Shown here piece after piece: positions 1-64,000 of a stretch of DNA of 64,000 bases. The position numbers and the translations under genes were made by a program. Below the pieces are notes generated by a model. It saw only the letters and a program-made list of their open reading frames with translations. It was not told the origin of the DNA and did no database searches. Every line of letters starts with the position of its first letter. Position 1 is the first letter of the stretch. Source of the stretch: a bacterium (lineage in GTDB: Bacteria > Elusimicrobiota > Elusimicrobia > UBA1565 > UBA9628); NCBI GenBank assembly GCA_021782205.1, contig JAJXVH010000007.1, positions 5,514-69,513 of the forward strand, in the 5' to 3' direction.

Positions 1-37
1 GGTCGATAATGAGGCCGATCCTGCGAAGCGCGACATC

Positions 38-523
38 ATGCTAACGAAAATATTGCCCAAGGTGTCCTTGCAAGAATTCCAAAAAGAGGAAATAGCAATA
101 CAGGGCCGCGCGAGTCCGGCCTTATGTCGTGAATTGGGTAAGGCCCGATGGACGTGGAGCGTCAACTGCCCGACCATGCGTATGGTCCGCGCGGCAAAGG
201 ATTCCGGCTCTTCCGCCGCTTGTGGTGGATCGGGCCTCTGCCTGGCCATGCTGGGCGGCAAGAGCAATGTCTGCGATCCGTATTTGAGTTCGATGCGCAG
301 GACCTACTGCGATGGCTCCATGGAGCCGCTGCGATTGCAGCTACTGGATCAGGCTCGTTCGTTGCGGTCGTCATTGCAGGTGTTGGACTCGCACGCGCCG
401 GACAGCTACAAAGATCGCATCTCGGAATTGAATGGAAAAATCAACGTCATAATTAATGGCGTTCAGAGAATGGGTAAGCATAAGTCTGAAGGCGACGAGC
501 CGGCATCGACGGGCTCAAACTAA
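38..523 (+). CDS. hypothetical protein (possibly the 3' part of a gene starting before the window)
   Basis: 161-aa ORF in a lower-GC segment; no recognisable motif. Confidence 0.35.
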   Translation: MLTKILPKVSLQEFQKEEIAIQGRASPALCRELGKARWTWSVNCPTMRMVRAAKDSGSSAACGGSGLCLAMLGGKSNVCDPYLSSMRRTYCDGSMEPLRLQLLDQARSLRSSLQVLDSHAPDSYKDRISELNGKINVIINGVQRMGKHKSEGDEPASTGSN

Positions 524-583
524 TTCAATAAGTTTTTTCGCCTTAAACCATCACGACCCGTAATATGTTTTGAGCGCGGTTCT

Positions 584-1120
584 ATGTCATCGTTGTTGAA
601 ATACTTTCTTTGGGTCTACGCGCGGGCGCTGATATGGATCGCGTCGTCGGCGTTCGCGCTGCGCGCGGCGACGGGCAAAACGCCGGTCGCGCGGGGCTTC
701 GCGCTGGCCCATCTGGCGGCGCTGGCCTTCGGCATCCTTGTCGACGTCTACCTGATCAATTGGGCGCCGCGTTCGTGGTTGCGCATCGAAGTCATGCAGT
801 GGGTGTTCACTGCGCCGATCGTCATTTTCACGATCATCTCCCTGTGGATCGGCAGTTGGGAGGTCTCCGTGGAGCCGCCGGACGTGTTCATGACCTTAGT
901 GCCGGTCGTGACCTGGGCGCTGATGGTGATCTACGGCTGGCAGTCCATGTGGGACTACAACGTGCTGGGCGCCTGGTTCGTCTCCGCGGCGTCGGGCGCG
1001 GTCGACCTCTGGACGCGCTTCGGGCCGCCGTGGGCGCGGCGCCGCAGCTACGTTTGCCGTTTGGCGGGCTACGCGGTCGTGGTGCTGACGGTCTACCTGG
1101 TGTTGCCGCACACCGGCTGA
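584..1120 (+). CDS. hypothetical integral membrane protein
   Basis: 178 aa with about 6 hydrophobic segments. Confidence 0.7.
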   Translation: MSSLLKYFLWVYARALIWIASSAFALRAATGKTPVARGFALAHLAALAFGILVDVYLINWAPRSWLRIEVMQWVFTAPIVIFTIISLWIGSWEVSVEPPDVFMTLVPVVTWALMVIYGWQSMWDYNVLGAWFVSAASGAVDLWTRFGPPWARRRSYVCRLAGYAVVVLTVYLVLPHTG

Positions 1121-1138
1121 GCGCTGGCGCGCATCGGC

Positions 1139-2485
1139 TCAGCTTTCCAACTCGTTCAGGCAGGCGTCGAAAATCTCCAAGCCTTTGTCGACGTCGTAGG
1201 CGTCGAGCACCAGCGGGGGTGCCACGCGGATGGTCGATTTGCCGCAGCCGAGCAGGAGCAGGCCCTTGGTGAAGGCCAGTTGCTCCAGCCGCGCGACCAG
1301 TTCGACGGCGGGCTCCTTGGTGGCGCGGTCCTTGACGAACTCCACGCCGATGAACAGTCCCAGCCCGCGCACGTCGCCGATGCAGGCGTGCTTGTCCTGC
1401 AGTTTCTTAAGACCGGCCAGCAGGCGCGCGCCCATCGCGACGGCGTTGTCGGCCAGTTCGTTTTCGACCAGAGCCAAAGTGGCGAGCGCGGACGCGCAGG
1501 CCACGGGGTTGCCGCCGTAGGTGGAGCCGTGCGAACCGCGCGGCCAGGTCATGACCGACTCCTTGGCCAGGATCGCACCGATGGGCATGCCGGAGCCCAG
1601 GCCTTTGGCCGAGACCAAAATGTCGGGGACCACGCCCATGTGCTCGCAGGCCCACATCTTGCCGGTGCGGCCGACGCCGGTCTGGACCTCGTCGAAGACC
1701 AGCATGATGCCGTACTCGTCGCAGATGCGCCGCCAGAACTGCAGGAATTCCTTGTCCGGGATCGCGTAGCCGCCCTCGCCCTGCAGGGGCTCGATGATCA
1801 CGGCGGCGACGTCCTCGGGCGAGAGCTTGGTCTCGAAGAGTTCCAGCGCGGCCTGCACGCAGTCCTCCAGCGTATTGCGGTAGGGGTTGTGGAACGGCAG
1901 GTGGTAGACCTCGGGCAGGAGCGGCCCGAAGCCCTTGCGGTACTTGACCTTGGAGCTCGACAGCGACATGCCCGCGTACGTGCGCCCATGGAACGCGTTG
2001 TGAAACGAGATCAGCGCGCTGCGGTGGGTGCGGTAGCGCGCGAGCTTGACCGCGCCTTCAATGGACTCCGTGCCGGAGTTCGACAGGAACACGCGCCACT
2101 TCCCTCCGCCGGGCGCGGACTTGGCGAGCCGCTCGCACAGATCAGCGAATCCCTGATAATAAAAGTCGGTGCCGCAAATGTGAAAGAACTTCGCCGCCGC
2201 GTCCTGCACGGCCTTGACCACTTTCGGATGGGCGTAGCCTGTTGAAGAAACCGCGATGCCGGCCATCCAGTCGATATAGCGGTTGCCGTCGACGTCCTCC
2301 ACCATCGCGCCGCGGCCGCCGTCGATGACCAGCGGATACTCCTTTATATACGACGGGGACGAATACAGCATGTCCTTGGCGATGACCCCCTGGGCCTTCG
2401 GGCCGGGGGGGGCGGCGACGATCCGGGGATAGTCTCGGCCGGTCGGCGTCTTGGCGGGCTTCGCGGGGGACGTTTTCGTGGCCAT
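1139..2485 (-). CDS. class-III PLP aminotransferase (GABA/acetylornithine aminotransferase family)
   Basis: SGTESIEGAVK, FHGRT, EPLQGEGG, FDEVQTGVGRTG, SAKGLGSG; start set at ATG 2485 (MATKTS) behind a GGAG. Confidence 0.92.
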   Translation of the reverse strand: MATKTSPAKPAKTPTGRDYPRIVAAPPGPKAQGVIAKDMLYSSPSYIKEYPLVIDGGRGAMVEDVDGNRYIDWMAGIAVSSTGYAHPKVVKAVQDAAAKFFHICGTDFYYQGFADLCERLAKSAPGGGKWRVFLSNSGTESIEGAVKLARYRTHRSALISFHNAFHGRTYAGMSLSSSKVKYRKGFGPLLPEVYHLPFHNPYRNTLEDCVQAALELFETKLSPEDVAAVIIEPLQGEGGYAIPDKEFLQFWRRICDEYGIMLVFDEVQTGVGRTGKMWACEHMGVVPDILVSAKGLGSGMPIGAILAKESVMTWPRGSHGSTYGGNPVACASALATLALVENELADNAVAMGARLLAGLKKLQDKHACIGDVRGLGLFIGVEFVKDRATKEPAVELVARLEQLAFTKGLLLLGCGKSTIRVAPPLVLDAYDVDKGLEIFDACLNELES

Positions 2486-2487
2486 AA

Positions 2488-4059
2488 TCACTCCATGATG
2501 GTGCGGCTTTGCTCGCGCATGAACTGCGCCACGTAGTAGGGGCCGCAGCCGCCCTTGCCGGTGGAGCCGGAGCCTTTCCAGCCGCAGAAGGACTGCACGC
2601 CCGGCCACGCGCCGGTGGTCGCACCCGTGGGGCGGTTGGCGTAGCAGACGCCGGACTCGATCTCGTCGAAAAATCTCTCGATCTCCTCCTTCTTGGCCGT
2701 GAAGATGCCCGCGGTGAGTCCGTAGTCGGCTTTGTTGGATTCGGCGATGGCCTGGTCCATGTCCTTGACCTTGCCGACGGAGAGGATCGGGACGAACAGC
2801 TCGCGCATGAACAGCTCGTGATCGAGCGGCAGTTCGGCGATCGTGGGCTCGACGAAATTGCCTTTATCGAAGATGCCGCCGTTAAGACGTCCGCCGCCGA
2901 GAAGAATCTTGCCGCCGTTTTTGGCCGACTCCACGGCGCCGTCGAAGGTCTTGAGCGCCTTGGCGTTGATCACGGGACCGAAGAAAACGTCTTTCTCGGT
3001 GGGGTCGCCGAGTTTGAGCGTCTTCGTCTTCTCGACCAGCTTCGCGACGAACGCGTCGTAGACCTTTTGGTGCACATACACGCGTGAGCACGCGGAGCAC
3101 TTCTGGCCTTGAAGGCCGAAGGCGGACTTCATGACGCCCAGCGCGGCGTCGTCCAGGTTCGCCGTGTCCGAGACGTAGGTGGGGTTCTTTCCGCCCAGTT
3201 CCATCAGTGCCGGCTTGGGATACGCCGACGAGAATTCTTTGACCATCTTCATGCCCACTTCCTTGGAGCCGGTGAACACGATGCCGTCGACTCCAGGGTG
3301 CTTCCAAAACGAATCTCCGATCACGGCGCCCAGGCCGGTGACGAAGCTGAACAGCCCGCCGGGTATGCCCGCGGCCTTGTAGCACTCGTAGAGCATGAGG
3401 CCCGTCCACGGCGTGTCCTGCGCGGGCTTGTAGACCACCGCGTTGCCTGCCAGCAGGGCCGCGGCGGACATGCCGGTGGACAGGGCCATGGGGAAATTGA
3501 AGGGCGCGATGCAGACGAACACGCCGAACGGGCGCAGGACGGAGCGCGTGTTCTCGTTGGGCATCAGCTTGCCCAGCGGCTTGATGAAGCCGTCGTTGTC
3601 CTCGACGACCTTGCAGTAGTAGTCGATCAGGTCGGCCGACTCCTCGGCGTCGCCCATGGCCTCCAGGCGGCTCTTGCCCACCTCCAGGCTCATGATCGCG
3701 GCGATCTCGAACTTGCGCGCGCGGATGAAGTGCGCGGCCTTGCGCAAGGTCTGCACGCGCTCCTGCCACGGCAAGCCGCCCCACTTCTTCTGGATGGCGC
3801 GCGCGGCCTTGACCGCCAAGTCGACGTGCTCCGGCGCGGCGGCCGCGAACTTGCCGAGCACGAGCGACGTGTCGATGGGCGACGTGTCGATGAGCAGGGG
3901 GGAGGACGTCTTCACGGCCTTGCCGTCGATCCACAGCGGGTGCTCGGCGCCGGCCTTCGCGCGCACGGCGGCCAGCGCCGCGTCGAAGGATTTGTGGAAC
4001 GCGGTCATATCCGCGTGGGCGGACGTGTAGGTGATTTTCTGCGGAGCGCTAGCGGACAT
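2488..4059 (-). CDS. NAD-dependent aldehyde dehydrogenase, P5C-dehydrogenase (RocA/PruA)-like
   Basis: PFNFP, FTGS, ELGGKN, GQKCSAC, ELFVP, YGLTAG, QSFCGWKGSGSTGK motifs. Confidence 0.9.
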   Translation of the reverse strand: MSASAPQKITYTSAHADMTAFHKSFDAALAAVRAKAGAEHPLWIDGKAVKTSSPLLIDTSPIDTSLVLGKFAAAAPEHVDLAVKAARAIQKKWGGLPWQERVQTLRKAAHFIRARKFEIAAIMSLEVGKSRLEAMGDAEESADLIDYYCKVVEDNDGFIKPLGKLMPNENTRSVLRPFGVFVCIAPFNFPMALSTGMSAAALLAGNAVVYKPAQDTPWTGLMLYECYKAAGIPGGLFSFVTGLGAVIGDSFWKHPGVDGIVFTGSKEVGMKMVKEFSSAYPKPALMELGGKNPTYVSDTANLDDAALGVMKSAFGLQGQKCSACSRVYVHQKVYDAFVAKLVEKTKTLKLGDPTEKDVFFGPVINAKALKTFDGAVESAKNGGKILLGGGRLNGGIFDKGNFVEPTIAELPLDHELFMRELFVPILSVGKVKDMDQAIAESNKADYGLTAGIFTAKKEEIERFFDEIESGVCYANRPTGATTGAWPGVQSFCGWKGSGSTGKGGCGPYYVAQFMREQSRTIME

Positions 4060-5389
4060 GGGCGGCCTCCAAAGTGCGGTCCAGGGCGGTCTTGAAGCGG
4101 ACGACGATCTCGTCGATCTCCGCCTCGGTCACGATGAAAGGGGGGGCCACCATCACCAGGTCGCCGTTCTCGCCGTCGGCGTGGCCGACGTTGGGCCAGA
4201 CGACCAGGCCGGCGTCGAGCGCGGCCGCGACGAAGGCCTCCGCGAATTTCTGCTTTCGGGGAAACGGCGCTTTTGAAGTCTTGTCGGCGACAAACTCGAT
4301 GCCAGCCAGAAGTCCCAGGCCGCGTACGTCGCCGACGGCGGGAAGGTCCAGCAGCGGTTTCAGCTTGCGCTGGAGCACGACGCCCATCCGGGCGCAGCGA
4401 TCCACTAAATTATTTTTCTTGATATGGCGGACGGCCGCCAACCCGGCCGCGCAGATGGCGGGAGAATGGGAAAATGTCTGCGCGTGCTTGAAGCCGCCGG
4501 AGCCCCTCGCAATCGGGTCGAGGATCTTCTTGGAGGTCACGACCGCGGAGAGGGGAACGTAGCCGCCGGAAAGCCCTTTACCGAGCGTCATGATGTCGGG
4601 GACGACGCCGAAGTGCTCGATCGCGGCCCACTTGCCGGTGCGGCCGGAGCCCGACAAGACCTCGTCGGCCACGAACAGAACGGAATATTTGTCGCAGATC
4701 GCTCGGACGTTTTTATAATAATCAGCGGGCGGCACGGAGCCTCCCGTCGAAGAGCCGCCGACGGGTTCGGCGATGAACGCGGCGACGGTGTCCGCGCCCT
4801 CTTTTTTGATCGCGTCCTCCAGCGCCTGCGCGGTCATCGCCGGAGAATCCGGCGCGCAGCGATATGGATACGGGGCGGGGATCATCGCCACCGGCACCAG
4901 CCAGGGGCCGTAGAGTTTTTTATAGTGCCCGCGCGCCGACGCCGACAGTGCCAGCAAGGTGTTGCCGTGGTAGCCCGGGGCGCGTGCGATGATCTTGTGC
5001 TTGTCCGGGCGGCCGCTTTCCACCCAGTATTGCCGCGCCAGCTTCAGCGCCGCCTCGACGGCCTCGGAGCCCGACGACAGGAAGTAGGCGAAGTCCAGGC
5101 CCTTGGGGTTGAGCGTGCGCAGTTCGGCGGCCAGGGCCTCGACAGGCTCGTTGGTGAACGCCGTGCCGTTGACATAGGCCACGCGGCGGATCTGCTCGGC
5201 GACCGCGTCGGCCACCTCGGACACGCCGTGGCCCAGGTTGGCCACGTAGGCGCCGCCGCACGCGTCCAGGTAGCGCCGGCCGCGGTCGTCGATCAGCCAG
5301 CAACCCTCGCCGCGCGCGATCAGCGGCAGTTCGCGGTCGAGCGCGCGGTAGAACACGCCCGTCTCCGGGTAGCGATGCGCGGAGCTCAT
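4049..5389 (-). CDS. class-III PLP aminotransferase (BioA/omega-amino acid family)
   Basis: SGSEAVEAALK, YHGNT, FIAEPV, ADEVLSGSGRTG, LGKGLSGGY; start ATG 5389 (MSSAHRY). Confidence 0.92.
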   Translation of the reverse strand: MSSAHRYPETGVFYRALDRELPLIARGEGCWLIDDRGRRYLDACGGAYVANLGHGVSEVADAVAEQIRRVAYVNGTAFTNEPVEALAAELRTLNPKGLDFAYFLSSGSEAVEAALKLARQYWVESGRPDKHKIIARAPGYHGNTLLALSASARGHYKKLYGPWLVPVAMIPAPYPYRCAPDSPAMTAQALEDAIKKEGADTVAAFIAEPVGGSSTGGSVPPADYYKNVRAICDKYSVLFVADEVLSGSGRTGKWAAIEHFGVVPDIMTLGKGLSGGYVPLSAVVTSKKILDPIARGSGGFKHAQTFSHSPAICAAGLAAVRHIKKNNLVDRCARMGVVLQRKLKPLLDLPAVGDVRGLGLLAGIEFVADKTSKAPFPRKQKFAEAFVAAALDAGLVVWPNVGHADGENGDLVMVAPPFIVTEAEIDEIVVRFKTALDRTLEAAHVR

Positions 5390-5412
5390 CGGCGCTATAG
5401 TATCATTTTGCC

Positions 5413-6021
5413 GTGGGAGCTTCTTTTTATGACCCCCGTGACGCCGCCCTGCACGAACTGCGCCCGGCCTCACCCCCGTGCGTGGGCGTGGCGCTGGCGG
5501 CGGGCGCCGGCGCGCGTGAGCGCGCCGTCGCGGCGGCTCTGAGCGACGCGTTGACCTTTCTGGGCCTGGAGCCCGTCGCGGGCCGCGAGATCGTGGTCGG
5601 CGCCGAAGCTCCCGAACCTGGCGCCGTCTGGCTTAAGCCCGCGCCGCTGTCCGGGTCGGTCCCCGACGCGTCAGGGCTCATCGCGCGGGGCTTCGCGCCC
5701 GCTGACATGAATTTTTATCTACGCGCGACGCATTACCGCCGACCGATGGCTTTTTCTTGGGAAGCGCTGGTCTCCGCCCGCGCGGAACGCTTGCGGTTGG
5801 CCGCGATTGCCCGCGAGCACGCCGCCGTGGGCCAGGAGCCGAGCGCGAGCGCCTTGGCCGGCTACCTGCATCGCCTCAGCGAAGCTTTGCGCCGCGACCT
5901 GGACATGCCGGAAGCCGTCGCTTGCGTCCGCGACGGCCTGCGCCCAGGCGCGCTTTCACCGGGGTCGCGGGCGGCTCTGTTGCAACGAACATTGGCCCTT
6001 TTGCGTATTGACAACGTCTAG
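5413..6021 (+). CDS. truncated cysteinyl-tRNA synthetase-like protein (stem-contact/DALR region only)
   Basis: FYLRATHYRRPMAFSWEAL and LSEALRRDLDMPEA resemble the CysRS HYRxxLxFS and DDLNTPxA segments; no HIGH or KMSKS. Confidence 0.6.
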   Translation: MGASFYDPRDAALHELRPASPPCVGVALAAGAGARERAVAAALSDALTFLGLEPVAGREIVVGAEAPEPGAVWLKPAPLSGSVPDASGLIARGFAPADMNFYLRATHYRRPMAFSWEALVSARAERLRLAAIAREHAAVGQEPSASALAGYLHRLSEALRRDLDMPEAVACVRDGLRPGALSPGSRAALLQRTLALLRIDNV

Positions 6022-6036
6022 CGGCCCTGTTACACT
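6008..6036 (+). promoter_or_regulatory. sigma70-type promoter
   Basis: TTGACA (6008) - 17 bp - TACACT (6031) with extended TG; GGGGAG RBS before ATG 6058. Confidence 0.7.
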
Positions 6037-6057
6037 TCGCCTGTAGCAGGGGGAGCC

Positions 6058-6978
6058 ATGGCCGAATTGACTGTCCATTTCGACTTGAGGTTCAGCGCGC
6101 GCATGTTGCGTTGGGCGATGGCCGGGGCCATGGTGCTGGTTGCGGCTCCGGAACTGGCGTCGGAGAGCGTGAGCCTGACCACCTATTACCCGGCCCCCTC
6201 TGGCGTCTACACTCAATTGATCGCGACTAGCAACGCGTTTATGGCCCGTGACACGGGTTATCTGGACGTGGGCACGAACGTGACTCCGCCATCCCCGGCT
6301 GGGATTGGAACGGTTAAGGAGTATGTTGAGAACGGAGCGGTTTTGCTGGGATCTCCGAATGTCCTGGCCTTCGGCAACTATAGCGAGATCGACGGAGACC
6401 AGGGAGGTTCCATCGAACTGGGAGGCAACAACAGCGTGGCCGGTGTCGGTACGCCCTACATCGATTTTCACTACGCGGGCCTTGGCGGTGACTTCAACAC
6501 GCGCATCATAAACGACGCCAGCAATCAATTATCCATTTTTGGTCAGGGCGGGGCCGGTTCGACGGGATTCAGCGTGAACGGCCGCGTCGGCACGAATGGC
6601 TATTCCCCGACGACGGGTTACCCGTCGGGTTGGTCTGGCGGTATTCATACCTTCGACGTGTACAGCGAAGGATCCGTCGGAAACGGTGCGGGCGGGACCT
6701 TGCTCACTTACATGTCCCAAGGTGTCAGTTATGCCGCCAACAAGGTCCTTTCCGCTCAGGCGGTGGAGAGCAACGTTTCTTGTAGCGAGATCACGTTTTC
6801 GCCTAATTCTGTAGCGACTTGCGCGGGGTATATTACGACAGCTTCCGGATTCTACTCGATGTATATGAGTCTGCCGATTCCCCAGGGCCCCACGGGGCCC
6901 ACGCAAACGACGACGACGAACGCCATTACCGCGTTATGTTGCTCGTGCCCCACCGCCGGCGGCAATTGCGACATCTAA
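6058..6978 (+). CDS. exported Gly/Ser/Thr-rich beta-structured protein (adhesin/fibre-like)
   Basis: signal-like N-terminus, ESVSLTTYYPAPSGVY motif, PYIDFHxxxxxxDFNTRII segment, Cys-rich C-terminus. Confidence 0.6.
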   Translation: MAELTVHFDLRFSARMLRWAMAGAMVLVAAPELASESVSLTTYYPAPSGVYTQLIATSNAFMARDTGYLDVGTNVTPPSPAGIGTVKEYVENGAVLLGSPNVLAFGNYSEIDGDQGGSIELGGNNSVAGVGTPYIDFHYAGLGGDFNTRIINDASNQLSIFGQGGAGSTGFSVNGRVGTNGYSPTTGYPSGWSGGIHTFDVYSEGSVGNGAGGTLLTYMSQGVSYAANKVLSAQAVESNVSCSEITFSPNSVATCAGYITTASGFYSMYMSLPIPQGPTGPTQTTTTNAITALCCSCPTAGGNCDI

Positions 6979-7034
6979 GCTGACAAGACGCCGCGCCAAT
7001 GTCGCCGGGCGGTTTATGATAAAGTGGATATTCT

Positions 7035-7865
7035 ATGGCGTTGCATCTACCGATCAACGGCGTCTGCAATATCAAGTGCGTGTTCTGTTCCGCGCACGGG
7101 CGCACGGGCGGCTATGAGTTGCCGGACCTGCTGAAGGAAATCAACGACGACAGGACGGGCCACGTGCAGATCTCGGGCGGCGACCCGATGATGCGCAGGC
7201 CGCTGGAAGTGCTGGCCATCGTGGCGCATGCGAAGAAACAGGGTAAGATCGTCGAGTTCCAGACCAACGGCGTTCTGGTGGAGAAATGGCCGCCGCGTCG
7301 CCTGAGCCAACTCACGGGCCTGATCGACTTCTGGAACATTAATTTTTCCGCGCACACGCCGGAATTGGATGAGGCGGTGACGCTGACGCCGGGTGCGTTC
7401 GACGCGCGTTCGCGCGGGGTGCGCCGCCTGCTGACGTTGGGCAAGCCCGTGCGTCTCAACTACATCGTTCACGAGCAGAACTACCGCCATGCCGAGGACT
7501 TCGTACGCTTCGCGGCGAAAGCGTTTCCGGGCTTCGCGTGGATACAGTTCTCCTACGTCAAGGGCATGGGCCGCGCCAAGGGCAACGCCATGGTGATGCC
7601 GCGTTTTCGCGACGCCGCCCCTTTCCTGACGCGGGCCTTCCGCGCCTGCGACGAACTGGGCGTGAACTTCGACGTGGACCACATCCCCGTCTGCTTCGTG
7701 CTGGAGTGGAAGGACCGCCACGCCGACTACCGCAAGATGCGCGAGGCCCAGCCGGGACGCCACCTGGCGGAAAAACAGCAGGTCGCCGACTGCGACGGCT
7801 GCGCCATGCGCGAGCTGTGCCCGGGGCCGCGCAAGGACTACATCGAGGTCTACGGAAGCCTATGA
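7035..7865 (+). CDS. radical SAM protein (HxsC-like)
   Basis: CNIKCVFC, SGGDP, QTNG, HIPVC, C-terminal CDGC-x5-CPG. Confidence 0.88.
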   Translation: MALHLPINGVCNIKCVFCSAHGRTGGYELPDLLKEINDDRTGHVQISGGDPMMRRPLEVLAIVAHAKKQGKIVEFQTNGVLVEKWPPRRLSQLTGLIDFWNINFSAHTPELDEAVTLTPGAFDARSRGVRRLLTLGKPVRLNYIVHEQNYRHAEDFVRFAAKAFPGFAWIQFSYVKGMGRAKGNAMVMPRFRDAAPFLTRAFRACDELGVNFDVDHIPVCFVLEWKDRHADYRKMREAQPGRHLAEKQQVADCDGCAMRELCPGPRKDYIEVYGSL

Positions 7866-9145
7866 ACGCGGCCTCAGCAATCGCTGCCTTCGACGTCGAG
7901 GCCCTGCGCGCGCGCTACCCGGCGTTGGAGCGTGCGCGCGACGGCCGCCGCCTGGTCTACCTCGACAGCGCGTGCACCGCGCTTAAGTCCCGGCGCATGG
8001 CCGACGCTTTAGCTGCGTTCTACGCCGAGGGCGGCGGCTGCGGCGGCAAGCGCTCGACGCACCGCCTGGGCCGCGAGGTCGAGGAGCTCTTTTCCGCCGC
8101 GCGCGCCGCGGCCGCGGCCTTCCTGAACGCCGACGGCCCCGGCGAGATCGTCTTCACCTCGGGCACGACCGAGGCCGCCAACCTGGTCGCCCGCGGATTT
8201 CCGTACGACGACGCGCGTCGCGGCGTGGTGATCACGGACTTGGAGCACAACGCGGTGGCCCTGCCGTTCTTGGAAGCCGCGCGGCGCGGCGAGATTGACC
8301 TGAAAATCTGCCCCTCGCGCGACGGGCGTCTGGATTTGAACCGCTTGGAAGCGCTGGTGGGCGAGACGACGGCGCTGGTCGCGGTCACGCACGCGTCCAA
8401 CGTCATGGGCGGCGTGGCGCCGGCGGCCGAGGCGGCCAAGATCGCGCGGCGCAAGGGCGCGCGGATCTTCGTCGACGACGCGCAGTTTCTGGGCACCCAC
8501 CGCGAGAACGTGGCGACCTTGGGCGCGGACTTCGTCGCGTTCTCGGCGCACAAGCTGGGCGGGCCTTTCGGCTTCGGCGTGCTCTGGGGGCGGGAAAACG
8601 AGCTCCATCGCTTGCGCCCCTGGAAAGTCGGAGGCGGCACGGTCAAGGACGTGGCTTGGGACGGCGGCGAGGGACTGCCCGAGGCGGTTTATCTCGACGC
8701 CCCCGCGCGCTTGGAGGCGGGAGTGCCTGACTTCGGCGGAGCGGTCGGCCTGCGCGAGGCCTTGGCCGAGCGCGAGGAGCTTCCGGCGGCCGCGGTCCGC
8801 GCGCACGTCGCGGGACTGGTGCGGCGGACCGTCGCGGGGCTGGTGAAGACCGCGGCCGTGCGCGTGCTCGGACTTCCCGAGGACTTGGAAAAGGGAAGCC
8901 TGGTGAGCTTCGCGCCCGCGCATCCAGAATTCTCGGCCCAGGACTTCAACATTTATCTGAACAATGAACTGCCGGGACGCTTCGTGGCCGTCCGCGTCGG
9001 CGAGCACTGCGCGCACCTTCTGCATCGCCGCCTGGGCGTCAATGCCAGCGTGCGCGCCTCCTTTGGCCCCTACAACACCGCGGCCGAGGCGGACCTCTAC
9101 GTGGACGCCGTCGCTTCCTACGCGCGGGAGGCCTGCGGTGGCTGA
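7862..9145 (+). CDS. SufS/CsdA-type cysteine desulfurase (class V PLP enzyme)
   Basis: VYLDSAC, FTSGTTEA, LEHNA, SAHKLGGP (PLP Lys), VRVGEHCAH (catalytic Cys); ATGA overlap at 7862. Confidence 0.88.
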   Translation: MNAASAIAAFDVEALRARYPALERARDGRRLVYLDSACTALKSRRMADALAAFYAEGGGCGGKRSTHRLGREVEELFSAARAAAAAFLNADGPGEIVFTSGTTEAANLVARGFPYDDARRGVVITDLEHNAVALPFLEAARRGEIDLKICPSRDGRLDLNRLEALVGETTALVAVTHASNVMGGVAPAAEAAKIARRKGARIFVDDAQFLGTHRENVATLGADFVAFSAHKLGGPFGFGVLWGRENELHRLRPWKVGGGTVKDVAWDGGEGLPEAVYLDAPARLEAGVPDFGGAVGLREALAEREELPAAAVRAHVAGLVRRTVAGLVKTAAVRVLGLPEDLEKGSLVSFAPAHPEFSAQDFNIYLNNELPGRFVAVRVGEHCAHLLHRRLGVNASVRASFGPYNTAAEADLYVDAVASYAREACGG

Positions 9146-10415
9146 CGTTCCCGCGCGCATCGCCGCCGAACTGCCCGCGCTCGAGCGCATCGACCGCGAG
9201 AGCTTCGACGAGCCCAAGTGCTTCGACATCCTGCTCAACTACAACTGCTCGGCCAAGTGCCTGTTCTGCTCCCAGGACTTCGCGTGGCGCAAGGAGCCCA
9301 ACGACCTGCCCTTCGAGAAGGCCGTCGAGTTCATGTACATGGCCTACAAAAACGGCTACCGCCGCCTGGGATTTACCGGCGGCGAGCCGACGATCCGTCC
9401 GGAGCTGCCCAAGCTCATCGCGCTGGCCAAGAAGATCGGCTACGGCTACGTGCGCATCCAGACCAACGGCATCCGCATCGCCGATTACGCCTACGCGAAG
9501 ACCCTCGCCGACGCGGGCCTGACCTTCGTGAAGTACTCCCTGCACGGCCACAACGCGGAGCTTCACGACAAGCTGGTCGCGGTGCCCGGCGCCTTCGAAA
9601 AGAATCTGCGCTCCATCGAGAATCTTAAAAAATTGAACGTGGGCATCGGCGTCAACATCGTGCTCAACGATTGGAACTACCGCCACCTCGTGGAGTTCTA
9701 CGAGCTGTTCCTGCTCAAGCTCCAGCTCTCGAACTTCGTCATCATCGCTCCGCTCTACGAGGGCAACATGACCCTCAACGACAAGGAGGGCGCCAAGATC
9801 GGCGCGCGCCTGTCGGACATGGCACCCTACATTCGAAAGGCCTACGAGGTCTTCACCAAGATCAACTATCCCAAGCCGCCGCTTCTGCTCCATTTCACGC
9901 CCTGCGTTCTGCCCGGCTACGAGCAGCAGATGCTGGGCTGGTCGGCGTTCAACACCATGGTCGTCAATCCCAAGGGCGAGAAGCGCGACCTGGACATGAC
10001 CGCGCAGTCGCACACGACCAAGACCGAGGCGTGCAAAAAGTGCGTCTACAACGACCGCTGCATCGGCTGGGACTCAAGCTACGCGCGCGTGTTCGGCACC
10101 GATGAGATTGCGCCGCTTCTGGAGATTCCGGAGCGCTACGACGCGCCCACGCGTGGCCGGCCCGCGCACGAAGGCCGGGGCGGCGTGCTGACCGACAACG
10201 AGCAGTGCGTGCTGGAGGTGCTCAAGCGGCGCAATGATTTGACGACCAAGCAGTTCCTGGAGGTCGCCGAGTCCCTGCCCATCTGCAAGGACTGCAAGGA
10301 CGAGAACGCCGTGATGAACGCGGCGGAGACCTTGATCAAGATGGGCGTCGTCGAACGCCGGTTCGTCAAGGGCAAGTATCTCTGGTCGCGCAAGGCGGAG
10401 GTGCCCGCCACATGA
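9138..10415 (+). CDS. radical SAM protein with C-terminal CxxC winged-helix-like extension
   Basis: CSAKCLFC, TGGEPT, QTNG, CKKC-x5-CIG, tail LPICKDCKD; GTG start after GGGAGG. Confidence 0.9.
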   Translation: MADVPARIAAELPALERIDRESFDEPKCFDILLNYNCSAKCLFCSQDFAWRKEPNDLPFEKAVEFMYMAYKNGYRRLGFTGGEPTIRPELPKLIALAKKIGYGYVRIQTNGIRIADYAYAKTLADAGLTFVKYSLHGHNAELHDKLVAVPGAFEKNLRSIENLKKLNVGIGVNIVLNDWNYRHLVEFYELFLLKLQLSNFVIIAPLYEGNMTLNDKEGAKIGARLSDMAPYIRKAYEVFTKINYPKPPLLLHFTPCVLPGYEQQMLGWSAFNTMVVNPKGEKRDLDMTAQSHTTKTEACKKCVYNDRCIGWDSSYARVFGTDEIAPLLEIPERYDAPTRGRPAHEGRGGVLTDNEQCVLEVLKRRNDLTTKQFLEVAESLPICKDCKDENAVMNAAETLIKMGVVERRFVKGKYLWSRKAEVPAT

Positions 10416-11392
10416 GCGCGCGCGCCGAAAGCGGCTGGACGCCGCCGCCGGGCCGGACGCAGAAGTTGGTGCTGTTCACCGGCTTCTCCTGCTCCAGCCA
10501 CTGCCACTTCTGCATCGACCTCAACAAGCGCGACCTGCCCGACAAGTCCTCGCGGCAGATCGTCGAGGAGATGGTCCGCGCCAAGGCCGCGGGTGTGGAG
10601 TATCTGGAGATGATCGGCGGCGAGGCCACGATCCGCGGCGATTTCATCCCACTGGTGCGGACCGCCCGCAAGCTGGGCTTTAAAGACGTCGTCGTGGTGA
10701 CCAACGGCCGCATGTTCGCCGATCCCGCCTTCGCCCGGGCCACGGTCGAGGCCGGAGTCACCGACCTGGTCTTCTCCATCCACGGCCCCGACGCGAAGCT
10801 CCACGATGAGTTGACCTACGTGCCCGGCGCGTTCGACGAGTTGATCCAGGGCGTCGCCCACGTGCGCGCGGCGGGCCTTGCGCGCATCTTCGGCAACTGC
10901 ACCGTGGTCAAGCAGAACATGAAGCGCCTGCCGGAGATCGCGGCGCTGTTCTTGAAGCTGGCCATCCACCACGTCGAGTTCATTTTCGTGGACCCGACCT
11001 ACGGCGGTGCCTATACGAACTTCAACGGATTGGTGCCGCGCATCGCGGACGCCGCGCCGTACATGCGCGCGGCGCTGGACGTGGGCCGCCGCGGCGGCAC
11101 GCGCGACTTCGTGGTGCGCTACGTGCCGCTGTGCCACTTCACCGACTACCTGGACCAGGTCTCCGAGATCCGCGAGGTCGCGACCTTCCGCACCCGCCAC
11201 TGGGCGCCGGACTTCATCAACGATGACGTCGGCGCGGGGCGCGTGGCCGCGGGCCGCGCGAAGACGGAGCGTTGCGCGGGCTGCGCGCTGTACGATCGCT
11301 GTGAAGGAATTTGGCGGGAGTATTTGAATCGCTATGACGATTCTGAACTCATCTGCGTTGGAAAAGCGGCGACGGTCGGTGAGGATCGCTGA
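10412..11392 (+). CDS. radical SAM protein (HxsC-like)
   Basis: CSSHCHFC, GGEAT, TNGR, YVPLC, CAGC-x5-CEG. Confidence 0.9.
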   Translation: MSARAESGWTPPPGRTQKLVLFTGFSCSSHCHFCIDLNKRDLPDKSSRQIVEEMVRAKAAGVEYLEMIGGEATIRGDFIPLVRTARKLGFKDVVVVTNGRMFADPAFARATVEAGVTDLVFSIHGPDAKLHDELTYVPGAFDELIQGVAHVRAAGLARIFGNCTVVKQNMKRLPEIAALFLKLAIHHVEFIFVDPTYGGAYTNFNGLVPRIADAAPYMRAALDVGRRGGTRDFVVRYVPLCHFTDYLDQVSEIREVATFRTRHWAPDFINDDVGAGRVAAGRAKTERCAGCALYDRCEGIWREYLNRYDDSELICVGKAATVGEDR

Positions 11393-11393
11393 C

Positions 11394-12113
11394 ATGCGCC
11401 GCAAAGGCCGACTTGTACTCGCGTCCTATGGCCTCAACGATCGGCAGATGACTATTGAGACTTTGGTCGCCTTGCGCGAGTGCGATTTAATTTACAGCGA
11501 GTCTTTGGATGGAGATTCACGGGCGTCTCTTGAGCGGACGTGTCCTCCCATCATTTCTCTGCGGGATATTGCACCGGACGACGTCACGGATTTGTTGATC
11601 TCGGAGGTGCGCAAAGGGAAGAATGTCGCGTACCTGACTTACGGAGATCCCGGGATTTTAAGTCCTTGCGAACGGTTCGTTTCGCGATGTGAAAAGGAAA
11701 AAATAGAATATCGCCTGTATCCGGCGATTTCTTCCCTCAACGTGCTTCTCTGGCAGGAAAAACTAATCAAGTCCGGCGCGGCCGGCGTCTTGTTGAGTTG
11801 GGTGGGCGCGGAAATCCGCGCGTTCTGCATCGATATTCCGGCGCTTGTTTTTCTTTTTGGAGTGAAGCCGTTCAACAGCGCAAGCGTGGCGAGTCTGATC
11901 GTGAATATTCAGCGCGCTTATCCGTCGGATCATGTCGTGGAGGTGCTCTCGTACGCGGCATCGACCCCGGATAACCCGCGCCGAAGAAAATACGCCGTGA
12001 GCGAGCTGGCGCGAGCATGGCGGGAGGCGGATAATCAGAGCACGCTCTACCTTCCCGCGGTCGGTCGTCGGGTAGCGAAGGCCCGTAAGCGGGTACGAGG
12101 CGGACATGCCTGA
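11394..12113 (+). CDS. SAM-dependent methyltransferase, tetrapyrrole-methylase fold, borosin-like
   Basis: GRLVLASYG, QMTIETL, EVRKGKNVAYLTYGDPG, PAISS, YPSDHVV, STLYLP. Confidence 0.72.
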   Translation: MRRKGRLVLASYGLNDRQMTIETLVALRECDLIYSESLDGDSRASLERTCPPIISLRDIAPDDVTDLLISEVRKGKNVAYLTYGDPGILSPCERFVSRCEKEKIEYRLYPAISSLNVLLWQEKLIKSGAAGVLLSWVGAEIRAFCIDIPALVFLFGVKPFNSASVASLIVNIQRAYPSDHVVEVLSYAASTPDNPRRRKYAVSELARAWREADNQSTLYLPAVGRRVAKARKRVRGGHA

Positions 12114-13065
12114 TTTTCCGATCTGGCCGCAATGCAATATCGCCTGCGTTTTCTGCTCCAACCCGACGGAGGGTTATCGCGAGACGACAGGGATGTATTC
12201 TTACGAAGAACTCAAGAAAAAGGTCGAGGACTACAAGCGCGGCCTACAGACTTTCGTTAAATTCGACGAGGTCGGCGACTACTTCAATCTAACCGGCGGC
12301 GAGCCGACGATCCATCCTGAATTTCTGAGGGTGCTCGCCTTGATCCGAACGGAATTCCCCGCGAACCTGATCCGCCTGCTGTCCAACGGCCGGATGTTCG
12401 CCGAAGCGAATTTCGCGCGCCGCACCTGCGGCATCGTCGGCCTGCCGTTCGAGATCGCTGTGCCGATGTTCGGCGGCGACGCTCGCAGCCACGAGGCAAT
12501 CTCGCGCACGCCGCTTTCTTTCCAGCAGACCGTTCAGGGTCTGCGGAATTTAGCCAAGCATCGTCTTCCCGGCCAGAAGGTTGAGATCCGGATCATCATG
12601 ACGAAAGTTCAGGCGCGCTTTTTAGGCGGCTTGCTCGAGCTCTTGCTGGCTGAATTCGCATGGGTCGATCGCGTGGTGTTCCTGTTCGAAGAGATCGAGG
12701 GCTTCGCCGAACACTACAAGGATCGGCTGGTTTTCACTCAGAGCGAATGCGCCTCCGTCATCGATCGACATTTCGATATGCTTTCGAGGTTTAGGGAGGT
12801 GCGGCTGTACCATTTTTCGCTTTGTACCACGCCGACGCGGCTGTGGCCCTACGTTTGGCGCACCCTGGCCGGATTTAAAGTGACCTGGCTGGACGGTTGC
12901 CGCACCCGTTGCCTTTACCGCGAACAGTGCGTCGGCGTGCATCGATCCTACGAACGTCACGCGGGCGCTCCCGACATCTCGCCGATTCTGGAGAGGCGTC
13001 CGGTCGAGCTTTCTGGCGATCCCTACCATCCGATCAGGGCGGTCAATGACCCGACTTCGCTCTAA
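12106..13065 (+). CDS. radical SAM protein (HxsC-like)
   Basis: CNIACVFCSNP, TGGEPT, SNGR, HFSLC, CRTRC-x5-CVG. Confidence 0.88.
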   Translation: MPDFPIWPQCNIACVFCSNPTEGYRETTGMYSYEELKKKVEDYKRGLQTFVKFDEVGDYFNLTGGEPTIHPEFLRVLALIRTEFPANLIRLLSNGRMFAEANFARRTCGIVGLPFEIAVPMFGGDARSHEAISRTPLSFQQTVQGLRNLAKHRLPGQKVEIRIIMTKVQARFLGGLLELLLAEFAWVDRVVFLFEEIEGFAEHYKDRLVFTQSECASVIDRHFDMLSRFREVRLYHFSLCTTPTRLWPYVWRTLAGFKVTWLDGCRTRCLYREQCVGVHRSYERHAGAPDISPILERRPVELSGDPYHPIRAVNDPTSL

Positions 13066-13480
13066 GTGTGTCCGCGTGCGTGCGCCGGAACACGTGGATC
13101 GCCGCGCATTCTTGGATGCGTGCGGCCGAATGACCGATGACGCCTGGGTGCGCCTGGATGAGCGAAACGGACGACTCACGGCGGTGCTGACGCCCCGCGT
13201 CGGGTCCGGTGTGGGATTGGTCGCGCGCTGGCGCCGTGAATACGAATCGGCCGCAACGCGCTGCCTGTTTTTGGCCGAGCAGCGCGTTTTGAACGCGGCG
13301 GTCATGTCTCGGGCGCTGGAATTGGCCCAGCATGTGGACGCGCGACGGCAAAGGCCGTTGCCGGAGTTGTCGCCGGAGCGTCGCGCCGAGATTTCGGCCT
13401 TGTTGGCCGAGGCGGACGCCGCTCCCAAGGATCCTCTCGGCATCACGAGGCCGTGGTCGGATCGTGGGAGCCGCGATTGA
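13046..13480 (+). CDS. divergent HxsD-like protein
   Basis: ELSPERRAEISALLAE...DPLGITRPW parallels the C-terminus of 14993-15568. Confidence 0.55.
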   Translation: MTRLRSKCVRVRAPEHVDRRAFLDACGRMTDDAWVRLDERNGRLTAVLTPRVGSGVGLVARWRREYESAATRCLFLAEQRVLNAAVMSRALELAQHVDARRQRPLPELSPERRAEISALLAEADAAPKDPLGITRPWSDRGSRD

Positions 13481-13857
13481 GGCGCGCTTCGGCGTCTCTG
13501 CCGCGGTCGCTTTATCGGCGCGCCGACCTTGCCGCCGCGGCGGATTGGTTGGGGGGGCGCGTTCAGGCCAGGCTTCTTTCTCGTGGCCAGCGCTGGCACC
13601 TTTCCATTTTGACCGACGCCGGATTGGATGCTCGCGCGGCCCTGGCGGAGATGCTCAATGAGGCGCTGTTGCGGGGCTTACGCGAAATGCGGCTTAAAGA
13701 GGTCGGCCCGCTGGCCGCCGCCGTGGCCGGACGCATGCTCGATCATGGGTTTCCCTCGGACCCGGCGGACCCGTTGGAGGAAATGGAACCGCAGGTCCGC
13801 GCCGACCGCAGGCGAGAAACTCAAGCGCTTATAGAGCGGGCTCGGGGCATACCGTGA
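13477..13857 (+). CDS. divergent HxsD-like protein
   Basis: PRSLY and EMLNEALLRGLR parallel PRRLY and EFLNELLNQEQR of 17097-17567; TTG start overlapping the upstream stop (ORF open from 13453). Confidence 0.5.
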   Translation: MRRASASLPRSLYRRADLAAAADWLGGRVQARLLSRGQRWHLSILTDAGLDARAALAEMLNEALLRGLREMRLKEVGPLAAAVAGRMLDHGFPSDPADPLEEMEPQVRADRRRETQALIERARGIP

Positions 13858-14945
13858 CCTCGCGCCCCCCGCCTGGCGGAGGCGAGGCCGTCCCGGAATT
13901 ACCGGATGTCGACGCGTTGGCGCGCGCGCTTGTCGCCACCGGAGTGCTCAACTGGACGGGACCTCTAACGCATGTTATTGTCGCATCCCGGGGAGCCGTC
14001 GGCATGTCGCCGGAAATGGCCCGGGCCGCCGTCGATTTCGCCTTTTCCACGCCGCGACCGACGATTCGTTTGGAGATCGTCGGTGCGGAGGGAGCCGGGC
14101 GTCAAGCGGGGTGGCTGGCGGTGGAATACGCGCGCCGAAAAGCGGAATGGAGAGGGCGGGGGTTGGCCTTGTCCTGGCGGACAGCGCGTCGACCCGCCGC
14201 GGAACAGTCGGCTTGGTTGGCCGCAAACCGTGTGGAAGTCGTGGCGGACGTGAGGGCCGTGGGCGGGCCGGAGCGTTCGCAGTTGTTTCCAGCCGCGCGC
14301 GCTCGCGTGCGGCTGGCGCGTGGGGCCGCGTGCCCCGAAAGTTGGATCGACGCCCTCGCGTCGTTGGGCGTTTCCCAGGTCTCGTGGGAGCCTGATGTCG
14401 TTGCTACGGATTGGCCAGCCCCTGGTTCGGCGCGCCGCGCGGCGAAGTTCGCGGCAAGGGCATTGGCGCGGCTCATTGAGACGCATGAACGTTCGGGCCT
14501 GCGCGACGAACGCGCCGTCGCGTTGCTTTCCTTTCGGCCTTGGGAAATTCCGGGAACGGATCTTCTGTCGACTCTCGCCTATTCGCCGGAGGGGGGAATC
14601 TACTCGTCGGAAGCGGGTTATCGACGGGCTGAAGAGGAGAACAATTCGAGGCGTTTGGGCTTTTTCGAAGTGACGCGGTTCTCTCAATTCGCTTCAATGC
14701 CGACGGTTCAAGCCATCCTTGCTGCCGCGTGGCGAGCCGGCCATCCAGAGTGTTCCGATTGCCCTTACAGGGAACAGTGTTCGCTGCCATGGTCTCGGAA
14801 ATCCTGCGGCAGAGGCGGTCCGGCTCACGCCTGGTGTGCGTTGCACACCGCCTTGATGCGTGGCATTTTTTCATATCCCGATCGCGAAAAATGTATAAGT
14901 GCATTGAATAAATGGGGCGTTGACATTTCTCGGATCGCCTGGTAA
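13854..14945 (+). CDS. degenerate HxsB-like protein lacking the radical SAM CxxxCxxC motif
   Basis: MSPEMARAAVDFAFS, LAYSPEGGIYSSE, CSDCPYREQC...WC match the HxsB copies downstream; the cluster loop and GGEP are absent. Confidence 0.7.
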   Translation: MTSRPPPGGGEAVPELPDVDALARALVATGVLNWTGPLTHVIVASRGAVGMSPEMARAAVDFAFSTPRPTIRLEIVGAEGAGRQAGWLAVEYARRKAEWRGRGLALSWRTARRPAAEQSAWLAANRVEVVADVRAVGGPERSQLFPAARARVRLARGAACPESWIDALASLGVSQVSWEPDVVATDWPAPGSARRAAKFAARALARLIETHERSGLRDERAVALLSFRPWEIPGTDLLSTLAYSPEGGIYSSEAGYRRAEEENNSRRLGFFEVTRFSQFASMPTVQAILAAAWRAGHPECSDCPYREQCSLPWSRKSCGRGGPAHAWCALHTALMRGIFSYPDREKCISALNKWGVDISRIAW

Positions 14946-14948
14946 GAT
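14920..14948 (+). promoter_or_regulatory. sigma70-type promoter
   Basis: TTGACA (14920) - 17 bp - TAAGAT (14943) with extended TG, upstream of ATG 14993. Confidence 0.72.
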
Positions 14949-14992
14949 CAGTAGAGGTCGTATTTTGCTACCTTATTTGCGGCCAGGCGCTC

Positions 14993-15568
14993 ATGAGAAA
15001 ATCAATAAAAAAATCACGTAAAATATTGAAGAAAAATCCGCGAGCGCGCAAAATCCGACCCGGCGGCGCGCGGGCGTCGGATGTGTGCGTGGTTCTGGAC
15101 GCGCGTCGGGACGGTGTCGATGAGATATATTCGGCCGCCTATCTCATGATCGATAGAGCCTATGTGCTCCTCGAAGGTGACCCCAAAAAATCTATGCGCG
15201 TGACGTTACGTCCCAGAGATGTTCGCACGAAGGCCTCGCTGACGGCGGTGCGAAGCGATTTTATGTCGGAATTGGCCGCTCAACGGGTGCGCTGGTCCAT
15301 AACGCGCAATAATCAGTCGATCCGCGAATACATCGCGGAAAACGCGCTGTCGCTGGCCGCGGAGTTTGGCGCGCGGTCAGAGGTCGCTGAACCGTCTGCG
15401 GCCGCAGAGCAACTCACCCCGGACCAGCGCGCCGAGATCGAAAAGCTGATCGCCGAAGTGGAAACCGAAATCAAGGCGATGAATGAGCAGAAGCCGGCGA
15501 CCGATCCCAAGGCCGCAGTCGCTCCTTGGGAGGCAGGCCGTTTGCCCGGCGGAGAAAACCCCGCGTGA
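14993..15568 (+). CDS. hxsD: His-Xaa-Ser system protein HxsD-like
   Basis: IYSAAYLMIDRAYVLLEGD, FMSEL, IREYI, DPxxxxxPWE; precedes an hxsB-like gene. Confidence 0.75.
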   Translation: MRKSIKKSRKILKKNPRARKIRPGGARASDVCVVLDARRDGVDEIYSAAYLMIDRAYVLLEGDPKKSMRVTLRPRDVRTKASLTAVRSDFMSELAAQRVRWSITRNNQSIREYIAENALSLAAEFGARSEVAEPSAAAEQLTPDQRAEIEKLIAEVETEIKAMNEQKPATDPKAAVAPWEAGRLPGGENPA

Positions 15569-17100
15569 GCCGCTTGAGCGCGTTGCCTGCGAGCCTCCGA
15601 CCCGAAACGAGCGGCCTCGGGCCCTTAAATTTTAGGAATTTCGGCGATTGGGGCCTGCTGACCAATGATTGGGGCCGCTGGCTGATGCTCGACAAGAATG
15701 ATTTTTCGCGAGTCCTGTCGGGCGACGTGAAAGCCGGTGAGCCCCTGCATCAGCAACTCGCGCAGCGGGGCTTCCTGCGTGAGGCCATGAACTTTCCGGA
15801 ATTGGCCGCGTCTTATCAAAAGTTGACGTCATTCCGTCTGATTTCGGGCCCCAGCCTGCATATGATCGTCGTGACCTTGCGCTGCAACCAAAAGTGCCTC
15901 TACTGCCATTCCAGCGTGGTCGATCCCTCCCGGACCGACACGGACATGGACTTGGAGACGGCCAAGCGCACGGTTGACTTTATTTTCGCGACGCCGAATC
16001 CCGCCCTCTGCATCGAATTCCAGGGTGGAGAGCCGCTGTTGAATTGGCCCGTTGTGAAGTTCGTCGTCCAATACGCGAAAGCGAAGGCCAAGGAGCAGAA
16101 CCGACGCCTCCTTCTGGCGCTCGTCAATAATTTCACATTGATGACCGACGACAAGCTTCAATTCTTGATTGATCACGGCGTCTCCATCTGCACATCCCTT
16201 GACGGCCCGGCCGATCTGCACAACAAAAACCGCCCGTTTCTGGGCGGAGGGGAGGCTCAGCCGAAAGTGGTCGGTTGGGTTCGGCGCATCATGGACCTGG
16301 CCAGCACCGACGATTTGCGTAAGCCGTATCTGCCGAGCGCTCTGATGACGACGACGCGCTTCTCCTTGGGACGCGGCAAAGAGATCGTCGACCTGTACCG
16401 GGACCTCGGCATGGAGCAGATTTTTCTTCGTCCGCTGTCTCCGATCGGCTATGCCAAGCGCGTCTGGCATGAAATCGGTTACGAGCCCGAAGACTTTCTG
16501 CGCTTCTATGCGGAGACCCTCGATTACATTCTCGAGCTCAATCGCAAGAACCCGGACGAAATCATGGAGCGCTTTACGCTGGTGTTGTTGACGAAGATCC
16601 TCAAAGGTGAGGATCCCGGCTTCATGGATCTGCGCTGGCCCTCCGGCGCCGTGCTGGGCGCCCTCGCCTATAATTACGACGGGCGCATCTTCGTCAGCGA
16701 CGAGGGCCGGATGGTCGATCATCAGGGCGATCCGATCTTTCAAGTCGGCGACGTCGCGCGTGATTCTTGGCAAGACGTGCTCGACCACCCGACCGCGCGG
16801 GCGTGCGCGGCCGCTTCCACTCTGGAGGCCCAGCCGATGTGCGCCCAGTGCGCCTACAAGCCATGGTGCGGGGTGGAGCCCGTCTTCCATTACGAAATGC
16901 AGAGGTCGATTGCCGGACGTATGCCGGACAGCCCGTGGTGCCGCGTTCACATGGGGGAATTCGACATCGTCATGCAGCGGCTGCGCGATCCGAGCAGCCG
17001 CGCCGTTTTCGACCGATGGCTCGAGCGGGACCTTTGCCACTGGCAAGAAAACGACCCGGTCCTGGTGCCCGGCCAGCCCATTCCGGAGGCTTTGCGATGA
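15565..17100 (+). CDS. hxsB: His-Xaa-Ser system radical SAM maturase HxsB
   Basis: LLTNDWGRW N-terminal RRE-like region, PSLHMIVVTLRCNQKCLYC, IEFQGGEPLLN, TSLDGP, LAYNYDG, SDEGRM, CAQCAYKPWC. Confidence 0.9.
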   Translation: MSRLSALPASLRPETSGLGPLNFRNFGDWGLLTNDWGRWLMLDKNDFSRVLSGDVKAGEPLHQQLAQRGFLREAMNFPELAASYQKLTSFRLISGPSLHMIVVTLRCNQKCLYCHSSVVDPSRTDTDMDLETAKRTVDFIFATPNPALCIEFQGGEPLLNWPVVKFVVQYAKAKAKEQNRRLLLALVNNFTLMTDDKLQFLIDHGVSICTSLDGPADLHNKNRPFLGGGEAQPKVVGWVRRIMDLASTDDLRKPYLPSALMTTTRFSLGRGKEIVDLYRDLGMEQIFLRPLSPIGYAKRVWHEIGYEPEDFLRFYAETLDYILELNRKNPDEIMERFTLVLLTKILKGEDPGFMDLRWPSGAVLGALAYNYDGRIFVSDEGRMVDHQGDPIFQVGDVARDSWQDVLDHPTARACAAASTLEAQPMCAQCAYKPWCGVEPVFHYEMQRSIAGRMPDSPWCRVHMGEFDIVMQRLRDPSSRAVFDRWLERDLCHWQENDPVLVPGQPIPEALR

Positions 17101-17567
17101 TGAAAATTAAAGTGGATATCAAAGAGCGCCGCGCCATCGTGCGCGCGCCGCGACGTCTCTACTCGGAGGATGCCGTTCGGATCGCCGCGCATGTCTTTGA
17201 ATCGCAGGCGGAGATTTATCACGACCAGACCGGAAGCGAGCATGTCCTGACCCTTGTCGCTCGGCGCAAGGATTGGGAGGACCTGCGTTTGGAAGCGCTC
17301 GGCGGCGAGTTTCTTAACGAGTTGCTGAATCAGGAACAACGGATGCGCGTGGCGCGTTTCAACCGGCGCATCTCGGAGCGCATCGTCGCTCAGGCCCTCC
17401 TGGCGGCGCGCGGCGGAGAAAATCCCGCGCCCAGGCAAGAGGACTCTCCGGAACTGCGGGCCGAGGCCGCCCGCCTCATGGCGGCCGCCGCCGATGAGAT
17501 CCGCCGCACCATGCCCGCGCGCATTGCGCCGCAAGGACCGCCCATGCGCGCGCCGGAGCCCGCGTGA
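17097..17567 (+). CDS. HxsD-like protein
   Basis: LYSEDAVRIAAHVF, GEFLNELLNQEQR, RIVAQAL. Confidence 0.7.
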   Translation: MMKIKVDIKERRAIVRAPRRLYSEDAVRIAAHVFESQAEIYHDQTGSEHVLTLVARRKDWEDLRLEALGGEFLNELLNQEQRMRVARFNRRISERIVAQALLAARGGENPAPRQEDSPELRAEAARLMAAAADEIRRTMPARIAPQGPPMRAPEPA

Positions 17568-19021
17568 CGCTCGCCGGTTCCCGCCTGACCTCCATCGCGT
17601 CGCACCTGGAGCGGGAGCCGCGCCGCGTCGCGGGGCATGCCGCGCGGCGCCTTGGGACGCGGGTTCTGGTCACTTCCGATTCCGGGCGCTGGATCACGCT
17701 TTCGCACGGGGAATATGATCGCTATCTGTCCGGCGGCGTGAGCGACGACGAACCCTTGGGCGCCACGCTGGCGGAGCGCGGCTTGCTGCGCGATCGTCTG
17801 GATTTCGCGGCGCTTGGAGAAGCGTTTTCATCCCGGCATCTTCTTCGATGGCCCGGTCCCGGAGTACACACGATCGTGGTCACCCGCCGGTGCAACTTTC
17901 GGTGCGTCTATTGCCACGCGAGCGTCGTTCCCGAAGATGATCGTTCGACGGACATGACTCCGGAAATCGCGAGGGCCGCGGTCGATCTGGCCTTTCAATC
18001 GTCCAATCCGGAAATGACGATCGAATTCCAGGGCGGCGAGCCCTTGCTGAATTGGCCGGTGGTCAAATTCATCATCGATTATGCCCGCCTCAAGAACGTC
18101 GTTGCGGGAAAACGTCTGCATTTTGGTTTGATCTCGAACTTCAGCTTGCTCGACGACGCGAAAATCGACTGGCTTGTCGAGCGCGGAGTCAGCTTCTGTA
18201 CATCCCTGGACGGCCCCGCGGATATTCACGACGCGAATCGGGTGTATCTGGGCGGCAATGGCCATGCCTCGGTCGTCGCCGGCCTCAAGGCGATCCAGGC
18301 TCGACGCGCCGCGGGCGCGAAAATTGATTCGCCCAACGCGATCTGCACGGTCACACGGCTTGCGCTGACGCGGCAAAAAGAGATCATCGATCAAGCGGTG
18401 GAATTGGGCCTTGAGCGGATTCAATTGGGCCCGCTCGACCCGGTCGGTTTTGCCCGCCGATCTTGGGGCCGCGTGGGATACTCGTCTTCGGAATTCGTCG
18501 ATTTCTACGCGCGGGCGCTGGACTATCTGATCGCGCTCAATCAGCGCGGCGTGAAAGCGTATGAAAAAACCGCGCTCGTGCTTTTGATCCGCATCCTGCG
18601 CGGTGAGCATTGGCGCTTTCCAAACGCCGACGGCGCCGCGCGCTTGGCCTATGATTGGGACGGCGGCGTGTACACGTCCGAGGACGGCCGATTGTTGGCC
18701 GCGGACGGTGACGAATTCTTCCGCGTCGGAGAAGCCGGGCGCTCGAATTTGGCGGAGATCCTCGACCATCCGCTGGTAAAGACCTCGCAGTACGCGGCCC
18801 TGCCCTGGGCGCAGCCGATGTGCTCGCAGTGCGCTTACGCGCCTTACTGCACGGTGCAGCCGGTCTTCAACTATGAGACGCAAGGCAGCCCGTGGGGCCG
18901 CATGCCGGTCAACGGCTGGTGTGAAAAAATGATGGGAATTTTCGACGTGCTGTTCGCGCGGCTGGAGGACCCGGCGGCGCGGACCGTGCTCGAGTCGTGG
19001 CTCGAGTATAAAGACCGATAG
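17564..19021 (+). CDS. hxsB: His-Xaa-Ser system radical SAM maturase HxsB (second copy)
   Basis: VHTIVVTRRCNFRCVYC, IEFQGGEPLLNW, TSLDGP, CSQCAYAPYC. Confidence 0.88.
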   Translation: MTLAGSRLTSIASHLEREPRRVAGHAARRLGTRVLVTSDSGRWITLSHGEYDRYLSGGVSDDEPLGATLAERGLLRDRLDFAALGEAFSSRHLLRWPGPGVHTIVVTRRCNFRCVYCHASVVPEDDRSTDMTPEIARAAVDLAFQSSNPEMTIEFQGGEPLLNWPVVKFIIDYARLKNVVAGKRLHFGLISNFSLLDDAKIDWLVERGVSFCTSLDGPADIHDANRVYLGGNGHASVVAGLKAIQARRAAGAKIDSPNAICTVTRLALTRQKEIIDQAVELGLERIQLGPLDPVGFARRSWGRVGYSSSEFVDFYARALDYLIALNQRGVKAYEKTALVLLIRILRGEHWRFPNADGAARLAYDWDGGVYTSEDGRLLAADGDEFFRVGEAGRSNLAEILDHPLVKTSQYAALPWAQPMCSQCAYAPYCTVQPVFNYETQGSPWGRMPVNGWCEKMMGIFDVLFARLEDPAARTVLESWLEYKDR

Positions 19022-19045
19022 CGCGTGCGCGCGGAGGACGAGAGA

Positions 19046-19411
19046 ATGGCCAAGAAGAACGCGAAGAAGGGCGGAAAGACGAAGGATTCCAGCAAGCTAA
19101 AAAAAGGCAAGTTGCTGTCCCGGGTCAAGAAGGACGCCTCGGTGTTCCTGAGCTCGGAGGAGGGCAAGGTCACCAAGGAAAATGTCGTCAAGACGGCTGC
19201 GGCTCTCGGCATCATCGGCGCGGCCCTGCTGAAGGCCTCGCCCGCGCCCGCGGCCCACGGAAACTATCTGCACAATTCCGGCGGAGTCGGGTCGCATACC
19301 AGCCATGGCTCACACGGATCTCACGGCTCCCATGGTTCCCACGGTTCCCACGGTTCCCACGGTTCTCACGGCTCTCATTGCCGCGGTGGGTGGTGCAACC
19401 CGAGATGCTGA
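19046..19411 (+). CDS. hxsA: His-Xaa-Ser repeat RiPP precursor (HxsA-type)
   Basis: Lys-rich leader, FLSSEEGK, hydrophobic stretch, HNS, HTS+(HGS)8, HCRGGWCNPRC; GGAGG upstream of ATG 19046. Confidence 0.92.
   Translation: MAKKNAKKGGKTKDSSKLKKGKLLSRVKKDASVFLSSEEGKVTKENVVKTAAALGIIGAALLKASPAPAAHGNYLHNSGGVGSHTSHGSHGSHGSHGSHGSHGSHGSHGSHCRGGWCNPRC
19295..19375 (+). repeat. nine 9-bp tandem units encoding His-Xaa-Ser
   Basis: cat acc agc then 8x CAY GGN TCN with synonymous variation. Confidence 0.95.
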
Positions 19412-19448
19412 GCGCGGGCGGCGGCGCGCGGGGGACTGAGAGCTTTCG

Positions 19449-20552
19449 GTGGCTCTGGACCACCTAGCCGTCTATCTGAGCAATAGCTGCAACTTGGCCT
19501 GCAGCTATTGCTATGTCGCGGTCAATCAAGGTCCGGCCGCACGCCTGGATTTTGATGCCGTGCGGCGTGCGGTCGACGAGTTCGTGGCGCGGGTCTCGCC
19601 CGATAAGCGGAAGGTCACTTTTATCGGCGGCGAGCCGCTTCTTGATTGGCCGTTGTTCGTCGAGTCCGCCCGCTACGCGCGCAGGGCGATGGGTCCAAGC
19701 GGGGTGCTGCAGACGTTCACGAACGGGACCTTGCTGACTCCTTCGAAGATTTCTTTTTTTGAAGAGGTCGGCGTTCATTGCACCGTAAGCGTGGACGGCC
19801 GCAAAGAAGACAACGACCTTCATCGTGTTTTCTATAAAACCGTCGGCCGATCCGTGTATGACGACGTGATGGAGCGTCTGCGGCCCTTGGACAAATCCCG
19901 TTTGGGCGTCAGCCTGGTCTTCACGGCGCGCACCGTGGACCGTCTTCTGTCCAACGTGGACGCATTCCATCGCATGGGATTCGGGCGGGTGACGTTCAAT
20001 CCGGAGCTTTATGAGGCATGGCCGGAAGAAAAAATCGAGGCCATGCGGCTTGCGCTAAAAGGCCTTTCGCGCTGGTACCGTGCGTTGCTCGACGCGGGCG
20101 TTCGTCCGCCTCAGTTGCAGATACTCTATGCGGTCTTGGAGGCCGACGAACAGAATGCGGTCGACCCTCTTTGGTGGCGCGACTGCCATAATATGACCCT
20201 GGGGCCGGACGGTCGTTACTATTCGTGCGACAAAGCGCTTTCTCATCCGATCGGAACCGCGGACGGCTTGGTCTCCGGCTCCGCGCAGACCGGCATGGAC
20301 TGGGCGGGCCGCCAAGAGCGGCTCGACGACCCGGCGGCGCTCATCGAGTCCAGCGGAGAGGGTGCCGGCCATGTGTTTTGCCCGATCGGTGTGGTCGAAC
20401 ACGCCCGCCTTGCGGGACGCGACCCGGCACCGGCGTTGAAGAATTTTAGGCGCGTGGCCGACGCTTTTTCCGTCGGGTTGCATGACCTCGTCTCGCGATG
20501 CTCCGGCCATCCCGTCTACGAGGAAATGTATGGACGCGCCCGCGCCTGCTGA
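19449..20552 (+). CDS. radical SAM protein with twitch/SPASM-like cysteines
   Basis: CNLACSYC, GGEPLL, TNG, SVDG, DCH...SCD...FCP. Confidence 0.9.
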   Translation: MALDHLAVYLSNSCNLACSYCYVAVNQGPAARLDFDAVRRAVDEFVARVSPDKRKVTFIGGEPLLDWPLFVESARYARRAMGPSGVLQTFTNGTLLTPSKISFFEEVGVHCTVSVDGRKEDNDLHRVFYKTVGRSVYDDVMERLRPLDKSRLGVSLVFTARTVDRLLSNVDAFHRMGFGRVTFNPELYEAWPEEKIEAMRLALKGLSRWYRALLDAGVRPPQLQILYAVLEADEQNAVDPLWWRDCHNMTLGPDGRYYSCDKALSHPIGTADGLVSGSAQTGMDWAGRQERLDDPAALIESSGEGAGHVFCPIGVVEHARLAGRDPAPALKNFRRVADAFSVGLHDLVSRCSGHPVYEEMYGRARAC

Positions 20553-21687
20553 AATCCACGCCGCCTATGGTCCCGCGGAACTGGCGCGTCTGCGTGCTTT
20601 GGGGTTGGCGACGAATAAGGAAATTCGCCGATTTAAAGTCGCCGTAAATACCGCCTGTCCGTTGCGCTGCGATTACTGCTTCATCGACAAGGATTCCGGT
20701 GAAACGATCTCTTGGGAGCACGTGGCCGGACTTGTGCGCTTCCTGCTGTCTTCACCCGGCCACGTGAAGAAACTTCTGTTGTACGGTGGAGAGCCGTTTC
20801 TGAATTTCGCGCTGGTGCGCGAGATCGCACTCTACGCCCGCGCCGAGGCGCTCAAGGCCGGAAAGGATTTGGATTTGTCGATCTGCACCAGCGCGGCTCT
20901 CCCGTTGCGCACCGAATGGCTGGAATTCCTGCGCGACCAGCGGTTCTTCTTATCAGTCAGCATGGACGGAGACGCCGCGACCCATGACGCTCATAGACAC
21001 GACAAGGGCGGCGTCGGTTCTCATGCGCGCATGATTCCGAATCTGCCGCCGATTTTCGAATCGATCGGTCGCCGCCGCGCGATGGCGATTCAATGCGTGC
21101 ATCCCGGCAATGTCGAGAAAATGCTCGACAACTTCAAAACCCTCGCTGGTTATGGATTCGAGAATATTGAAATTGAAGTCATTCATGGGTTCGGCTGGAA
21201 AGACAAGAAGCATCTTTTTCGCCCAATGATGCAGAGAGTGTTGGACTGGGTGTGGGAGGAGGCCCGGGCGGGGCGGCGACGCTTTGTCGTTTGTTCGCTG
21301 GTGCCGCTGATGCTCAAGGATGGCGTCGTTCGCGAGGATTGGTGCCCGTTCCACTCATCGATGGAAACGTACCCTGACGGCAGCTTTTCATTCTATCCGT
21401 TCGCGTTCGTGGATTGGGATGGACGCAGACGCTCCAAAGTGGGGGACGCCTCCGGTGGAATTCCGCCGCGTTTCCAGGATTGCTCATTCGACCTGGGATC
21501 GGATAAATGTCGGAACTGCACCACCGATTACTATAAGAATCCGTCCGTGAACGAAGGCAACGATCCCTATCGCTGGCGCACCGAGATGGCGCGTGCGTTC
21601 ATGGACAAGGTCGCAATGGTCGCGCGAACCGATCCGACGATGAAGGAATATCTGAAGGAGGCGCTGATTCGGTGCCGCATCAGCTGA
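20530..21687 (+). CDS. radical SAM protein
   Basis: CPLRCDYC, YGGEP, SMDG, WCPF, DCSF...KCRNC; start uncertain (ORF open from 20482). Confidence 0.88.
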   Translation: MDAPAPAEIHAAYGPAELARLRALGLATNKEIRRFKVAVNTACPLRCDYCFIDKDSGETISWEHVAGLVRFLLSSPGHVKKLLLYGGEPFLNFALVREIALYARAEALKAGKDLDLSICTSAALPLRTEWLEFLRDQRFFLSVSMDGDAATHDAHRHDKGGVGSHARMIPNLPPIFESIGRRRAMAIQCVHPGNVEKMLDNFKTLAGYGFENIEIEVIHGFGWKDKKHLFRPMMQRVLDWVWEEARAGRRRFVVCSLVPLMLKDGVVREDWCPFHSSMETYPDGSFSFYPFAFVDWDGRRRSKVGDASGGIPPRFQDCSFDLGSDKCRNCTTDYYKNPSVNEGNDPYRWRTEMARAFMDKVAMVARTDPTMKEYLKEALIRCRIS

Positions 21688-24600
21688 CGTTGCTGGGATC
21701 CTCGCCCAATGCCGTGCTGCGCCGCGGCGCGGTGAAGGCGAACCTGATCCACCACCTGGCGCACACGGGTGGAACGAACGTCCTTCGACGGATCGGGCGC
21801 GCTTACGCGCCGCCGCGGGATTGGATTCCTGCGTCCGGACGTCCGGTTTCTGCTTCGACGGCGAGAGCGTTTGACGCCGCCTTCGGCGTTGCGACCCCGC
21901 GTCTCTCCCGCCGCCATCCCGTCCTCGCCACGCTGGCGCGCGCCGCGGGCCGCGATGAGTTCTGGGCCCATTTCGGCCTTGCCTTCCACTTCTTGCGCGT
22001 CTGGGAGGGAGATGAGCCGTTTCGCGACGCTCTGGCGCACGCCGACGCGGCGCTGCGCTTCGAGCCGGACTGGGCGTGGGGGTATCTCCTACGCGGGGAA
22101 ATAAAGCGCTCGCTGATTGATTACGCGGGCGCGGCCCTCGACCTGCACCGGGCCGCCGCCCTCGACCCGGGTTGGTCCTGGGCCGAAGGATTTCTTTCGC
22201 GGGCGCTTTTCCAGCGCGGCACCGACGCTTCGGGCCTGGAGCCTTTGGACCGAGCGGTGACCCTGGGCCCGCGCGAAGGTTTTTTACGCTGCTGGCGCGC
22301 GGAAGCGTATCGCCGTCTGGGCCGGACGTCGGAGGCTCAGCGTGAATTTAGCGAAGGGTTGAGCCTGGATCCGCTCTATGACCAGGGCTATGGCTGGCGC
22401 GCGCGCCTGCTGGACGCGCAGGGCCGCCATGACGAGGCTGCCGCGGATTTGCGTCGCGGCATCGACTTGTGTCCGCATTTTGAAAAGGCTCATCGGCAAC
22501 TTGTGCGCTCCCTGCGCGGGGCCGGTAAGACGGGCGCGGCCCTGCGCGAGCTTGACCGCGCCGCGACGCTCAATCACCGCAATAACTGGCTGGGTGTCTG
22601 GCGTGTCGAGGGTCATCCGGATGACGCGACGGCCCGCCAAGCGCTGGCTGAGATCGATGCGCATCTGGCGCGCCGTCCCCGCGATGCGCGCGCGCTAGCC
22701 TGGAAGGGCGAAACGCTGGCCCAGATCGGACGGCTGACCGAGGCAATCGACATCCTCGACGCCGCGCTGAATCTCAAGGCGGACGACGCCTGGGCGTTGT
22801 GTTGGCGAGGCGAGGCCCTGTTGGGATTGGGCCGCGTCGCGGAAGCGCGGGCGGACCTGGACCGCGCGATTGTCCGCGACGCCTCCTACGGACGCGCGTG
22901 GGCCTGGCGAGGTCGCGTGCGGCTCCTCTGCGGCGATTTCGAGGGGGCTGAAAATGACCTGACCAGGGCGCTGTCGGTCAAGAGAGTCGAGTACTCCTGG
23001 ATATGCGCCTGGCGCGGAGAAGCAAGGCTCGAACTCGGCCGACTCGAGGACGCGACCCGCGACTTTGACGCCGTCCTCGCGCTTGACCCAGGCCAAGCGC
23101 GCTTCCGACGGCTGCGGGCACGCGCGGCGCGCGGCGAGGCGGCGGGCGCGCAATCCGATCTTGACGCGGCGCGTGTGTCCTCCGATTTCGCTTTCGAGTC
23201 TTCGACGCCCGTACTCTGGGGTCATCTGCCGTGGCGGACGATTCTGGCGGTCGAGGAGCGGCGTCTTGCGGGCGACGCCCGGGGCGGTCTGCGCCGTCTA
23301 AATCCGGTCGTGCGCCGCCATGGCGGAGAGGCCCCCTGGCTCTACATTCTGCGCTACCGTCTGCGGCGCGCGCTGGGCGCGGCCAACGCGCACCGTGACG
23401 TCGATCTCGCTTTCCGCCGTGATCCGAACTCCGGCTGGATCGCAGGCTTGGTGGCGGCTCCGCCATCCGCGGCGCGGCAAGCTCTTCTCTTGCGCGATTC
23501 CTGGAGGGGATTCGCGGACGACGCCTCTTGCGCGCCCCTCCACGCCTATCACGGGCATGATCTTTTCCGGCGAGGCGACGCGACGGGAGGACTGAAAGCG
23601 CTTGAGCGCGCGGTCGGTCTGGAACCGTCGGCGTGGATCCTGGCGTGGCTCGGTGAGGCTCTTCGTTCCGCAGGGCGCCCTGAGGAAGCGCGCGCGGCGT
23701 TGGATCGTGCCCTCGCTCTCGATGCGCGCTATGACAACGCCTGGGCTTGGCGCGCGACGTTGAAGCTTGCCGAAGCGGACGCCGCGGGCGCATTGACGGA
23801 TCTGCGGCGTGCCATTGCGCTGCGGCCTACCGCTCGAGCGCTCCATGAGTTGGCCCGGACTTTGCGCGCCCTAGGTCGAACCGAGGATTCGCTGGACGCG
23901 CTGGCTAGCGCGGCGCGACTCAATGCCGAGCTTGGCTGGTCTGGGCTTCGCGACGAGGCCGCCCCGCAGGCTTTAGAGGAAATCCGGGCGCTACGTGTTC
24001 GCCGCGACGGGCCGCGACTGCGGGAATGGGAGGCCGACGCTCTTCTTCGCCTCGGTCAGCCGGGGCAGGCGCTGGCGATTCTAAAGGGCGCGCGCTCCGC
24101 GTGGGCGCGAACGCGCCGGGCCGAGGCCCTTTTACAGCTGGAAGGTCCATCGTCCCGCGCTCTTGAAGAGGCGCTGGCGGCATCTCGCGGAGACCCGCGT
24201 TGGGCCAAGAGCCGAGCCGTGGCGGCGCAGGCCACTTTGCGCGCGGGCGACACGGCTGCGGCCGCCGTCCATGCCGCGGCGGCCGTCCGGCTCAACCCCT
24301 TTTCCGCGCGGCTGCGCGTTCTGCGCGCCGAGGCGCTGGCCGCGTCCGGCCGACGCCGCGCGGCGAAACGCGAGTTGGAGCGCGCGCGCGCTTTGGCTCC
24401 GGGCTACGCGTTGGCGCGGCAACGACTGGAAGAGCTTCAATTCGGACGACCCATCGACGCGCCGTCGCTTATTCCTGCTTCCGATCCGATCGGCGGCGAG
24501 CCGAAGTCATTGGAATTTTTTGTCAATTATTCCTGCAACGCCAAATGCCCGTTCTGTTTTAATCCCCCGGATGCCTCCGCCGAGCTTGAGCGGGGCCTGC

Positions 24601-25460
24601 CTTTGCGGGAATTAGCCGCGCGCCTCCTGTCCGGCTGGCGCGAAGGTTATCGTGCCGTCAAATTTATCGGCGGTGAAGTCACCGTGCGGGAGGATCTGCC
24701 TCAGATCCTCGCCGCGGCCCGGCAGATCGGCTACCGCTCTATTCAGTTGACGACCAACGGCCTGCGTCTCGCCGACCCGGCTTATGCGCGGCGCTTGGTC
24801 ACGCTCGGCGTTAATCGCGTGCGTTTTTCCGTCCATGGGCATCTTTCGGAACTTCATGACCGGCTGGTGGGCGTTCCGGGGGCGCTCGCGAAAATTGAAC
24901 TGGCGGCCGGCCACTTGCGGCCGCTCGGGGTGTCACTTGGCGTCAACTACGTCTTGAATCGAGTGAACGTTGGAGCATTTCCGGAAACCCTCGACTGGCT
25001 TTACGGTTCCTTCGGGGTCGACGACGTGATTGTCTATTTCTTGCGCTATCAGGGCTTTGGGGCCCTGCTTGAAAATAAGAACTCGCTCAAGCTTTCGTTT
25101 TCGGAGGCGGTCGGGCCCGTGCGGGAAGGCCTTTCCCGTTTGCGCGCGCGCGGGACCTTGCGAATGCCGCAATTGATTCATTTTACGCCCTGCGTGGCCC
25201 CGGAATGGACGAAATTGATGGCCGATTGGACCCGGGACCCTGCCGGCAGCGGTCAAGGCAATACATCCGAGGACCGCGTGACGATGCCCGACGGTACGAC
25301 CGGCTTGATCCATGCGGTGACCAACAGCGGCAAACGGCCCGTGGCCGCCTGCGCGTTCTGCGCGATCCGTGAGCGCTGTCTGGGTGTCGAGGAAAACTAC
25401 GTCTCCGAGTTCGGGGAGAATGAATTTCATCCGCTGCGCCTCGCGGAGGTGGCCGCATGA
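21672..25460 (+). CDS. TPR-repeat / radical SAM fusion protein
   Basis: about 930 aa of Trp-rich TPRs, then CNAKCPFC, GGEVT, TTNG, CAFC-x5-CLG; true start may be GTG 21732. Confidence 0.85.
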   Translation: MPHQLTLLGSSPNAVLRRGAVKANLIHHLAHTGGTNVLRRIGRAYAPPRDWIPASGRPVSASTARAFDAAFGVATPRLSRRHPVLATLARAAGRDEFWAHFGLAFHFLRVWEGDEPFRDALAHADAALRFEPDWAWGYLLRGEIKRSLIDYAGAALDLHRAAALDPGWSWAEGFLSRALFQRGTDASGLEPLDRAVTLGPREGFLRCWRAEAYRRLGRTSEAQREFSEGLSLDPLYDQGYGWRARLLDAQGRHDEAAADLRRGIDLCPHFEKAHRQLVRSLRGAGKTGAALRELDRAATLNHRNNWLGVWRVEGHPDDATARQALAEIDAHLARRPRDARALAWKGETLAQIGRLTEAIDILDAALNLKADDAWALCWRGEALLGLGRVAEARADLDRAIVRDASYGRAWAWRGRVRLLCGDFEGAENDLTRALSVKRVEYSWICAWRGEARLELGRLEDATRDFDAVLALDPGQARFRRLRARAARGEAAGAQSDLDAARVSSDFAFESSTPVLWGHLPWRTILAVEERRLAGDARGGLRRLNPVVRRHGGEAPWLYILRYRLRRALGAANAHRDVDLAFRRDPNSGWIAGLVAAPPSAARQALLLRDSWRGFADDASCAPLHAYHGHDLFRRGDATGGLKALERAVGLEPSAWILAWLGEALRSAGRPEEARAALDRALALDARYDNAWAWRATLKLAEADAAGALTDLRRAIALRPTARALHELARTLRALGRTEDSLDALASAARLNAELGWSGLRDEAAPQALEEIRALRVRRDGPRLREWEADALLRLGQPGQALAILKGARSAWARTRRAEALLQLEGPSSRALEEALAASRGDPRWAKSRAVAAQATLRAGDTAAAAVHAAAAVRLNPFSARLRVLRAEALAASGRRRAAKRELERARALAPGYALARQRLEELQFGRPIDAPSLIPASDPIGGEPKSLEFFVNYSCNAKCPFCFNPPDASAELERGLPLRELAARLLSGWREGYRAVKFIGGEVTVREDLPQILAAARQIGYRSIQLTTNGLRLADPAYARRLVTLGVNRVRFSVHGHLSELHDRLVGVPGALAKIELAAGHLRPLGVSLGVNYVLNRVNVGAFPETLDWLYGSFGVDDVIVYFLRYQGFGALLENKNSLKLSFSEAVGPVREGLSRLRARGTLRMPQLIHFTPCVAPEWTKLMADWTRDPAGSGQGNTSEDRVTMPDGTTGLIHAVTNSGKRPVAACAFCAIRERCLGVEENYVSEFGENEFHPLRLAEVAA

Positions 25461-26422
25461 AGACAGACGACCCCACCCTCGAGTTGTTTCTCAATTATGC
25501 CTGCCAGGCGAAATGCGGATTCTGCTATAACCCGCCTATCGACGATCAGCTCCTGCGCCTCGAGCTTTCCTTTGAACAGGCCGCGGCCGCCCTCTACCAA
25601 GCTTCGCATGGCGGCACGCGTCGCCTGAATCTTCACGGAGGTGAAGTGACTCTCCGTGATGACCTGCCGAAAATTGTACGCCTCGCGCGCAAGCTTGGTT
25701 TCATCGACATCACTTTGGTCACCAACGGCGTGCGTCTTGGCGACGGCCGCTACGCGCGCTCGCTCGCGTCTGCGGGCTTGACCAGCGCGCGCCTCTCCAT
25801 CCATGCGCCGAACGCCCCGGCGCATGACGCGATTGTTCAAGTGCCCGGGGCTTTTGTGCGCGCGCGGCGCGCGATGGCCCACATGGAGAAGCTCGGCGTC
25901 GCGGTGGGAATTAACTTCGTGCTCATTGCGGAGAATGCTTCTCTCTTGCCGGAGTTCCTGAAGATGTTCGTCGTTGACGCTGGAGTCAAGGACGTCATCG
26001 TGTATTTCCCGCATGAACGCGGGATGATGGCGCTAAATGCCGCGCGTCTGTCGATGTCCTATCAGGACACGCATGCGCACCTGCTGGACGCGGCCGCGAT
26101 GCTGACGGCAGCGGGGCGGCGCGACGCGCTAAAGATCGCCAATGTCCCACCCTGCGCCGCTCCGGAACTTCTGGATGTCCTTCTTGATTGGGAGCGCTCT
26201 CATGAAGGTTCTCCCGCCGCGATGCTTCACCCGGAAGGGCATGAGTCCGATCTTTCCGCCATGAAGGACGGACAACGGCGGCCGATCGCCGCATGCCGAT
26301 CTTGCACGCTCTCCGCGCGATGTCGAGGAGTCGAATCCGAGTACCTGCGCCGGCACGGAGACGCCGCTTTACGCCCATTGGACGCCGTCCCGTTCTTGCC
26401 GCCCGTGGGAGCCCGGCGATGA
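25457..26422 (+). CDS. radical SAM protein (HxsC-like)
   Basis: CQAKCGFC, GGEVT, TNG, NVPPC, CRSC-x5-CRG. Confidence 0.9.
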   Translation: MKTDDPTLELFLNYACQAKCGFCYNPPIDDQLLRLELSFEQAAAALYQASHGGTRRLNLHGGEVTLRDDLPKIVRLARKLGFIDITLVTNGVRLGDGRYARSLASAGLTSARLSIHAPNAPAHDAIVQVPGAFVRARRAMAHMEKLGVAVGINFVLIAENASLLPEFLKMFVVDAGVKDVIVYFPHERGMMALNAARLSMSYQDTHAHLLDAAAMLTAAGRRDALKIANVPPCAAPELLDVLLDWERSHEGSPAAMLHPEGHESDLSAMKDGQRRPIAACRSCTLSARCRGVESEYLRRHGDAALRPLDAVPFLPPVGARR

Positions 26423-27432
26423 ACCTGCTGCTCTTTCTCTCCGATCGTTGCAATATGGCCTGCGGCTATTGTTTTCTGTCACTGAATGAGCATCCGACCA
26501 CGATATTGACCGAAGCCAGCGCCGTGAGCGCGGTCAGTGCGCATGCGGCTAGGTTCGGTTTCCGCGCCCGAGTGACCATCCTCGGCGGGGAGCCGCTGCT
26601 CCATCCGGAATTAATCCGGACGATTGTCCGGCGCACGCACCGTTCTGGCGCGAAGTTCACGCTGGTCACCAACGGCACGAAAATGGCGCCGAACGATATC
26701 GAGGGACTTCTCGACCTCGGCATCGAGGTCGTCGTCAGCGTGGATGGCGGCGCGCCGTCGCACGACCTACAGAGGCGATTTTTGGGCGGGGGACACACGC
26801 ATGATGTGATCGCGGCGTCCCTTTCGAGGCTCGACGTCAAGCGATTAAGGGCGAACCTCGTCGTTTCAGAGGCCACTGTCCCCGCTTTTCTCACCAATAT
26901 TGAGGCGCTGCGGGAGTTGGGCTTTCGCCGCGTGTCGTTTCACGCCGACGTCTTGAATTCCTGGAGCGAGGACGGCCTGCGCATTTTGGAGGGCGCCCTG
27001 TCGGGGTTCGTCCGCTACGTTCGCATCGTCGGCAAGTCTCAGAGCGGTTTGAGCTTTGCGCATCTGGATAGCTACCGCCGCTTGCGCAGCGGTCTTCCAG
27101 GGGACGAGGAAATCATTTTAGGCGCCGACGGTCGCTATTACCTCAGCGATGCCTGGCTGTCTTTGCCGTATGGTCGGGGTTTGGATGGGGCCGTCGGCGA
27201 CGCTGTCTCCGGCCCGGACTGGGCGCGGCGTCGCGCCCTGTTGGCGGCGGCAGACGCGGAAGTGGCTCGGGTGTTGGGACCGGAACCATATTACACCTGG
27301 CCCCGTGAAGCATGGCTTCTGGCCCGCATCTCGGGTCGCGATCCGGAGGCGGCGGTCAAGGCCTTTCACCGTGCGGATTCGCTGATCGGTCGGGCTCTTG
27401 GCGGGCTTGTTCGGGAGACGACGCTTGGCTGA
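26419..27432 (+). CDS. radical SAM protein, paralog of 19449-20552
   Basis: CNMACGYC, GGEPLL, TNG, SVDG; ATGA overlap. Confidence 0.87.
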   Translation: MNLLLFLSDRCNMACGYCFLSLNEHPTTILTEASAVSAVSAHAARFGFRARVTILGGEPLLHPELIRTIVRRTHRSGAKFTLVTNGTKMAPNDIEGLLDLGIEVVVSVDGGAPSHDLQRRFLGGGHTHDVIAASLSRLDVKRLRANLVVSEATVPAFLTNIEALRELGFRRVSFHADVLNSWSEDGLRILEGALSGFVRYVRIVGKSQSGLSFAHLDSYRRLRSGLPGDEEIILGADGRYYLSDAWLSLPYGRGLDGAVGDAVSGPDWARRRALLAAADAEVARVLGPEPYYTWPREAWLLARISGRDPEAAVKAFHRADSLIGRALGGLVRETTLG

Positions 27433-28672
27433 GGCTATTCCGTCGGAGCTTGCGACCCTGCCGAATTCCGGCGACTTTGCTTCGGCCTGTTCTTCCGTCG
27501 CGCTCCGTCTTGGACTCCGGGACCCGCGCGCCGATTTTGTTATACGCTCGCGCGATCCGCGACAGGATATGCAGTATGGGGAATCGTTGATTCTTGCTGA
27601 AGACGCGGCCCCCTATCGCCGCGCCAGTCGTATTTTAGCCCGCGCGCGCCGCCTATGGCCGCAATGTCCGGGGGCCTGGCTGGCCGCGGGCGCGACCGAA
27701 ACGATTTTGGCCCGCTTTCGCGCGGCGCTTCCTTTTCTGTCGAGAGCTTCGAGACTCGCTCCAGATTCAGAATGGGTCGCGGCTTGGCGCGGCGTCGCCT
27801 TCGCCCTGGACGCTCGCCGTCGGCGGGACGCCCGATTAGGTGTCGCCCTGACCGAACTCAACAAGGTCGTGACCCCCGGCACCGCAGTCGAATTCGCGGC
27901 TCCGTGGCGCGCGGAGTTGCTTCATGACCTTGACCGACATGACCTTGCGCTCGAAGACTTGGCGCGCATTACGCCGGCCAGCGCGTCGTGGCTTTGGTCC
28001 CGCGTCGAGCGCGGCGAAATTCTGTGCGAATCCGGGCGGGCCGACGAAGCCCTCCGGGAGTTCGATCGGCTGGTCGCGGAGTATCCGAAGGCGTCCTGGG
28101 CTTGGGCGCTGAGGGGACGAACCTTGGCCACGACGGGGCATGCCGCCAGGGGCCTGCGGGACCTGAACCGCGCGGTAGTGCTTTCTCCGAAATCCGCTGC
28201 GGCCCGCGCCTGGCGCTCGGAGGCGCTCCGACGCGTGGGGAGCTACCGCGCCGCGCTGAATGATTTGAACCGCGCGACGCGGCTCGATCCACATTTTACG
28301 TTGGCATGGATATGGCGCGGCCGCCTTCAATTGGCGCTGCGCCGACCCGAGCGCGCGTTATATGATCTTGACCGTGCCGTCCGACTGGACCGCCGTTATC
28401 GTCTTGGCCTGCTGTGGCGCGGGGAGGCCCTCTTCAAGCTGGGTCGAACGCGTGAGGCCGCGCGTGACTTTCGATTCGCGGCGCCGATGGATCCCAAGCG
28501 CGCCTGGACCTTTCCCGTGCACGAAGGGGTTGCGCCGGACTCGGCCGGGCGCGAAACGGCGTTTTGGGCGGATATGCAAAAGCGTGTAAAAAAGTCTCCG
28601 CACGATGCCTGGGCTCGTCGCATTCTGCGGGAGGCATTGCGGCGCGAATATTCATCAAGGAATCCCTCATGA
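27398..28672 (+). CDS. tetratricopeptide repeat protein
   Basis: repeated DLxRAxxLxP / AWxWRG units; start approximate. Confidence 0.8.
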   Translation: MAGLFGRRRLAEAIPSELATLPNSGDFASACSSVALRLGLRDPRADFVIRSRDPRQDMQYGESLILAEDAAPYRRASRILARARRLWPQCPGAWLAAGATETILARFRAALPFLSRASRLAPDSEWVAAWRGVAFALDARRRRDARLGVALTELNKVVTPGTAVEFAAPWRAELLHDLDRHDLALEDLARITPASASWLWSRVERGEILCESGRADEALREFDRLVAEYPKASWAWALRGRTLATTGHAARGLRDLNRAVVLSPKSAAARAWRSEALRRVGSYRAALNDLNRATRLDPHFTLAWIWRGRLQLALRRPERALYDLDRAVRLDRRYRLGLLWRGEALFKLGRTREAARDFRFAAPMDPKRAWTFPVHEGVAPDSAGRETAFWADMQKRVKKSPHDAWARRILREALRREYSSRNPS

Positions 28673-30315
28673 GAGGAGAGCTCGGAGTCGTCTTGGAACA
28701 GCGCAACGGTCCCGATGGGGGACGGAGAAGACGAGGCAAGGTCGCGGCGATGGCGGCCATGTCTGCGGGTCGCAGGCGCGTGGATGCGGGCGATATTCCC
28801 GGAGCTTTGCGACTTTTTGGAAAGGCCGTCGCGATCGATCCGAACTGCGCGCAGGCATATCTTTATCGCGCCGGTCTGCGGCTGCTTCACGGCGACCTCG
28901 ACGGCGCGTTGGATGATTTTCGCGCGATTCCATTCTTAGACCACTCTTTTCTTCCCGCCTATCGAGATTTGACGACCCTTTCAGCGGAAGAGTTTCCGCA
29001 GCTCATCTCTGCGGCGGAGTCGGCGGTCAAGCAAGACCCCGACTGTGCCTGGGCTTTGGTGTTCCGGGCCTTTTGCTTCCGAAGCTTAATGAAGTACGAA
29101 GACGCGATCAAGGATTTAAACCATGCGGTTGCCGTCGCCCCGCGCTCCCCGGCGCTCTGGGCCATTCGTTCCCGCGTAAAACTGACGAATCGGCAGGCCT
29201 TCTACAACGGCGTACGGGACATGGAGAAGGCCGTCGCGTTGGCTCCGGATTGGGGGTGGCTGCAGTGCTGGCTGGGAGAAGCTCTGCGTCATCAGGGACA
29301 GCATCGGCGGGCCCTCGCCGCGCTCGATCGCGGCCTAGAATTGGAGCCGGGCTATTTACGCGGCTGGGCATGGCGCGGCGGTGTGAAGAACGCTCTTCGA
29401 GATTATCGTGGCGCCATCGCGGACCTGGGCCGATCCTTGGATTGGGACCCGATCTACTCCTATGATTTCGAATACACCTACGATCAGAAATCGTGGGCAT
29501 ACAATCAACGGCAAATTGCGCGCCGCGGTCTCGGCGACGTTCGCGGCGCCTTGCGCGATCTCAACCGCGCGCATCGCTACGGTCCGCGCTACGCTTGGAC
29601 GTTCAGTCGCGATGGGCGCCCAGACGAGTACGCGTCAGGCGTCGCCGAATTGGACTCCTACCTCCGCAAGTCTCCCAAGGACGCCTGGGCGTGGGCTTGG
29701 CGCGGCTGGACTTTGCATCAGGCCCAGCGGGACGACGAGTCGATCGTCAGCCTGAACCGCGCGGTCGACCTCAACCGCTCCGCCTCGTGGCCCCGTGCCT
29801 GGCGCGGCAAGGTCTTGCTCGCGCAGGGGAAATTCGCCGCGTCCGTCTCGGACCTTTCCTGGGCGCTAAGGGTCGATCCAGACTACGCCCCGGCTTGGGG
29901 TTGGCGTGCGCAGGCGCGGCGCAGGATGGGCGACCTTCGTCGTGCCGCCGCGGACTTCGGCCGCGCGATCAGGGAAGACCACCGTGCGGCTTGGGCCTTA
30001 GCCGGGCGAGGTGAAGCGCGCCGCGGTTTAGGAGACTTGGACGGTTCGCTGGCGGACCTCGATCGAGCTCTCGGTATTCTGCCTGACTATGCCGAAGCGC
30101 TGGGTTGGCGCGCGGAGACGCGAAGACTGCGTGGGGATGCGGCGGGCGCGCTCGTCGACGCGCAAAGAGCTCTGAAGCTGCGGCCGGGACTTTCGCTGGT
30201 CTACGTCACCCGTGCGTTGCTTCGGGGCCAGGTCCGCGACTTCCAGGGTCAGGTCCGCGACATGCGCACGGCTCGGCGGCTATCGCCGGAACTATTCGCG
30301 GGGGGCGGCTCTTGA
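28669..30315 (+). CDS. tetratricopeptide repeat protein
   Basis: more than 10 TPR-like units; ATGA overlap at 28669. Confidence 0.85.
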   Translation: MRGELGVVLEQRNGPDGGRRRRGKVAAMAAMSAGRRRVDAGDIPGALRLFGKAVAIDPNCAQAYLYRAGLRLLHGDLDGALDDFRAIPFLDHSFLPAYRDLTTLSAEEFPQLISAAESAVKQDPDCAWALVFRAFCFRSLMKYEDAIKDLNHAVAVAPRSPALWAIRSRVKLTNRQAFYNGVRDMEKAVALAPDWGWLQCWLGEALRHQGQHRRALAALDRGLELEPGYLRGWAWRGGVKNALRDYRGAIADLGRSLDWDPIYSYDFEYTYDQKSWAYNQRQIARRGLGDVRGALRDLNRAHRYGPRYAWTFSRDGRPDEYASGVAELDSYLRKSPKDAWAWAWRGWTLHQAQRDDESIVSLNRAVDLNRSASWPRAWRGKVLLAQGKFAASVSDLSWALRVDPDYAPAWGWRAQARRRMGDLRRAAADFGRAIREDHRAAWALAGRGEARRGLGDLDGSLADLDRALGILPDYAEALGWRAETRRLRGDAAGALVDAQRALKLRPGLSLVYVTRALLRGQVRDFQGQVRDMRTARRLSPELFAGGGS

Positions 30316-31880
30316 GCGGGCGCGATCTTTTGACGGGTTTCGCCAAATCCGTGCTGGTGCACCGGCACGCATTTATTCCTTCGGTCGCGCGCAATACTCA
30401 AATCGGCCGCGGCGCACGTATGCCGGCCTCTTTCAACGAAGCCTACGGTGTTTCCGCGCCGGCGGACGTCGATCGGGCCGTTCATTCCGGCCGCTATATC
30501 GACCTAAAGCATCGGCTCCAGCAATGGTCGCGACGGGATCCGACCCGGCCAGAGCCCGAGGTCATGGCTGGGATTCTGGGGCTTTGGTCACGGACGCCGA
30601 AGAGTGGCGGGGCGCCGCTCGAATCGCTCATCAATCGATACGCCTCCCTTCGCGGGGTGCGCGCCTTGGAGCGGGCCGCACGACGATTTCACAGATGGCC
30701 GCCGGCGCGTTTGTGGCTTTCTCTGGCGCTTCTGAGACGTAATGAGCTGGTGGCGGCGCGGCGCGAGTTGCGCGAACTGATCCGGCTGCGCCCGGATTGG
30801 GTTTGGCCCGTCCTCGTGCGTTCGGAAGTGGAACGCGTGGATATTCGTTTTGATCAGGCGCTTCTTGATTTGGATCAGGCGGAGAGCCTGGAGCCGAAAA
30901 ATCCGTGGATCCACGCCTTTCGAGCGCGCGTTCTTTTTCAAATGAAACCAGGTCCCGAAGCCCAGGCGGCGATGGACCTCGCGGCCTTGCTGGGACCCGA
31001 GGAAGGCTGGATCCGCGCTTGGCGCGGCGACTCGCTTCGAAAGCGCGGCCGTCTGGACGAAGCCGCACGGGAGCTAAAAACAGCTCTGCGCCTTGATCCG
31101 GATTACGATCGCGCCTATCTTTGGCTGGGCAAGGTCCTGCGCGCGCGCGGCCGGCCGCTTCAGGCTGACCGAGTATTAACAAGCGGAATGAAAAAGTGCC
31201 CGCATTTCGAAAAGGCTTTCGCGGAAAGAGCCCGGGCGCGCTTTTCCTTGGGCCGCGTCGAGTCCGCCTTGCGGGATCTGGAAGCCGCAGCTCGCGTTAA
31301 TCATCGTCACAACTCGTTGCTCTCCTGGACAGCCGAACCAGAGCCTCTGGATGAGCAGCGCCGACGCATCCTGAAGCGTCTCGCTGTACATGCACGCTCC
31401 CACCCTCGTTCGGCGCGCGCGTGGGCATGGTTGGGGGAGGCCCTGGTTCAATCTGGCGAATACCAAGTCGGGGTGGAGTCTCTCAATTTGGCGCTGGAAC
31501 TCAGGCCGTCCCACGCGTGGGCTCTTGCGTGGCGGGGGGAAGCGTTCATGCGTCTGAACCGGCTTAAAGAGGCGGAACAGGATTTGTCCGCATCTCTGCG
31601 CATGGATTCTTCCTACGGCCGCGCCCACGCGTTTCGTGGGCGCGTGCGATTTTTAAGAGGCAAGCCTCGCGCCGCCATCATGGATATGCGTCGAGCGGTC
31701 GCGGATTCCATGATTGAATATTCCTGGATGTATCTTTGGCGGGCGGAAGCCTACGCGAGTCAGGGCGATTTTCGCCGCAGCGATGATGATCTCAAGACCG
31801 CCGTCGCGCTTGATGCATCCCTCGTCGAGCGAGCGCAGCGCCTTGCGCGTTTAATGCCCGCGGAGAAAGCCGCACCATGA
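30312..31880 (+). CDS. tetratricopeptide repeat protein, paralog of the N-terminus of 21672-25460
   Basis: shared CPHFEKA, NHR and EYSW motifs; TTGA overlap. Confidence 0.83.
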   Translation: MSGRDLLTGFAKSVLVHRHAFIPSVARNTQIGRGARMPASFNEAYGVSAPADVDRAVHSGRYIDLKHRLQQWSRRDPTRPEPEVMAGILGLWSRTPKSGGAPLESLINRYASLRGVRALERAARRFHRWPPARLWLSLALLRRNELVAARRELRELIRLRPDWVWPVLVRSEVERVDIRFDQALLDLDQAESLEPKNPWIHAFRARVLFQMKPGPEAQAAMDLAALLGPEEGWIRAWRGDSLRKRGRLDEAARELKTALRLDPDYDRAYLWLGKVLRARGRPLQADRVLTSGMKKCPHFEKAFAERARARFSLGRVESALRDLEAAARVNHRHNSLLSWTAEPEPLDEQRRRILKRLAVHARSHPRSARAWAWLGEALVQSGEYQVGVESLNLALELRPSHAWALAWRGEAFMRLNRLKEAEQDLSASLRMDSSYGRAHAFRGRVRFLRGKPRAAIMDMRRAVADSMIEYSWMYLWRAEAYASQGDFRRSDDDLKTAVALDASLVERAQRLARLMPAEKAAP

Positions 31881-33109
31881 GAGCTCTTTTCGCCGCAGAC
31901 GGCACCTCGCTCCGTCCGGGGGTGGGGGAGCGCTCGCCGTTGACGCGGTTTCGATCATTTCTGCGCCTGGATGAACAGCCTGATCCTCCGCTCATGATTC
32001 AAGGGGTGCGTCATGCCTGGGATGTCTTCGCGCTCCCGGCGGCCGAGCCGATCTGGTTTGAACGCTTCCTCACGCCGCAATTTCGTTGCGCGATGTCCGC
32101 CGTGGAAGGGTGCGAAGCTTATGCGGTTTTTTCCGCCGAAGACATCCCGGAGTCCCTTCGTTCCAAACCGTGGATGAGCCTGATCAAGAGTGTCCGGGAT
32201 TATTCATGCCTCGACCCGGATCAGCGCGTCGCTCTCCTGCGGGCTCTCGGAGCCCTCAGCCTCTATTGGGACGTGGAGCGATTGATTTCGCGCCATCCTT
32301 TTCCGGTGTCCGCCGCCGCGAGTTCCAAGGCGCGCCACGATCTAATTCGAGAGCGCGTGAGATTCCTTTTGCGCGAACAACGCCTGGGGCGGGATCGCAC
32401 TTTCGTATTTCTCGATATCGCGCGGCGGGCGCCGGAGGGCTCCCTGGAACGCCTCGAAGCGAGCATTTTCTTCCTTTCCCGCGCGCTGGAAAAAGGTGTC
32501 GACGCCGCTTCCCTCCGGCTCGGCCGGAGGCTGGCCGAGGAAACGTTGACCGCGGCACGTCGGAGATGTCCGCCATGGGAGTATGAGCGCTGGAACAGCA
32601 AATTCTGGCGGTGCGTCTCCTATGAGTCGTACCTGCGGGGGCGTCGTCGCGACGCCCGCCTTCAGTTGGATCGAGCGGAGCGCGCGGCCCGCGAATGCCT
32701 GAGACTGACTCCGTCCACCCAGGCGAAATTCGGCCTGGAGGATCTCTACGGAGTTCTCACGACGAAGGTATTGACGGAAATGAAGCTGGAGCAGCCTCGG
32801 CGGGCCTGGGGCATCGTTCAGGAACTGATCGTTCTCGATCCTGAAGGCGCTTGGCAAAGATATGAGGCGGCGAAAATTTGCTTCGCGCGTTCTGAATTGG
32901 AAGTGGCCGCCGAGCATTGCCGCGCGGCCTTGCGCTTGGGCCCGCCGCGGCGCGCGGACGCGGCACGGCTGCTGGCGGAATGTTGCGCGCGATTGAATCA
33001 GCCCGACGAATCTCAGCATTGGCATCATGAGGCCCGCCGATTCGGCGATGCCGAACGCTTTCAGGGGGGCGGCGCGCCCGGGTCGACGTCAAGGGGCGGT
33101 CGGCGATGA
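31877..33109 (+). CDS. helical/TPR-like hypothetical protein
   Basis: C-terminal TPR-like units; paralog of the next gene. Confidence 0.7.
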   Translation: MRALFAADGTSLRPGVGERSPLTRFRSFLRLDEQPDPPLMIQGVRHAWDVFALPAAEPIWFERFLTPQFRCAMSAVEGCEAYAVFSAEDIPESLRSKPWMSLIKSVRDYSCLDPDQRVALLRALGALSLYWDVERLISRHPFPVSAAASSKARHDLIRERVRFLLREQRLGRDRTFVFLDIARRAPEGSLERLEASIFFLSRALEKGVDAASLRLGRRLAEETLTAARRRCPPWEYERWNSKFWRCVSYESYLRGRRRDARLQLDRAERAARECLRLTPSTQAKFGLEDLYGVLTTKVLTEMKLEQPRRAWGIVQELIVLDPEGAWQRYEAAKICFARSELEVAAEHCRAALRLGPPRRADAARLLAECCARLNQPDESQHWHHEARRFGDAERFQGGGAPGSTSRGGRR

Positions 33110-34317
33110 GCGATCCGCGACGTGCTCCATCGGCCCCCGTCCGATATACGCGCGACTCGCCGGAATACGCGCAGTTCCGGCCATATTTGGCGCTGGAGCC
33201 GTCGGACAATGCGCCAATTCTCATCGAGGGCATTCTGCAGACCTGGTCTCAACTCGATAATAATACCTCGGGTCCTTGGTACGAGCGTTCTTTGCCCGCA
33301 GCCTTCCGCAGGGATTTCTTATGGATTCCCGGTTTGGAGGCCTATGCGACCGCTTCGGCCGATGCGATTGCGGTATCCATCCGCTCTGAGGCGTGGGAGC
33401 GCCTGCTCAAATTTAAACGGAGCTTTTCGAGTCTCGAGTTCAAACAGAAGATCGCGTTGCTCCGTCTCTTGGGCATGCTCGGTTTTTACCGCGACAACGC
33501 CGAATTGCTGCGCGGTGAGGGGGCGACGCGCGGGCCCTTGGACGTTCGGAAAGCGGAAATGGAATATCTGCGGGCCAACAACCAAGTCCTGCTGGACGAA
33601 CCAGGCCTTCAGCAGGATTATAGTGTGATGTATTCCGTCGCGGAGAGGGCGGCTCCCGGGACCGCGATAAGGTTCCTTGCCGCCGTCAAATCCATGACGC
33701 TCTACGCCGAGCATGGGCAGAATCACGAGCGCCTGCGCGCTGCGGAAAGAATCGCGAGCGAAACGCTGGCCCAGCAACGGACGCGGGTGCCTCCAAGCGC
33801 TTACCTGTCCATGGAAAGCCGCTACTGGCGAACCGTCAGCTATCTCCCCTTTCTCGACGGGGATGTTGCCGAGGTCGACCGGCGTCTAGATCGCGCGGAG
33901 GACTCGGCTCGGCGCGCGATGGCCGTCGGCTCGCTGGAAGAGGCCGCTTTTGCCCGCGATATCCTCTACGCGGTGCTGGCGACTCGAACGACGACCGACG
34001 TGCGCACGCGGCGTCACGCGCGCGCGTTGCCGCGGCTGGCGGAGATGGTCGCAATGGATCCTTGCGGCGCATGGCAACGACTATGGCGGGGCATCGTCTA
34101 TTTCGAGCTTGGCCGCCTAGAGGAAGCGCGCGAAAACCTCTTGATGAGCGTGCGTCTGGCGCCGCCAGGCCTCGGAAAAATCTGCGCTTGGCTTGACCGA
34201 TGCTTGGAGGGGTTGAACCGCCATGAGGAAGCCGCTCGATGGCGTAAACGCGCCGCGATGACGAGCCCCGCCGGGGCGACCGGCGCGGCGGTCGAGAGGG
34301 AGAACGGACGGCCATGA
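33106..34317 (+). CDS. helical/TPR-like hypothetical protein
   Basis: FRPYL, WYERSLP, SRYWRTVSY segments parallel 31877-33109. Confidence 0.7.
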   Translation: MSDPRRAPSAPVRYTRDSPEYAQFRPYLALEPSDNAPILIEGILQTWSQLDNNTSGPWYERSLPAAFRRDFLWIPGLEAYATASADAIAVSIRSEAWERLLKFKRSFSSLEFKQKIALLRLLGMLGFYRDNAELLRGEGATRGPLDVRKAEMEYLRANNQVLLDEPGLQQDYSVMYSVAERAAPGTAIRFLAAVKSMTLYAEHGQNHERLRAAERIASETLAQQRTRVPPSAYLSMESRYWRTVSYLPFLDGDVAEVDRRLDRAEDSARRAMAVGSLEEAAFARDILYAVLATRTTTDVRTRRHARALPRLAEMVAMDPCGAWQRLWRGIVYFELGRLEEARENLLMSVRLAPPGLGKICAWLDRCLEGLNRHEEAARWRKRAAMTSPAGATGAAVERENGRP

Positions 34318-35108
34318 ATTTGTTGCCGGCGCAAAAGCGCGCACTGATGTCGAAGGGATATGTACGGCTTCCCGCCGTCGCCGGACGGGCCCGAGTCGAC
34401 GCGGCGCTGCGGCAAATAAACCGCGCGATCGGTCGATCCTCTACATACGGCCGCAACGAAATGCAAAGCTCCGGCGCGGACGGAGTGTGGGAAGAACTCT
34501 CCCGGCATCCCGATATCGAATCTCTTTTTTTTGCGACGCCGGTAAAATCCATCGTGGAGTCATTGCTGGGAAAGCACTGCATCGATCCCGACCTTCAGCG
34601 CACCGCGTTGCTTCGTTTTCCGCAAGCTCACGGGGCTGTCGAACGTACGGCCTTCCATATCGACGGATTTGAATATGGCGGCGGCGCGGGCGCCCGCGCG
34701 GCACCTCCGCAAACGCACACCTTGGCCGTGGCTGTATTTCTCAGCGACACGCGCGACGAGGAGGCAGGAGGGCTGGGCCTTATCCCCCAATCCCACCGCG
34801 CGCTTGAACGCCATTTTCGCGCGCACCCTGAAGCGGTGGAAGCGCGGGAGATGCCGAGCATACGGTTGGCCAAGCCCGTGCGTTTACGTGCGCGGCCGGG
34901 CGACGCCTATCTTTATCATCACCAAGTGGCGCACAGCGCTTTTGCGTTCAGAAATCTCTCGCCGCGCATCATCTGCGCAGCGGTCTTTTGGGTCAAGCGC
35001 GTTGGCCACGACGCCGTCTGGAAGGAGACGCTGACGGACTTGTGGGGGGAGTGGCCGGGGCTACGGGCGCTTTCCGGTTCCGCGCGAAGGGGGCGAGTTC
35101 GGCGATGA
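34314..35108 (+). CDS. PhyH-family Fe(II)/2-oxoglutarate dioxygenase
   Basis: GYV, HIDG, VFLSD, PQSH, GDAYLYHHQVAH. Confidence 0.85.
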   Translation: MNLLPAQKRALMSKGYVRLPAVAGRARVDAALRQINRAIGRSSTYGRNEMQSSGADGVWEELSRHPDIESLFFATPVKSIVESLLGKHCIDPDLQRTALLRFPQAHGAVERTAFHIDGFEYGGGAGARAAPPQTHTLAVAVFLSDTRDEEAGGLGLIPQSHRALERHFRAHPEAVEAREMPSIRLAKPVRLRARPGDAYLYHHQVAHSAFAFRNLSPRIICAAVFWVKRVGHDAVWKETLTDLWGEWPGLRALSGSARRGRVRR

Positions 35109-35866
35109 GCCTCACGGATCGAAGCAAGCGCGAGTTTATACGGCGGGGTTATCTGACCCTGCGCGGAATCGTCCCGCGGATGAAAATCGGTCCCGCGCTA
35201 CGCGTTATTAATCAGAAGCTCGGCTCCGGTTCGAGGAAAGGCGCCAGCCCCGAGCATGTGCCGTTTTTCTCCGATCTGTTCAACTCCCCGGAACTGATGT
35301 CTCTATTGATGGAGACGAAGCTTTGGCCTGTCGTCGAGAGTCTCCTTGGTCCTGGATGCGCCCAGCGTCCGCAAGCCGAAGTCACGCTGGGCTTCCCGAA
35401 CATGGACGCCTCCGCTCATTTTAACGCCAAGGAGCTTCACATCGACGGGCTTCCGGACAAGGGCCGCCGTGAGACCTATACGCTGAACGTCGGCGTATTT
35501 CTCAGCGACGTTCCCGGTCCGAACATGGGTAATTTCAAGGCATGCCCCGGATCGCACCTGTGGGTTGCCGAGCATGCGCGTCGTTTCGGGCCTTATGGCA
35601 TTAACCCGGCGTTGAGGGACCTGCGCGGCACCGCCGGAGAAACCGATGAGCTCATCGCGCGTGCCGGCGATGCGGTGGTTTGCCACTACAATCTTGTTCA
35701 TGCGCGCCAGTGGAACGCCTCGCCGCACATTCGCTATGCCGTATTTTTTCGCGTCTATGCGAAGGGGCACCTCACACGATGGCAATACGTGATGCGAGAA
35801 CCCTGGGTCGAGTGGGCGGGGCTGGCCCATCTTCGGCCGAAGAACGCTGGGAGCACTGCGGACTAG
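35105..35866 (+). CDS. PhyH-family Fe(II)/2-oxoglutarate dioxygenase
   Basis: GYL, HIDG, VFLSD, PGSH, GDAVVCHYNLVH, IRYAVFFR. Confidence 0.87.
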   Translation: MSLTDRSKREFIRRGYLTLRGIVPRMKIGPALRVINQKLGSGSRKGASPEHVPFFSDLFNSPELMSLLMETKLWPVVESLLGPGCAQRPQAEVTLGFPNMDASAHFNAKELHIDGLPDKGRRETYTLNVGVFLSDVPGPNMGNFKACPGSHLWVAEHARRFGPYGINPALRDLRGTAGETDELIARAGDAVVCHYNLVHARQWNASPHIRYAVFFRVYAKGHLTRWQYVMREPWVEWAGLAHLRPKNAGSTAD

Positions 35867-37614
35867 CGCCGCGACGTTCGTCGCGTTTTTGCCCGCAGTT
35901 TGAGCACTCCCTGCAGCGCCAACTCCTTGAGGAAGGCCAAGGAGCGGTCGCGCAGCCAGTGTTCGGGGACGCCGCGGCTGGCGGCTCGCTGGCGAATTTC
36001 CGAAAATGTTCGAACTCCGTCGATGCCCGAAATGAATTCCAGATGATGCGGGGAAACGATGCGCCGCGGGTTGAAGACATCCTCCAACGCATCGGTCGCC
36101 GGATGTTTCAAAAATCGGATTCTCCGGGCCGTGTGCATGACCCCTTTCCCGTAAAATGGCATGAGCGCCGGCTCCACTTGAATCGGAAAGAGAAAGCGCG
36201 GCACGAGCCGGTCCCCCGGGATGCCGCGTCCAGGGTTTGCCTCGACGTCGCCTTTGAGGACGTCTCTGTAGAAATCCTGGTCGCTTAGTAGCGTGTATTC
36301 CTCTTTGAGCAGGTCCTCATGGTGAAGTCGGTCATAGTATTGGCTCAACCCCGATGAGATCGTGATGAACGCGGTTCGATCCGAGAGGGATACGGGCAGG
36401 TGAGCGCGCTGGATATCTTTCGCCTTTCTCCACCACTTGGCCGTGTTGCGATCGTTGCCGTACCAAAAAACGGCCATGGCAAAAAAGCGCGCGGAGAACT
36501 CCCGGTTGAATTCGTTGTAGTCTCGCCACAAGAGCGCGCGTCCGCTTTCGGTCGGTTCAGTCCAGTGCGTCAGCAAAGTGTAGGCGGCGCGCTGCGCGCC
36601 GAGATGCGCCAAAAGAGCGCCCGAGGAGAGGATCGGATCGACAAACACGGCCGCGTCTCCCGCGGCCAGCCAGCCGGGGCCGGAAGCCGCGACGCTGAAG
36701 TACGACCAATCATTTTGAATAAAAAAATCTTGACCAGTTCCATCGAAGTCGCGAACCTGTTCGGCGTTCTTCAGTAAAGGCCATATTTCTTTGCATTTTC
36801 GAAGTTCGCGGAAATAGAGTTCGCGTATTCCTGCGCCGCCCTTGCGCGCGTGCTCCGCGTTCGTGACAAATCCGATCGAGATTAGATCCTGATCGATCGG
36901 TATATACCAGAACCAGCCGTGCGCGGTGCTGCAAATAAATATTTTTGTCTCGTATTTGTAGCCGGTGTAGCGGAACTTCCATTGCGCCTTCTTAAAGTAC
37001 GCAAAGCCAGCGACGTTTTTGAGTCCGGGGTGATGCTTGCGGATATCCCGATATTTGGAGAGAAAGCCGTTCTGTCCGCTGCAGTCGGCGACGAATTCGC
37101 TGCGAATCTCACGAATTCTGCCGTCGGCCCCGCGAAGCGAAATCCCCGCGATGCGCCGCCCTTCTTCCAGAATCGTGAGTGCTTGTGCTCCTCGTTCCAC
37201 CCGAACTCCGCATTTTTCCGCGTGGCGCAGAAGAATCTCATCGTAGCGGGAGCGGCGGACTTGGAAACTGGCGTTGACCACCGCCGCCCTCTCGGCCTCG
37301 CTATCCGCGAGCGCCTTTTTATTCGCGTCTTTAAATATGTTCTGCCAAGGTTTGCGATTCTTCCCCCAGACGAAGACCGCCCCGATTTTTCTCGGGAAGC
37401 CAGCACGAACCACGTCGTCGTAGACGCCCATCTCCTTGAGCACCGGGTTGATCCCGGGCTGCAGAGACTCGCCGACATGGTGCCGCGGCCCAGAACACTT
37501 TTCAATGACGACGACGTCGCGCTGAGGAGCGTATTTCTTCAGGAGCGTCGCCAGAGTCGTTCCCGCGGGCCCGCCTCCGACGATGATTATGTCCGCTCGA
37601 TCTGCGCGCGCCAT
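35863..37614 (-). CDS. flavin-dependent halogenase with C-terminal PqqD/RRE-like domain
   Basis: GGGPAG, HVGES, DCSG, WFWYIP (WxWxIP), GDAAVFVDPILSSG; start ATG 37614. Confidence 0.85.
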   Translation of the reverse strand: MARADRADIIIVGGGPAGTTLATLLKKYAPQRDVVVIEKCSGPRHHVGESLQPGINPVLKEMGVYDDVVRAGFPRKIGAVFVWGKNRKPWQNIFKDANKKALADSEAERAAVVNASFQVRRSRYDEILLRHAEKCGVRVERGAQALTILEEGRRIAGISLRGADGRIREIRSEFVADCSGQNGFLSKYRDIRKHHPGLKNVAGFAYFKKAQWKFRYTGYKYETKIFICSTAHGWFWYIPIDQDLISIGFVTNAEHARKGGAGIRELYFRELRKCKEIWPLLKNAEQVRDFDGTGQDFFIQNDWSYFSVAASGPGWLAAGDAAVFVDPILSSGALLAHLGAQRAAYTLLTHWTEPTESGRALLWRDYNEFNREFSARFFAMAVFWYGNDRNTAKWWRKAKDIQRAHLPVSLSDRTAFITISSGLSQYYDRLHHEDLLKEEYTLLSDQDFYRDVLKGDVEANPGRGIPGDRLVPRFLFPIQVEPALMPFYGKGVMHTARRIRFLKHPATDALEDVFNPRRIVSPHHLEFISGIDGVRTFSEIRQRAASRGVPEHWLRDRSLAFLKELALQGVLKLRAKTRRTSRR

Positions 37615-37654
37615 TTCCAGCCCCCCGCGTTCCATTCCCGGTCTCGACAGGGTC

Positions 37655-37663
37655 ATTATAGCA
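37655..37663 (-). promoter_or_regulatory. extended -10 element
   Basis: TGcTATAAT on the - strand about 40 nt upstream of the halogenase start; no clear -35. Confidence 0.45.
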
Positions 37664-37723
37664 CCCGGGGCGTGCTTGGCTGGAACGCGCTGTGGCCGAC
37701 TGCGCCGCGTCAGGGGGGAGTGC

Positions 37724-38515
37724 TCACCAAGGCGTGAGCTGCCGGTCTCGAAAAAAACAGCCTTGGGGTCCATTGTCGGGAGAAAGGGCGAGCCAGACGA
37801 CCGTGTCCGCGCCTTCCGCCGGGCTACGCCGGGCATTGGGGCCGCCCATGCGTGTTCTCATCCAGCCTGGACACACCGAATTGATCAGCACGTTCGTGCC
37901 GCGCAGTTCTCCCGCGAAAATGCGAGTCACGGCGTTCAGGGCGGCCTTTGATATCCGATAAGCGGGCCGACCTCCCGCCATGTCCGCGAGTCGGCCGTCG
38001 CCGCTGGAAACGTTGACCACCCGCCCATAGCCGCGCTCTCTCATCTTGGGGACCACCGCTTGGCAGACGCGTAAGGCCCCGAGCGTGTTTGTTTCAAACG
38101 TGCGGAGCAGGGTCTCCGTTTTGGCCGCGAAAATCGAATTGGGACCGATGCCCTCGTCCGTCGGCGACGCGTCAAGGAAGACGCCGGCATTGTTGATGAG
38201 AATGTCGATATGGCCGAAGCGACGTATCGCGAAGTTCGTCGCGGCCGTGATGCTGACAGGCCGCCGCACGTCCAAACGGCAGGGAAACACCTTCACGCGG
38301 TCTTCCGTCCAGAGGCGATGCGCCGCCTCCTCTCCATCGGCCCGGTTTCGGCTGCCTAACACCACCGTCACGCCATTCTTCGCGAGCAGACGACAAACCT
38401 CTAATCCTAGGCCGCGATTGCCGCCGGTGACGAGCGCCGTCTTCGAGTGAAATTCGGGGCGTTCCGTAGGATATTTGATGCGGTAGATTGTAGCACGCTG
38501 ATAAGATACAATCAA
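37724..38515 (-). CDS. short-chain dehydrogenase/reductase (carbonyl reductase-like)
   Basis: TGGNRGLG, NNAG, VSS, YRISK, CPGWMRT; start uncertain (TTG 38515, ATG 38557 or ATC 38479). Confidence 0.85.
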   Translation of the reverse strand: MIVSYQRATIYRIKYPTERPEFHSKTALVTGGNRGLGLEVCRLLAKNGVTVVLGSRNRADGEEAAHRLWTEDRVKVFPCRLDVRRPVSITAATNFAIRRFGHIDILINNAGVFLDASPTDEGIGPNSIFAAKTETLLRTFETNTLGALRVCQAVVPKMRERGYGRVVNVSSGDGRLADMAGGRPAYRISKAALNAVTRIFAGELRGTNVLINSVCPGWMRTRMGGPNARRSPAEGADTVVWLALSPDNGPQGCFFRDRQLTPW

Positions 38516-38518
38516 AAA

Positions 38519-40549
38519 ATGCGGGGCGTAACGCGACCTCTTGATGGTCTTGCGCATCGCGAGCTCTTGGACGGCCTGAGCCGACGCCTGGACGTGCCTT
38601 TCTGTCCGGAGTATGAGTTGTTCTATTTCTCCGCGGCGAATTTTTCGCCGCTGCGGGAGGCTGTTCAGGCCGCGGCCGGAGCGAGAAAGTCTCGGGACAT
38701 CGCCCGACGCGGGCGCCTGCGGCGCTTGTTGGGCGATGTCGCGGGAGCCCGTGCCGACTTGGAATCGGCGGCGAAAACCGGCAGCGGTGAGGCGCTCCTT
38801 TGGCTCGGAGAGCTTGAGCTGGAAAGACCGAGAGCCGAAGATCTCTTGCAGGAGGCGGCGGAGCGCCTGCCGAAAGATCCGACGCCGTGGCTTTACCTGG
38901 GGGCATCGCGCCTGGTGAGGCGTCGCGCGCGGGCGGCGGACGCCCTGGAGAGGTTTGTTCTCAGGCGTCCCAATTCCACGCTGGGCCACATTCTTTGCGG
39001 GCTCGCGCGCCAACGAGAGGGACGGGTCGTGCAGGCGCTCCAGAGCTATGCGCGCGCCGCGCAGATCGACCCGAGCTGCTCCGCCGCTTGCCTTTTAAGC
39101 GCGCGCGCGCTGGGCGATGGCGACGCCGCGGTGAAGGCCTGCGAAGCCGCCTTTGACGCGGATCCTGAATACGCCCACCTTGCGATGTGCTTCCATTCCG
39201 AATCGCGCGGCTGGGCGGAGTCGCTGCGGCGGATTGTGCGTTTTGCTTTTGGCCCGCGGCGCTTCCTCCCCGTCTCGGCCCGATTTTTGGAGCTCGACCG
39301 CAGGATCCTTCCCGGACATTTTGAAGGCGCTCAAATGGCGGAAGATTTTTTGCGTCTCCACCCGGACCGGAGTTGGTCTTTGGGGCTTTTGGGCCGAGCT
39401 TACGCCCGCATGCCGCCTTCCAAGGTTTATAAGTCCCGTGCATTGAAAGCGTTTGATCGTGCCGTAGCGCTTTCCCCGAAACAGGGCTGGCCGCGGGGGT
39501 GGCGGGGCGTCGCGCGAATCGGTTCCGGGCTCCAGGCTCAGGCGTTGGTGGACATGAACAAATGTCTGAAGCTTCGGCCTTATTATTTTTGGGCGTATGA
39601 ATGGCGGGGGGGGCTTTTGTTGTCTCAGGGCCGTCTGCGGGAAGCCGAGACGGACTTAGACCGCGCCGTGGCCATGAATCCGGGGTATCCTTTCGCCTTG
39701 AACCGCAGATCTCTTGTTCGTCGCCGACTTGGAGACTACACGGGGGCCGTCTCCGATCTGGACGAAGCTTTTCGTCTCGACCCACGCTACTGTTGGGTGT
39801 TCTCGACCGGCCGCGCGTCGGGTGCCGCCGAATGCGACAGAGGCATCGCGGAACTAACGGTCGCCCTGCGGCGGTGTGGGTCCGTGGCGTCCCTGTGGGT
39901 CTGGCGCGGTCAGGCACGACTCATGATCCGCGATATGGCCGCCGCGCTCCGCGACTTCGAACGCGCTGTCTCGTTGGATCCCGGCCACGCGCTCAGCCGC
40001 GCCTGGTACGGCAAAGCGTTGTCAGAAATCGGTCGTCACGCCGAGGCGCGGCTTCAACTTTCTCGCGCGGTCGAGTTATCCGGCGCGCATTGGGTTTATC
40101 GTCTGTGGCTGGCGTCGGCGCTGCGCTCAAGCGCGGACGCTCCGGGCGCTCGGCGCCAGCTGCGCGAGCTTTTGCGGGTTCGTCCGCGGTGCTCTCCGGC
40201 GTGGCTGGAACTGTCTCGCTGCGAGTTTGAATCGGGCCGCGCGCGTAAGGCGCTCGGTTTCGCGCGTAAGGCGGCCGCGCTGGATGGCCGTAACGCCGAC
40301 AATAGACTTCTTGTGGCTCAGGCTTTGCTCGCGCTGGGTCGCGCGCGCGCGGCTCAGCGCGAGGCCGACGTCGTTTTGGCTATTTCTCCCCACCAAGGCC
40401 GCGCCTGGCTGACCCGCGCGCAGGCGCGCGCGATTCTCGGGCAGTCGGACGCGGCGCGGGCTGATTATCGCCACGCGCTGGCCGCGTTCCCTTTTCTTTT
40501 CAACGACGATCAGCGCCGACAAGTCACCGCTCTCGTGGGATCGGCATGA
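38519..40549 (+). CDS. tetratricopeptide repeat protein (paralog 1 of 3)
   Basis: TPR units; LSRRLxxPxxPEY N-terminal motif, PFLFNDDQ C-terminal motif. Confidence 0.85.
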   Translation: MRGVTRPLDGLAHRELLDGLSRRLDVPFCPEYELFYFSAANFSPLREAVQAAAGARKSRDIARRGRLRRLLGDVAGARADLESAAKTGSGEALLWLGELELERPRAEDLLQEAAERLPKDPTPWLYLGASRLVRRRARAADALERFVLRRPNSTLGHILCGLARQREGRVVQALQSYARAAQIDPSCSAACLLSARALGDGDAAVKACEAAFDADPEYAHLAMCFHSESRGWAESLRRIVRFAFGPRRFLPVSARFLELDRRILPGHFEGAQMAEDFLRLHPDRSWSLGLLGRAYARMPPSKVYKSRALKAFDRAVALSPKQGWPRGWRGVARIGSGLQAQALVDMNKCLKLRPYYFWAYEWRGGLLLSQGRLREAETDLDRAVAMNPGYPFALNRRSLVRRRLGDYTGAVSDLDEAFRLDPRYCWVFSTGRASGAAECDRGIAELTVALRRCGSVASLWVWRGQARLMIRDMAAALRDFERAVSLDPGHALSRAWYGKALSEIGRHAEARLQLSRAVELSGAHWVYRLWLASALRSSADAPGARRQLRELLRVRPRCSPAWLELSRCEFESGRARKALGFARKAAALDGRNADNRLLVAQALLALGRARAAQREADVVLAISPHQGRAWLTRAQARAILGQSDAARADYRHALAAFPFLFNDDQRRQVTALVGSA

Positions 40550-42576
40550 ACCGGGCGTGGAACGCGATAAGACGCGTCTCGCGCGGCGGGCTGGTTGAAA
40601 ATATCGCCGTCCGACTGAAGCTGCCGTATATGGTCGAATTTGATCTGGCTTATTTTCGCGCGCTGAGATGGACGGAGATTTCCGCCGCCTATTGCGAGGT
40701 CGCCGCCGAAGCCGAACGGGGAAATCCAAGCGCACTGGCGCGTCGCGGCCGACTGCGGCGCTTGTTGGGCGACTGCGCCGGAGCGCGCGTCGATCTTCAA
40801 AGATCGCTGGCGGCCAGACCCCGGCAGCCGATAGCGATGGCTTGGTTGGCCGAGCTCGATCTGGATACGAGTCAGGCGGAGAAAGCTCTTCTCGCGGCGG
40901 CGGCAGCCCTTCCCGCGGACACCGACGTCGCCGTTTGGCTTGGAGTCTCCCGTTTGTGCCGCGGCCGCACCGAAGACGCCGCCCGCGGCCTGTCTGCCGT
41001 TGCTCCCGCGAGGCGTTCGGCCCTTTGCTGGCTTCTTCTCGGTCTGGCGAAGGAAAGAACGGGAAGCAAAGACGAAGCACGAAAGGCCTACGCTCGCGCC
41101 GCGTTGCTGGAACCGTCTTGCTCGGCAGCGCCGTGGCTGGTCAGCAGGCTCTCTCGCGGCTCCACGGCGCTTGAGGCCGTGCATGGAGTTCTCGACGCCC
41201 AGCCGGGCTACGCTTTCCTGGCGCAATTCATGGCCCACGAAGAAGGCTCCTGGCCCAGGGCCGTCGTGCGCCTGCGGCGCTTCGCGTTCGCCTCTCCCGA
41301 CAAAGCTTGCTGGTATGATCGTCAAGACGACCTGCTCTATTCGCCGTTTCACGAGGATGAATACCGCGATGCTTTGGGATTGCGGCGTCTTTTCCCGCGC
41401 GCAACCTGGGCGACCGCGATGTTGGGACGCGCCGCGTTGCGTTGCCCTCCCGGCTCTCCTCACCGAGAGGAGGGCGTGAAGCTGCTGTTTGAGGCGGCTC
41501 GGCGAGACTCGAAGCACGGCTGGATTCGGGCTTGGCGCGGATTGGCGAAGCTTGCGCGGGGGGACGAAGGCGGCGCTCTGGCTGATTTCACCCAAGGACT
41601 GAAACTTCAGCCTTGGTATCACCGTGCCTGGGCCTGGCGGGGCGCCGTGTTGGGTCGGATGGGGTGCCTCAAAGAGGCCGAGCGCGATTTAAGCGCCTCG
41701 ATTGCGATCGACGAAGGCTATGTCTTCGCCTATCACCAGCGTTCCTTGGTACGGCGGGCGCGTCGCGACTGGCTGGGGGCGGCGGCGGACCTGGAGCGCG
41801 CGTTTGAAGCCGACGCCCGCTACGATTGGACCTTTACCTCCGGCCGCGGACCGCGACGGGAGGAGGTGTCGGCGGCGCGGCGTCAACTGGATGCGGCGGT
41901 GCGCGCCTATCCCGACCATCCGGGTTTGCGCGCGTGGCTCGGCCAACTGCGCTTGCGCGCGGGCGATGTCGCCGGCGCGCTACCTGATCTTGAAAGTGCG
42001 GCTGCGAGCGATCCCTCTCACGCCCTCTCGCAGGCTTTTCTCGGCCGCGCCTGCCTGGCTGCGGGCAGGCCTGCGCGCGCGGTGACCTCTTTAAAGCGCG
42101 CGTCGGAGCTGCGGGCGGGCGTTGAAACCTACGGGTTATGGCTGGCTGAAGCTCATTTCGCCGCCGGAGACCGAGTGCAGGCTTTCGACCGACTCGCGCT
42201 GATTCCGCCCGGGCGGCGCGGGTTCCAGGCATCGGCGCTGCGCGCGCGCCTGCGCTTGGACTGCGGCGACGCATCCGGGGCTTTGCGCGACGCCGACGCT
42301 TGTCTGCGCGCGCGCGGTCGTAGCGCCGACGCCTATTATCTGCGCGCGCGCGCCTTGGCTGGCCTCCGGCGCTGGGGCGAGGCGCTGGAGGCCTGCGACG
42401 CGGCGCTCTATGCGTCTGCCATCCACGGACAAGCGAGGCTGGCGCGGGCGGAAGCCTTGCGCCACCTCGATCGGGATGAAGAGGCGCTGAATGAATATCG
42501 CGAAATTGAACGCAGTCATCCCTATCTTTTGAACGAGGAGCAACACGCGCGATGGAAAGCCCTGATCGGTTTGTGA
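40546..42576 (+). CDS. tetratricopeptide repeat protein (paralog 2 of 3)
   Basis: TPR units; PYLLNEEQ C-terminal motif. Confidence 0.85.
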   Translation: MNRAWNAIRRVSRGGLVENIAVRLKLPYMVEFDLAYFRALRWTEISAAYCEVAAEAERGNPSALARRGRLRRLLGDCAGARVDLQRSLAARPRQPIAMAWLAELDLDTSQAEKALLAAAAALPADTDVAVWLGVSRLCRGRTEDAARGLSAVAPARRSALCWLLLGLAKERTGSKDEARKAYARAALLEPSCSAAPWLVSRLSRGSTALEAVHGVLDAQPGYAFLAQFMAHEEGSWPRAVVRLRRFAFASPDKACWYDRQDDLLYSPFHEDEYRDALGLRRLFPRATWATAMLGRAALRCPPGSPHREEGVKLLFEAARRDSKHGWIRAWRGLAKLARGDEGGALADFTQGLKLQPWYHRAWAWRGAVLGRMGCLKEAERDLSASIAIDEGYVFAYHQRSLVRRARRDWLGAAADLERAFEADARYDWTFTSGRGPRREEVSAARRQLDAAVRAYPDHPGLRAWLGQLRLRAGDVAGALPDLESAAASDPSHALSQAFLGRACLAAGRPARAVTSLKRASELRAGVETYGLWLAEAHFAAGDRVQAFDRLALIPPGRRGFQASALRARLRLDCGDASGALRDADACLRARGRSADAYYLRARALAGLRRWGEALEACDAALYASAIHGQARLARAEALRHLDRDEEALNEYREIERSHPYLLNEEQHARWKALIGL

Positions 42577-44606
42577 CCGCGGCCTGGCGTCTGCTGGAGT
42601 CGTTGGATCATGAAGAGCATCTTGAGGATCTCAGTCGACGTCTGCGGCTGCCCCCGGCACCGGAATACGATTTGGAGATATTCAAATCTCTCAATCTTCA
42701 GGAATTGGAAGCGGCACGCCAGCCTTTGGAGTCCGCGCGGGAGTCAACGCTTGGGGCCAAGGGCCTGACCGTCCGGGGGCGGTTGCGCCGCATTTTTGGC
42801 GACGTCGTCGGGGCGTCCGCCGACCTCCGTCTCGCCCTTGACCTCGATGAGAACTTCGCTCCGGCGCGCGCCTATCTGGGCGAAATGGCTCTGGGCGGCG
42901 AGGAAGCCGAGGCGGCCCTGCGCGGTGTCTCGGCGCCGGTCGCGGCACTCTATCGGGGAGTACATTTTTTGATGCGCTCGCAGCCGGACCGGGCATTGAT
43001 CGAGCTGGCGTGGCATCGTCGCGCGCGTCCCCGCTCCGCGCTTTCGTACATGCTGACCGGGCTGGCACTTGAACGCTGCGGGCGAAGAGCGCAAGCCGAA
43101 GCCGCCTTCGCTCGCTCCGCTCGGCTGAAGCCGGTCTCCTCGGTCGCGCATCTGCTCCGGGCACGCTTGGCGCGTTCGGCGGGTGTTCGTGCCGCGCACT
43201 TGAGCAAGGCTTACGATGTCAGCCCCGTTCTCGGGTTCGTGACGCTTCAACTCCATCGCGAAACGAACCTGGACCGCGCCGCCTATGTGAATCGGATGAT
43301 CGATTTCGCCTTTACCAAGCCGGACACCTTGGCCGCTTATTATCGGCGTGAAGCCACGCAAACGCACTTCTCCCATTTCCCGGCGGAGGATTACGCTTAC
43401 GTCTTCGAATTAATGCGGCGCAACGGTGAAAAGGCCTGGGTTCACGCGTTTTACGGTCGAGCCGCGTGTTATGTGCCGGAAGGCGCCGCGGAAGGCATCC
43501 GGCATCTGACCCGGGCCATTAAACTCGCGCCGCACAGCGGCTGGATTCGTTCCTGGCGGGCCAACGCGAAGCGCCTGGCGGGCGATCTGGACGGTGCCGC
43601 GTGCGATTTCGATTCGGCCGTCGCACTGCAGCCTTTTTATCACCGCGCCTACGTCTGGCGCGGTTCCTTGCGGCGAAAATTGGGCCGCTGGGGCGATGCG
43701 CTGCTGGACCTCAATCGGGGATTGGTTCTGGACCCCCACTACAGCCTGACCTACCATGAACGCTCCTTGGTTCGGCGGCGTCTGGGCGACCACGCGGGTG
43801 CGTTGTCCGATTTGGATCAAGCCTTTCTTCTTGATCCTCGCTACAGCTGGGTCTTCAAAGTCGGCGGTACGCCGCCGATGGAAGACCTCCGCGCCGGCAT
43901 TCGTGAACTGGAAATCGCGGAACGCAAGCACCCGCACGTCGTCTCGCTGCTCATGTGGCGCGGCCACGCGCGGCTTCAAGCCAGCGACGCCTCGGGAGCG
44001 CTCGTGGATTTGTTGGCCGGAGCCCGGATGGATCCCCATCATGGATTGAACCTGGGCTGGCTCGGCTACGCGCTCCTGGAAAGCGGCGACCCCGATCGCG
44101 CGCGAGATCCTCTGCGTAAGGCCATTGAAAAGGAGCCTAATCTTCGCATTGCTCGCGCCTGGTTGGCTCGCGCCGAGTTCCTATGCGGCCGTCGTGCAGC
44201 GGCGCGGCGGCTTCTCGTCGACGTGCTGCGTGAAAAGCCGCTGACGCCGTGGGCGCGCTATTGGCTGGCCCAGTTCGATCGGGAAGAGGGACGACTTGCG
44301 TCTGCGGAGCGCGAGCTTGGGCGCGCGCTGCTGATCGACGGGAAATCTCCGGAGGCCTACCTTTTGCTCGCGCAGACCCGGTTGGAACGCGGGCACGCGA
44401 AGGGCGCCCTGGCCGCGGCCGAGCAGTGTCTCTCCTTTGCCCCGAATGTTGGGCGCGCGCTCGTGGCCAAAGCCGCGGCACTGGTTAGTTTGGGCCGCGC
44501 GCAGGAAGCGGTCGCGGCTTACCGCGACGTCCTGAAATCGTTTCCGTATCTCCTCAACAACGAGCAGCGGCTTCAGGTGGAGAAATTGCTTGACGCTTCG
44601 GCCTGA
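42552..44606 (+). CDS. tetratricopeptide repeat protein (paralog 3 of 3)
   Basis: TPR units; PYLLNNEQ C-terminal motif; start may be GTG 42573. Confidence 0.85.
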   Translation: MESPDRFVTAAWRLLESLDHEEHLEDLSRRLRLPPAPEYDLEIFKSLNLQELEAARQPLESARESTLGAKGLTVRGRLRRIFGDVVGASADLRLALDLDENFAPARAYLGEMALGGEEAEAALRGVSAPVAALYRGVHFLMRSQPDRALIELAWHRRARPRSALSYMLTGLALERCGRRAQAEAAFARSARLKPVSSVAHLLRARLARSAGVRAAHLSKAYDVSPVLGFVTLQLHRETNLDRAAYVNRMIDFAFTKPDTLAAYYRREATQTHFSHFPAEDYAYVFELMRRNGEKAWVHAFYGRAACYVPEGAAEGIRHLTRAIKLAPHSGWIRSWRANAKRLAGDLDGAACDFDSAVALQPFYHRAYVWRGSLRRKLGRWGDALLDLNRGLVLDPHYSLTYHERSLVRRRLGDHAGALSDLDQAFLLDPRYSWVFKVGGTPPMEDLRAGIRELEIAERKHPHVVSLLMWRGHARLQASDASGALVDLLAGARMDPHHGLNLGWLGYALLESGDPDRARDPLRKAIEKEPNLRIARAWLARAEFLCGRRAAARRLLVDVLREKPLTPWARYWLAQFDREEGRLASAERELGRALLIDGKSPEAYLLLAQTRLERGHAKGALAAAEQCLSFAPNVGRALVAKAAALVSLGRAQEAVAAYRDVLKSFPYLLNNEQRLQVEKLLDASA

Positions 44607-46734
44607 CCCGCTCGACGCGCTGTTCGGCGACGGAGAGGAAGCCGGTGCCGGTGAGTTGTTCCGGGGCTATATCTCTCACGCGCTTTTATTTTATCGTCAG
44701 GGAGCCGGAGTCGATTACCCCGAACTGCGCCGTCTCGGCCGCGAGTTGAGGCTAGGGTCCGGCGTGGCGACCGGCCGCGCGCTCGGCGAGGTGCCCGATC
44801 GTCCGGGCTGGCGTCTGGCCGCGCAGGCCTTGCGTCATTCAAGCGAGCAGGGTGCCCGTTCTCTTTTGACTCGCGCGATTTCACAGTCGCCGCGAGAGGC
44901 CGCGTTCCGTGTCTTGCGTGGTTTCGTGTCCGGAGAGCAGTCTTTGGGATCGCGTCGGCTCGGCGCGGCGTCCGAGGCGGATTTCAGGGCGGCGCTGGAA
45001 CTGGATGGTGATCAGCTTTGGGCGCGCATGGGCCTGGGGATGGCGCTGGAGATGCGCCGACGCTACGTCCAGGCGATCGCGCAATTCGACGCCGCCGCGA
45101 GCCTGGCGCCCGAGTGGTCTTGGCCTTTGGTCTTTCGCGGGGTCTGCCTTTGGTATCTTGCGGAATTTCGGAGCGCGGTCGACGTCTTCGGGAAGGCCGC
45201 TCGCTTGGATCCGCGTGGAGAAATGCCGCTGCTATTTTCGGCCAGGGCGAGGGCGGATTTGCGAGACCGCAGGCTTGTCGGCGATCTTGACCGCGCCCTG
45301 CGGCTGGCGCCCGACTCGGGCTTCACGAAGTCGTGGCGCGGCCGTGCCATGTTCGTGCTCCGGCGCACTCCGGAAGCTCTTACCGATCTTCGCGCGTCGA
45401 TCCGGGCGCTCCCGGATTACGATCGAGGCTGGTCCTGGCTGGGGGTTTCGCTGGTCGAGAGCGGGCAGCCGCGTGAGGCCGTGGACTTGCTGATGAAGGC
45501 ACGCGCGCTCAATCCGTACTATCCAACGACGCTCTATCCTCTCTCGGGTGCCTTGATGGCTTTGGGCCGATGGGGCGAGGCGTCTCGGATCATGCGCGAA
45601 GCTTCGGTGGTTGATCGCTCGGGAGTGTGGGTCGAACATCGCATCAGCATGTCGCATCCCAATCCGGCCGCGCTGCGCTCACGCCGGGATCTGGACCGTC
45701 TGTTGTCTCGGCGCCCGCGTTTGGGTTGGGCGTTGGCCTGGCGCGGACAGACCGAGCTCTTGCTTCAAAATTACTGGCGCGCGCTCGATGACCTCTCGCA
45801 GGCGGCACGGCTCGACGCTCGCGATCCGTGGGCGCGGCTTTGGCGGGGGGAGACACTGCGGCGGCTTGGTTTGCGGCGCGAGGCGGCGCGAGACTTCGCC
45901 GCCGCCCTGCGCCTGGACTCCCGTCTGTCCTGGGCCCACGCCGGTCTGGGCGCGTGCCTGTTGGAAGACGGTCGTGCGCGCAGGGCGCTGGTGAGTTTGG
46001 AGCGCGCCCTGCGTCTTCAGCCGCGCTGCGGTCCTGCTCACGCATTGCGGGGCACGGCGCTCCTCGCCGTCGGCCGGCCTAACGAGGCGTCGGCGGCTTT
46101 CGCGGAGGCTTTGGAACTGCACCCGCAGGATCGCTGGGTCGCGCGACGTCTAGCCGAGACTCTGGCCTTGTGCGGCCAATGGAATTGCGCGTTGGAGGCG
46201 CTGGGCGTTCGCGGCTCTTCGGACGCCGATGCCGCCTTTGAATCCTTTCTCCTGAGCCGCGCGGGACGCGCGAAAGAGTCCGCACGCTCACTGCGCGAAG
46301 CCTTGCGACGCAATCCGGCCCAGCCTTTGGCGCTGTATCTGCGCGAGCGACAACGGATCGGGCGTCTTGCGTCCGCGCCGAACGCCCTGCGCCTATTGCG
46401 GGTTCAAGATCCCTTGGCGGCATTTTCCAAGGAAGTGTGCGTGCGCACGGCCCGCGGGGCGGGACGTGGCGCTTGCGCCGACGCGCTCCAACGTGGCGAC
46501 CTGCAGGACGCCTGTAGGAGCCTGGAAGACGCTGATTCCGCTCGTGATGGAGCGCTACTGCGTTTGCGCGCCTGGTTGAAGCTATCATGCGGGGATTGGC
46601 CGGGAGCCTTGGAAGACGCGGGGCGCGCCCTGGATTCGACCCTCGATCCGGAAGATTCCTCCGCGCGTCTTGTGCGCGACCGCGCGCTCGACGCCTTGCG
46701 CCGCCGACGATCCGGGCCTATACTGAGCCGATGA
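44590..46734 (+). CDS. tetratricopeptide repeat protein
   Basis: more than 10 TPR-like units with WxWxxWRG pattern. Confidence 0.83.
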   Translation: MTLRPDPLDALFGDGEEAGAGELFRGYISHALLFYRQGAGVDYPELRRLGRELRLGSGVATGRALGEVPDRPGWRLAAQALRHSSEQGARSLLTRAISQSPREAAFRVLRGFVSGEQSLGSRRLGAASEADFRAALELDGDQLWARMGLGMALEMRRRYVQAIAQFDAAASLAPEWSWPLVFRGVCLWYLAEFRSAVDVFGKAARLDPRGEMPLLFSARARADLRDRRLVGDLDRALRLAPDSGFTKSWRGRAMFVLRRTPEALTDLRASIRALPDYDRGWSWLGVSLVESGQPREAVDLLMKARALNPYYPTTLYPLSGALMALGRWGEASRIMREASVVDRSGVWVEHRISMSHPNPAALRSRRDLDRLLSRRPRLGWALAWRGQTELLLQNYWRALDDLSQAARLDARDPWARLWRGETLRRLGLRREAARDFAAALRLDSRLSWAHAGLGACLLEDGRARRALVSLERALRLQPRCGPAHALRGTALLAVGRPNEASAAFAEALELHPQDRWVARRLAETLALCGQWNCALEALGVRGSSDADAAFESFLLSRAGRAKESARSLREALRRNPAQPLALYLRERQRIGRLASAPNALRLLRVQDPLAAFSKEVCVRTARGAGRGACADALQRGDLQDACRSLEDADSARDGALLRLRAWLKLSCGDWPGALEDAGRALDSTLDPEDSSARLVRDRALDALRRRRSGPILSR

Positions 46735-49118
46735 CCATACGCCGCAAAAATGCCTCTCCGGTCGATGCGCCTTGGGACATGATCGTGGTCGGCGGCGGAC
46801 CGGCGGGGAGCACCCTGGCGGGATTGGCGCGGCGTCATGATGCGTCGGCGCGAATATTGGTGTTGGAGAAAGATCCCTTTCCGCGGCATCATGTGGGCGA
46901 GTCGCTTCTTCCAGGGTCGATCCCGGTGCTTAAAGAGCTGGGAGTTCACGAAAAAATTGACGCGGGCGGGTTTCCTCGAAAGATGGGCGTGATCTTTGTT
47001 TGGGGCGACGACCGCACACCATGGGACGCGGACTTCAATAATCTCAACGTTGAGATGCTTCGCAAGCACGGGCGGATGCTGGACGCGGAATTCTCCTGGC
47101 AGGTGCTGCGTTCTCGTTACGATCAAATTCTGCTCGATCATGCCGCTGAGCTCGGCGCCGAAGTCCGTTATGGTTGGAAAGCGGTCCGGGCGGTGGAGGA
47201 AAATGGGCGAGTCGTCGGCGTCGAAGTCGAAAGAGACGGGCGACGGGATGTCCTGCGCTGCGGCACTCTCGCCGACTGTTCGGGACAGTCGGGATTTCTG
47301 TCCGCGCAACGCGGCACGCGCGTATTCAACGAGGAACTGCGCAACGTCGCCGGTTACGCCTACTACAAGGGTGCGAAGTGGAAATACGAAGTGTCGGGAC
47401 ATCCCGATAAGACTAAGATTTTCATCTGCTCGGTTCCCGAAGGGTGGTTCTGGTATATCCCTCTTGCTCCCGATGTCGTTTCAGTCGGACTCGTGTCCAA
47501 GGCGTCTTACGTGAAAAATAATCCGCGCGGGCATGACTACCGGCAATTCTTTTTGGACGCGCTGTCGCGGTGTTCGGAGATCGCACCCCTGTTACGCGAC
47601 GCCCGTCTCTTGGATGATGTCGATCCGAACGTTCCCGGTAAGGATTTCTTTTCCGCGTCGGACTGGTCCTATCTCAATGAGCGGTCCTGTGGGGAGGGCT
47701 GGCTGGCGGCGGGAGATGCGGCGTTCTTTCTCGACCCGCTGCTCTCTTCGGGCGTGATGATGGCGCATCTGTCCGGACATCGCGCGGCCTATACCTGGTT
47801 GACCGCGCGGCGCGAAGACGACGCGGAGATTCGCTCCCTGTTGTGGTCGGATTACGACCGCTTCTGCAAGGAAGTCGCCGGCGCGTTTATGGCCCTGGTG
47901 CGCTTCTGGTACCGTCACGATCCGAATGCGCGCGCCTGGTGGTCCGAAGCGCGCGCCGCGTTGGGCGCGCGAACGCCGCTGGATTTGGACGACAAGACCG
48001 CTTTTGTCGCCGTGGCGGCAGGACTGACGTATTATTTTGAACGTGCTTATACGTCTCAGAATCTTTTGTTCGGCTCCAGCGGCGCCGAGCATAGCTGGCA
48101 ATGGGAAGGCACTAAACTTGAACTAAAAAACTGGACGCGGCAGATTCTGGCGATCGTCGAGACAGGCTTCTTGAAGGCCGATCCCATTCGTGATGACAAT
48201 CTCCGCCGCGCGGAGACCGAGGCCGCGCGCGAGCGCCTCTCCGACGCGTGGATACCCCGCGTGACGCGGCGCATCGAGGAGGAAACCACGTTCCTGCCGT
48301 TGTCGGCGGATGGCCGGCTGCATCCGGCGCGGCGCTATCGCGTGGTGAAGGCCGAAGGGTTGGACGCGGGTGACGACGCGGTAAATCCTAAGCGCATCCT
48401 GCCGCGATCCTACGCGCGGGCGCTATCGTTGGTCGACGGACGAAGATCGATCGGGGAGATTCGGGAAGAACTTTCGCGGACGTCGGCTTTGCCGCGGGAT
48501 ATTCTGGACGCCCAGGTGTTTCGCCTGCTGAAGGATTTGGCCGTGCTGGGGGCTGTCGAATGGGAAACGAAGCCAGGCGCTCCCGTCGGGTTTGTGCGCG
48601 CCACAGCCGAGGGTGCCTGGGCGCATTTTCGTCGGGGCGAAGAACTGTTGCGCGCGGGGGACCCCTCGGCCGCCCGGCAGTATTTGGATCGGGCTATTTC
48701 CGCCGGTGCTCCGGGGCCATGGGCCTATGCCCTCAGAGGCGAGGCTCTTCGCCATCTCCAAAACCCACGTGAGGCGGGACTGGACTTAGATGAGGCGCTG
48801 CGGTTATGCGAATGCGCGACCACCGGGAGCGGGGGCTCGCGTTTGGACGCGTTGCGCGGCCGTTTTGAGGATTCCGTCGAGCGCGCGATGATGGAAGACC
48901 GCATTCGTCTTTTGCGCGCGAAGCTACGTCTCTCTTCGGGCAACGCGGCTGGAGCGCGTGAAGACGCCGACGCGGCTCTTCGCGCCAATCCGCGCCAGTC
49001 CGAGGCCCTTGTCGTGCGCGCTCGGGCTGAGATGCTGCTAGGCCGCCTGTCCCAGGCGAAAGAAGATCTCATGGCGGCATTGGCCATCGAATCCTCTGGC
49101 CTTCGCCACCAAGGCTGA
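46731..49118 (+). CDS. flavin-dependent halogenase with RRE-like and TPR C-terminal domains
   Basis: GGGPAG, HVGES, DCSG, WFWYIP, GDAAFFLDPLLSSG; then LVDGRRSIGEI...LKDLAVLGAV and TPRs. Confidence 0.87.
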   Translation: MTIRRKNASPVDAPWDMIVVGGGPAGSTLAGLARRHDASARILVLEKDPFPRHHVGESLLPGSIPVLKELGVHEKIDAGGFPRKMGVIFVWGDDRTPWDADFNNLNVEMLRKHGRMLDAEFSWQVLRSRYDQILLDHAAELGAEVRYGWKAVRAVEENGRVVGVEVERDGRRDVLRCGTLADCSGQSGFLSAQRGTRVFNEELRNVAGYAYYKGAKWKYEVSGHPDKTKIFICSVPEGWFWYIPLAPDVVSVGLVSKASYVKNNPRGHDYRQFFLDALSRCSEIAPLLRDARLLDDVDPNVPGKDFFSASDWSYLNERSCGEGWLAAGDAAFFLDPLLSSGVMMAHLSGHRAAYTWLTARREDDAEIRSLLWSDYDRFCKEVAGAFMALVRFWYRHDPNARAWWSEARAALGARTPLDLDDKTAFVAVAAGLTYYFERAYTSQNLLFGSSGAEHSWQWEGTKLELKNWTRQILAIVETGFLKADPIRDDNLRRAETEAARERLSDAWIPRVTRRIEEETTFLPLSADGRLHPARRYRVVKAEGLDAGDDAVNPKRILPRSYARALSLVDGRRSIGEIREELSRTSALPRDILDAQVFRLLKDLAVLGAVEWETKPGAPVGFVRATAEGAWAHFRRGEELLRAGDPSAARQYLDRAISAGAPGPWAYALRGEALRHLQNPREAGLDLDEALRLCECATTGSGGSRLDALRGRFEDSVERAMMEDRIRLLRAKLRLSSGNAAGAREDADAALRANPRQSEALVVRARAEMLLGRLSQAKEDLMAALAIESSGLRHQG

Positions 49119-49210
49119 AGATCCATGGATGAGTCCTTTCAATTCATCCCGCCGTTGCGGACGCGGTCCGTGGATAGGCGGGCACGCGCCGCGCCCCACG
49201 GCAATCCTGG

Positions 49211-52200
49211 ATGTGTTGGCCGGCCTGGATCGACCCGGATAAAATTAAACCGAGCTTGGATCCGGTGTCTTCAATGATCACACGAAACGCCAGAGGCGCT
49301 CCATATCATGACGCATGTCAATCTCGCGACGTGCTGCGCCGAACGCGGGCCGACGACGTCGTCGCCATTTGGGAGTCTCTCTTCCTCTCGCGTTCTTCCC
49401 GCTTCATCTACCGGCGGCACTGCGCCATAAATCAGGAGTTCTATGAGCGCGCCCTTCAGGCTGCGCAGGATAGCGGCGCGTCGGACACGCTTCTACAGGC
49501 GCGTCTTTTGCGCCTTTTGGGACGGAATCAAGAGGCCGCGGCTTCTTTCGACCTAGCCACAGAGACGGCTCCGGATTGCGCCGAAGCCTGGGCCTGGCGC
49601 TGGGAACTTGAATTTTCGGCGACCGATAAAAAGCGCTCATTCGAAGGAATCGATCGAGCGCGCGCCCTCGAACCCAGACATGCGCTTTGGGCGGCCCTGC
49701 GCGGCATTGGTCAGTCCATCGACATTCTCAGCGGCCGCCGCGGCGAGACGGTCGGTGACCGGCGTTCGGCTTATCGAGATCTGGAGGAAGCGCTGTCATT
49801 GGAGCGCGATTGCACGCTCGCTCTGGTTGCTGTCGGGCTGCTTGATCTCAAAACATCTCGGATACGCGAAGCACTGTCCTCGTTCCAAAGAGCGGCCGCG
49901 CTGGCACCGAACGCCTCGTTCATTCTGAATAGAACGGCGGAATGTCATCTTGCTCTGGGCGAACGAGAAGAATTCGTCGCCGCCGCCGAAAACGCCATGT
50001 TGATCGACGAGGATCTTGGTTATTTCCAGCAAGCCCTGAATGTCGAAGTCCCGAAGCAAACTTTGCCGTCCCTGCTGCAGTACACGAATCGGCATTTACT
50101 TCGTCACCCGAAGGACTATTGGATGTATGTGCTCCGCGGTGACCTCAAGCGCGCGCCGCTGATCAATGATCCACTGGGAGGGTTGCAAGACCTCGAAAAG
50201 GCGGTGGAGTTGAATCCCGAGTGCTCCTATGCCTGGGCGTACCTTGCCCGCGCGCGGCAGACGCACGCCGGCATCATGGCCGCGATTGCCGCGGCGGATC
50301 GCGCCATAGCCTTGAGTCCGCGGTGCGGTTGGCATAGAATCTGGCGCGGTGAAATCCGGCGCCGCCTCGGAGACTTATCCGGAGCCCTTTCGGATATTGG
50401 CGAGGGACTTGCGCTGGACCGTGATTATGAACTGGGCTACTCATGGCGCGGCGGAGTCCTGCGCTCGTTGGGCCGCGCGTCGGAGGCAGTGGATGACCTC
50501 CGGCTCTCGGAGCGCCTGAACCCAACCCACGCATGGACCGTTCAGGAAAAGGCGCTGACGCTACGCGCGCTAGGCCACACGCAAGAAGCACTCGCGGCGC
50601 ATGACCATGCCCGGAGGCTTGATTCTAAGTTTGTCTGGTGTGCGAATCCGGCGAAGGGGAGTGAAGCGATTTCCGAACTCGATCACGTTATAAGCCGCGA
50701 TGACCGGAACGCCAGCGCCTGGGCCTGGCGCGCCCACACGAATCTGCTTCTACGCAATCATGATGATGCACTGAGCGACGCGACGCGTGCGCTCGACATC
50801 GACAATAAATCGACGCTGGCATTGACGGTGCGTGGGCGTGCGCGCCGCGAACTGGGGAGGCGACGCGCTGCCCTGGCGGATTTTCAGAGAGCGTTGAAGA
50901 TCGATCCTCGCGACTCGGTCGTGCGGTCTTGGTCGGGTAAACTGTTGTTTGAATTGGGCAAGCCGCGCGCCGCACTCAAAGAATTGCGTCGCGCGGCCGA
51001 TTCGGATCGAAAAACGGCGAGCATTTATTTGTGGCAGGGGGAGGCGGCCGAGGCGCTGGGCTTGTGGAACGAAGCCGAGAATTCATACGCGCAGGCCCTG
51101 TCGATCGACCGGCGCTATCTCGACGCCTTACTTTCCACCGTGCGTCTGCGCGTGCGTCGATCGGACGGGCCAGGCGCCATTCGCACGTTGCTGCAGGCGG
51201 CGCGCCTTGCTCCCAGGCATCCCAAGGTGCGAATAGCCTGCGGCCTGGTTTTGGATTTAAATGGTTTTCCTGCGGATGCGCGGCGGCAGTATCGAATGGC
51301 GTTTTCTGAGGGCGTACGTCTTTCCGTGGAGGAACGAACTCTGCTCCGCGGGAAACTGGATCGTCACCTGCCCGCGTCGCGCCTTGTCGTCTTGCGTCTC
51401 CTGACGTTGGCCGCGCATGCGTCGCGAAGCGCCCGTCACGAGGAGGCCCTCGCCCTTGCCGGCGACGCGCTTCGGGTCGACCCGATGAACGTGGACGCGC
51501 TCCAGCGCCGGGTCGAGGCGAACAGATGCTTGAATCGCTTCGGCCCCATGCTCCGGGATCTAAACCGTCTTGTCGCATTAAATTCGAGAGATCCCCTCTC
51601 GTTATTGTTGCGCTCACGCGGTCGAAGAAATGCCTCCCAATTTTCCGGCGCGTTGCGTGATGCGCGTCTCGCATTGGCGGTCATGTCAGCGAATTCCCCG
51701 GAGGCGTGGGTCGCCTGCGCGGAGGCCTTGAGAAATCTTGGACGAGAAATGGAATCCGTAAATGCGGCGTCCGGCGCGATTCGTCTCAGGCCCAACTGGA
51801 GTTGGGCTTATGTCGTCCGAGGCAAGGCGTTTCGTCAATCGGGCAGGATTGCCTTGGCACGGGCGGATTTTGAGGCGGCGATTCGGTTGGATCCCGAGGA
51901 CGCCAAGGCGCGTGGATGGCTGGCGGAAACGCTCAGAAAGGACGGCCGTATCGACGCCGCGGCGCGAATGGTTCGCGCGGCCGAAAAGCGGATGCCTGAT
52001 TGCGCCTGGATCGTGGCGCTCGAGTCCGAAATCGACCGCGAGCGCGGCCGCTATTATTCGGCGCTTCGGCGCATCCGCCATGCGGTACGTTTGGATCCCC
52101 ATGCGTGCTGTGCTCACGATTTCCTCGGCGATGATCCACCGCATGCAAAGCATGATGCCGCTTTTGCCTGGATATACGCTTTGCGCGGTGAAACGCATCG

Positions 52201-52600
52201 ACAAGAGAAACGATGGGATAGGGCTCAGTCGGATTTGGAGTGGGCACTCCATCTTGATCCCGGGTGTTTTTGGGCGCGGGCATGGCTGGGGGAGTTGCTG
52301 TTGGCACGCGGAAACTCCAAGCAGGCCGCGCGGGAATTGCGCCGCGCGTTGCGGCTCGTGCCCTCGTTCGCGGACGGCTGGGTCTGGCTTGGCCGGGCGC
52401 TTTTGGAAGGCAATTATCGTAAACCGGCCCTGGCGGCTTTCGAGCGGGCGTCGCACGTCGAGCCGAAGAATCCGTGGGCTCTCATTGGGCGCGGAACCGC
52501 CGCTCAAAGCCTTGGCCAAGCGCGGCAGTCCGAACGGCTCTTCCGGCGCGCGCAAACGCTGGCTCCGACGCTGTTCGCCTCCGCGAGGAGCAACACGTGA
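49211..52600 (+). CDS. large tetratricopeptide repeat protein
   Basis: 1129-aa ORF of near-continuous TPR-like units; start uncertain. Confidence 0.83.
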   Translation: MCWPAWIDPDKIKPSLDPVSSMITRNARGAPYHDACQSRDVLRRTRADDVVAIWESLFLSRSSRFIYRRHCAINQEFYERALQAAQDSGASDTLLQARLLRLLGRNQEAAASFDLATETAPDCAEAWAWRWELEFSATDKKRSFEGIDRARALEPRHALWAALRGIGQSIDILSGRRGETVGDRRSAYRDLEEALSLERDCTLALVAVGLLDLKTSRIREALSSFQRAAALAPNASFILNRTAECHLALGEREEFVAAAENAMLIDEDLGYFQQALNVEVPKQTLPSLLQYTNRHLLRHPKDYWMYVLRGDLKRAPLINDPLGGLQDLEKAVELNPECSYAWAYLARARQTHAGIMAAIAAADRAIALSPRCGWHRIWRGEIRRRLGDLSGALSDIGEGLALDRDYELGYSWRGGVLRSLGRASEAVDDLRLSERLNPTHAWTVQEKALTLRALGHTQEALAAHDHARRLDSKFVWCANPAKGSEAISELDHVISRDDRNASAWAWRAHTNLLLRNHDDALSDATRALDIDNKSTLALTVRGRARRELGRRRAALADFQRALKIDPRDSVVRSWSGKLLFELGKPRAALKELRRAADSDRKTASIYLWQGEAAEALGLWNEAENSYAQALSIDRRYLDALLSTVRLRVRRSDGPGAIRTLLQAARLAPRHPKVRIACGLVLDLNGFPADARRQYRMAFSEGVRLSVEERTLLRGKLDRHLPASRLVVLRLLTLAAHASRSARHEEALALAGDALRVDPMNVDALQRRVEANRCLNRFGPMLRDLNRLVALNSRDPLSLLLRSRGRRNASQFSGALRDARLALAVMSANSPEAWVACAEALRNLGREMESVNAASGAIRLRPNWSWAYVVRGKAFRQSGRIALARADFEAAIRLDPEDAKARGWLAETLRKDGRIDAAARMVRAAEKRMPDCAWIVALESEIDRERGRYYSALRRIRHAVRLDPHACCAHDFLGDDPPHAKHDAAFAWIYALRGETHRQEKRWDRAQSDLEWALHLDPGCFWARAWLGELLLARGNSKQAARELRRALRLVPSFADGWVWLGRALLEGNYRKPALAAFERASHVEPKNPWALIGRGTAAQSLGQARQSERLFRRAQTLAPTLFASARSNT

Positions 52601-53988
52601 AATTCGTTCTGCCCACGGTGAGGCTCGTCGCTGCGGTGGCCTATATATTCCTTTGGGCGGCGATAGGGTGGAGCGATTTCCGTTTCAAGAAAATAAAAAC
52701 CCGGTCGATTTTTTATGGCACGCTTGGTGCGCTAGCGGGCTATGCGCTTCTGGCCTCCACCACGTGGTTCGGTCAGCACGGGATCGGCAGCCATTACTTG
52801 CAGGCTCATTACTACTTTGCGGCGGCGCAGAATGCCTTGATCTGCGCGCTGACCGCACTGGCGTTATGGTTTCTGGGCGTGTGGCCGGCCGGCGACGCGA
52901 AGCTCTTTATCCTGCTGGGCGTGCTTTATCCGCTGACCACCTTTTCGGACCCGAGCGATTTCCACCGCCTCTTTTTCTCCGCATTGGTGAATGCGTTCCT
53001 CCCGGCCAGCGTTTATGTGTTCATCCAGGCTGGAAAGCATGCCTTGGAAACGCGTCTTTTCCACCGGCGCCATTTTCTGGTGCAACTCGGCTGGCGTAAG
53101 GAGTTTTCTTTTCTTTTAAACGGAATGCGCGCGGGATTTTCTAGGTTATGGCTTCGTCGCAAGAGGGTTCTCGTAACGATTCGCAAGGACATTCGCCACC
53201 CGCGGGCTGTGGCTGAAGCGAGCGCGAAAGCCGTCGCCGGTCTTTTGATGATGTCGACCGTTTCGTATTACGCGGCCAGCCTTTTCACCTCACCTGTGCT
53301 CTATACCGCGTTATGGGCGGGTGCCTACTACGCATGGGCGAAGATCCCGTCGGCGGATCTGCGGCGGATGATCTCGTGGTGCGTCGCGATCGCGGTCGTT
53401 GTTCTGCTGCTGCACCATCCGCCTCAGGATATTTCCCGTTTGGTCCGGATCTTCGAGAACTTCGCTCTTTTTAGCCTGTTTTTCTATCTCTCTTCGGGTT
53501 GGGGTATAAAAATTCTCTCCGAGGATGCTAACACGGCGTATTTGCTGGCGTTCGTCGTGCCATTTGCCGGGATGCTCTTAGGCTTGATGGCATTTCTGCT
53601 GGGGTTTGCGCGCGCGGCGGGAGCGCAGACGCTTCTCATGATTGCCGCGATGGGCGGATTTCTCGGACTGAATCTGGCGCTGGTTCGCCTCTGGGACCAT
53701 GAGGTGACGCCGCTCCATTTTGACTATGTGACGGTCAACGTCCTGCTGGCGCCCGAATTCATCAGAAAACTGCGCGCGGATGAGAGTTTCTTTAACGAAC
53801 ACTTTTCACGGCTTTATCCCGACGGCCTGACTAGCGAGCAGGTGTCCGCGCTCAAGGAGTGGTGCGCTCGCCATGGAGTCGAAAGGATCCAGCTCACGCC
53901 GACGATTTCTTTCGCTTCCTGGATATTTGTCGGCTTTTTTGCGACTTGGCTGTTGGGGGGGATGAATTATTTCGATCTGTTGCGCTAA
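52597..53988 (+). CDS. A24 prepilin/preflagellin peptidase-like multi-pass membrane protein
   Basis: WSDFRFKKI (first Asp), GVWPAGDAKL (GD motif), C-terminal TISFASWIFVGF; about 12 hydrophobic segments; GTGA overlap. Confidence 0.78.
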   Translation: MKFVLPTVRLVAAVAYIFLWAAIGWSDFRFKKIKTRSIFYGTLGALAGYALLASTTWFGQHGIGSHYLQAHYYFAAAQNALICALTALALWFLGVWPAGDAKLFILLGVLYPLTTFSDPSDFHRLFFSALVNAFLPASVYVFIQAGKHALETRLFHRRHFLVQLGWRKEFSFLLNGMRAGFSRLWLRRKRVLVTIRKDIRHPRAVAEASAKAVAGLLMMSTVSYYAASLFTSPVLYTALWAGAYYAWAKIPSADLRRMISWCVAIAVVVLLLHHPPQDISRLVRIFENFALFSLFFYLSSGWGIKILSEDANTAYLLAFVVPFAGMLLGLMAFLLGFARAAGAQTLLMIAAMGGFLGLNLALVRLWDHEVTPLHFDYVTVNVLLAPEFIRKLRADESFFNEHFSRLYPDGLTSEQVSALKEWCARHGVERIQLTPTISFASWIFVGFFATWLLGGMNYFDLLR

Positions 53989-54736
53989 GCGTGCGACGAG
54001 GATGCGTTGAGCTCGGACCGCCCGGCAACGGCGGAATGACGATGGACATCATGTGCTGGATCGAAGCTTGCCACTGTTTCAAGCGGCCCACCGCGCTTGT
54101 GCGCGTGAACCCGGCCCCTTGGTTGTCCGTGCATTTAACGCCGTAGACAGGATGTTGGCTCGGGTAAGCTTGAGCCAGTTTCTCGCAGATTTCAGCGAAC
54201 CGGTTCACTGCGGCGATCTGATCAACGCAGAAAACGATCAGGGCGTTCTGAGAAAAGTGATAGCCTGGTTCCAAGAGTCTTTCCGCGTGGCAAACCTGGT
54301 AGCCGTTATTGAAGAGTCCTCGGTTTACCGGATGCAACTGGGCTATGATGCTGTCCACGGACGATACGGCGGCTATGAGCTCCCCGCTGTAGCCGCGCTT
54401 TTGGCAGTAGTTGGCCATGTTCAGCGCGTCGCTGTAGAGCCCTGGATGACCGTAAGTCACATAGGCGACGCTGCGGCCGCGCCGAAGCTGCTGGTGGAGG
54501 TCCTCGGCGGCGATTTTAAACCGTGTTTCGTAATCCATCTCCGCGAATCTCGCATCGCAGAATGTCCTGATATCGCGGCAAAAGGCCTCAAGAAATCCGC
54601 GGATTTTTTCACCATCGCCGTGGAAATAGTACGCCACGTCCGCTTGCTTTAGAATCTGAAGAGTGCGCAAGCTCGCATCTTGAGGCCGGTCGACTCCCAG
54701 GCCACAGAAATAAAGACGCCCGAGTCGTGCTTTCAC
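53894..54736 (-). CDS. SAM-dependent methyltransferase, tetrapyrrole-methylase fold, borosin-like
   Basis: GRLYFCGLG, RRGRSVAYVTYGHPGLY, AVSSVD, GYQVCHA, YPSQHPV, SIVIPP. Confidence 0.78.
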   Translation of the reverse strand: MKARLGRLYFCGLGVDRPQDASLRTLQILKQADVAYYFHGDGEKIRGFLEAFCRDIRTFCDARFAEMDYETRFKIAAEDLHQQLRRGRSVAYVTYGHPGLYSDALNMANYCQKRGYSGELIAAVSSVDSIIAQLHPVNRGLFNNGYQVCHAERLLEPGYHFSQNALIVFCVDQIAAVNRFAEICEKLAQAYPSQHPVYGVKCTDNQGAGFTRTSAVGRLKQWQASIQHMMSIVIPPLPGGPSSTHPRRTLSATDRNNSSPPTAKSQKSRQISRKRKKSSA

Positions 54737-54739
54737 GAA

Positions 54740-55681
54740 TTATGACGACAGCTCGGGCGTCGTCACGGCGACGGCTTCGACTCCGGGAAGTCTTGCACCG
54801 TCCTCGGCGGTCAACTGCTCGGTCAGCCACGTCACGGGCTGGGGCTTGAAGGAGACCTCGACGAAGCTCCGGCATCCCGCAGCGTAGGCCGCGCGCACCG
54901 CGTCCAGGTGGCGCTCGCAGGCGACGGTCTGTTCGACGAGCAGTTCCCGGATGCGCGCGGGGTCCGTCTCCGCGCGGCCGGAGGTGCCCATGTACACGGG
55001 AACCTTCGGCGGCCGGACGTCCAGGCGCGCCAGCACGGCGCGCAGAGGGGCCTGCGCGGGCGCGAAAGCGGCGGTGTGATAAGGACCTTCCACCTTCAGT
55101 ATCTTGACCTTGACCGGCCAGTCCTCGGCGCGCGCCTTGGCGGCGTAGGCCTCCAGTGCTGCGAGCGTGCCGCCGAGCGTGCCGCGGCCCACGGTGTTCC
55201 ACAGGGCGACGGAGACCCCGGGAACCTCGCCGGCGGACTCCACGACGTCGCGGAAGTCGTCGGCGCTGACCGCGGCCAGGCCCATGGGCTCGGTAAACGC
55301 GGCGCAGCAGTCGGCGAAGGCCTTCGCGCGGGCGGCGATGAAGACGGCGGAGTCCTCGAGCGTGAGGCTCTCGGCGGCGACCAGGGCCGCGACCACGCCC
55401 ATCGAGTGGCCGATCGCGCCGTCGAGCTCCAGTTCCGGGTGCGCGGCGCGCCAGACCAGCCAGTGCGCCACGTGGGAGGCGTGGATGGCGCGCTGGGCGT
55501 TGAAGGTCTTGGCCAGGACGTCGTCGGGCGTCGTCGTGAGCAATGCCTCCAGATCTGGGCCGAGGGAGGGCTTTAGGCGCTCGATGACGGCGCGCGCGGC
55601 GGGGCGCTTGAGCAGTTCAACGCCCATGCCCGCTTCCTGGACGGACTGGCCGGCGAACAGCGCGCAGACTTTTTGGCTCAT
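54740..55681 (-). CDS. fabD: malonyl-CoA:ACP transacylase-like acyltransferase
   Basis: FAGQ, GHSMG, GPYHT; start ATG 55681. Confidence 0.85.
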   Translation of the reverse strand: MSQKVCALFAGQSVQEAGMGVELLKRPAARAVIERLKPSLGPDLEALLTTTPDDVLAKTFNAQRAIHASHVAHWLVWRAAHPELELDGAIGHSMGVVAALVAAESLTLEDSAVFIAARAKAFADCCAAFTEPMGLAAVSADDFRDVVESAGEVPGVSVALWNTVGRGTLGGTLAALEAYAAKARAEDWPVKVKILKVEGPYHTAAFAPAQAPLRAVLARLDVRPPKVPVYMGTSGRAETDPARIRELLVEQTVACERHLDAVRAAYAAGCRSFVEVSFKPQPVTWLTEQLTAEDGARLPGVEAVAVTTPELSS

Positions 55682-56628
55682 GGAGTTCCCGCGTCGAAGG
55701 ACTCCAGCGCGGAGCGCACGAGTCCCGGATTGGCGAGCGCGTCGAGGTGGTCGCCGGGCCAATGCGCGACGCTCACGCGCGCGCCCTCGGACTCCAGGCG
55801 CGCGACGCGGCTCAAGACGGCGGCCGGCGGTACGACCTGATCATTTTCGGCGTAACCGACGAACACGGGCACGCTGGGGTTGGGCGTGAATCCGCGCGTC
55901 TGTGCGTAGGCCCACAGCGACTCCTCGGTGTAGAGGTTGAGAAACTCGGGTGAAGCGGCGTCGGCGGTCAGTTCATCGGCGGCCGTCGAAAGCCCCAGCC
56001 CGCGCGCGGTCGCCGCCAGCTCCAGGACTCCGGGTGCCACGACCGACATCAGCCAGGAATCCCGCGCCGCGGTTCCGCCGGCGCTCGCCACGCCATACCA
56101 GTAGCGCGTCTGCGCGGCCAGCGCCTGCTCGGCGGCGGGCAGGTCGGCGGCCATGCCCGGCACGCCCGGGCAGACCAGCGCCAGCCAGCGCACTCGCGCC
56201 GGGTCCGGCGCGGTCAGCAGGAGCGCGCCCAAGGAGTAGCCAAGCACGCCGACGGGCTGTCCGCCGTCCAGGCGCAGGGCCTCGTCGACGGCCGCGGAGA
56301 TGTCGGCCTGATTGACCGCGCCCACGTCGGCCGCGTCGACCGGGCCGATCGGGGAGCCGTAGCCGCGCCGTTCCAGGATCATCAGCGGCCGCCCGTTAAA
56401 GAAATCCCGCCAGCGGTCGAAACCTTCGGCACCGATGCCGAGCCCGTGCACCAGCACGACGGCCGGGCCCGAGCCGGGCCGGTATTCGTAGGACAGCGGC
56501 GTGCCGTCCGCGGCCACGAACGTCCCCTGGCTCCATGACGGCGGCACGGGCGGCGCCTGGGGCAGCGCCACATTCCTGCCCGCACCCGGAAAAACCGCCA
56601 GCGCCGCGGCCAGGAAGGCCTCGTTCAT
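55678..56628 (-). CDS. alpha/beta hydrolase
   Basis: LVHGLG, RRGYG, GYSLG nucleophile elbow, late Asp and His. Confidence 0.8.
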   Translation of the reverse strand: MNEAFLAAALAVFPGAGRNVALPQAPPVPPSWSQGTFVAADGTPLSYEYRPGSGPAVVLVHGLGIGAEGFDRWRDFFNGRPLMILERRGYGSPIGPVDAADVGAVNQADISAAVDEALRLDGGQPVGVLGYSLGALLLTAPDPARVRWLALVCPGVPGMAADLPAAEQALAAQTRYWYGVASAGGTAARDSWLMSVVAPGVLELAATARGLGLSTAADELTADAASPEFLNLYTEESLWAYAQTRGFTPNPSVPVFVGYAENDQVVPPAAVLSRVARLESEGARVSVAHWPGDHLDALANPGLVRSALESFDAGTP

Positions 56629-56670
56629 GCCTCTATTCTACCTCAATCCCGGGCCCCGCGTTCCGCGCGC

Positions 56671-58077
56671 CTACGAGACCATGAAGGCGCAGGCGGCGTA
56701 GCGGCCGGAGTGCGACAGGGTCAGGCTCCAGTCCTGGGGCTTGCCGCGCCAGAGGACGGTCGGCAGGCCGCCGTCCTCGGAGAGGGCGAGGGCGGCGGGG
56801 CCGCCCAGTTCGTCGTTGCAGGAGGCGATGAACTCCAGCGCGCGCTCGCGGGCGAACGCGCCGGGGGAAACTCCGGGCGGCACCTCGCAGATGTCCCAGA
56901 CCACATCGCCCTCGGCGGTTTCGTCGCCGATGAAGCCGCCGCGCAGGACGGCCAGGCAGTGAAGCTTGTCCTCATCGTCGTCGGTGAAGCGCAGGTCCAA
57001 CAGAAGCCCGGTGGGGACGTGGACGGCCTTGCGGCGGAACAAGTCGACCTCCAACTCGCGAAACGCGCCGTTGGGCATGGTCAGCCCCGCGCGCGCCAAG
57101 GCCTTGTGGCATGCCTCCTTGGCGGCGAAAACGCGCCAGAAGGTGCGGAAAAAATCCGCGCCGGACTTGGCGCGCAGGCCCGCCAGTTCTCGGGGCGTCA
57201 GGTGGCGCTCCAGCCACTCCGGATCGGCGTCGGACAGGTCTTCGGAGAAATTCTCCTGGAGCAGGGGCGCTTTCAAGTCGACGGCGTCGTTGCCCGCGCA
57301 ATTCTTGGGGTGGGGGCAGTCGCGCCACCACTCGTTCTGCAGCGCGGCGATGCGGTCGAACAGGCGCTGGGAGACCTCGCGCGGGTTCGTCTCACCGGGG
57401 CGCGCGCCCTCGATCAGGTCGCAGTGCACGCGAAACACGGAGCCTTCGGGCGGGCGCACCGTGGTGGCCAGCTGTTCGTCGGCGCGCAGATAGACGCACA
57501 GAATTTTCGCGTTGGGCACATCGAGAGCCATGCGGCCGAGAAAATCCTTCGGGCGGCGCGCCTCGAACCAGCCGGAGCGCGAGCGGCCAGCCTCTGGATA
57601 GACGAACACTGAGCCGCCCTGGCGCAGGAGCCAGACGCATTTGTCGTAGGCTTTCTGTCGCCAGGCTTCGGAGGCCGCGTCCTCACCGCCGCGCAGGAAC
57701 GGCACGCAGCGGCAGCAGTAGAGGAGCGCGCGGATGAAGCCCGCCTTGAAGGGACCGCCCAGCTTGTAGTAGTTCGTGTACTCGGGCGTGGACCATGGGA
57801 TTAGACGGTCTTCCAGCACTCGCGACATGGGAAAGATCGCCCAATAGACCAGGAAGGAGTCGATCAAGGTTAGGTGGTTGGCCGCCCAAATGACCGGGCC
57901 GTCATGCGCGTCAAGCTTGGCCCATATCTCCGTGCGCAGGCGCGCGGCGTCTGCCAAGCCGTAGCGAAAACGAAGCCGCGCGGTCGCCGCCACGAAAAAA
58001 GACAGCGGAACGGCGACCGCGCGGCTGATCAGACGCTGGCGCCGGAGGTTTTTAAGGTCCTCGGGCGTCAGCGCCAT
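56671..58077 (-). CDS. PlsC-type acyltransferase fused to 4'-phosphopantetheinyl transferase
   Basis: NHLTLID (HX4D), YPEAGRS; then GNDAVDL, FAAKEACHKA, LSHSGRYA. Confidence 0.8.
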   Translation of the reverse strand: MALTPEDLKNLRRQRLISRAVAVPLSFFVAATARLRFRYGLADAARLRTEIWAKLDAHDGPVIWAANHLTLIDSFLVYWAIFPMSRVLEDRLIPWSTPEYTNYYKLGGPFKAGFIRALLYCCRCVPFLRGGEDAASEAWRQKAYDKCVWLLRQGGSVFVYPEAGRSRSGWFEARRPKDFLGRMALDVPNAKILCVYLRADEQLATTVRPPEGSVFRVHCDLIEGARPGETNPREVSQRLFDRIAALQNEWWRDCPHPKNCAGNDAVDLKAPLLQENFSEDLSDADPEWLERHLTPRELAGLRAKSGADFFRTFWRVFAAKEACHKALARAGLTMPNGAFRELEVDLFRRKAVHVPTGLLLDLRFTDDDEDKLHCLAVLRGGFIGDETAEGDVVWDICEVPPGVSPGAFARERALEFIASCNDELGGPAALALSEDGGLPTVLWRGKPQDWSLTLSHSGRYAACAFMVS

Positions 58078-58980
58078 TTAAGCGAGCGTCTGGGCCGCGG
58101 AGACGGCCTCCTGGAGGGCTTTGCGGACTTCGGCGACCTTCTGCTCCTCGATGGGGCGGCGCCGGCCGGCGGCCTCGGCCACGTCTTTGGAGACGCGCAG
58201 CTTCGCCGCGGACATCTTGAGGCGGGTGCGGACTTCGGCTTCCTCGGTGCGCAGTTTGGCAATGGCGGCGGCGTCGCCGCCGGAGGCGTGGCCCTTGATC
58301 TTGTCGAGCACGACGTTGAGTTCGTTGTCGAGAGCATCGCAGGAGGCCTTATCGTTCAGGTAGGTCTTCTGCTTGGCGGCGGAGAGTTTCGCCGCGTCAG
58401 CCAGCAGGGCGTCGTAGTCCCGCGCTTGCGCGGCGAGAGCCTTGACGTTGGCAATCGCGTCGGCGCGCTCCGTGCCCACAAGCTTTTCGGCCTTCGCGGT
58501 CATCTTCTTGAGCGCGTCGGCCATCTTCCAGCCGTCGCCGCAAGCCATGATGTAGGCAAACGAGACGACTTTATCGAGATACGACGCAGAGGACGGCATA
58601 TGGCCCAGATCCATGAGCATCTTGACCGACAGGCCCGGCGTCGCGGCGAGCGCGTCCTGGCCGTCGAGGATGCGCAACTTGCCCAGTTCTCCGGGGGCCA
58701 GCTTGTACTCGGCCGAGCCGTCCGTGACGGGGATCTTGGTGGTGAGCTTGGTCAGGAACTGGCGTTCGATGGACATGGTGATGTCGGCCAGGTTCGACGA
58801 CTCGATGCCCATGCCGATGATTTGGCCCAGGTAAGGCGTGTTGCCGTCGGCCTGGGCGAAGTTCGCCTCGTTGGTGGCGTACTTTTTGACGCCCGCCGTG
58901 ATCCGCTTTTCCACCTCGTCGGGGGGCAAAGTGTTGATGTCCGTCGCCTCGATGACCGCCTGTTTGCGCATGAATGCCAT
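58078..58980 (-). CDS. hypothetical protein with coiled-coil C-terminus
   Basis: 300 aa, strong codon bias, AGGAGG RBS and TATAAT upstream. Confidence 0.75.
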   Translation of the reverse strand: MAFMRKQAVIEATDINTLPPDEVEKRITAGVKKYATNEANFAQADGNTPYLGQIIGMGIESSNLADITMSIERQFLTKLTTKIPVTDGSAEYKLAPGELGKLRILDGQDALAATPGLSVKMLMDLGHMPSSASYLDKVVSFAYIMACGDGWKMADALKKMTAKAEKLVGTERADAIANVKALAAQARDYDALLADAAKLSAAKQKTYLNDKASCDALDNELNVVLDKIKGHASGGDAAAIAKLRTEEAEVRTRLKMSAAKLRVSKDVAEAAGRRRPIEEQKVAEVRKALQEAVSAAQTLA

Positions 58981-59038
58981 ATGGTTCGATCCTCCTGTCT
59001 TGCGTGATTATATTATTTCTTGCATGCTTCGGGATCGG

Positions 59039-59977
59039 CTATGAAGAAAAATCGAGCAGCAATGGCGTGGTGCAGACGCGCGATCCGAGCGCTTGGCCAT
59101 CTTTCCGGATACGGACGACATTGTCTTCGATCCGAAGCTCGTTGCCGGCGCGTAAATTCTTGAGAAAATAATAGTCGCGCAGAGTCGGGGAAAAGCGCAT
59201 GGCATTGTATTGAAGACGGTTCCTGCCATCCATCGCGCCTTCGAAGGAGGCGCAATGACCGTTATCGAAATAGAGGACGACCCCGCGTAGGGCCCGTTGC
59301 AGCCGTTGCGCCAGGTCGGGAGCGATCGACTCTATGAATTGGAAGAGCGCGTTCCCTCTGGAAAGGCTTTGAGCGCAGTCGTAGCTGCAGGGGTGCCACG
59401 GCAGAATATGAATCTTGGTTATGAAATTTACCGCGCCGCTGGCCGCCTGTACGCGTCCAGCGGTGTTGTAGGCATTATTGACAACAAACGAATGGGCGGT
59501 TGCCTGGCGAGTGTTGGCCTGAATGAGGGGAATTAGGTCTCCGACATGATCGGAATTATTAAATTTTAAAAAAAGCTTGACGCAACATCTTGGATAGCCC
59601 AAAAGCGAAAACATCTCCGGGCTTTCGCAGTCCGAAGCCCGTAGTGCCGCGGCTTGCCGAATCAGTATTTTTTGTTTTGAGAACATGATCTGTGCCAGAT
59701 CACCTGAACGTGGGGCCGGAACATGCTCGAATTTTAATCCAAAAAAACCAGCGACCTTGGCGCAGTAGGCCAAATAGCTCGGTTCAAGAGGGCCGACGTT
59801 GATGTAAGCGACAGGCTTTAGGCCGGAGAGGATCGCCAAGACGTCTATGAGAAATAAATCCGGATAAGCGCAATCCAGAAACGCGCCATTGTGCCGCTTG
59901 AATCGAATGACTAATGGATCAAACGGTTTCTCGGATCCTCTATCTCCGGGAAAAAGAGGCTTTTGATCCAAGATCAA
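59039..59977 (-). CDS. DUF483-like protein
   Basis: LLGYPRCCV and WHPCSYDC motifs; TTG start overlapping the fabF stop; lower GC. Confidence 0.6.
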   Translation of the reverse strand: MILDQKPLFPGDRGSEKPFDPLVIRFKRHNGAFLDCAYPDLFLIDVLAILSGLKPVAYINVGPLEPSYLAYCAKVAGFFGLKFEHVPAPRSGDLAQIMFSKQKILIRQAAALRASDCESPEMFSLLGYPRCCVKLFLKFNNSDHVGDLIPLIQANTRQATAHSFVVNNAYNTAGRVQAASGAVNFITKIHILPWHPCSYDCAQSLSRGNALFQFIESIAPDLAQRLQRALRGVVLYFDNGHCASFEGAMDGRNRLQYNAMRFSPTLRDYYFLKNLRAGNELRIEDNVVRIRKDGQALGSRVCTTPLLLDFSS

Positions 59978-61287
59978 CGGCCATCCCAGCGTTTGAAGAG
60001 CAGGCAGCCGTTGACGTCGCCGAAGCCGAAGCTGGCCTTGATCACGTATTCCAATTCCTTGACCTTCATTTCGTGGGGGATGCTGGCGCCGATGGGGATT
60101 TGAGGATGAACGTTCTCGGAGTTGATCGACGGATGCACGTAGCCGTGGACCAGCTGGTCGATCGCGGCGACGGACTCCAAAGCGCCGGCGGCGCCCAGGG
60201 TGTGGCCGATCATGGATTTCGTGGACTGGATCAGCGGGAACTGGTCCAGCGGCAGTTCCAGCGCCTTGATCCAAGAGCCGACTTCGCGCGGGTCCGCGCC
60301 GGTGGAGGTCAGATGGCCGTTGATTAAAGAAATGCGCTTGGGGTCCACGCCGGAGTCCTTGAGCACGCGTCGGATGCAGCGCGCCACGCCGTCCGGGTTG
60401 GGAAAGGTCATGGTGCCGCCGTCGCGCTGGCCGCCGGAGTTGCAGTAGGCGGCGACCAGTTCGACGAGAATCTTGGCGCCGCGCTTCTGCGCGTGCTCCA
60501 AGGTCTCCAGGCGCACCACGCCAGCACCCCCGGCCGGCACGAAGCCGCAGGCGCCGGCACCCATGGGCTGGGAGCCTTTCTCGGGCATGTCGTTGAACTT
60601 GGAGCACAGCACGTCGCGCATGGCGTCGAAGCCCGACCAGGTGCCCGCGTGCGTGCCCTCGGCGCCGCCCGCGTACATGGACTCCGAATAGCCCATCTGG
60701 AGATGCTTGAAGGCCTCGAAGATGGCCTCCGTGCCGGTGTTGCACGCGGAGGAGTTCGTCGTGGTCTGGCCGCCCAGGCCCAGGAACTTGCCCACCGCGA
60801 CGGAGACGGAGCTTTCCATGATCTTGGGCACGATGTCGGTGCCCATCGGGCGCGCGCCCAGGCCCGGGTCCTGCGTGCCGGCGGCGCACAGCACGGGGGC
60901 CATCTCGTCGCACAAAGTGTCCATGCCGCCGATGCCGCAGCCGATGATCGCTCCGGTGTCCCAGTCCACGGGCGTGTCCTGGTAGCCCTTCTTGAGATCG
61001 ACGCCCACGCCCGACATGCGCGCGGCCTCGACGGCGGCCATCGTCGCGTAGACCATGGCTTCGTTGAGCTTGGCCAGATCCGCCTCGGGGATCAGCGCCT
61101 CGGCCTCATCGGGCCCGACCGGCGGCTTGCCGCCGATCTGACAGGCGAAGTTCAAGGCCTTGAGCTCCTCGTGATGGGAGATGCCGGACTTGCCAGCCTT
61201 GAGCGCGGCGCGGTACGCGTCCAGGCCCAGGCCGTTGGGCGCGACGACGCCCAGGCCCGTGACGACGATTCGTTTCGGAAAGCTCAA
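59974..61287 (-). CDS. fabF: beta-ketoacyl-ACP synthase (FabF/FabB family)
   Basis: IVVTGLG, SSAC, NGHLTST, KSMIGHTLGAAG, SFGFG (Cys-His-His triad). Confidence 0.9.
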   Translation of the reverse strand: MSFPKRIVVTGLGVVAPNGLGLDAYRAALKAGKSGISHHEELKALNFACQIGGKPPVGPDEAEALIPEADLAKLNEAMVYATMAAVEAARMSGVGVDLKKGYQDTPVDWDTGAIIGCGIGGMDTLCDEMAPVLCAAGTQDPGLGARPMGTDIVPKIMESSVSVAVGKFLGLGGQTTTNSSACNTGTEAIFEAFKHLQMGYSESMYAGGAEGTHAGTWSGFDAMRDVLCSKFNDMPEKGSQPMGAGACGFVPAGGAGVVRLETLEHAQKRGAKILVELVAAYCNSGGQRDGGTMTFPNPDGVARCIRRVLKDSGVDPKRISLINGHLTSTGADPREVGSWIKALELPLDQFPLIQSTKSMIGHTLGAAGALESVAAIDQLVHGYVHPSINSENVHPQIPIGASIPHEMKVKELEYVIKASFGFGDVNGCLLFKRWDGR

Positions 61288-61772
61288 TTTCCCTCCGTGT
61301 TCTTCGGCACGAACATGCCGGCGGTGGTGCCGATAAAGACGGTCTCCCCGTCCTTCGGTCCGCCGTGGAACTGAATTTCGACTTCGCTGACCAATTTGTT
61401 GCCGCGGAAATAACCCGCGTCGCCGAAGGTCGCCTGCGCGATCACGCGCTCGCCCGGGCGCACTGGCTTTTTAAAGACGGCTTTTTCAACCGAGGTGAAG
61501 AAGCCCACCAACTGGCTGATCTCCGCGGGGCTGACGGTCTTGGCGATGTGGTAGATGCACCAGCCGACCGAACCCACCTGCGCGGCCATCTCGATGAGCT
61601 TGACGCCCGGCACCACCGGGTAGCCGGGGAAGTGCCCGTCGCAATCCTCGTCCTTCCACGTGTAGGTGCCGAGGATGTGCTCGTCATCGAGCTCCAGGAT
61701 GTTGTCGACGAAGCGCATGGGACGCTGCTGGGGGATCATCTTCAAGACTTCGGCGGGGCTCAGGATGGTCAT
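61284..61772 (-). CDS. fabZ: 3-hydroxyacyl-ACP dehydratase, FabZ family
   Basis: IPQQRPMRFVD, GHFPGYPVVPGVKLIEMAAQ. Confidence 0.85.
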   Translation of the reverse strand: MTILSPAEVLKMIPQQRPMRFVDNILELDDEHILGTYTWKDEDCDGHFPGYPVVPGVKLIEMAAQVGSVGWCIYHIAKTVSPAEISQLVGFFTSVEKAVFKKPVRPGERVIAQATFGDAGYFRGNKLVSEVEIQFHGGPKDGETVFIGTTAGMFVPKNTEGN

Positions 61773-62497
61773 TAGAGGTGCATGCCTCCGTCCACGGCGA
61801 TCACGGCGCCGTTGAGGTATTGGTTTTCGACGGCGTGCCACACGGTCTCGGCCACGGCCTCGGGCGAGCCGAAGGCGCCGAGGGCCACGTCCTTTTTGAT
61901 GCCCGCGCGCTGGTCTTCGGGGATGCCCGCGGTCATGGCGGTCTCGATGAAGCCGGGGGCCACGGCGACCACGCGCAGGCCCTTGGGGCCCAGCTCCGCG
62001 GCGAACTGGAGCGTGAGCGCCTCCAGCGCGGCCTTCGAGGCGCGATACAGCGCGGAGCCGACCACGGCCTTGCGCGCCAGCACCGAGGAGATGTTGACGA
62101 TGACGCCGGCCTCGTTGCGCGCCATCTCCTTGGCGAAGTCGCGCATCAGGAACAACGGCGCCTTGAGGTTGGTGCTGATGAGTTTATCGAAAGAGGCTTC
62201 GTCGACCATCAGCGCCGGTTCGTGCGGTTTGTCGATGCCGGCGTTGTTGATCAGGCAGAACGGCGAGCCTTTGGCCAGCACGGCGTCCAGGAGAGCCTTG
62301 CGGCCTTCGCCGGTGGAGAGATCGGCCTTCACCAGGAAGGATCCCGGGATGTCCGCCGCGACCGCCTTGGCCGCGGCCTCGTTGCCGTTGTAGTGAATGC
62401 AGACGGTCAACTGGCCGTCTGATTTGGCGTGGATCATCCTCGCGATCGCCGCGCCAATCCCGCCCGAGCCTCCCGTCACCACCGCGATGTCGGCCAT
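61772..62497 (-). CDS. fabG: 3-oxoacyl-ACP reductase (SDR)
   Basis: TGGSGGIG, NNAG, YRASK, PGFIETAM, VDGG. Confidence 0.85.
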   Translation of the reverse strand: MADIAVVTGGSGGIGAAIARMIHAKSDGQLTVCIHYNGNEAAAKAVAADIPGSFLVKADLSTGEGRKALLDAVLAKGSPFCLINNAGIDKPHEPALMVDEASFDKLISTNLKAPLFLMRDFAKEMARNEAGVIVNISSVLARKAVVGSALYRASKAALEALTLQFAAELGPKGLRVVAVAPGFIETAMTAGIPEDQRAGIKKDVALGAFGSPEAVAETVWHAVENQYLNGAVIAVDGGMHL

Positions 62498-62499
62498 GG

Positions 62500-63603
62500 T
62501 TATTCCTTAATTTTGAGTTTGCCGCCGAAGCCCATCTCGGAGGCCGCCGGATAGTCCGCGTAGCGGATATTCTTGTGACAGCCCACGTTGGCGTTGGCGC
62601 AGGACAGTATCCGGCGGCCGCCCGCGAAAACCTCCGCGTCGGCGCGCACGAACACGTCGCCGTTGGGCGCGCGTACGGACTTGAGTATGCGCAGGCGGTA
62701 ATCGATGCGAGCGTCGCGCGGCGTCACCTCGCCGAAGAAGTCCACTCGCTCGAAGCCCAGCGCCCGGCCGGTGCCCGCGGAGCCGGACCAGGCGTGGTAG
62801 ACGCCCATCAGCTGCCACACGCCGTCGACCAGCAGGGCCGCGGGTTTGACTCCGCCGTTCATCGGATAAAACCATTCGTCGGGTCCGTTGGCGCGCGTGG
62901 CCAGCACTTCGCCCTCGCCGGTGGCGGGATCGGCGACGATGCGGCGCACATCGGTGACCTCCAGCATTAGTGAATCGGGCAGAAGCGGCATCTCGGCGGG
63001 GGGGTCTTGGACCAATGTGCCGCGTGAGAGCGCGGTGACTTCCGGCGCGGAGAACGCGGCGCGGCGCGAGAATTCCGCCCAGGTCAGCGGCGCGCGATAG
63101 GGAGCCGTCAAGGCGTCCGGCAGGACGGGTGCCGCGGCGGGCTCGCCCTCCCAGAACGCCGTACCCGCTTGGGCCGCGTCGATGGTGTAGACCGGCATGC
63201 CGTCGACGCTCACGCCGGCCTTGGCCGTGATCAAGGATTCGTCTCCATCGCGCTCGATGGAGAGCACGTCGACCGTGTACATGACCTCTTTGTCGTGGGG
63301 CCGTATTTGCCCGAAGAAGGACACGCCTTCCATGCTCAGCGGCTTGAAGTTGCCGGACAGGCCGCGCCACGCCGCGAACAAGCGCAGGGCCTGCCACACG
63401 CCGTCAAGCCCCCAGCAGCCCGGCATCACCGGGTCGCCCAAAAAATGGCAGGCGTAGAACCAGTCGTCGTAGCGGTTGCGCCGCACCGCCTCGATGCGCC
63501 CCGTGCCGGCCGCCTCGTCCCAGCGGACAAGGCGAATTTCGTGGAACGGACGCAGCAGTCCCGTCGGCAGGATGGATAAATCCGGCGCGGCGTCGACCGT
63601 CAC
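62500..63603 (-). CDS. tandem FabA-type dehydratase/isomerase didomain protein
   Basis: WFYACHFLGDPVMPGCWGLDGVWQ in domain 1; second copy WFYPMNGGVKPAALLVDGVWQ...GTGRALG. Confidence 0.82.
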   Translation of the reverse strand: MTVDAAPDLSILPTGLLRPFHEIRLVRWDEAAGTGRIEAVRRNRYDDWFYACHFLGDPVMPGCWGLDGVWQALRLFAAWRGLSGNFKPLSMEGVSFFGQIRPHDKEVMYTVDVLSIERDGDESLITAKAGVSVDGMPVYTIDAAQAGTAFWEGEPAAAPVLPDALTAPYRAPLTWAEFSRRAAFSAPEVTALSRGTLVQDPPAEMPLLPDSLMLEVTDVRRIVADPATGEGEVLATRANGPDEWFYPMNGGVKPAALLVDGVWQLMGVYHAWSGSAGTGRALGFERVDFFGEVTPRDARIDYRLRILKSVRAPNGDVFVRADAEVFAGGRRILSCANANVGCHKNIRYADYPAASEMGFGGKLKIKE

Positions 63604-64000
63604 AGCACCTCCATGTATCCGCCGCCCCACGCCAGCCCCGCGCCCAGCACCGCGTAGACGATCTGGTCGCCCTTCTTGAACTTGTCCCAGTGCTGGGCGA
63701 TGACCGAGGGCGCGCCGGCGGCGGCGATGTTGCCTTGGCTTTGGACGTTGCGCAGGTGGCGCTCGGCGGGCAGGCGCAGGTGGCCTAAGATTGAGTCCTG
63801 CATCACGTAGTTGGCCTGGTGGCTGACGGTGTAGACATCCTCGGCGTAGAGCTGTTTGGCCGCGGCGATGGCTTCGAACATCTCGACGGTCTTGCGGATG
63901 GAGAACTCGCGCACGGCGGTGCCGTCTTGGCGAAAGAGGCCGCAGGTGTCCACGGTGATGGCTTCGGCGTCCTTGGGGCTGGTGCCGAAGACCATCGGCT
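63600..64000 (-). CDS. fabH: 3-oxoacyl-ACP synthase III (partial, runs off the window)
   Basis: HQAN, GNIAAA, GAGLAWG. Confidence 0.85.
   Translation of the reverse strand, partial: PMVFGTSPKDAEAITVDTCGLFRQDGTAVREFSIRKTVEMFEAIAAAKQLYAEDVYTVSHQANYVMQDSILGHLRLPAERHLRNVQSQGNIAAAGAPSVIAQHWDKFKKGDQIVYAVLGAGLAWGGGYMEVL

What the first reader, a model, noticed from the sequence alone, without database searches (positions are those of the whole stretch)
7035..54736. Very large His-Xaa-Ser RiPP locus: one precursor, 11 radical SAM domains and five other enzyme classes
Seen: about 36 genes, mostly with overlapping start/stop codons, around a single HxS precursor: 11 intact CxxxCxxC radical SAM domains, SufS, 2 halogenases, 2 PhyH dioxygenases, 2 methyltransferases, an SDR, about 12 TPR-like proteins and an A24 peptidase. 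Known: His-Xaa-Ser systems are usually described as compact hxsA/B/C/D cassettes, and HxsC-type enzymes belong to the crosslink-forming radical SAM groups. Inference: this is a greatly expanded assembly line producing a hypermodified His-rich peptide. I do not know this combination as a described system.
Basis: partly seen in the sequence, partly recalled or inferred. Interest (0 to 1): 0.92.

Follow-up and report, generated by a model that had tools for sequence, protein, structure and literature searches.

The report
Giant His-Xaa-Ser peptide maturation locus
A 48-kb block of 36 genes in an uncultured Elusimicrobiota bacterium looks like one conserved machine, unusually rich in radical SAM enzymes, for heavily modifying a small histidine-rich repeat protein; it is a far larger relative of a four-gene system recently shown to block phage DNA entry.

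Summary
Window 7035-54736 carries 36 genes around one HxsA4-type His-Xaa-Ser precursor. They include 11 radical SAM domains with intact CxxxCxxC, a SufS-like desulfurase, 2 flavin-dependent halogenases, 2 PhyH dioxygenases, 2 TP_methylase-fold proteins, an SDR (minus strand), 12 TPR-like proteins and a weakly supported A24-like membrane peptidase.

New here:
- The organism is an Elusimicrobiota MAG.
- HxsA4 occurs in 45 of 301 genomes sampled from the phylum, and only in three families.
- The core g01-g16 is colinear in 10 related loci. The TPR/halogenase extension is colinear in 4 further genomes, and halogenases sit 3-7 kb from HxsA4 in a sister family.
- The locus has four HxsD-like and three HxsB-like genes; one HxsB-like gene lacks the radical SAM cluster.
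- The (HGS) repeat number ranges from 8 to about 38.
- A C-terminal RGGWC motif co-varies with two downstream radical SAM genes.

The extension is accessory: 18 of 29 HxsA4-positive relatives have no halogenase match. The PhyH pair and SDR recur next to the locus in one relative only. No chemistry, expression or binding was shown.

I read it as an expanded, lineage-specific variant of the Hxs system. The canonical four-gene form is an antiphage system (2026 paper). I found no paper on this variant.

The parts
7035..7865 (+). g01 radical SAM (HxsC/MoaA-like, C-terminal CxxCx5C)
   Evidence: PF04055 55.7 bits; HxsC model 70.7 bits, below 267.9; CNIKCVFC at residue 11; colinear in relatives
7862..9145 (+). 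g02 SufS-like class-V PLP cysteine desulfurase
   Evidence: PF00266 284.5 bits; TIGR01979 296 bits, below 475; ATGA overlap with g01
9138..10415 (+). g03 radical SAM (longest ORF starts at 8964)
   Evidence: PF04055 84.8 bits; HxsC4 model 110 bits, below 500; CSAKCLFC
10412..11392 (+). g04 radical SAM
   Evidence: PF04055 62.3 bits; HxsC4 model 115.7 bits, below 500; CSSHCHFC
11394..12113 (+). g05 TP_methylase-fold methyltransferase, seen in this slot only in this genome
   Evidence: PF00590 53.6 bits; no match between g04 and g06 in any of 13 related loci
12106..13065 (+). g06 HxsC-like radical SAM
   Evidence: TIGR03977 145.6 bits, the best in the locus but below the 267.9 cut-off; CNIACVFC
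13046..13480 (+). g07 HxsD-like small protein
   Evidence: No Pfam or NCBIfam hit; hhalign against the HxsD-like alignment gives probability 99.3%, E 7.8e-21
13477..13857 (+). g08 HxsD-like small protein
   Evidence: hhalign against the HxsD-like alignment gives probability 97.1%, E 6.2e-11
13854..14945 (+). g09 HxsB-like protein without the radical SAM cluster motif (keeps CxxCx5C)
   Evidence: Matches only the C-terminal part of TIGR03978, 40.7 bits; no CxxxCxxC here or in 9 of 9 orthologous slots
14993..15568 (+). g10 HxsD-like 1
   Evidence: TIGR03976 47.2 bits, cut-off 50; promoter-like site at 14920-14948 just upstream
15565..17100 (+). g11 HxsB 1 (radical SAM/SPASM)
   Evidence: TIGR03978 469.2 bits, cut-off 370; CNQKCLYC
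17097..17567 (+). g12 HxsD-like 2
   Evidence: TIGR03976 42.1 bits, cut-off 50; ATGA overlap with g11
17564..19021 (+). g13 HxsB 2 (radical SAM/SPASM)
   Evidence: TIGR03978 395 bits, cut-off 370; CNFRCVYC
19046..19411 (+). g14 HxsA4 precursor (longest ORF starts at 19025): Lys-rich N-terminus, FLSSEEGKVTKENV box, hydrophobic stretch, HTS(HGS)x8, HCRGGWCNPRC
   Evidence: NF038313 71.7 bits, cut-off 55; sequence; orthologue alignment; contigs of 3 runs span it without differences
19449..20552 (+). g15 radical SAM peptide-maturase-like (best model PapB family)
   Evidence: PF04055 60.2 bits; NF047865 114.5 bits, below 340; co-varies with the RGGWC precursor end
20530..21687 (+). g16 radical SAM peptide-maturase-like (longest ORF starts at 20482)
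   Evidence: PF04055 48 bits; NF047865 97.1 bits, below 340; same co-variation as g15
21672..25460 (+). g17 fusion of a TPR array with a C-terminal HxsC-like radical SAM domain
   Evidence: TPR families above cut-offs and PF04055 66.5 bits at residues 954-1110; fusion conserved in 4 orthologues at 52-68% identity
25457..26422 (+). g18 radical SAM (HxsC/HxsC4-like)
   Evidence: PF04055 63.1 bits; HxsC4 83 bits and HxsC 79 bits, both below cut-off
26419..27432 (+). g19 radical SAM with no other cysteines
   Evidence: PF04055 64.4 bits; only 3 Cys
27425..28672 (+). g20 TPR protein
   Evidence: TPR_2 61.5 bits; orthologues in G041, G042 and G043
28669..30315 (+). g21 TPR protein
   Evidence: TPR_1 117 bits
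30312..31880 (+). g22 TPR protein
   Evidence: TPR_11 93.5 bits
31877..33109 (+). g23 TPR-like protein (below Pfam cut-offs)
   Evidence: TPR_16 21.2 bits, below 32.7; orthologue seen only in G044
33106..34317 (+). g24 TPR-like protein (below Pfam cut-offs)
   Evidence: TPR_2 20.6 bits, below 27; the Atlas's own model of it aligns to TPR solenoids over residues 10-398, TM 0.65-0.67
34314..35108 (+). g25 PhyH-family Fe(II)/2-oxoglutarate dioxygenase
   Evidence: PF05721 49.1 bits; HID plus a later His; 52% orthologue in the G044 locus
35105..35866 (+). g26 PhyH-family dioxygenase (borderline score)
   Evidence: PF05721 23.9 bits, cut-off 22; HID present
35863..37656 (-). g27 flavin-dependent halogenase (longest ORF runs to 37836)
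   Evidence: PF04820 111 bits; GGGPAG and WFWYIP; PDB best hits 8zop, 3e1t, 3i3l and others are all halogenases
37724..38557 (-). g28 short-chain dehydrogenase/reductase (start 38557 or 38515); inverted in G044
   Evidence: TGxxxGxG, NNAG and YxxxK in the minus-strand ORF; many SDR models at E 1e-27 to 1e-37; start candidates; inversion
38519..40549 (+). g29 TPR protein (longest ORF starts at 38447)
   Evidence: TPR_2 98.8 bits
40546..42576 (+). g30 TPR protein
   Evidence: TPR_19 50.5 bits
42573..44606 (+). g31 TPR protein
   Evidence: TPR_2 78.8 bits
44590..46734 (+). g32 TPR protein
   Evidence: TPR_2 111 bits
46731..49118 (+). g33 fusion of a flavin-dependent halogenase with C-terminal TPR repeats
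   Evidence: PF04820 87.4 bits and TPR_2 37.2 bits; GGGPAG and WFWYIP; orthologues at 60-76% in 4 genomes
49211..52600 (+). g34 large TPR protein
   Evidence: TPR_2 146.7 bits
52597..53988 (+). g35 polytopic membrane protein, A24 (prepilin-peptidase)-like at its N-terminus
   Evidence: PF01478 E 0.0099, 16.8 bits, below 26.5; invariant D27 and WPAGDAK; Atlas neighbours carry Peptidase_A24; both copies in the genome lie in Hxs loci
53894..54736 (-). g36 TP_methylase-fold methyltransferase
   Evidence: PF00590 59.9 bits; 40% orthologue after g35 in G044; 28% homologue next to HxsA4 and a g35-like gene in G038:C120

Best explanation
The 36 genes form one co-inherited locus. It is the largest seen form of an Hxs (His-Xaa-Ser) system specific to three families of free-living Elusimicrobiota.

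Proposed mechanism (inferred unless marked shown):
1. The ribosome makes HxsA4. Its sequence, in order, is a Lys-rich N-terminus, a strictly conserved FLSSEEGK(I/V)TKENV box, a 13-residue hydrophobic stretch followed by PAPA, and then the core H-x-NYLHNSGG-HTS-(HGS)n-HCRGGWCNPRC (sequence shown).
2. In the cytoplasm, four HxsD-like adaptors pair with radical SAM enzymes. This mirrors the HxsC-HxsD complex of the E. coli system. The enzymes are two active HxsB, one cluster-less HxsB-like protein and six HxsC-like enzymes. They act repeatedly on the His and Ser of every HxS unit.
3. Two further radical SAM enzymes (g15, g16) act on the C-terminal Cys/Trp motif. The co-variation is shown; the chemistry is inferred.
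4. Twelve cytoplasmic TPR-like proteins hold the long repetitive substrate and recruit the tailoring enzymes. Two of them are fused to a radical SAM domain and to a halogenase. The tailoring enzymes are two flavin-dependent halogenases, two Fe/2OG hydroxylases, an SDR and TP_methylase-fold methyltransferases.
5. The SufS-like desulfurase supplies sulfur, either for the many Fe-S clusters or for insertion into the peptide.
6. The product is exported and its N-terminus removed, either by the A24-like membrane protein g35 or by signal peptidase at PAPA|A-H. This leaves a hypermodified His-rich repeat peptide in the envelope.

Its role there is open. I lean towards an envelope or periplasmic function that is close to housekeeping in these lineages, rather than a classical secreted antibiotic.
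For: Domains and intact motifs.

Operon-like packing: 19 of 31 junctions are 4-nt overlaps.

Synteny:
- g01-g14/g16 are colinear in 10 related loci long enough to show it: L017/G020, L019, L020, L022, L026/G041, L027, L028/G042, L034/G043, G010, G009.
- g17-g34 are colinear in G041, G042, G043 and G044 at 32-76% protein identity.
- Each of 5 genomes searched has 2-3 halogenase genes. In G041-G044 they lie on the contig of the Hxs core. In G045 they lie on another contig; its Hxs contig ends inside g17.

Fusions that tie TPR to enzymes: g17 and g33, both conserved in orthologues.

A different architecture with the same partners: in sister family f3 (G034, G037, G038) the order is g01-g04, g06, HxsD/B sets, HxsA4, three HxsC-like radical SAM genes, then a halogenase 3-7 kb from HxsA4.

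Halogenase and HxsA4: 11 of 13 halogenase-positive relatives are HxsA4-positive.

g35: its only 2 copies in the genome both lie in Hxs loci. A homologue sits directly after HxsA4 in G038:C120. Matches also lie near the Hxs genes in G010, G044 and G326, with a weak partial one in G253.

HxsD-like identity of g07 and g08.

Co-variation: precursors ending in RGGWC have g15- and/or g16-like genes downstream in 13 of 13 loci (in G197 only a 27% g16-like match). Precursors ending in HFSF, HGSY or HGSGT have none in the sequence fetched, in 6 of 6 loci.

Lineage distribution: HxsA4 is in 45 of 301 genomes sampled from the phylum, all in families f1 (20/26), f3 (3/4) and f5 (21/22).

Canonical precedent: radical-SAM-dependent maturation, N-terminal processing, export, and an HxsC-HxsD complex (PMC13128918, sections 9-11 read).
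Against: - No product, activity, binding or transcript was observed.
- No RNA run holds the stretch, and the complex prediction gave no verdict. Neither counts for or against.
- The extension is dispensable. G010 has the core with no halogenase match in the genome. G020 has only a diverged, partly broken copy 20-40 kb away on the other strand. 18 of 29 HxsA4-positive relatives lack a halogenase match.
- The PhyH pair, g23/g24 and the SDR recur next to the locus only in G044. PhyH lies elsewhere in G043 and G045 and was not found in G041 and G042.
- g05 is unique to this genome.
- All colinear genomes are relatives, so shared ancestry could explain part of the synteny.
- HxsC and HxsD models score below their curated cut-offs, and no HxsC4 is present.
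- The A24 assignment is below threshold. My own model of g35 (pLDDT 61) matched nothing in PDB.
- HGS units lack the basic residues that the E. coli paper links to DNA binding.
Confidence: 0.62

Rival explanations
1. Composite locus. Only g01-g16 (7035-21687) is the Hxs system. The TPR, halogenase, PhyH and SDR array (g17-g36) is a neighbouring accessory module that acts on another substrate or has a regulatory or scaffolding role unrelated to HxsA4.
For: - The core occurs without the array in G010. In G020 the array is a diverged copy on the opposite strand, 20-40 kb away.
- 18 of 29 HxsA4-positive relatives have no halogenase match.
- 2 of 12 HxsA4-negative relatives have a halogenase match: G002, 73% complete, and G027, a weak 37% match.
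- Family f5 loci are rich in radical SAM genes, but no TPR or halogenase was seen there.
Against: - The g16 stop and g17 start overlap or abut.
- The radical SAM domain of g17 is an HxsC-type paralogue fused to TPR.
- The order g16-g17-g18-g19-g20-halogenase recurs in G041, G042 and G043; G044 has the same order but no g20 match at that place.
- Halogenases are adjacent to HxsA4 in a different gene order in family f3.
- g35 and g36, at the far end of the array, recur directly beside another HxsA4 in G038:C120.
Confidence: 0.2
2. Function-level rival: the locus is an antiphage defence system like canonical HXS. Mature HxsA4 would sit in the periplasm and block phage DNA entry. The extra enzymes would diversify the effector in an arms race.
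For: - It is homologous to a system shown to defend E. coli by radical-SAM-matured periplasmic HxsA (PMC13128918).
- Locus proteins are 37-81% identical between the window and G044, while the downstream flank proteins are 89-96% identical.
- The repeat number varies from 8 to about 38 between genomes.
- Accessory gene content is variable.
Against: - HxsA4 is near-universal in three families (20/26, 3/4, 21/22) and was not found in the other families sampled.
- It sits at the same chromosomal place between metabolic genes in G009, G010 and G020. This is unlike patchy defence islands.
- No PADLOC family matches except weak radical SAM similarity to pVip. PADLOC-DB 2023 predates HXS.
- HxsA4 has no peptidoglycan-binding domain, and its repeats are HGS with no Arg or Lys.
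- No mobile-element genes were seen among the flank proteins scanned.
Confidence: 0.25
3. Function-level rival: the product is a metal-binding peptide or polymer for metal buffering, uptake or tolerance. Its many imidazoles and C-terminal thiols would be pre-organised by cross-links.
For: - The core has 9 HxS units here and up to about 39 in relatives, plus three Cys.
- The four DNA runs that hold the stretch are labelled mine tailings or mine drainage metagenome. They may be the source sample, so this is weak.
- Vertical, near-universal inheritance in three families fits a physiological role.
Against: - There is no metal transporter, TonB receptor or metal-responsive regulator in the locus.
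- By their record titles, relatives come from groundwater and other habitats.
- His-rich sequence alone is not evidence of metal binding.
Confidence: 0.2

Closest known systems
Canonical HXS antiphage system, HxsD-HxsB-HxsC-HxsA (Li et al., Nat Commun 2026, PMC13128918; outline and sections 9, 10, 11 read)
   Same: Both have an HxS-repeat protein next to HxsB-type radical SAM/SPASM enzymes (two pass TIGR03978 here), HxsC-like radical SAM enzymes and HxsD-like small proteins. In both, the N-terminal region precedes the repeats and is probably processed before export.
   Different: - 36 genes here against 4.
- 11 radical SAM domains against 2.
- Four HxsD-like and three HxsB-like genes.
- Gene order D-B-D-B-A, not D-B-C-A.
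- HxsC and HxsD models score below cut-off here.
- HxsA4 has no peptidoglycan-binding domain.
- It has 9 to about 39 Gly-centred repeats, not 5 basic ones.
- Elusimicrobiota here; the canonical system is 99.7% Pseudomonadota.
- Halogenases, dioxygenases, SDR, methyltransferases, a TPR array, SufS and an A24-like protein are added.
NCBIfam HxsA4 (NF038313) / HxsC4 (NF038332) subtype models
   Same: The precursor passes the HxsA4 model (71.7 bits, cut-off 55). So the precursor family is already curated.
   Different: No protein in the window or anywhere in the genome reaches the HxsC4 cut-off: the best is 129.6 bits against 500. The companion enzymes are therefore not the curated HxsC4 type. I found no paper on HxsA4.
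Radical SAM three-residue cyclophane ('triceptide') maturases acting on His motifs, e.g. HtkB and HaaB (PMC11499958; search listing and start of abstract only)
   Same: These are radical SAM/SPASM enzymes that cross-link an aromatic residue, including His C2, to the beta-carbon of the residue two positions on. H-G-S fits that three-residue pattern and is repeated.
   Different: Cyclophane-maturase models (XyeB, GrrM/OscB, FxsB, YhhB, AmcB) score only 43-59 bits against cut-offs of 310-450. The modification reported in E. coli HxsA is +8 Da, not the -2 Da of a simple cross-link.
Quinohemoprotein amine dehydrogenase gamma-subunit maturation (QhpD radical SAM plus QhpG flavoprotein); pathway recalled from memory, family matches
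   Same: A radical SAM/SPASM enzyme and a flavoprotein of the halogenase/monooxygenase fold act together on a small Cys/Trp-containing polypeptide that is then exported. QhpD and QhpG models are among the hits: 80-102 bits and 114 bits.
   Different: All scores are below cut-offs (453 and 240). The flavoproteins here carry the WxWxIP halogenase motif, and the best PDB hits of g27 (the one searched) are halogenases. There are no dehydrogenase subunits.
Flavin-dependent halogenases of RiPP pathways (e.g. the proteusin brominase in PMC10858898, search listing only; MibH recalled)
   Same: A flavin-dependent halogenase is encoded beside a ribosomal precursor and radical SAM enzymes.
   Different: There are two copies, one fused to TPR repeats. 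The closest solved structures to g27 are the CndH/CmlS/PltA type, which I recall as acting on carrier-tethered substrates. The target residue is unknown.

Membership tests
His-Xaa-Ser (Hxs) system, canonical four-gene form | HxsA: small protein with tandem His-Xaa-Ser repeats | tested here: met
   HTS plus 8 HGS units; NF038313 71.7 bits, cut-off 55
His-Xaa-Ser (Hxs) system, canonical four-gene form | HxsB radical SAM/SPASM maturase (TIGR03978) | tested here: met
   469.2 and 395 bits, cut-off 370
His-Xaa-Ser (Hxs) system, canonical four-gene form | HxsC radical SAM maturase (TIGR03977) | tested here: not met
   The best of six HxsC-like proteins scores 145.6 bits, cut-off 267.9
His-Xaa-Ser (Hxs) system, canonical four-gene form | HxsD small protein (TIGR03976) | tested here: inconclusive
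   47.2 and 42.1 bits, cut-off 50; two more paralogues found only by hhalign
His-Xaa-Ser (Hxs) system, canonical four-gene form | [quoted passage not shown] | tested here: not met
   The order here is C-like, D, D, B-like, D, B, D, B, A, followed by more radical SAM genes; 36 genes in all
His-Xaa-Ser (Hxs) system, canonical four-gene form | HxsA carries a peptidoglycan-binding domain; the system protects against phage | tested here: not met
   The precursor has no Pfam domain apart from a below-threshold collagen-repeat match. Antiphage activity cannot be tested with these tools.
NCBIfam HxsA4/HxsC4 subtype | HxsC4 radical SAM partner (NF038332, cut-off 500) | tested here: not met
   Best 115.7 bits in the window and 129.6 bits in the whole genome
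Radical-SAM-modified RiPP / peptide maturation locus | Precursor gene with a conserved leader and variable core, adjacent to peptide-maturase-type radical SAM/SPASM enzymes | tested here: met
   The leader box is invariant in 5 of 5 aligned orthologues, while repeat number varies. The flanking genes are HxsB and PapB-like radical SAM genes.
Radical-SAM-modified RiPP / peptide maturation locus | Demonstrated post-translational modification of the precursor | not testable with these tools
   Needs co-expression and mass spectrometry
Flavin-dependent halogenases | GxGxxG FAD motif and WxWxIP motif (motif definitions recalled from memory) | tested here: met
   GGGPAG and WFWYIP in both proteins. 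For g27 (the only one searched), the nine best PDB matches are halogenases, E 1e-54 to 3e-30.
Flavin-dependent halogenases | Catalytic lysine near the flavin; halide-dependent activity | not tested
   A Lys follows the GES motif in the alignment, but I did not establish that it is equivalent to the catalytic Lys.
PhyH Fe(II)/2-oxoglutarate dioxygenases | Pfam PF05721 above cut-off and the HxD...H iron triad | tested here: met
   49.1 and 23.9 bits, cut-off 22; HID plus a downstream His in both. HxD argues for a hydroxylase, not a halogenase (recalled).
Peptidase A24 (prepilin/preflagellin peptidase) | Pfam PF01478 above the gathering score | tested here: not met
   16.8 bits, cut-off 26.5, E 0.0099, covering profile positions 3-101 of 104
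Peptidase A24 (prepilin/preflagellin peptidase) | Two conserved membrane-embedded Asp, the second in a GxGDxKL-like motif (motif recalled) | tested here: inconclusive
   D27 and WPAGDAK are invariant in 5 homologues. Atlas neighbours carry Peptidase_A24: score 0.92, TM 0.55-0.57 by query. A PDB profile search found nothing and my own model matched nothing.
Three-residue cyclophane (triceptide) maturases | Membership of a curated cyclophane-maturase family | tested here: not met
   XyeB, GrrM/OscB, FxsB, YhhB and AmcB models score 43-59 bits against cut-offs of 310-450

The most novel reading that the evidence does not exclude
This would be a new kind of ribosomally templated biopolymer pathway. 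A secretion-signal-bearing (HGS)n chain of evolvable length (8 to about 38 units) is converted unit by unit by at least eleven radical SAM enzymes working on a TPR-scaffolded megacomplex. It is then halogenated, hydroxylated and methylated, and exported. The product would be a core, vertically inherited envelope component (metal-handling or barrier) of three families of free-living Elusimicrobiota. It would be neither a classical antibiotic RiPP nor a mobile defence system.
Probability: 0.3. Interest if true: 0.9.

Novelty: new variant of a known kind. Interest (0 to 1): 0.78.

Why it matters
The chemistry installed by HxsB and HxsC is still unsolved, even in the four-gene E. coli system. There, a +8 Da change is reported and in-vitro reconstitution failed (PMC13128918, sections 9 and 11).

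This lineage offers several natural dissections of that chemistry:
- duplicated HxsD-HxsB modules;
- a cluster-less HxsB paralogue;
- six HxsC-like enzymes;
- precursor ends that co-vary with particular enzymes;
- a substrate that is almost pure repeat.

I know of no other peptide-maturation locus with eleven radical SAM domains, halogenases and twelve TPR proteins around one precursor. That statement rests on recall plus the searches.

If the TPR proteins are substrate scaffolds, that would be a new solution to handling long repetitive precursors.

The near-universal presence in three Elusimicrobiota families also raises a wider question: are Hxs systems primarily defence systems, or did defence evolve from an older envelope function?

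Tried and rejected
- **Expression:** The look-up of sequencing runs listed 4 DNA holders from one study and no RNA holder. This is no evidence on expression.
- **Read laying** on 18500-20000 used contigs only. Three runs span the precursor without differences, and they may be the source of the MAG.
- **Complex prediction**, g17 residues 1-870 with HxsA4: no verdict, score 0.02 against a mark of 0.32, and controls were not run. This is no evidence either way.
- **g35 structure:** the AlphaFold2 model from 5 sequences had mean pLDDT 61. Foldseek against PDB gave no match at E<=0.001. The PDB profile search gave 0 hits. PDB phmmer with g25 (PhyH) gave 0 hits.
- **PADLOC:** only weak pVip radical SAM similarity, E 1e-12 to 1e-5, for 5 of 10 proteins.
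- **Promoter/terminator scan of 5000-24000:** 4 promoter-like sites against 2.8 +/- 1.6 in shuffles, and 19 terminator-like sites against 19.3. Neither is above chance.
- **'g28' as a plus-strand ORF (38046-38450):** rejected. It is the antisense of the SDR.
- **Compositional island / horizontal replacement of g05-g36:** suggested by GC3 of 0.62-0.77 against 0.84-0.91 in g01-g04 and the flanks, and by its absence in relatives. It is not established, because long ORFs genome-wide have mean GC3 0.77, sd 0.10.
- **Nitrogenase-paralogue radical SAM loci of groundwater Elusimicrobia** (bioRxiv 10.1101/765248, passages read): a different locus. No nif-like genes are here, and the paper mentions no halogenase, TPR or SPASM.
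- **Not run:** The search for homologous proteins and the search of protein representatives were not used. So presence of HxsA4-type loci outside Elusimicrobiota was not tested, apart from 14 control genomes. These gave 0 matches. In one search one (Corynebacterium glutamicum) matched at E<=0.001, but none passed the cut-off.
- **Supplements** of the HXS paper were not seen. [quoted passage not shown]

Full report
**What is in the window**

The plus strand carries an almost gap-free chain of ORFs from 7035 to 35866 (g01-g26). Two minus-strand genes follow (g27, g28), then a second plus-strand chain from 38519 to 53988 (g29-g35), and a final minus-strand gene (g36, 53894-54736).
- Of 31 same-strand junctions, 19 are 4-nt NTGA start/stop overlaps. 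Only three gaps exceed 30 nt: g09/g10 47 nt, g14/g15 37 nt, g33/g34 92 nt.
- Pfam places a radical SAM domain above its cut-off in 11 ORFs. All 11 keep CxxxCxxC.
- NCBIfam sorts the 11 into three groups:
  - two true HxsB (g11 469 bits, g13 395 bits, cut-off 370);
  - six HxsC/HxsC4/MoaA-like enzymes, all below cut-off (g01, g03, g04, g06, the C-terminal domain of g17, g18; best is HxsC 145.6 bits against 267.9 for g06);
  - three whose best model is the PapB family at 95-115 bits against 340 (g15, g16, g19).
- g09 matches only the C-terminal SPASM part of HxsB and has no CxxxCxxC. The same is true in 9 of 9 orthologous slots, so it is a conserved cluster-less paralogue and not a local decay.
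- g10 and g12 score just under the HxsD cut-off: 47.2 and 42.1 bits against 50.
- g07 and g08 have no family hit, but profile-profile comparison shows they are HxsD-like too: 99.3%, E 7.8e-21, and 97.1%, E 6.2e-11.

- SufS-like desulfurase.
- Two flavin-dependent halogenases with GGGPAG and WFWYIP. For g27, the one searched, the nine best PDB relatives are all halogenases. One of the two (g33) is fused to TPR repeats.
- Two PhyH dioxygenases with an HxD...H triad.
- Two TP_methylase-fold proteins.
- An SDR. It lies on the minus strand at 37724-38557. The plus-strand ORF I first listed there is its antisense.
- Ten TPR proteins above Pfam cut-offs, plus two below them (g23, g24). For g24, the Atlas's own model aligns to TPR solenoids over nearly its whole length.
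- The 'A24 peptidase' is g35, a polytopic membrane protein. Pfam gives only E 0.0099, 16.8 bits against 26.5. Five homologues share an invariant Asp and an invariant WPAGDAK. The nearest named Atlas clusters carry Peptidase_A24: score 0.92, TM 0.55-0.57 by query. A PDB profile search and a fold search of my own low-confidence model found nothing.

**The precursor**

g14 passes the curated HxsA4 model, 71.7 bits against 55.
- Across relatives the N-terminal half is almost invariant: LLPQxKKDASVFLSSEEGKITKENVVKTAAALGIIGAALLKAxPAPAAHxNYLHNSGGxGSHTS.
- The number of HGS units runs from 8 in the window to about 38.
- Most copies in this genus end in HCRGGWC(N/C)PRC. Others end in HFSF, HGSY, HGSGT or HGQW.
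- I read the hydrophobic 13-mer followed by PAPA as signal-peptide-like. This is inference from the sequence, with no tool behind it.
- The window has one HxS-repeat ORF. The genome has two. The second is on contig C140, with its own HxsD-like gene, an HxsB (46% identity), five more radical SAM genes and the only other g35 homologue in the genome.

**Organism and distribution**
- Related loci found with HxsB2 come almost all from Elusimicrobiota or Elusimicrobia MAGs: 17 of 20 record titles. Two are unclassified 'bacterium' MAGs, and one is a weak partial match in a Eubacteriaceae MAG.
- The genome is a 3.09-Mb, 177-contig MAG, 95.6% complete.
- HxsA4 passes its cut-off in 28 of 41 relatives.
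- In an even draw of 301 genomes from the phylum it matches (E<=1e-8) in 45, and 43 of those pass the cut-off. All are in three families: f1 20/26, f3 3/4, f5 21/22. It was found in 0 of 88 in f4 and 0 of 89 in f14.

**Is the large locus one thing?**

Evidence for the core:
- g01 to g14/g16 is colinear in all 10 related loci long enough to show it: L017/G020, L019, L020, L022, L026/G041, L027, L028/G042, L034/G043, G010, G009.
- The upstream neighbours (two class-III aminotransferases and an aldehyde dehydrogenase) are the same in G009, G010 and G020.

Evidence for the extension:
- g17 through g34 is colinear in G041, G042, G043 and G044 at 32-76% identity. This includes the TPR-radical SAM fusion g17 and the halogenase-TPR fusion g33.
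- G041-G044 carry 2-3 halogenase genes on the Hxs contig. G045 has two on a separate contig, because its Hxs contig ends within g17.
- G044 is the same genome as G018, judging by identical contig number and coordinates. It also has g23, g24, the PhyH pair, the divergent halogenase, the SDR, g35 and g36, and then the same downstream neighbours as the window.

Evidence from the sister family f3:
- The order there differs: g01-g04, g06, HxsD/B sets, HxsA4, three HxsC-like radical SAM genes, then a halogenase 3-7 kb from the precursor, with TPR genes further on in G034.
- That recurrence in another architecture, together with the two fusions, is the best argument that the TPR and halogenase genes work with the Hxs core.

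g35 and g36:
- g35 and g36 homologues lie directly after another HxsA4 in G038:C120.
- g35-like matches lie near the Hxs genes in G010, G326 and, as a weak partial match, G253.

**Results against a single obligatory unit**
- G010 has the core but no halogenase match in the genome at E<=1e-40.
- G020 has only a diverged and partly broken copy of the array, 20-40 kb away on the other strand.
- 18 of 29 HxsA4-positive relatives have no halogenase match, and 2 of 12 HxsA4-negative ones have one.
- PhyH was not found in G041 or G042, and lies elsewhere in G043 and G045.
- The SDR has a close (73%) counterpart only in G044; none was found in the other fetched regions.
- g05 is absent between g04 and g06 in all 13 related loci.
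- Family f5 loci are rich in radical SAM genes, but no TPR or halogenase was seen in the three I fetched.

So there is a conserved core (g01-g04, g06-g16, probably g35), a frequent accessory array (g17-g22, g27/g33, g29-g34), and rare additions (g05, g23-g26, g28).

**A co-variation that points to a task**
- Precursors ending in RGGWC are followed by g15- and/or g16-like radical SAM genes in 13 of 13 loci where both could be seen: the window, G044, G041, G043, G042, G020, G010, L020, L022, L027, L021, G009 (g15 only, with a g16 fragment at the contig end), and G197 (end SRGGWC, with a 27% g16-like match only).
- Precursors with other ends have none in the sequence fetched, in 6 of 6 loci: G034, G037, G038:C32, G038:C120, G000:C140, G253.

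**Mechanism**

In the canonical system, HxsB, HxsC and HxsD are all needed for N-terminal processing. They are also needed for a +8 Da change (of a '+C/-4H type') on an SHRSS unit. HxsC binds HxsD, and mature HxsA acts in the periplasm (PMC13128918, section 9).

By homology I propose the following:
- HxsD-like adaptors are paired with HxsB and HxsC-like enzymes, which work along the HGS units.
- g15 and g16 act on the Cys/Trp end.
- TPR proteins serve as scaffolds for a long repetitive substrate. None has an evident signal peptide; I inspected the N-termini printed.
- Halogenation, hydroxylation, redox and methyl tailoring follow.
- SufS serves as the sulfur source.
- The product is exported and cleaved by g35 or by signal peptidase.

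The His-to-beta-carbon cyclophane chemistry of HtkB and HaaB is the nearest chemical precedent for an H-x-S unit (PMC11499958, listing and start of abstract only). Membership of those families was tested and not met.

**Function**

Near-universal, syntenic inheritance in three families, together with metabolic neighbours, argues against a typical mobile defence island. On the other hand, locus proteins diverge far more than the downstream flank between the window and G044: 37-81% against 89-96%. Repeat number and accessory content also vary, as expected for something under diversifying pressure. I cannot decide between an envelope barrier or defence role and a metal-related role.

**Comparison with what is known, and novelty**

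The four-gene HXS system, its family models and the HxsA4 precursor model are known. None of my searches found a paper describing this Elusimicrobiota form, its multiplicity of radical SAM genes, or its halogenase/TPR array. The searches were:
- 'His-Xaa-Ser': 8 papers.
- HxsA/B/C/D: 46 papers, of which two versions of one work treat the system itself and two mention it.
- Elusimicrobia plus radical SAM: 13 papers.
- RiPP plus tetratricopeptide, radical SAM and halogenase: 45 papers, 12 listed.

The radical-SAM-rich loci reported for groundwater Elusimicrobia are next to nitrogenase paralogues and are a different locus. I therefore rate this a new variant of a known kind, of high interest to radical SAM and RiPP specialists. 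All functional statements remain inference.

Noticed in passing
genome contig C140:15700-28200 (locus L059; outside the window): This is a second, smaller Hxs locus in the same genome. It has an HxsD-like gene, an HxsB (46% identical to g11), an HxsA4 ending in HGSY, five more radical SAM genes and the only other g35 homologue. No halogenase or g15/g16-like gene was seen.
   Followed up: partly
window 11394-54736 against 7035-11392 and the flanks: g05-g36 have GC3 of 0.62-0.77, while g01-g04 and both flanks have 0.84-0.91. In five relatives the orthologous genes match their flanks at 0.82-0.97, apart from two lower genes at 0.70-0.73 (g35 in G044, g33 in G042). With flank proteins 89-96% identical to G044 but locus proteins only 37-81%, this suggests replacement of about 43 kb by a diverged allele. 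However, GC3 is broad genome-wide (mean 0.77, sd 0.10), and a chimeric contig was not excluded.
   Followed up: partly
window 37746-38443: The roughly 700-bp segment holding the SDR gene is inverted relative to G044: blastn gives 70% identity in reverse orientation between colinear flanks. The SDR is co-directional with the halogenase here and with the TPR operon there. No convincing flanking inverted repeat was found.
   Followed up: partly
window 6058-6978 (and 5413-6021): The gene just upstream of g01 encodes a 306-residue Gly/Ser-rich protein with a hydrophobic N-terminus and a CCSCPTAGGNCDI end, and no Pfam hit. The family has 5 copies in the genome, 2 of them beside the two Hxs loci. Partial matches lie upstream of Hxs genes in G009, G010, G020, G042, G197 and G326. 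The 202-residue ORF before it is also conserved upstream in G009, G010 and G020.
   Followed up: partly
window 54740-64000, minus strand: A separate lipid or polyketide-type cluster, 89-96% identical in G044. It holds a FabD-like acyltransferase, an alpha/beta hydrolase, an acyltransferase with a phosphopantetheinyl-transferase domain, an unknown 300-residue protein, a ketosynthase, an SDR and a double FabA-like dehydratase.
   Followed up: no
window 14920-14948 and 6008-6036: There are two sigma-70-like sites (TTGACA, 17 nt, TAAGAT or TACACT, each with TG). One lies in the only sizeable gap inside the core, just before HxsD1, and the other lies before the upstream secreted-protein gene. The total count is not above shuffles, 4 against 2.8 +/- 1.6.
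   Followed up: no
window 19295-19384 and orthologues: The HGS array is encoded with mixed synonymous codons: the 9-bp period shows 88% matches over 6.6 copies. So it is not a perfect DNA repeat, yet its length differs about five-fold between genomes.
   Followed up: partly
G020 (locus L017), orthologues of g03, g11 and g16: In the one complete chromosome among the relatives, the tblastn matches to g03, g11 and g16 are split into 2-3 pieces each. This suggests frameshifts (gene decay or sequencing errors) in that genome's core.
   Followed up: no

Follow-up and report, generated by a model that had tools for sequence, protein, structure and literature searches.

The window, by which is meant the whole stretch of 64,000 nucleotides of Elusimicrobiota DNA analysed here, encodes a His-Xaa-Ser repeat precursor of the HxsA4 type and, 33 kb from it, a divergent relative of the A24 (prepilin-type) peptidases (Table 1). 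Ahead of the precursor gene stand two HxsB genes, each of which has a match to the NCBIfam HxsD profile in front of it. Two of the five radical SAM genes that follow the precursor gene (21672-25460 and 25457-26422) match the HxsC and HxsC4 profiles far under their cut-offs, and the remaining three give sub-cut-off matches to SPASM peptide-maturase models. With best scores in the window of 79-84 bits against 267.9 for HxsC (TIGR03977), and of 83-110 bits against 500 for HxsC4 (NF038332), both profiles are below cut-off and the window genes, on this sequence comparison, are to be termed HxsC-like only. Counting both sides of HxsA4, there are at least 11 Pfam radical SAM genes and about 10 TPR proteins, and the window also has two PhyH-like genes, two FAD halogenase-like genes and one cysteine desulfurase-like gene.

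Table 1. Features of the HxsA4 locus and of its precursor, with positions in the window
Feature	Position	Strand	Basis
HxsD-like small protein, copy 1	15125..15358	+	TIGR03976 six-frame match, 48.6 bits (cut-off 50)
HxsB radical SAM/SPASM maturase, copy 1	15526..17100	+	TIGR03978, 469.2 bits (cut-off 370)
HxsD-like small protein, copy 2, within ORF 16767-17567	17154..17402	+	TIGR03976, 44.6 bits (cut-off 50)
HxsB radical SAM/SPASM maturase, copy 2	17564..19021	+	TIGR03978, 395 bits (cut-off 370)
HxsA4 precursor, 121 aa	19046..19411	+	NF038313, 72.4 bits (cut-off 55)
Leader motif F34-K41, proposed scissile bond G40↓K41	19145..19168	+	Family conservation; complex-model contacts of residues 33-52
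Short hydrophobic segment V47-L62 (candidate membrane anchor or signal-peptide h-region)	19184..19231	+	Sequence; L54, G55 and G58 invariant
A-S-P-A-P-A-A, candidate signal peptidase I site immediately before invariant H71	19235..19255	+	Small-x-small rule
His-Xaa-Ser repeat core	19292..19378	+	Ten S-H-x units, nine of them S-H-G
Cys/Trp C-terminal tail C-R-G-G-W-C-N-P-R-C	19379..19408	+	C-R-G-G-W-C-[NC]-P-R-C in 13/27 aligned relatives
Five more radical SAM genes: 19449-20552, 20482-21687, 21672-25460 (with TPR), 25457-26422, 26293-27432	19449..27432	+	Pfam Radical_SAM above cut-off, 5/5
Divergent A24-type (FlaK-like) intramembrane aspartyl peptidase (predicted), 463 aa	52597..53988	+	D27 at 52675-52677, D100 at 52894-52896; family evidence

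The peptidase gene is the final one on the + strand before a series of - strand genes. Its GTG start overlaps the stop of the upstream gene (GTGA), and no terminator-like site was found 3′ of it. A reading made earlier from the sequence alone (the sequence-only reading) had spoken of an operon ending in the A24 gene. This holds for the gene being the last on the + strand but not for an unbroken + strand array, as the halogenase-like gene 35863-37836, on the - strand, breaks it between the precursor and peptidase genes. Because of that interruption, a single operon extending from precursor to peptidase is presumptive. In keeping with what the same reading had said of exporters and other proteases, the 36 window genes scanned with Pfam (positions up to 56 kb) include no ABC exporter, C39 domain or non-A24 peptidase. 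Pilus assembly genes, whether for an assembly ATPase or a platform protein, are likewise absent from these 36.

The ATG of the precursor gene has a GGAGG 8 nt upstream, and the family profile NF038313 aligns residues 24-114 of the product with model positions 2-91 of 93. Translation gives a Lys-rich N-terminus, then F-L-S-S-E-E-G-K-V-T-K-E (F34-E45; 19145-19180), in which G40 and E45 take positions -1 and +5 with respect to the proposed cut. The motif is about 9 residues ahead of a hydrophobic stretch that is short, 13-16 residues depending on where its ends are set, with 13 between K49 and K63. Residues and coordinates given earlier for the leader motif, G(-1), E(+5), the hydrophobic part and the alternative site ASPAPA↓A are exact. 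The number of repeats in the core that follows differs widely between relatives, and in other phyla the tails are shorter, of the G-G-W-C kind.

In a single sequence the spacing between the Gly and the Glu is at chance level, and on sequence grounds it would rise beyond chance only via family conservation. Conservation was counted over 46 distinct leaders, bacterial and DPANN-archaeal, one of them mis-anchored by the pattern, its true -1 residue also being G. At position -1, 43 leaders have G and the other 3 have A; at -2, 43 have E and 3, all of them archaeal copies, have R; S at -4 also occurs in 43, with E at -3 in 45 and F at -7 in 44. On the other side of the proposed bond, K is at +1 in 39/46, K or R at +4 in 32/46, D or N at +6 in 37/46 and K or R at +9 in 38/46, with E at +5 in just 11/46. 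In an alignment of 27 sequences F34, S37, E38 and E39 do not vary, and G40 and K41 are each conserved in at least 90%. Of the two positions singled out earlier as the prepilin-like signature, G(-1), with a near-invariant S-E-E before it, thus characterises the family, unlike E(+5). In pilins, E(+5) has its role in assembly, not in cleavage, so its absence is no argument against cutting.

Several characters are shared with the prepilins of Flp/Tad and type IV systems, namely a basic leader, acidic residues directly ahead of the invariant small -1 residue, and then a hydrophobic helix. Flp leaders have the pattern F-x-x-[DE]-E-x-G, which the F-L-S-S-E-E-G of HxsA4 resembles. Unlike those prepilins, HxsA4 has a leader of about 40 residues, no Y(+6) and, besides the scarcity of E(+5), charge within +1 to +9 in every leader copy, which bears out the reservation, made from the first sequence, that the early residues are more charged than in true pilins. 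Of the features of class III substrates, HxsA4 has the small -1 residue behind a basic leader and lacks a hydrophobic helix from +1, with +1, +4 and +9 being mostly K or R. No Pfam Flp or pilin family matched any of three leaders at E<=10, a level at which HMMER filters may hide very weak matches. The earlier suggestion of a pilin-like product does not fare well against the charged +1 to +9 segment, this lack of Pfam matches and a cluster that, unlike pilin systems, is without assembly ATPase or platform genes among the 36 genes scanned. Going by its sequence, the HxsA4 precursor is predicted to behave as a class III-type substrate, yet not as a pilin.

The assignment of gene 52597-53988 depends more on its family than on the score of the single copy. 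For the window protein, Pfam A24 (PF01478) gives 16.8 bits (E 0.0099) against a cut-off of 26.5, and NCBIfam models give no match. A paralogue in the same genome reaches 27.8 bits, above that cut-off, and PF01478 matches 28/60 relatives at E<=0.01, the best at 1.4e-7. An exhaustive search yielded 384 representatives of the family at E<=0.001. Across an alignment of 60 relatives, 19-46% identical to the query, D27, W91, D100, K102, L130, N132, G410 and F439 are invariant. In the window protein D27 (GAT) lies in W-S-D-F-R-F-K-K-I-K and D100 (GAC) in W-P-A-G-D-A-K-L-F. The corresponding family motifs are D-x4-[KR]-[IV]-x-N-[KR] and W-[PA]-A-G-D-A-K-L-F, with T-x-P-F-A-x-W at the C-terminus, and the Asp loop and G-D-x-K motifs were found by pattern in 14/18 loci. 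The first Gly of the GxGD signature is Pro or Ala across the family, canonical G-x-G-D being absent; it is because of this replacement, though both Asp residues are present, that the label 'divergent A24-like' is used.

Structural comparison points the same way. The AlphaFold (AF2) model of the peptidase has a pLDDT of 90.6 and a pTM of 0.86, and in a structure search independent of Foldseek the GxGD protease chain FlaK 3s0x_B came top of 48,161 chains with Z 10.2 and rmsd 3.6 over 172/186 residues (the runner-up had Z 8.3 over 75 residues), a Z that helical bundles can reach through arrangement alone. Foldseek with the whole model found no PDB match at E<=0.001, and a profile search of PDB sequences returned no A24 chain, just two irrelevant matches at E ~1. 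ESM Atlas neighbours belong to A24 clusters on both feature (0.92-0.93) and structure comparison, and several of these clusters are of the archaeal type with C-terminal extensions. When the N-terminal 150 columns are aligned by hhalign to 29 PilD sequences of the class, the two families are in register, with D27 and D100 on both PilD Asp motifs, in a weak match (E 0.07). Alignment to the genome's single PilD covers just 11 columns, and the full-length alignment to the 29 brings only the C-terminal P-F motif into correspondence.

With the A24 peptidases FlaK (3S0X), PilD and TadV the family thus has in common a D-x4-[KR]-[IV]-x-N loop, a G-D-x-K-L motif and a C-terminal P-F-[AG], together with a predicted polytopic membrane fold, FlaK being the best match, from which a cut would be expected after a Gly situated where a hydrophobic helix borders the cytoplasm. 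It departs from them in having P-A-G-D or A-A-G-D in place of G-x-G-D, in lacking a methyltransferase domain and in carrying, at residues ~150-430, a family-specific helical insertion of about 280 residues between core helices, for which there was no clear structural match. On the family's sequences, gene 52597-53988 is best described as encoding a divergent A24-like aspartyl peptidase, and the identification of the last + strand gene as A24-type, with both of its candidate catalytic Asp motifs, has stood up. Close relatives in public records (18 besides the window protein, 8 of them carrying a name) are all 'hypothetical protein', without a precomputed Pfam domain. Elsewhere in the window's genome a canonical PilD lies beside its own type IV pilin, and the cluster peptidases are accordingly extra, dedicated copies.

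The tie between this peptidase and HxsA4 can be stated plainly. Across 401 genomes sampled from the phylum, related members of which are not independent, so that the counts overstate their statistical weight, HxsA4 was matched in 96 (78 above cut-off) and the peptidase profile in 87. Both genes occur in 81 genomes, HxsA4 alone in 15 (12 of these being weak matches, E>1e-7), the peptidase alone in 6 and neither in 299. Among genomes with a strong HxsA4 match, 80/83 have the peptidase. Where places were listed (80 genomes), the two genes share a contig in 55, and in the other 25 they are on different contigs of fragmented assemblies. On shared contigs they are 10.2 kb apart at the median and 389 bp at the closest, 49 pairs being within 30 kb and 6 farther, to 105 kb. 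In two genomes, distinguished as G344:C120 and G374:C148, the genes are adjacent, 80-100 bp apart. A second locus on another contig of the window's own genome has HxsD (54.2 bits), HxsB (515.6 bits), HxsA4 (84.1 bits) and HxsC-like genes, and an A24-like gene lies there between radical SAM genes with overlapping ends. Counting one genome per species, the peptidase family extends outside the Elusimicrobia and Elusimicrobiota to CPR bacteria, Myxococcales, Omnitrophota, Spirochaetes and DPANN archaea, and its pairing with HxsA4 recurs at loci of Spirochaetes, CPR bacteria, Pseudomonadota and DPANN archaea. The co-occurrence of leader and A24 gene anticipated from the one locus is therefore found both within the phylum and beyond it.

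A predicted complex bears on how the two products may meet. The peptidase (alignment of 60) was modelled with leader residues 20-78 (alignment of 26 rows), custom alignments being used for both. Scores were 0.72, 0.70 and 0.68, the best of three controls giving 0.00, the controls being unrelated natural proteins rather than matched transmembrane helices; the score mark applied is passed by 58/80 solved complexes and by 2/110 mismatched pairs. The runs share at least 89% of contacts, with a partner pLDDT of at least 64. On the peptidase side the modelled interface comprises D27, 31-35, 94-101 (including D100), 127-145 and 434-440 together with parts of the insertion, and on the leader side residues 33-62, of which 54-62 touch the helix 127-145. 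Among the best-defined pairs are D100-V42 (expected error 1.6 A), W96-V42, F439-V42 and 436-T43, V42 and T43 sitting just past the bond proposed to be cut (G40↓K41). This prediction lends support to binding of the leader at the Asp site of the peptidase. Covariation of the leader -2 residue with the basic loop of the peptidase gave no clean pattern.

A sequence of events compatible with these data can be proposed. The radical SAM enzymes (the two HxsD/HxsB pairs, the HxsC-like proteins and the SPASM proteins) presumably modify the repeat core in the cytoplasm, after which the hydrophobic segment would insert N-in/C-out. The cluster peptidase 52597-53988, with D27 and D100 as putative catalytic residues, may then bind the junction of leader and helix and cut at or beside G40↓K41, with removal of a leader of about 40 residues. 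The product would be an outward-facing, membrane-anchored, His-rich repeat protein or, should signal peptidase I also cut before H71, a soluble periplasmic one; such a second cut is possible. The reading favoured here, with reasonable though far from full confidence, is that HxsA4 systems regularly include a dedicated A24-type peptidase, unannotated until now, and that this enzyme most likely cuts off the leader at S-E-E-G↓K. The earlier interpretation, of leader removal by such a peptidase to leave a membrane-anchored or pilin-like modified peptide, is as a whole partly supported.

An unlikely alternative, though one with some features of the precursor on its side, is that the N-terminus is a Sec signal peptide with an unusually long n-region, that cleavage by signal peptidase I at A-P-A↓A, ahead of H71, frees the core into the periplasm, and that the A24-like protein either has a secondary part, for instance clearing leftover leader in the membrane in the manner of signal peptide peptidases, or none at all in HxsA4 processing. 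The 13-residue hydrophobic stretch is of h-region length and is followed by a Pro/Ala-rich stretch, and a small-x-small site ends 0-4 residues before the invariant H71 in 22/27 relatives, by a crude rule that Ala-rich segments satisfy readily. Canonical HxsA, going by the available part of PMC13128918, is a periplasmic effector with a signal peptide, though the cleavage reported there is more than removal of a signal peptide. An n-region of some 46 residues would however be atypical, 5/27 relatives have no small-x-small site, and the stretch G58-H71 varies between relatives in sequence and length, yet the S-E-E-G-K region is near-invariant. Processing by signal peptidase I would also leave unexplained the presence of a dedicated A24-type gene in nearly all genomes with a strong HxsA4 match and the modelled docking of the leader in the Asp site.

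The conserved F-L-S-S-E-E-G-K could instead be only a recognition sequence for the radical SAM maturases, bound by a leader-binding domain of HxsB or by HxsD, the A24-like peptidase acting on another substrate such as pilin-like proteins; this appears improbable. Leader-binding maturases often carry an N-terminal extension before the radical SAM core, and HxsB has about 100 residues in that position. The composition of the wider family is also pertinent. Of 80 peptidase loci kept, an HxsB- or HxsC-like gene is within 10 kb in 61 (a further 8 match the TPR-rSAM fusion query alone and are not counted as having radical SAM neighbours, and 11 have no match), and an HxS or HGN repeat ORF is within 10 kb in only 24. 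Credible small His-rich ORFs were found in none of 31 precursor-less loci, whose precursor is either farther off or of another kind. Classical pilin-like genes, with G↓F-T-L-I-E-type N-termini, lie 1-5 kb downstream of the peptidase in 7/80 loci (6 CPR, 1 Omnitrophica; the pattern matched 9, of which L043 and L099 are false). These neighbours can be taken in favour of a different substrate, and they also fit a prepilin-type activity of the family.

Three results speak against so restricted a function of the motif. A pattern search for pilin-like N-termini came up empty in the window, the second locus and four further Elusimicrobiota loci; the two genomes mentioned have the precursor gene next to that of the peptidase; and the predicted complex is specific to the leader as compared with its controls. 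A search of the 80 loci for the leader motif on other cores gave 19 pattern matches, none with a non-His-repeat core; L098 is a false match inside another protein and L086 has an HGN-repeat core. Roles of the motif for maturase and for peptidase can in any case coexist, and the near-obligate dedicated peptidase is accounted for neither by this proposal nor by the Sec one. That the A24-like protein is instead a membrane scaffold or export component, handling the modified repeat protein by means of its structurally unmatched insertion, is very improbable, for although the modelled leader contacts include insertion residues (223, 285-296, 345-367 and 405-412), the invariance of both Asp residues, K102 and N132 in 60 relatives of such low identity suggests catalysis, being hard to account for otherwise.

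Removal of the HxsA4 leader by its cluster peptidase, if it occurs as favoured above, has partial parallels elsewhere. Among ribosomally made peptides, leader peptidases such as the C39 domain of ABC exporters are soluble Cys proteases fused to the exporter. As with these, there is a cluster-encoded protease matched to a conserved site at the leader's end with a small residue at -1; unlike them, the protease of the HxsA4 cluster is a predicted intramembrane aspartyl enzyme. Unlike the A24 peptidases so far discussed, its likely substrate is a radical-SAM-modified repeat protein and not a pilin or flagellin, and if this is so the substrates of A24/GxGD proteases widen to such proteins. A literature search gave no report of a prepilin peptidase acting on the leader peptide of a radical SAM system, and none naming HxsA4, HxsC4, HisXaaSer or NF038313.

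The closest relation is to canonical HxsABCD, an antiphage system in which, according to the available part of its description (Nat Commun 2026, PMC13128918), the periplasmic effector HxsA needs a non-canonical N-terminal cleavage dependent on HxsB, HxsC and HxsD, by a protease not identified in that text. The HxsA4 locus resembles the system described there, as far as that part goes, in having an HxS-repeat gene beside HxsD, HxsB and HxsC-type radical SAM genes, and in a precursor with an N-terminal export or leader part, which is cleaved during maturation in canonical HXS and predicted to be cleaved here. It differs in the repeats of HxsA4, which are purely S-H-G (9 to >40 units), in the lack of a peptidoglycan-binding domain, in the conserved S-E-E-G↓K leader, and in a cluster far richer in radical SAM genes, which also has TPR proteins, genes of halogenase-like and PhyH-like type and the dedicated A24-type peptidase. 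The same part of PMC13128918 puts 99.7% of HXS systems in Pseudomonadota, and HxsA4 is found in other phyla than that Pseudomonadota-dominated set. What emerges, on in silico support only, is a new HXS-system variant with a dedicated prepilin-type leader peptidase. With a candidate protease encoded in cis, the HxsA4 branch makes the N-terminal cleavage step directly testable, and a function is proposed for a family, labelled 'hypothetical' in public records, whose representative clusters number at least 384.

A broader proposal is tentative, and its being correct in full is rather less than an even prospect. HxsA4 systems would be a widespread radical-SAM protein-maturation pathway (Elusimicrobiota, CPR bacteria, Myxococcota, DPANN archaea) in which a GxGD-type intramembrane aspartyl protease has taken on the part of dedicated leader peptidase. 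This would be the first such use of a prepilin peptidase on substrates other than pilins and flagellins, and would offer a candidate model of how HXS antiphage effectors are processed at the N-terminus. In the same proposal the 'nitrogenase paralogue plus radical SAM' loci known from groundwater Elusimicrobia would serve HxsA4 maturation, yielding a His-repeat protein that is anchored in the membrane and binds metal or DNA, and would not be a tetrapyrrole pathway. This would provide a fresh reading of the large radical SAM and nitrogenase-like loci of uncultivated phyla. The available part of the work on groundwater Elusimicrobia (bioRxiv 10.1101/765248) describes a novel nitrogenase paralogue (Group VI) amid many radical SAM genes and reads it as serving tetrapyrrole reduction, the words 'peptide' and 'peptidase' being absent from its main text to the extent available. 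Like the loci described in that part of 10.1101/765248, the second HxsA4 locus of the window's genome has two nitrogenase component-1-type genes among its radical SAM genes.

The part of the HxsA4 (His-Xaa-Ser repeat) precursor that follows its leader combines a repeat of changing length with an end of restricted type. Close relatives (window 19292-19378 and loci L008-L036) vary widely in how many S-H-G units they have, precursor length ranging from about 100 to 208 residues, and since several assemblies break within the repeat, the precursor is easily overlooked in fragmented genomes. A few types of C-terminal tail can be distinguished, C-R-G-G-W-C-x-P-R-C, G-G-W-C, G-Q-W / G-S-W, G-S-Y and G-S-G-T, and their recurrence across phyla (window 19379-19408; L052, L069, L077, L086, L097, L106) suggests that the tail is a second recognised or modified element of the precursor. 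Three HxS precursor genes with a common leader motif lie in tandem in an unclassified bacterium (L103 12789-14130).

A basic residue at -2 is the consensus of archaeal class III signal peptides. The HxS-repeat precursors of DPANN archaea (L083, L108, L112, L115), with E-E-R-G|S or G-E-[RK]-G|G rather than S-E-E-G|K, are like them in having a basic -2 position.

Relatives of the divergent A24-type predicted peptidase of the window also occur beside pilin-like genes. At seven loci, six from CPR bacteria (L066, L068, L074, L078, L105, L113) and one from Omnitrophica (L095), the A24-like gene is 3′ of HxsC-like radical SAM genes and 5′ of three or four type IV pilin-like genes, with no HxS precursor within 10 kb. 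There the family may serve in pilin processing, or the pilins may be the radical SAM targets. The window's own genome has, besides its two cluster peptidases, an ordinary pilin system, as a canonical prepilin peptidase with an adjoining type IV pilin elsewhere in the genome (L001) attests (Table).

On a second contig of that genome (L007), two nitrogenase component-1-type genes lie within the genome's second HxsD-HxsB-HxsA4...A24-like locus. Their presence there connects the 'novel nitrogenase paralogue plus radical SAM' loci of groundwater Elusimicrobia, outlined in bioRxiv 10.1101/765248, with HxsA4 clusters. In the window cluster, PhyH-type and FAD-dependent halogenase/monooxygenase-like genes point to putative further oxidative tailoring, their top NCBIfam names being the CmlS, QhpG and LodB maturases, all with scores far below cut-off.

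Table. Other genes of the window cluster and of two further loci of the same genome
Feature	Location	Strand	Evidence
Tetrapyrrole (corrin/porphyrin) methylase-like genes, flanking cluster	window 11334-12113 and 53894-54736 (-)		weak CobM-like match; PF00590 59.9 bits
HxsD-HxsB pair, tandemly duplicated, upstream of one precursor gene	window 15125-19021		HxsB copies 469 and 395 bits
TPR protein fused to radical SAM domain	window 21672-25460
Large TPR-repeat proteins, about ten, among them the two fusion proteins listed in this table	window 27398-33109, 38447-52600
Two PhyH-type dioxygenase-like and two FAD-dependent halogenase/monooxygenase-like genes	window 34314-37836 and 46587-49118
TPR protein fused to halogenase-like domain	window 46587-49118
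Canonical PilD-type prepilin peptidase and adjoining type IV pilin	L001 1381-2905	-	pilin N-terminus G|F-T-L-I-E-L
Two nitrogenase component-1-type genes	L007 7551-9632 and 9493-10923		PF00148, 59.9 and 120.1 bits
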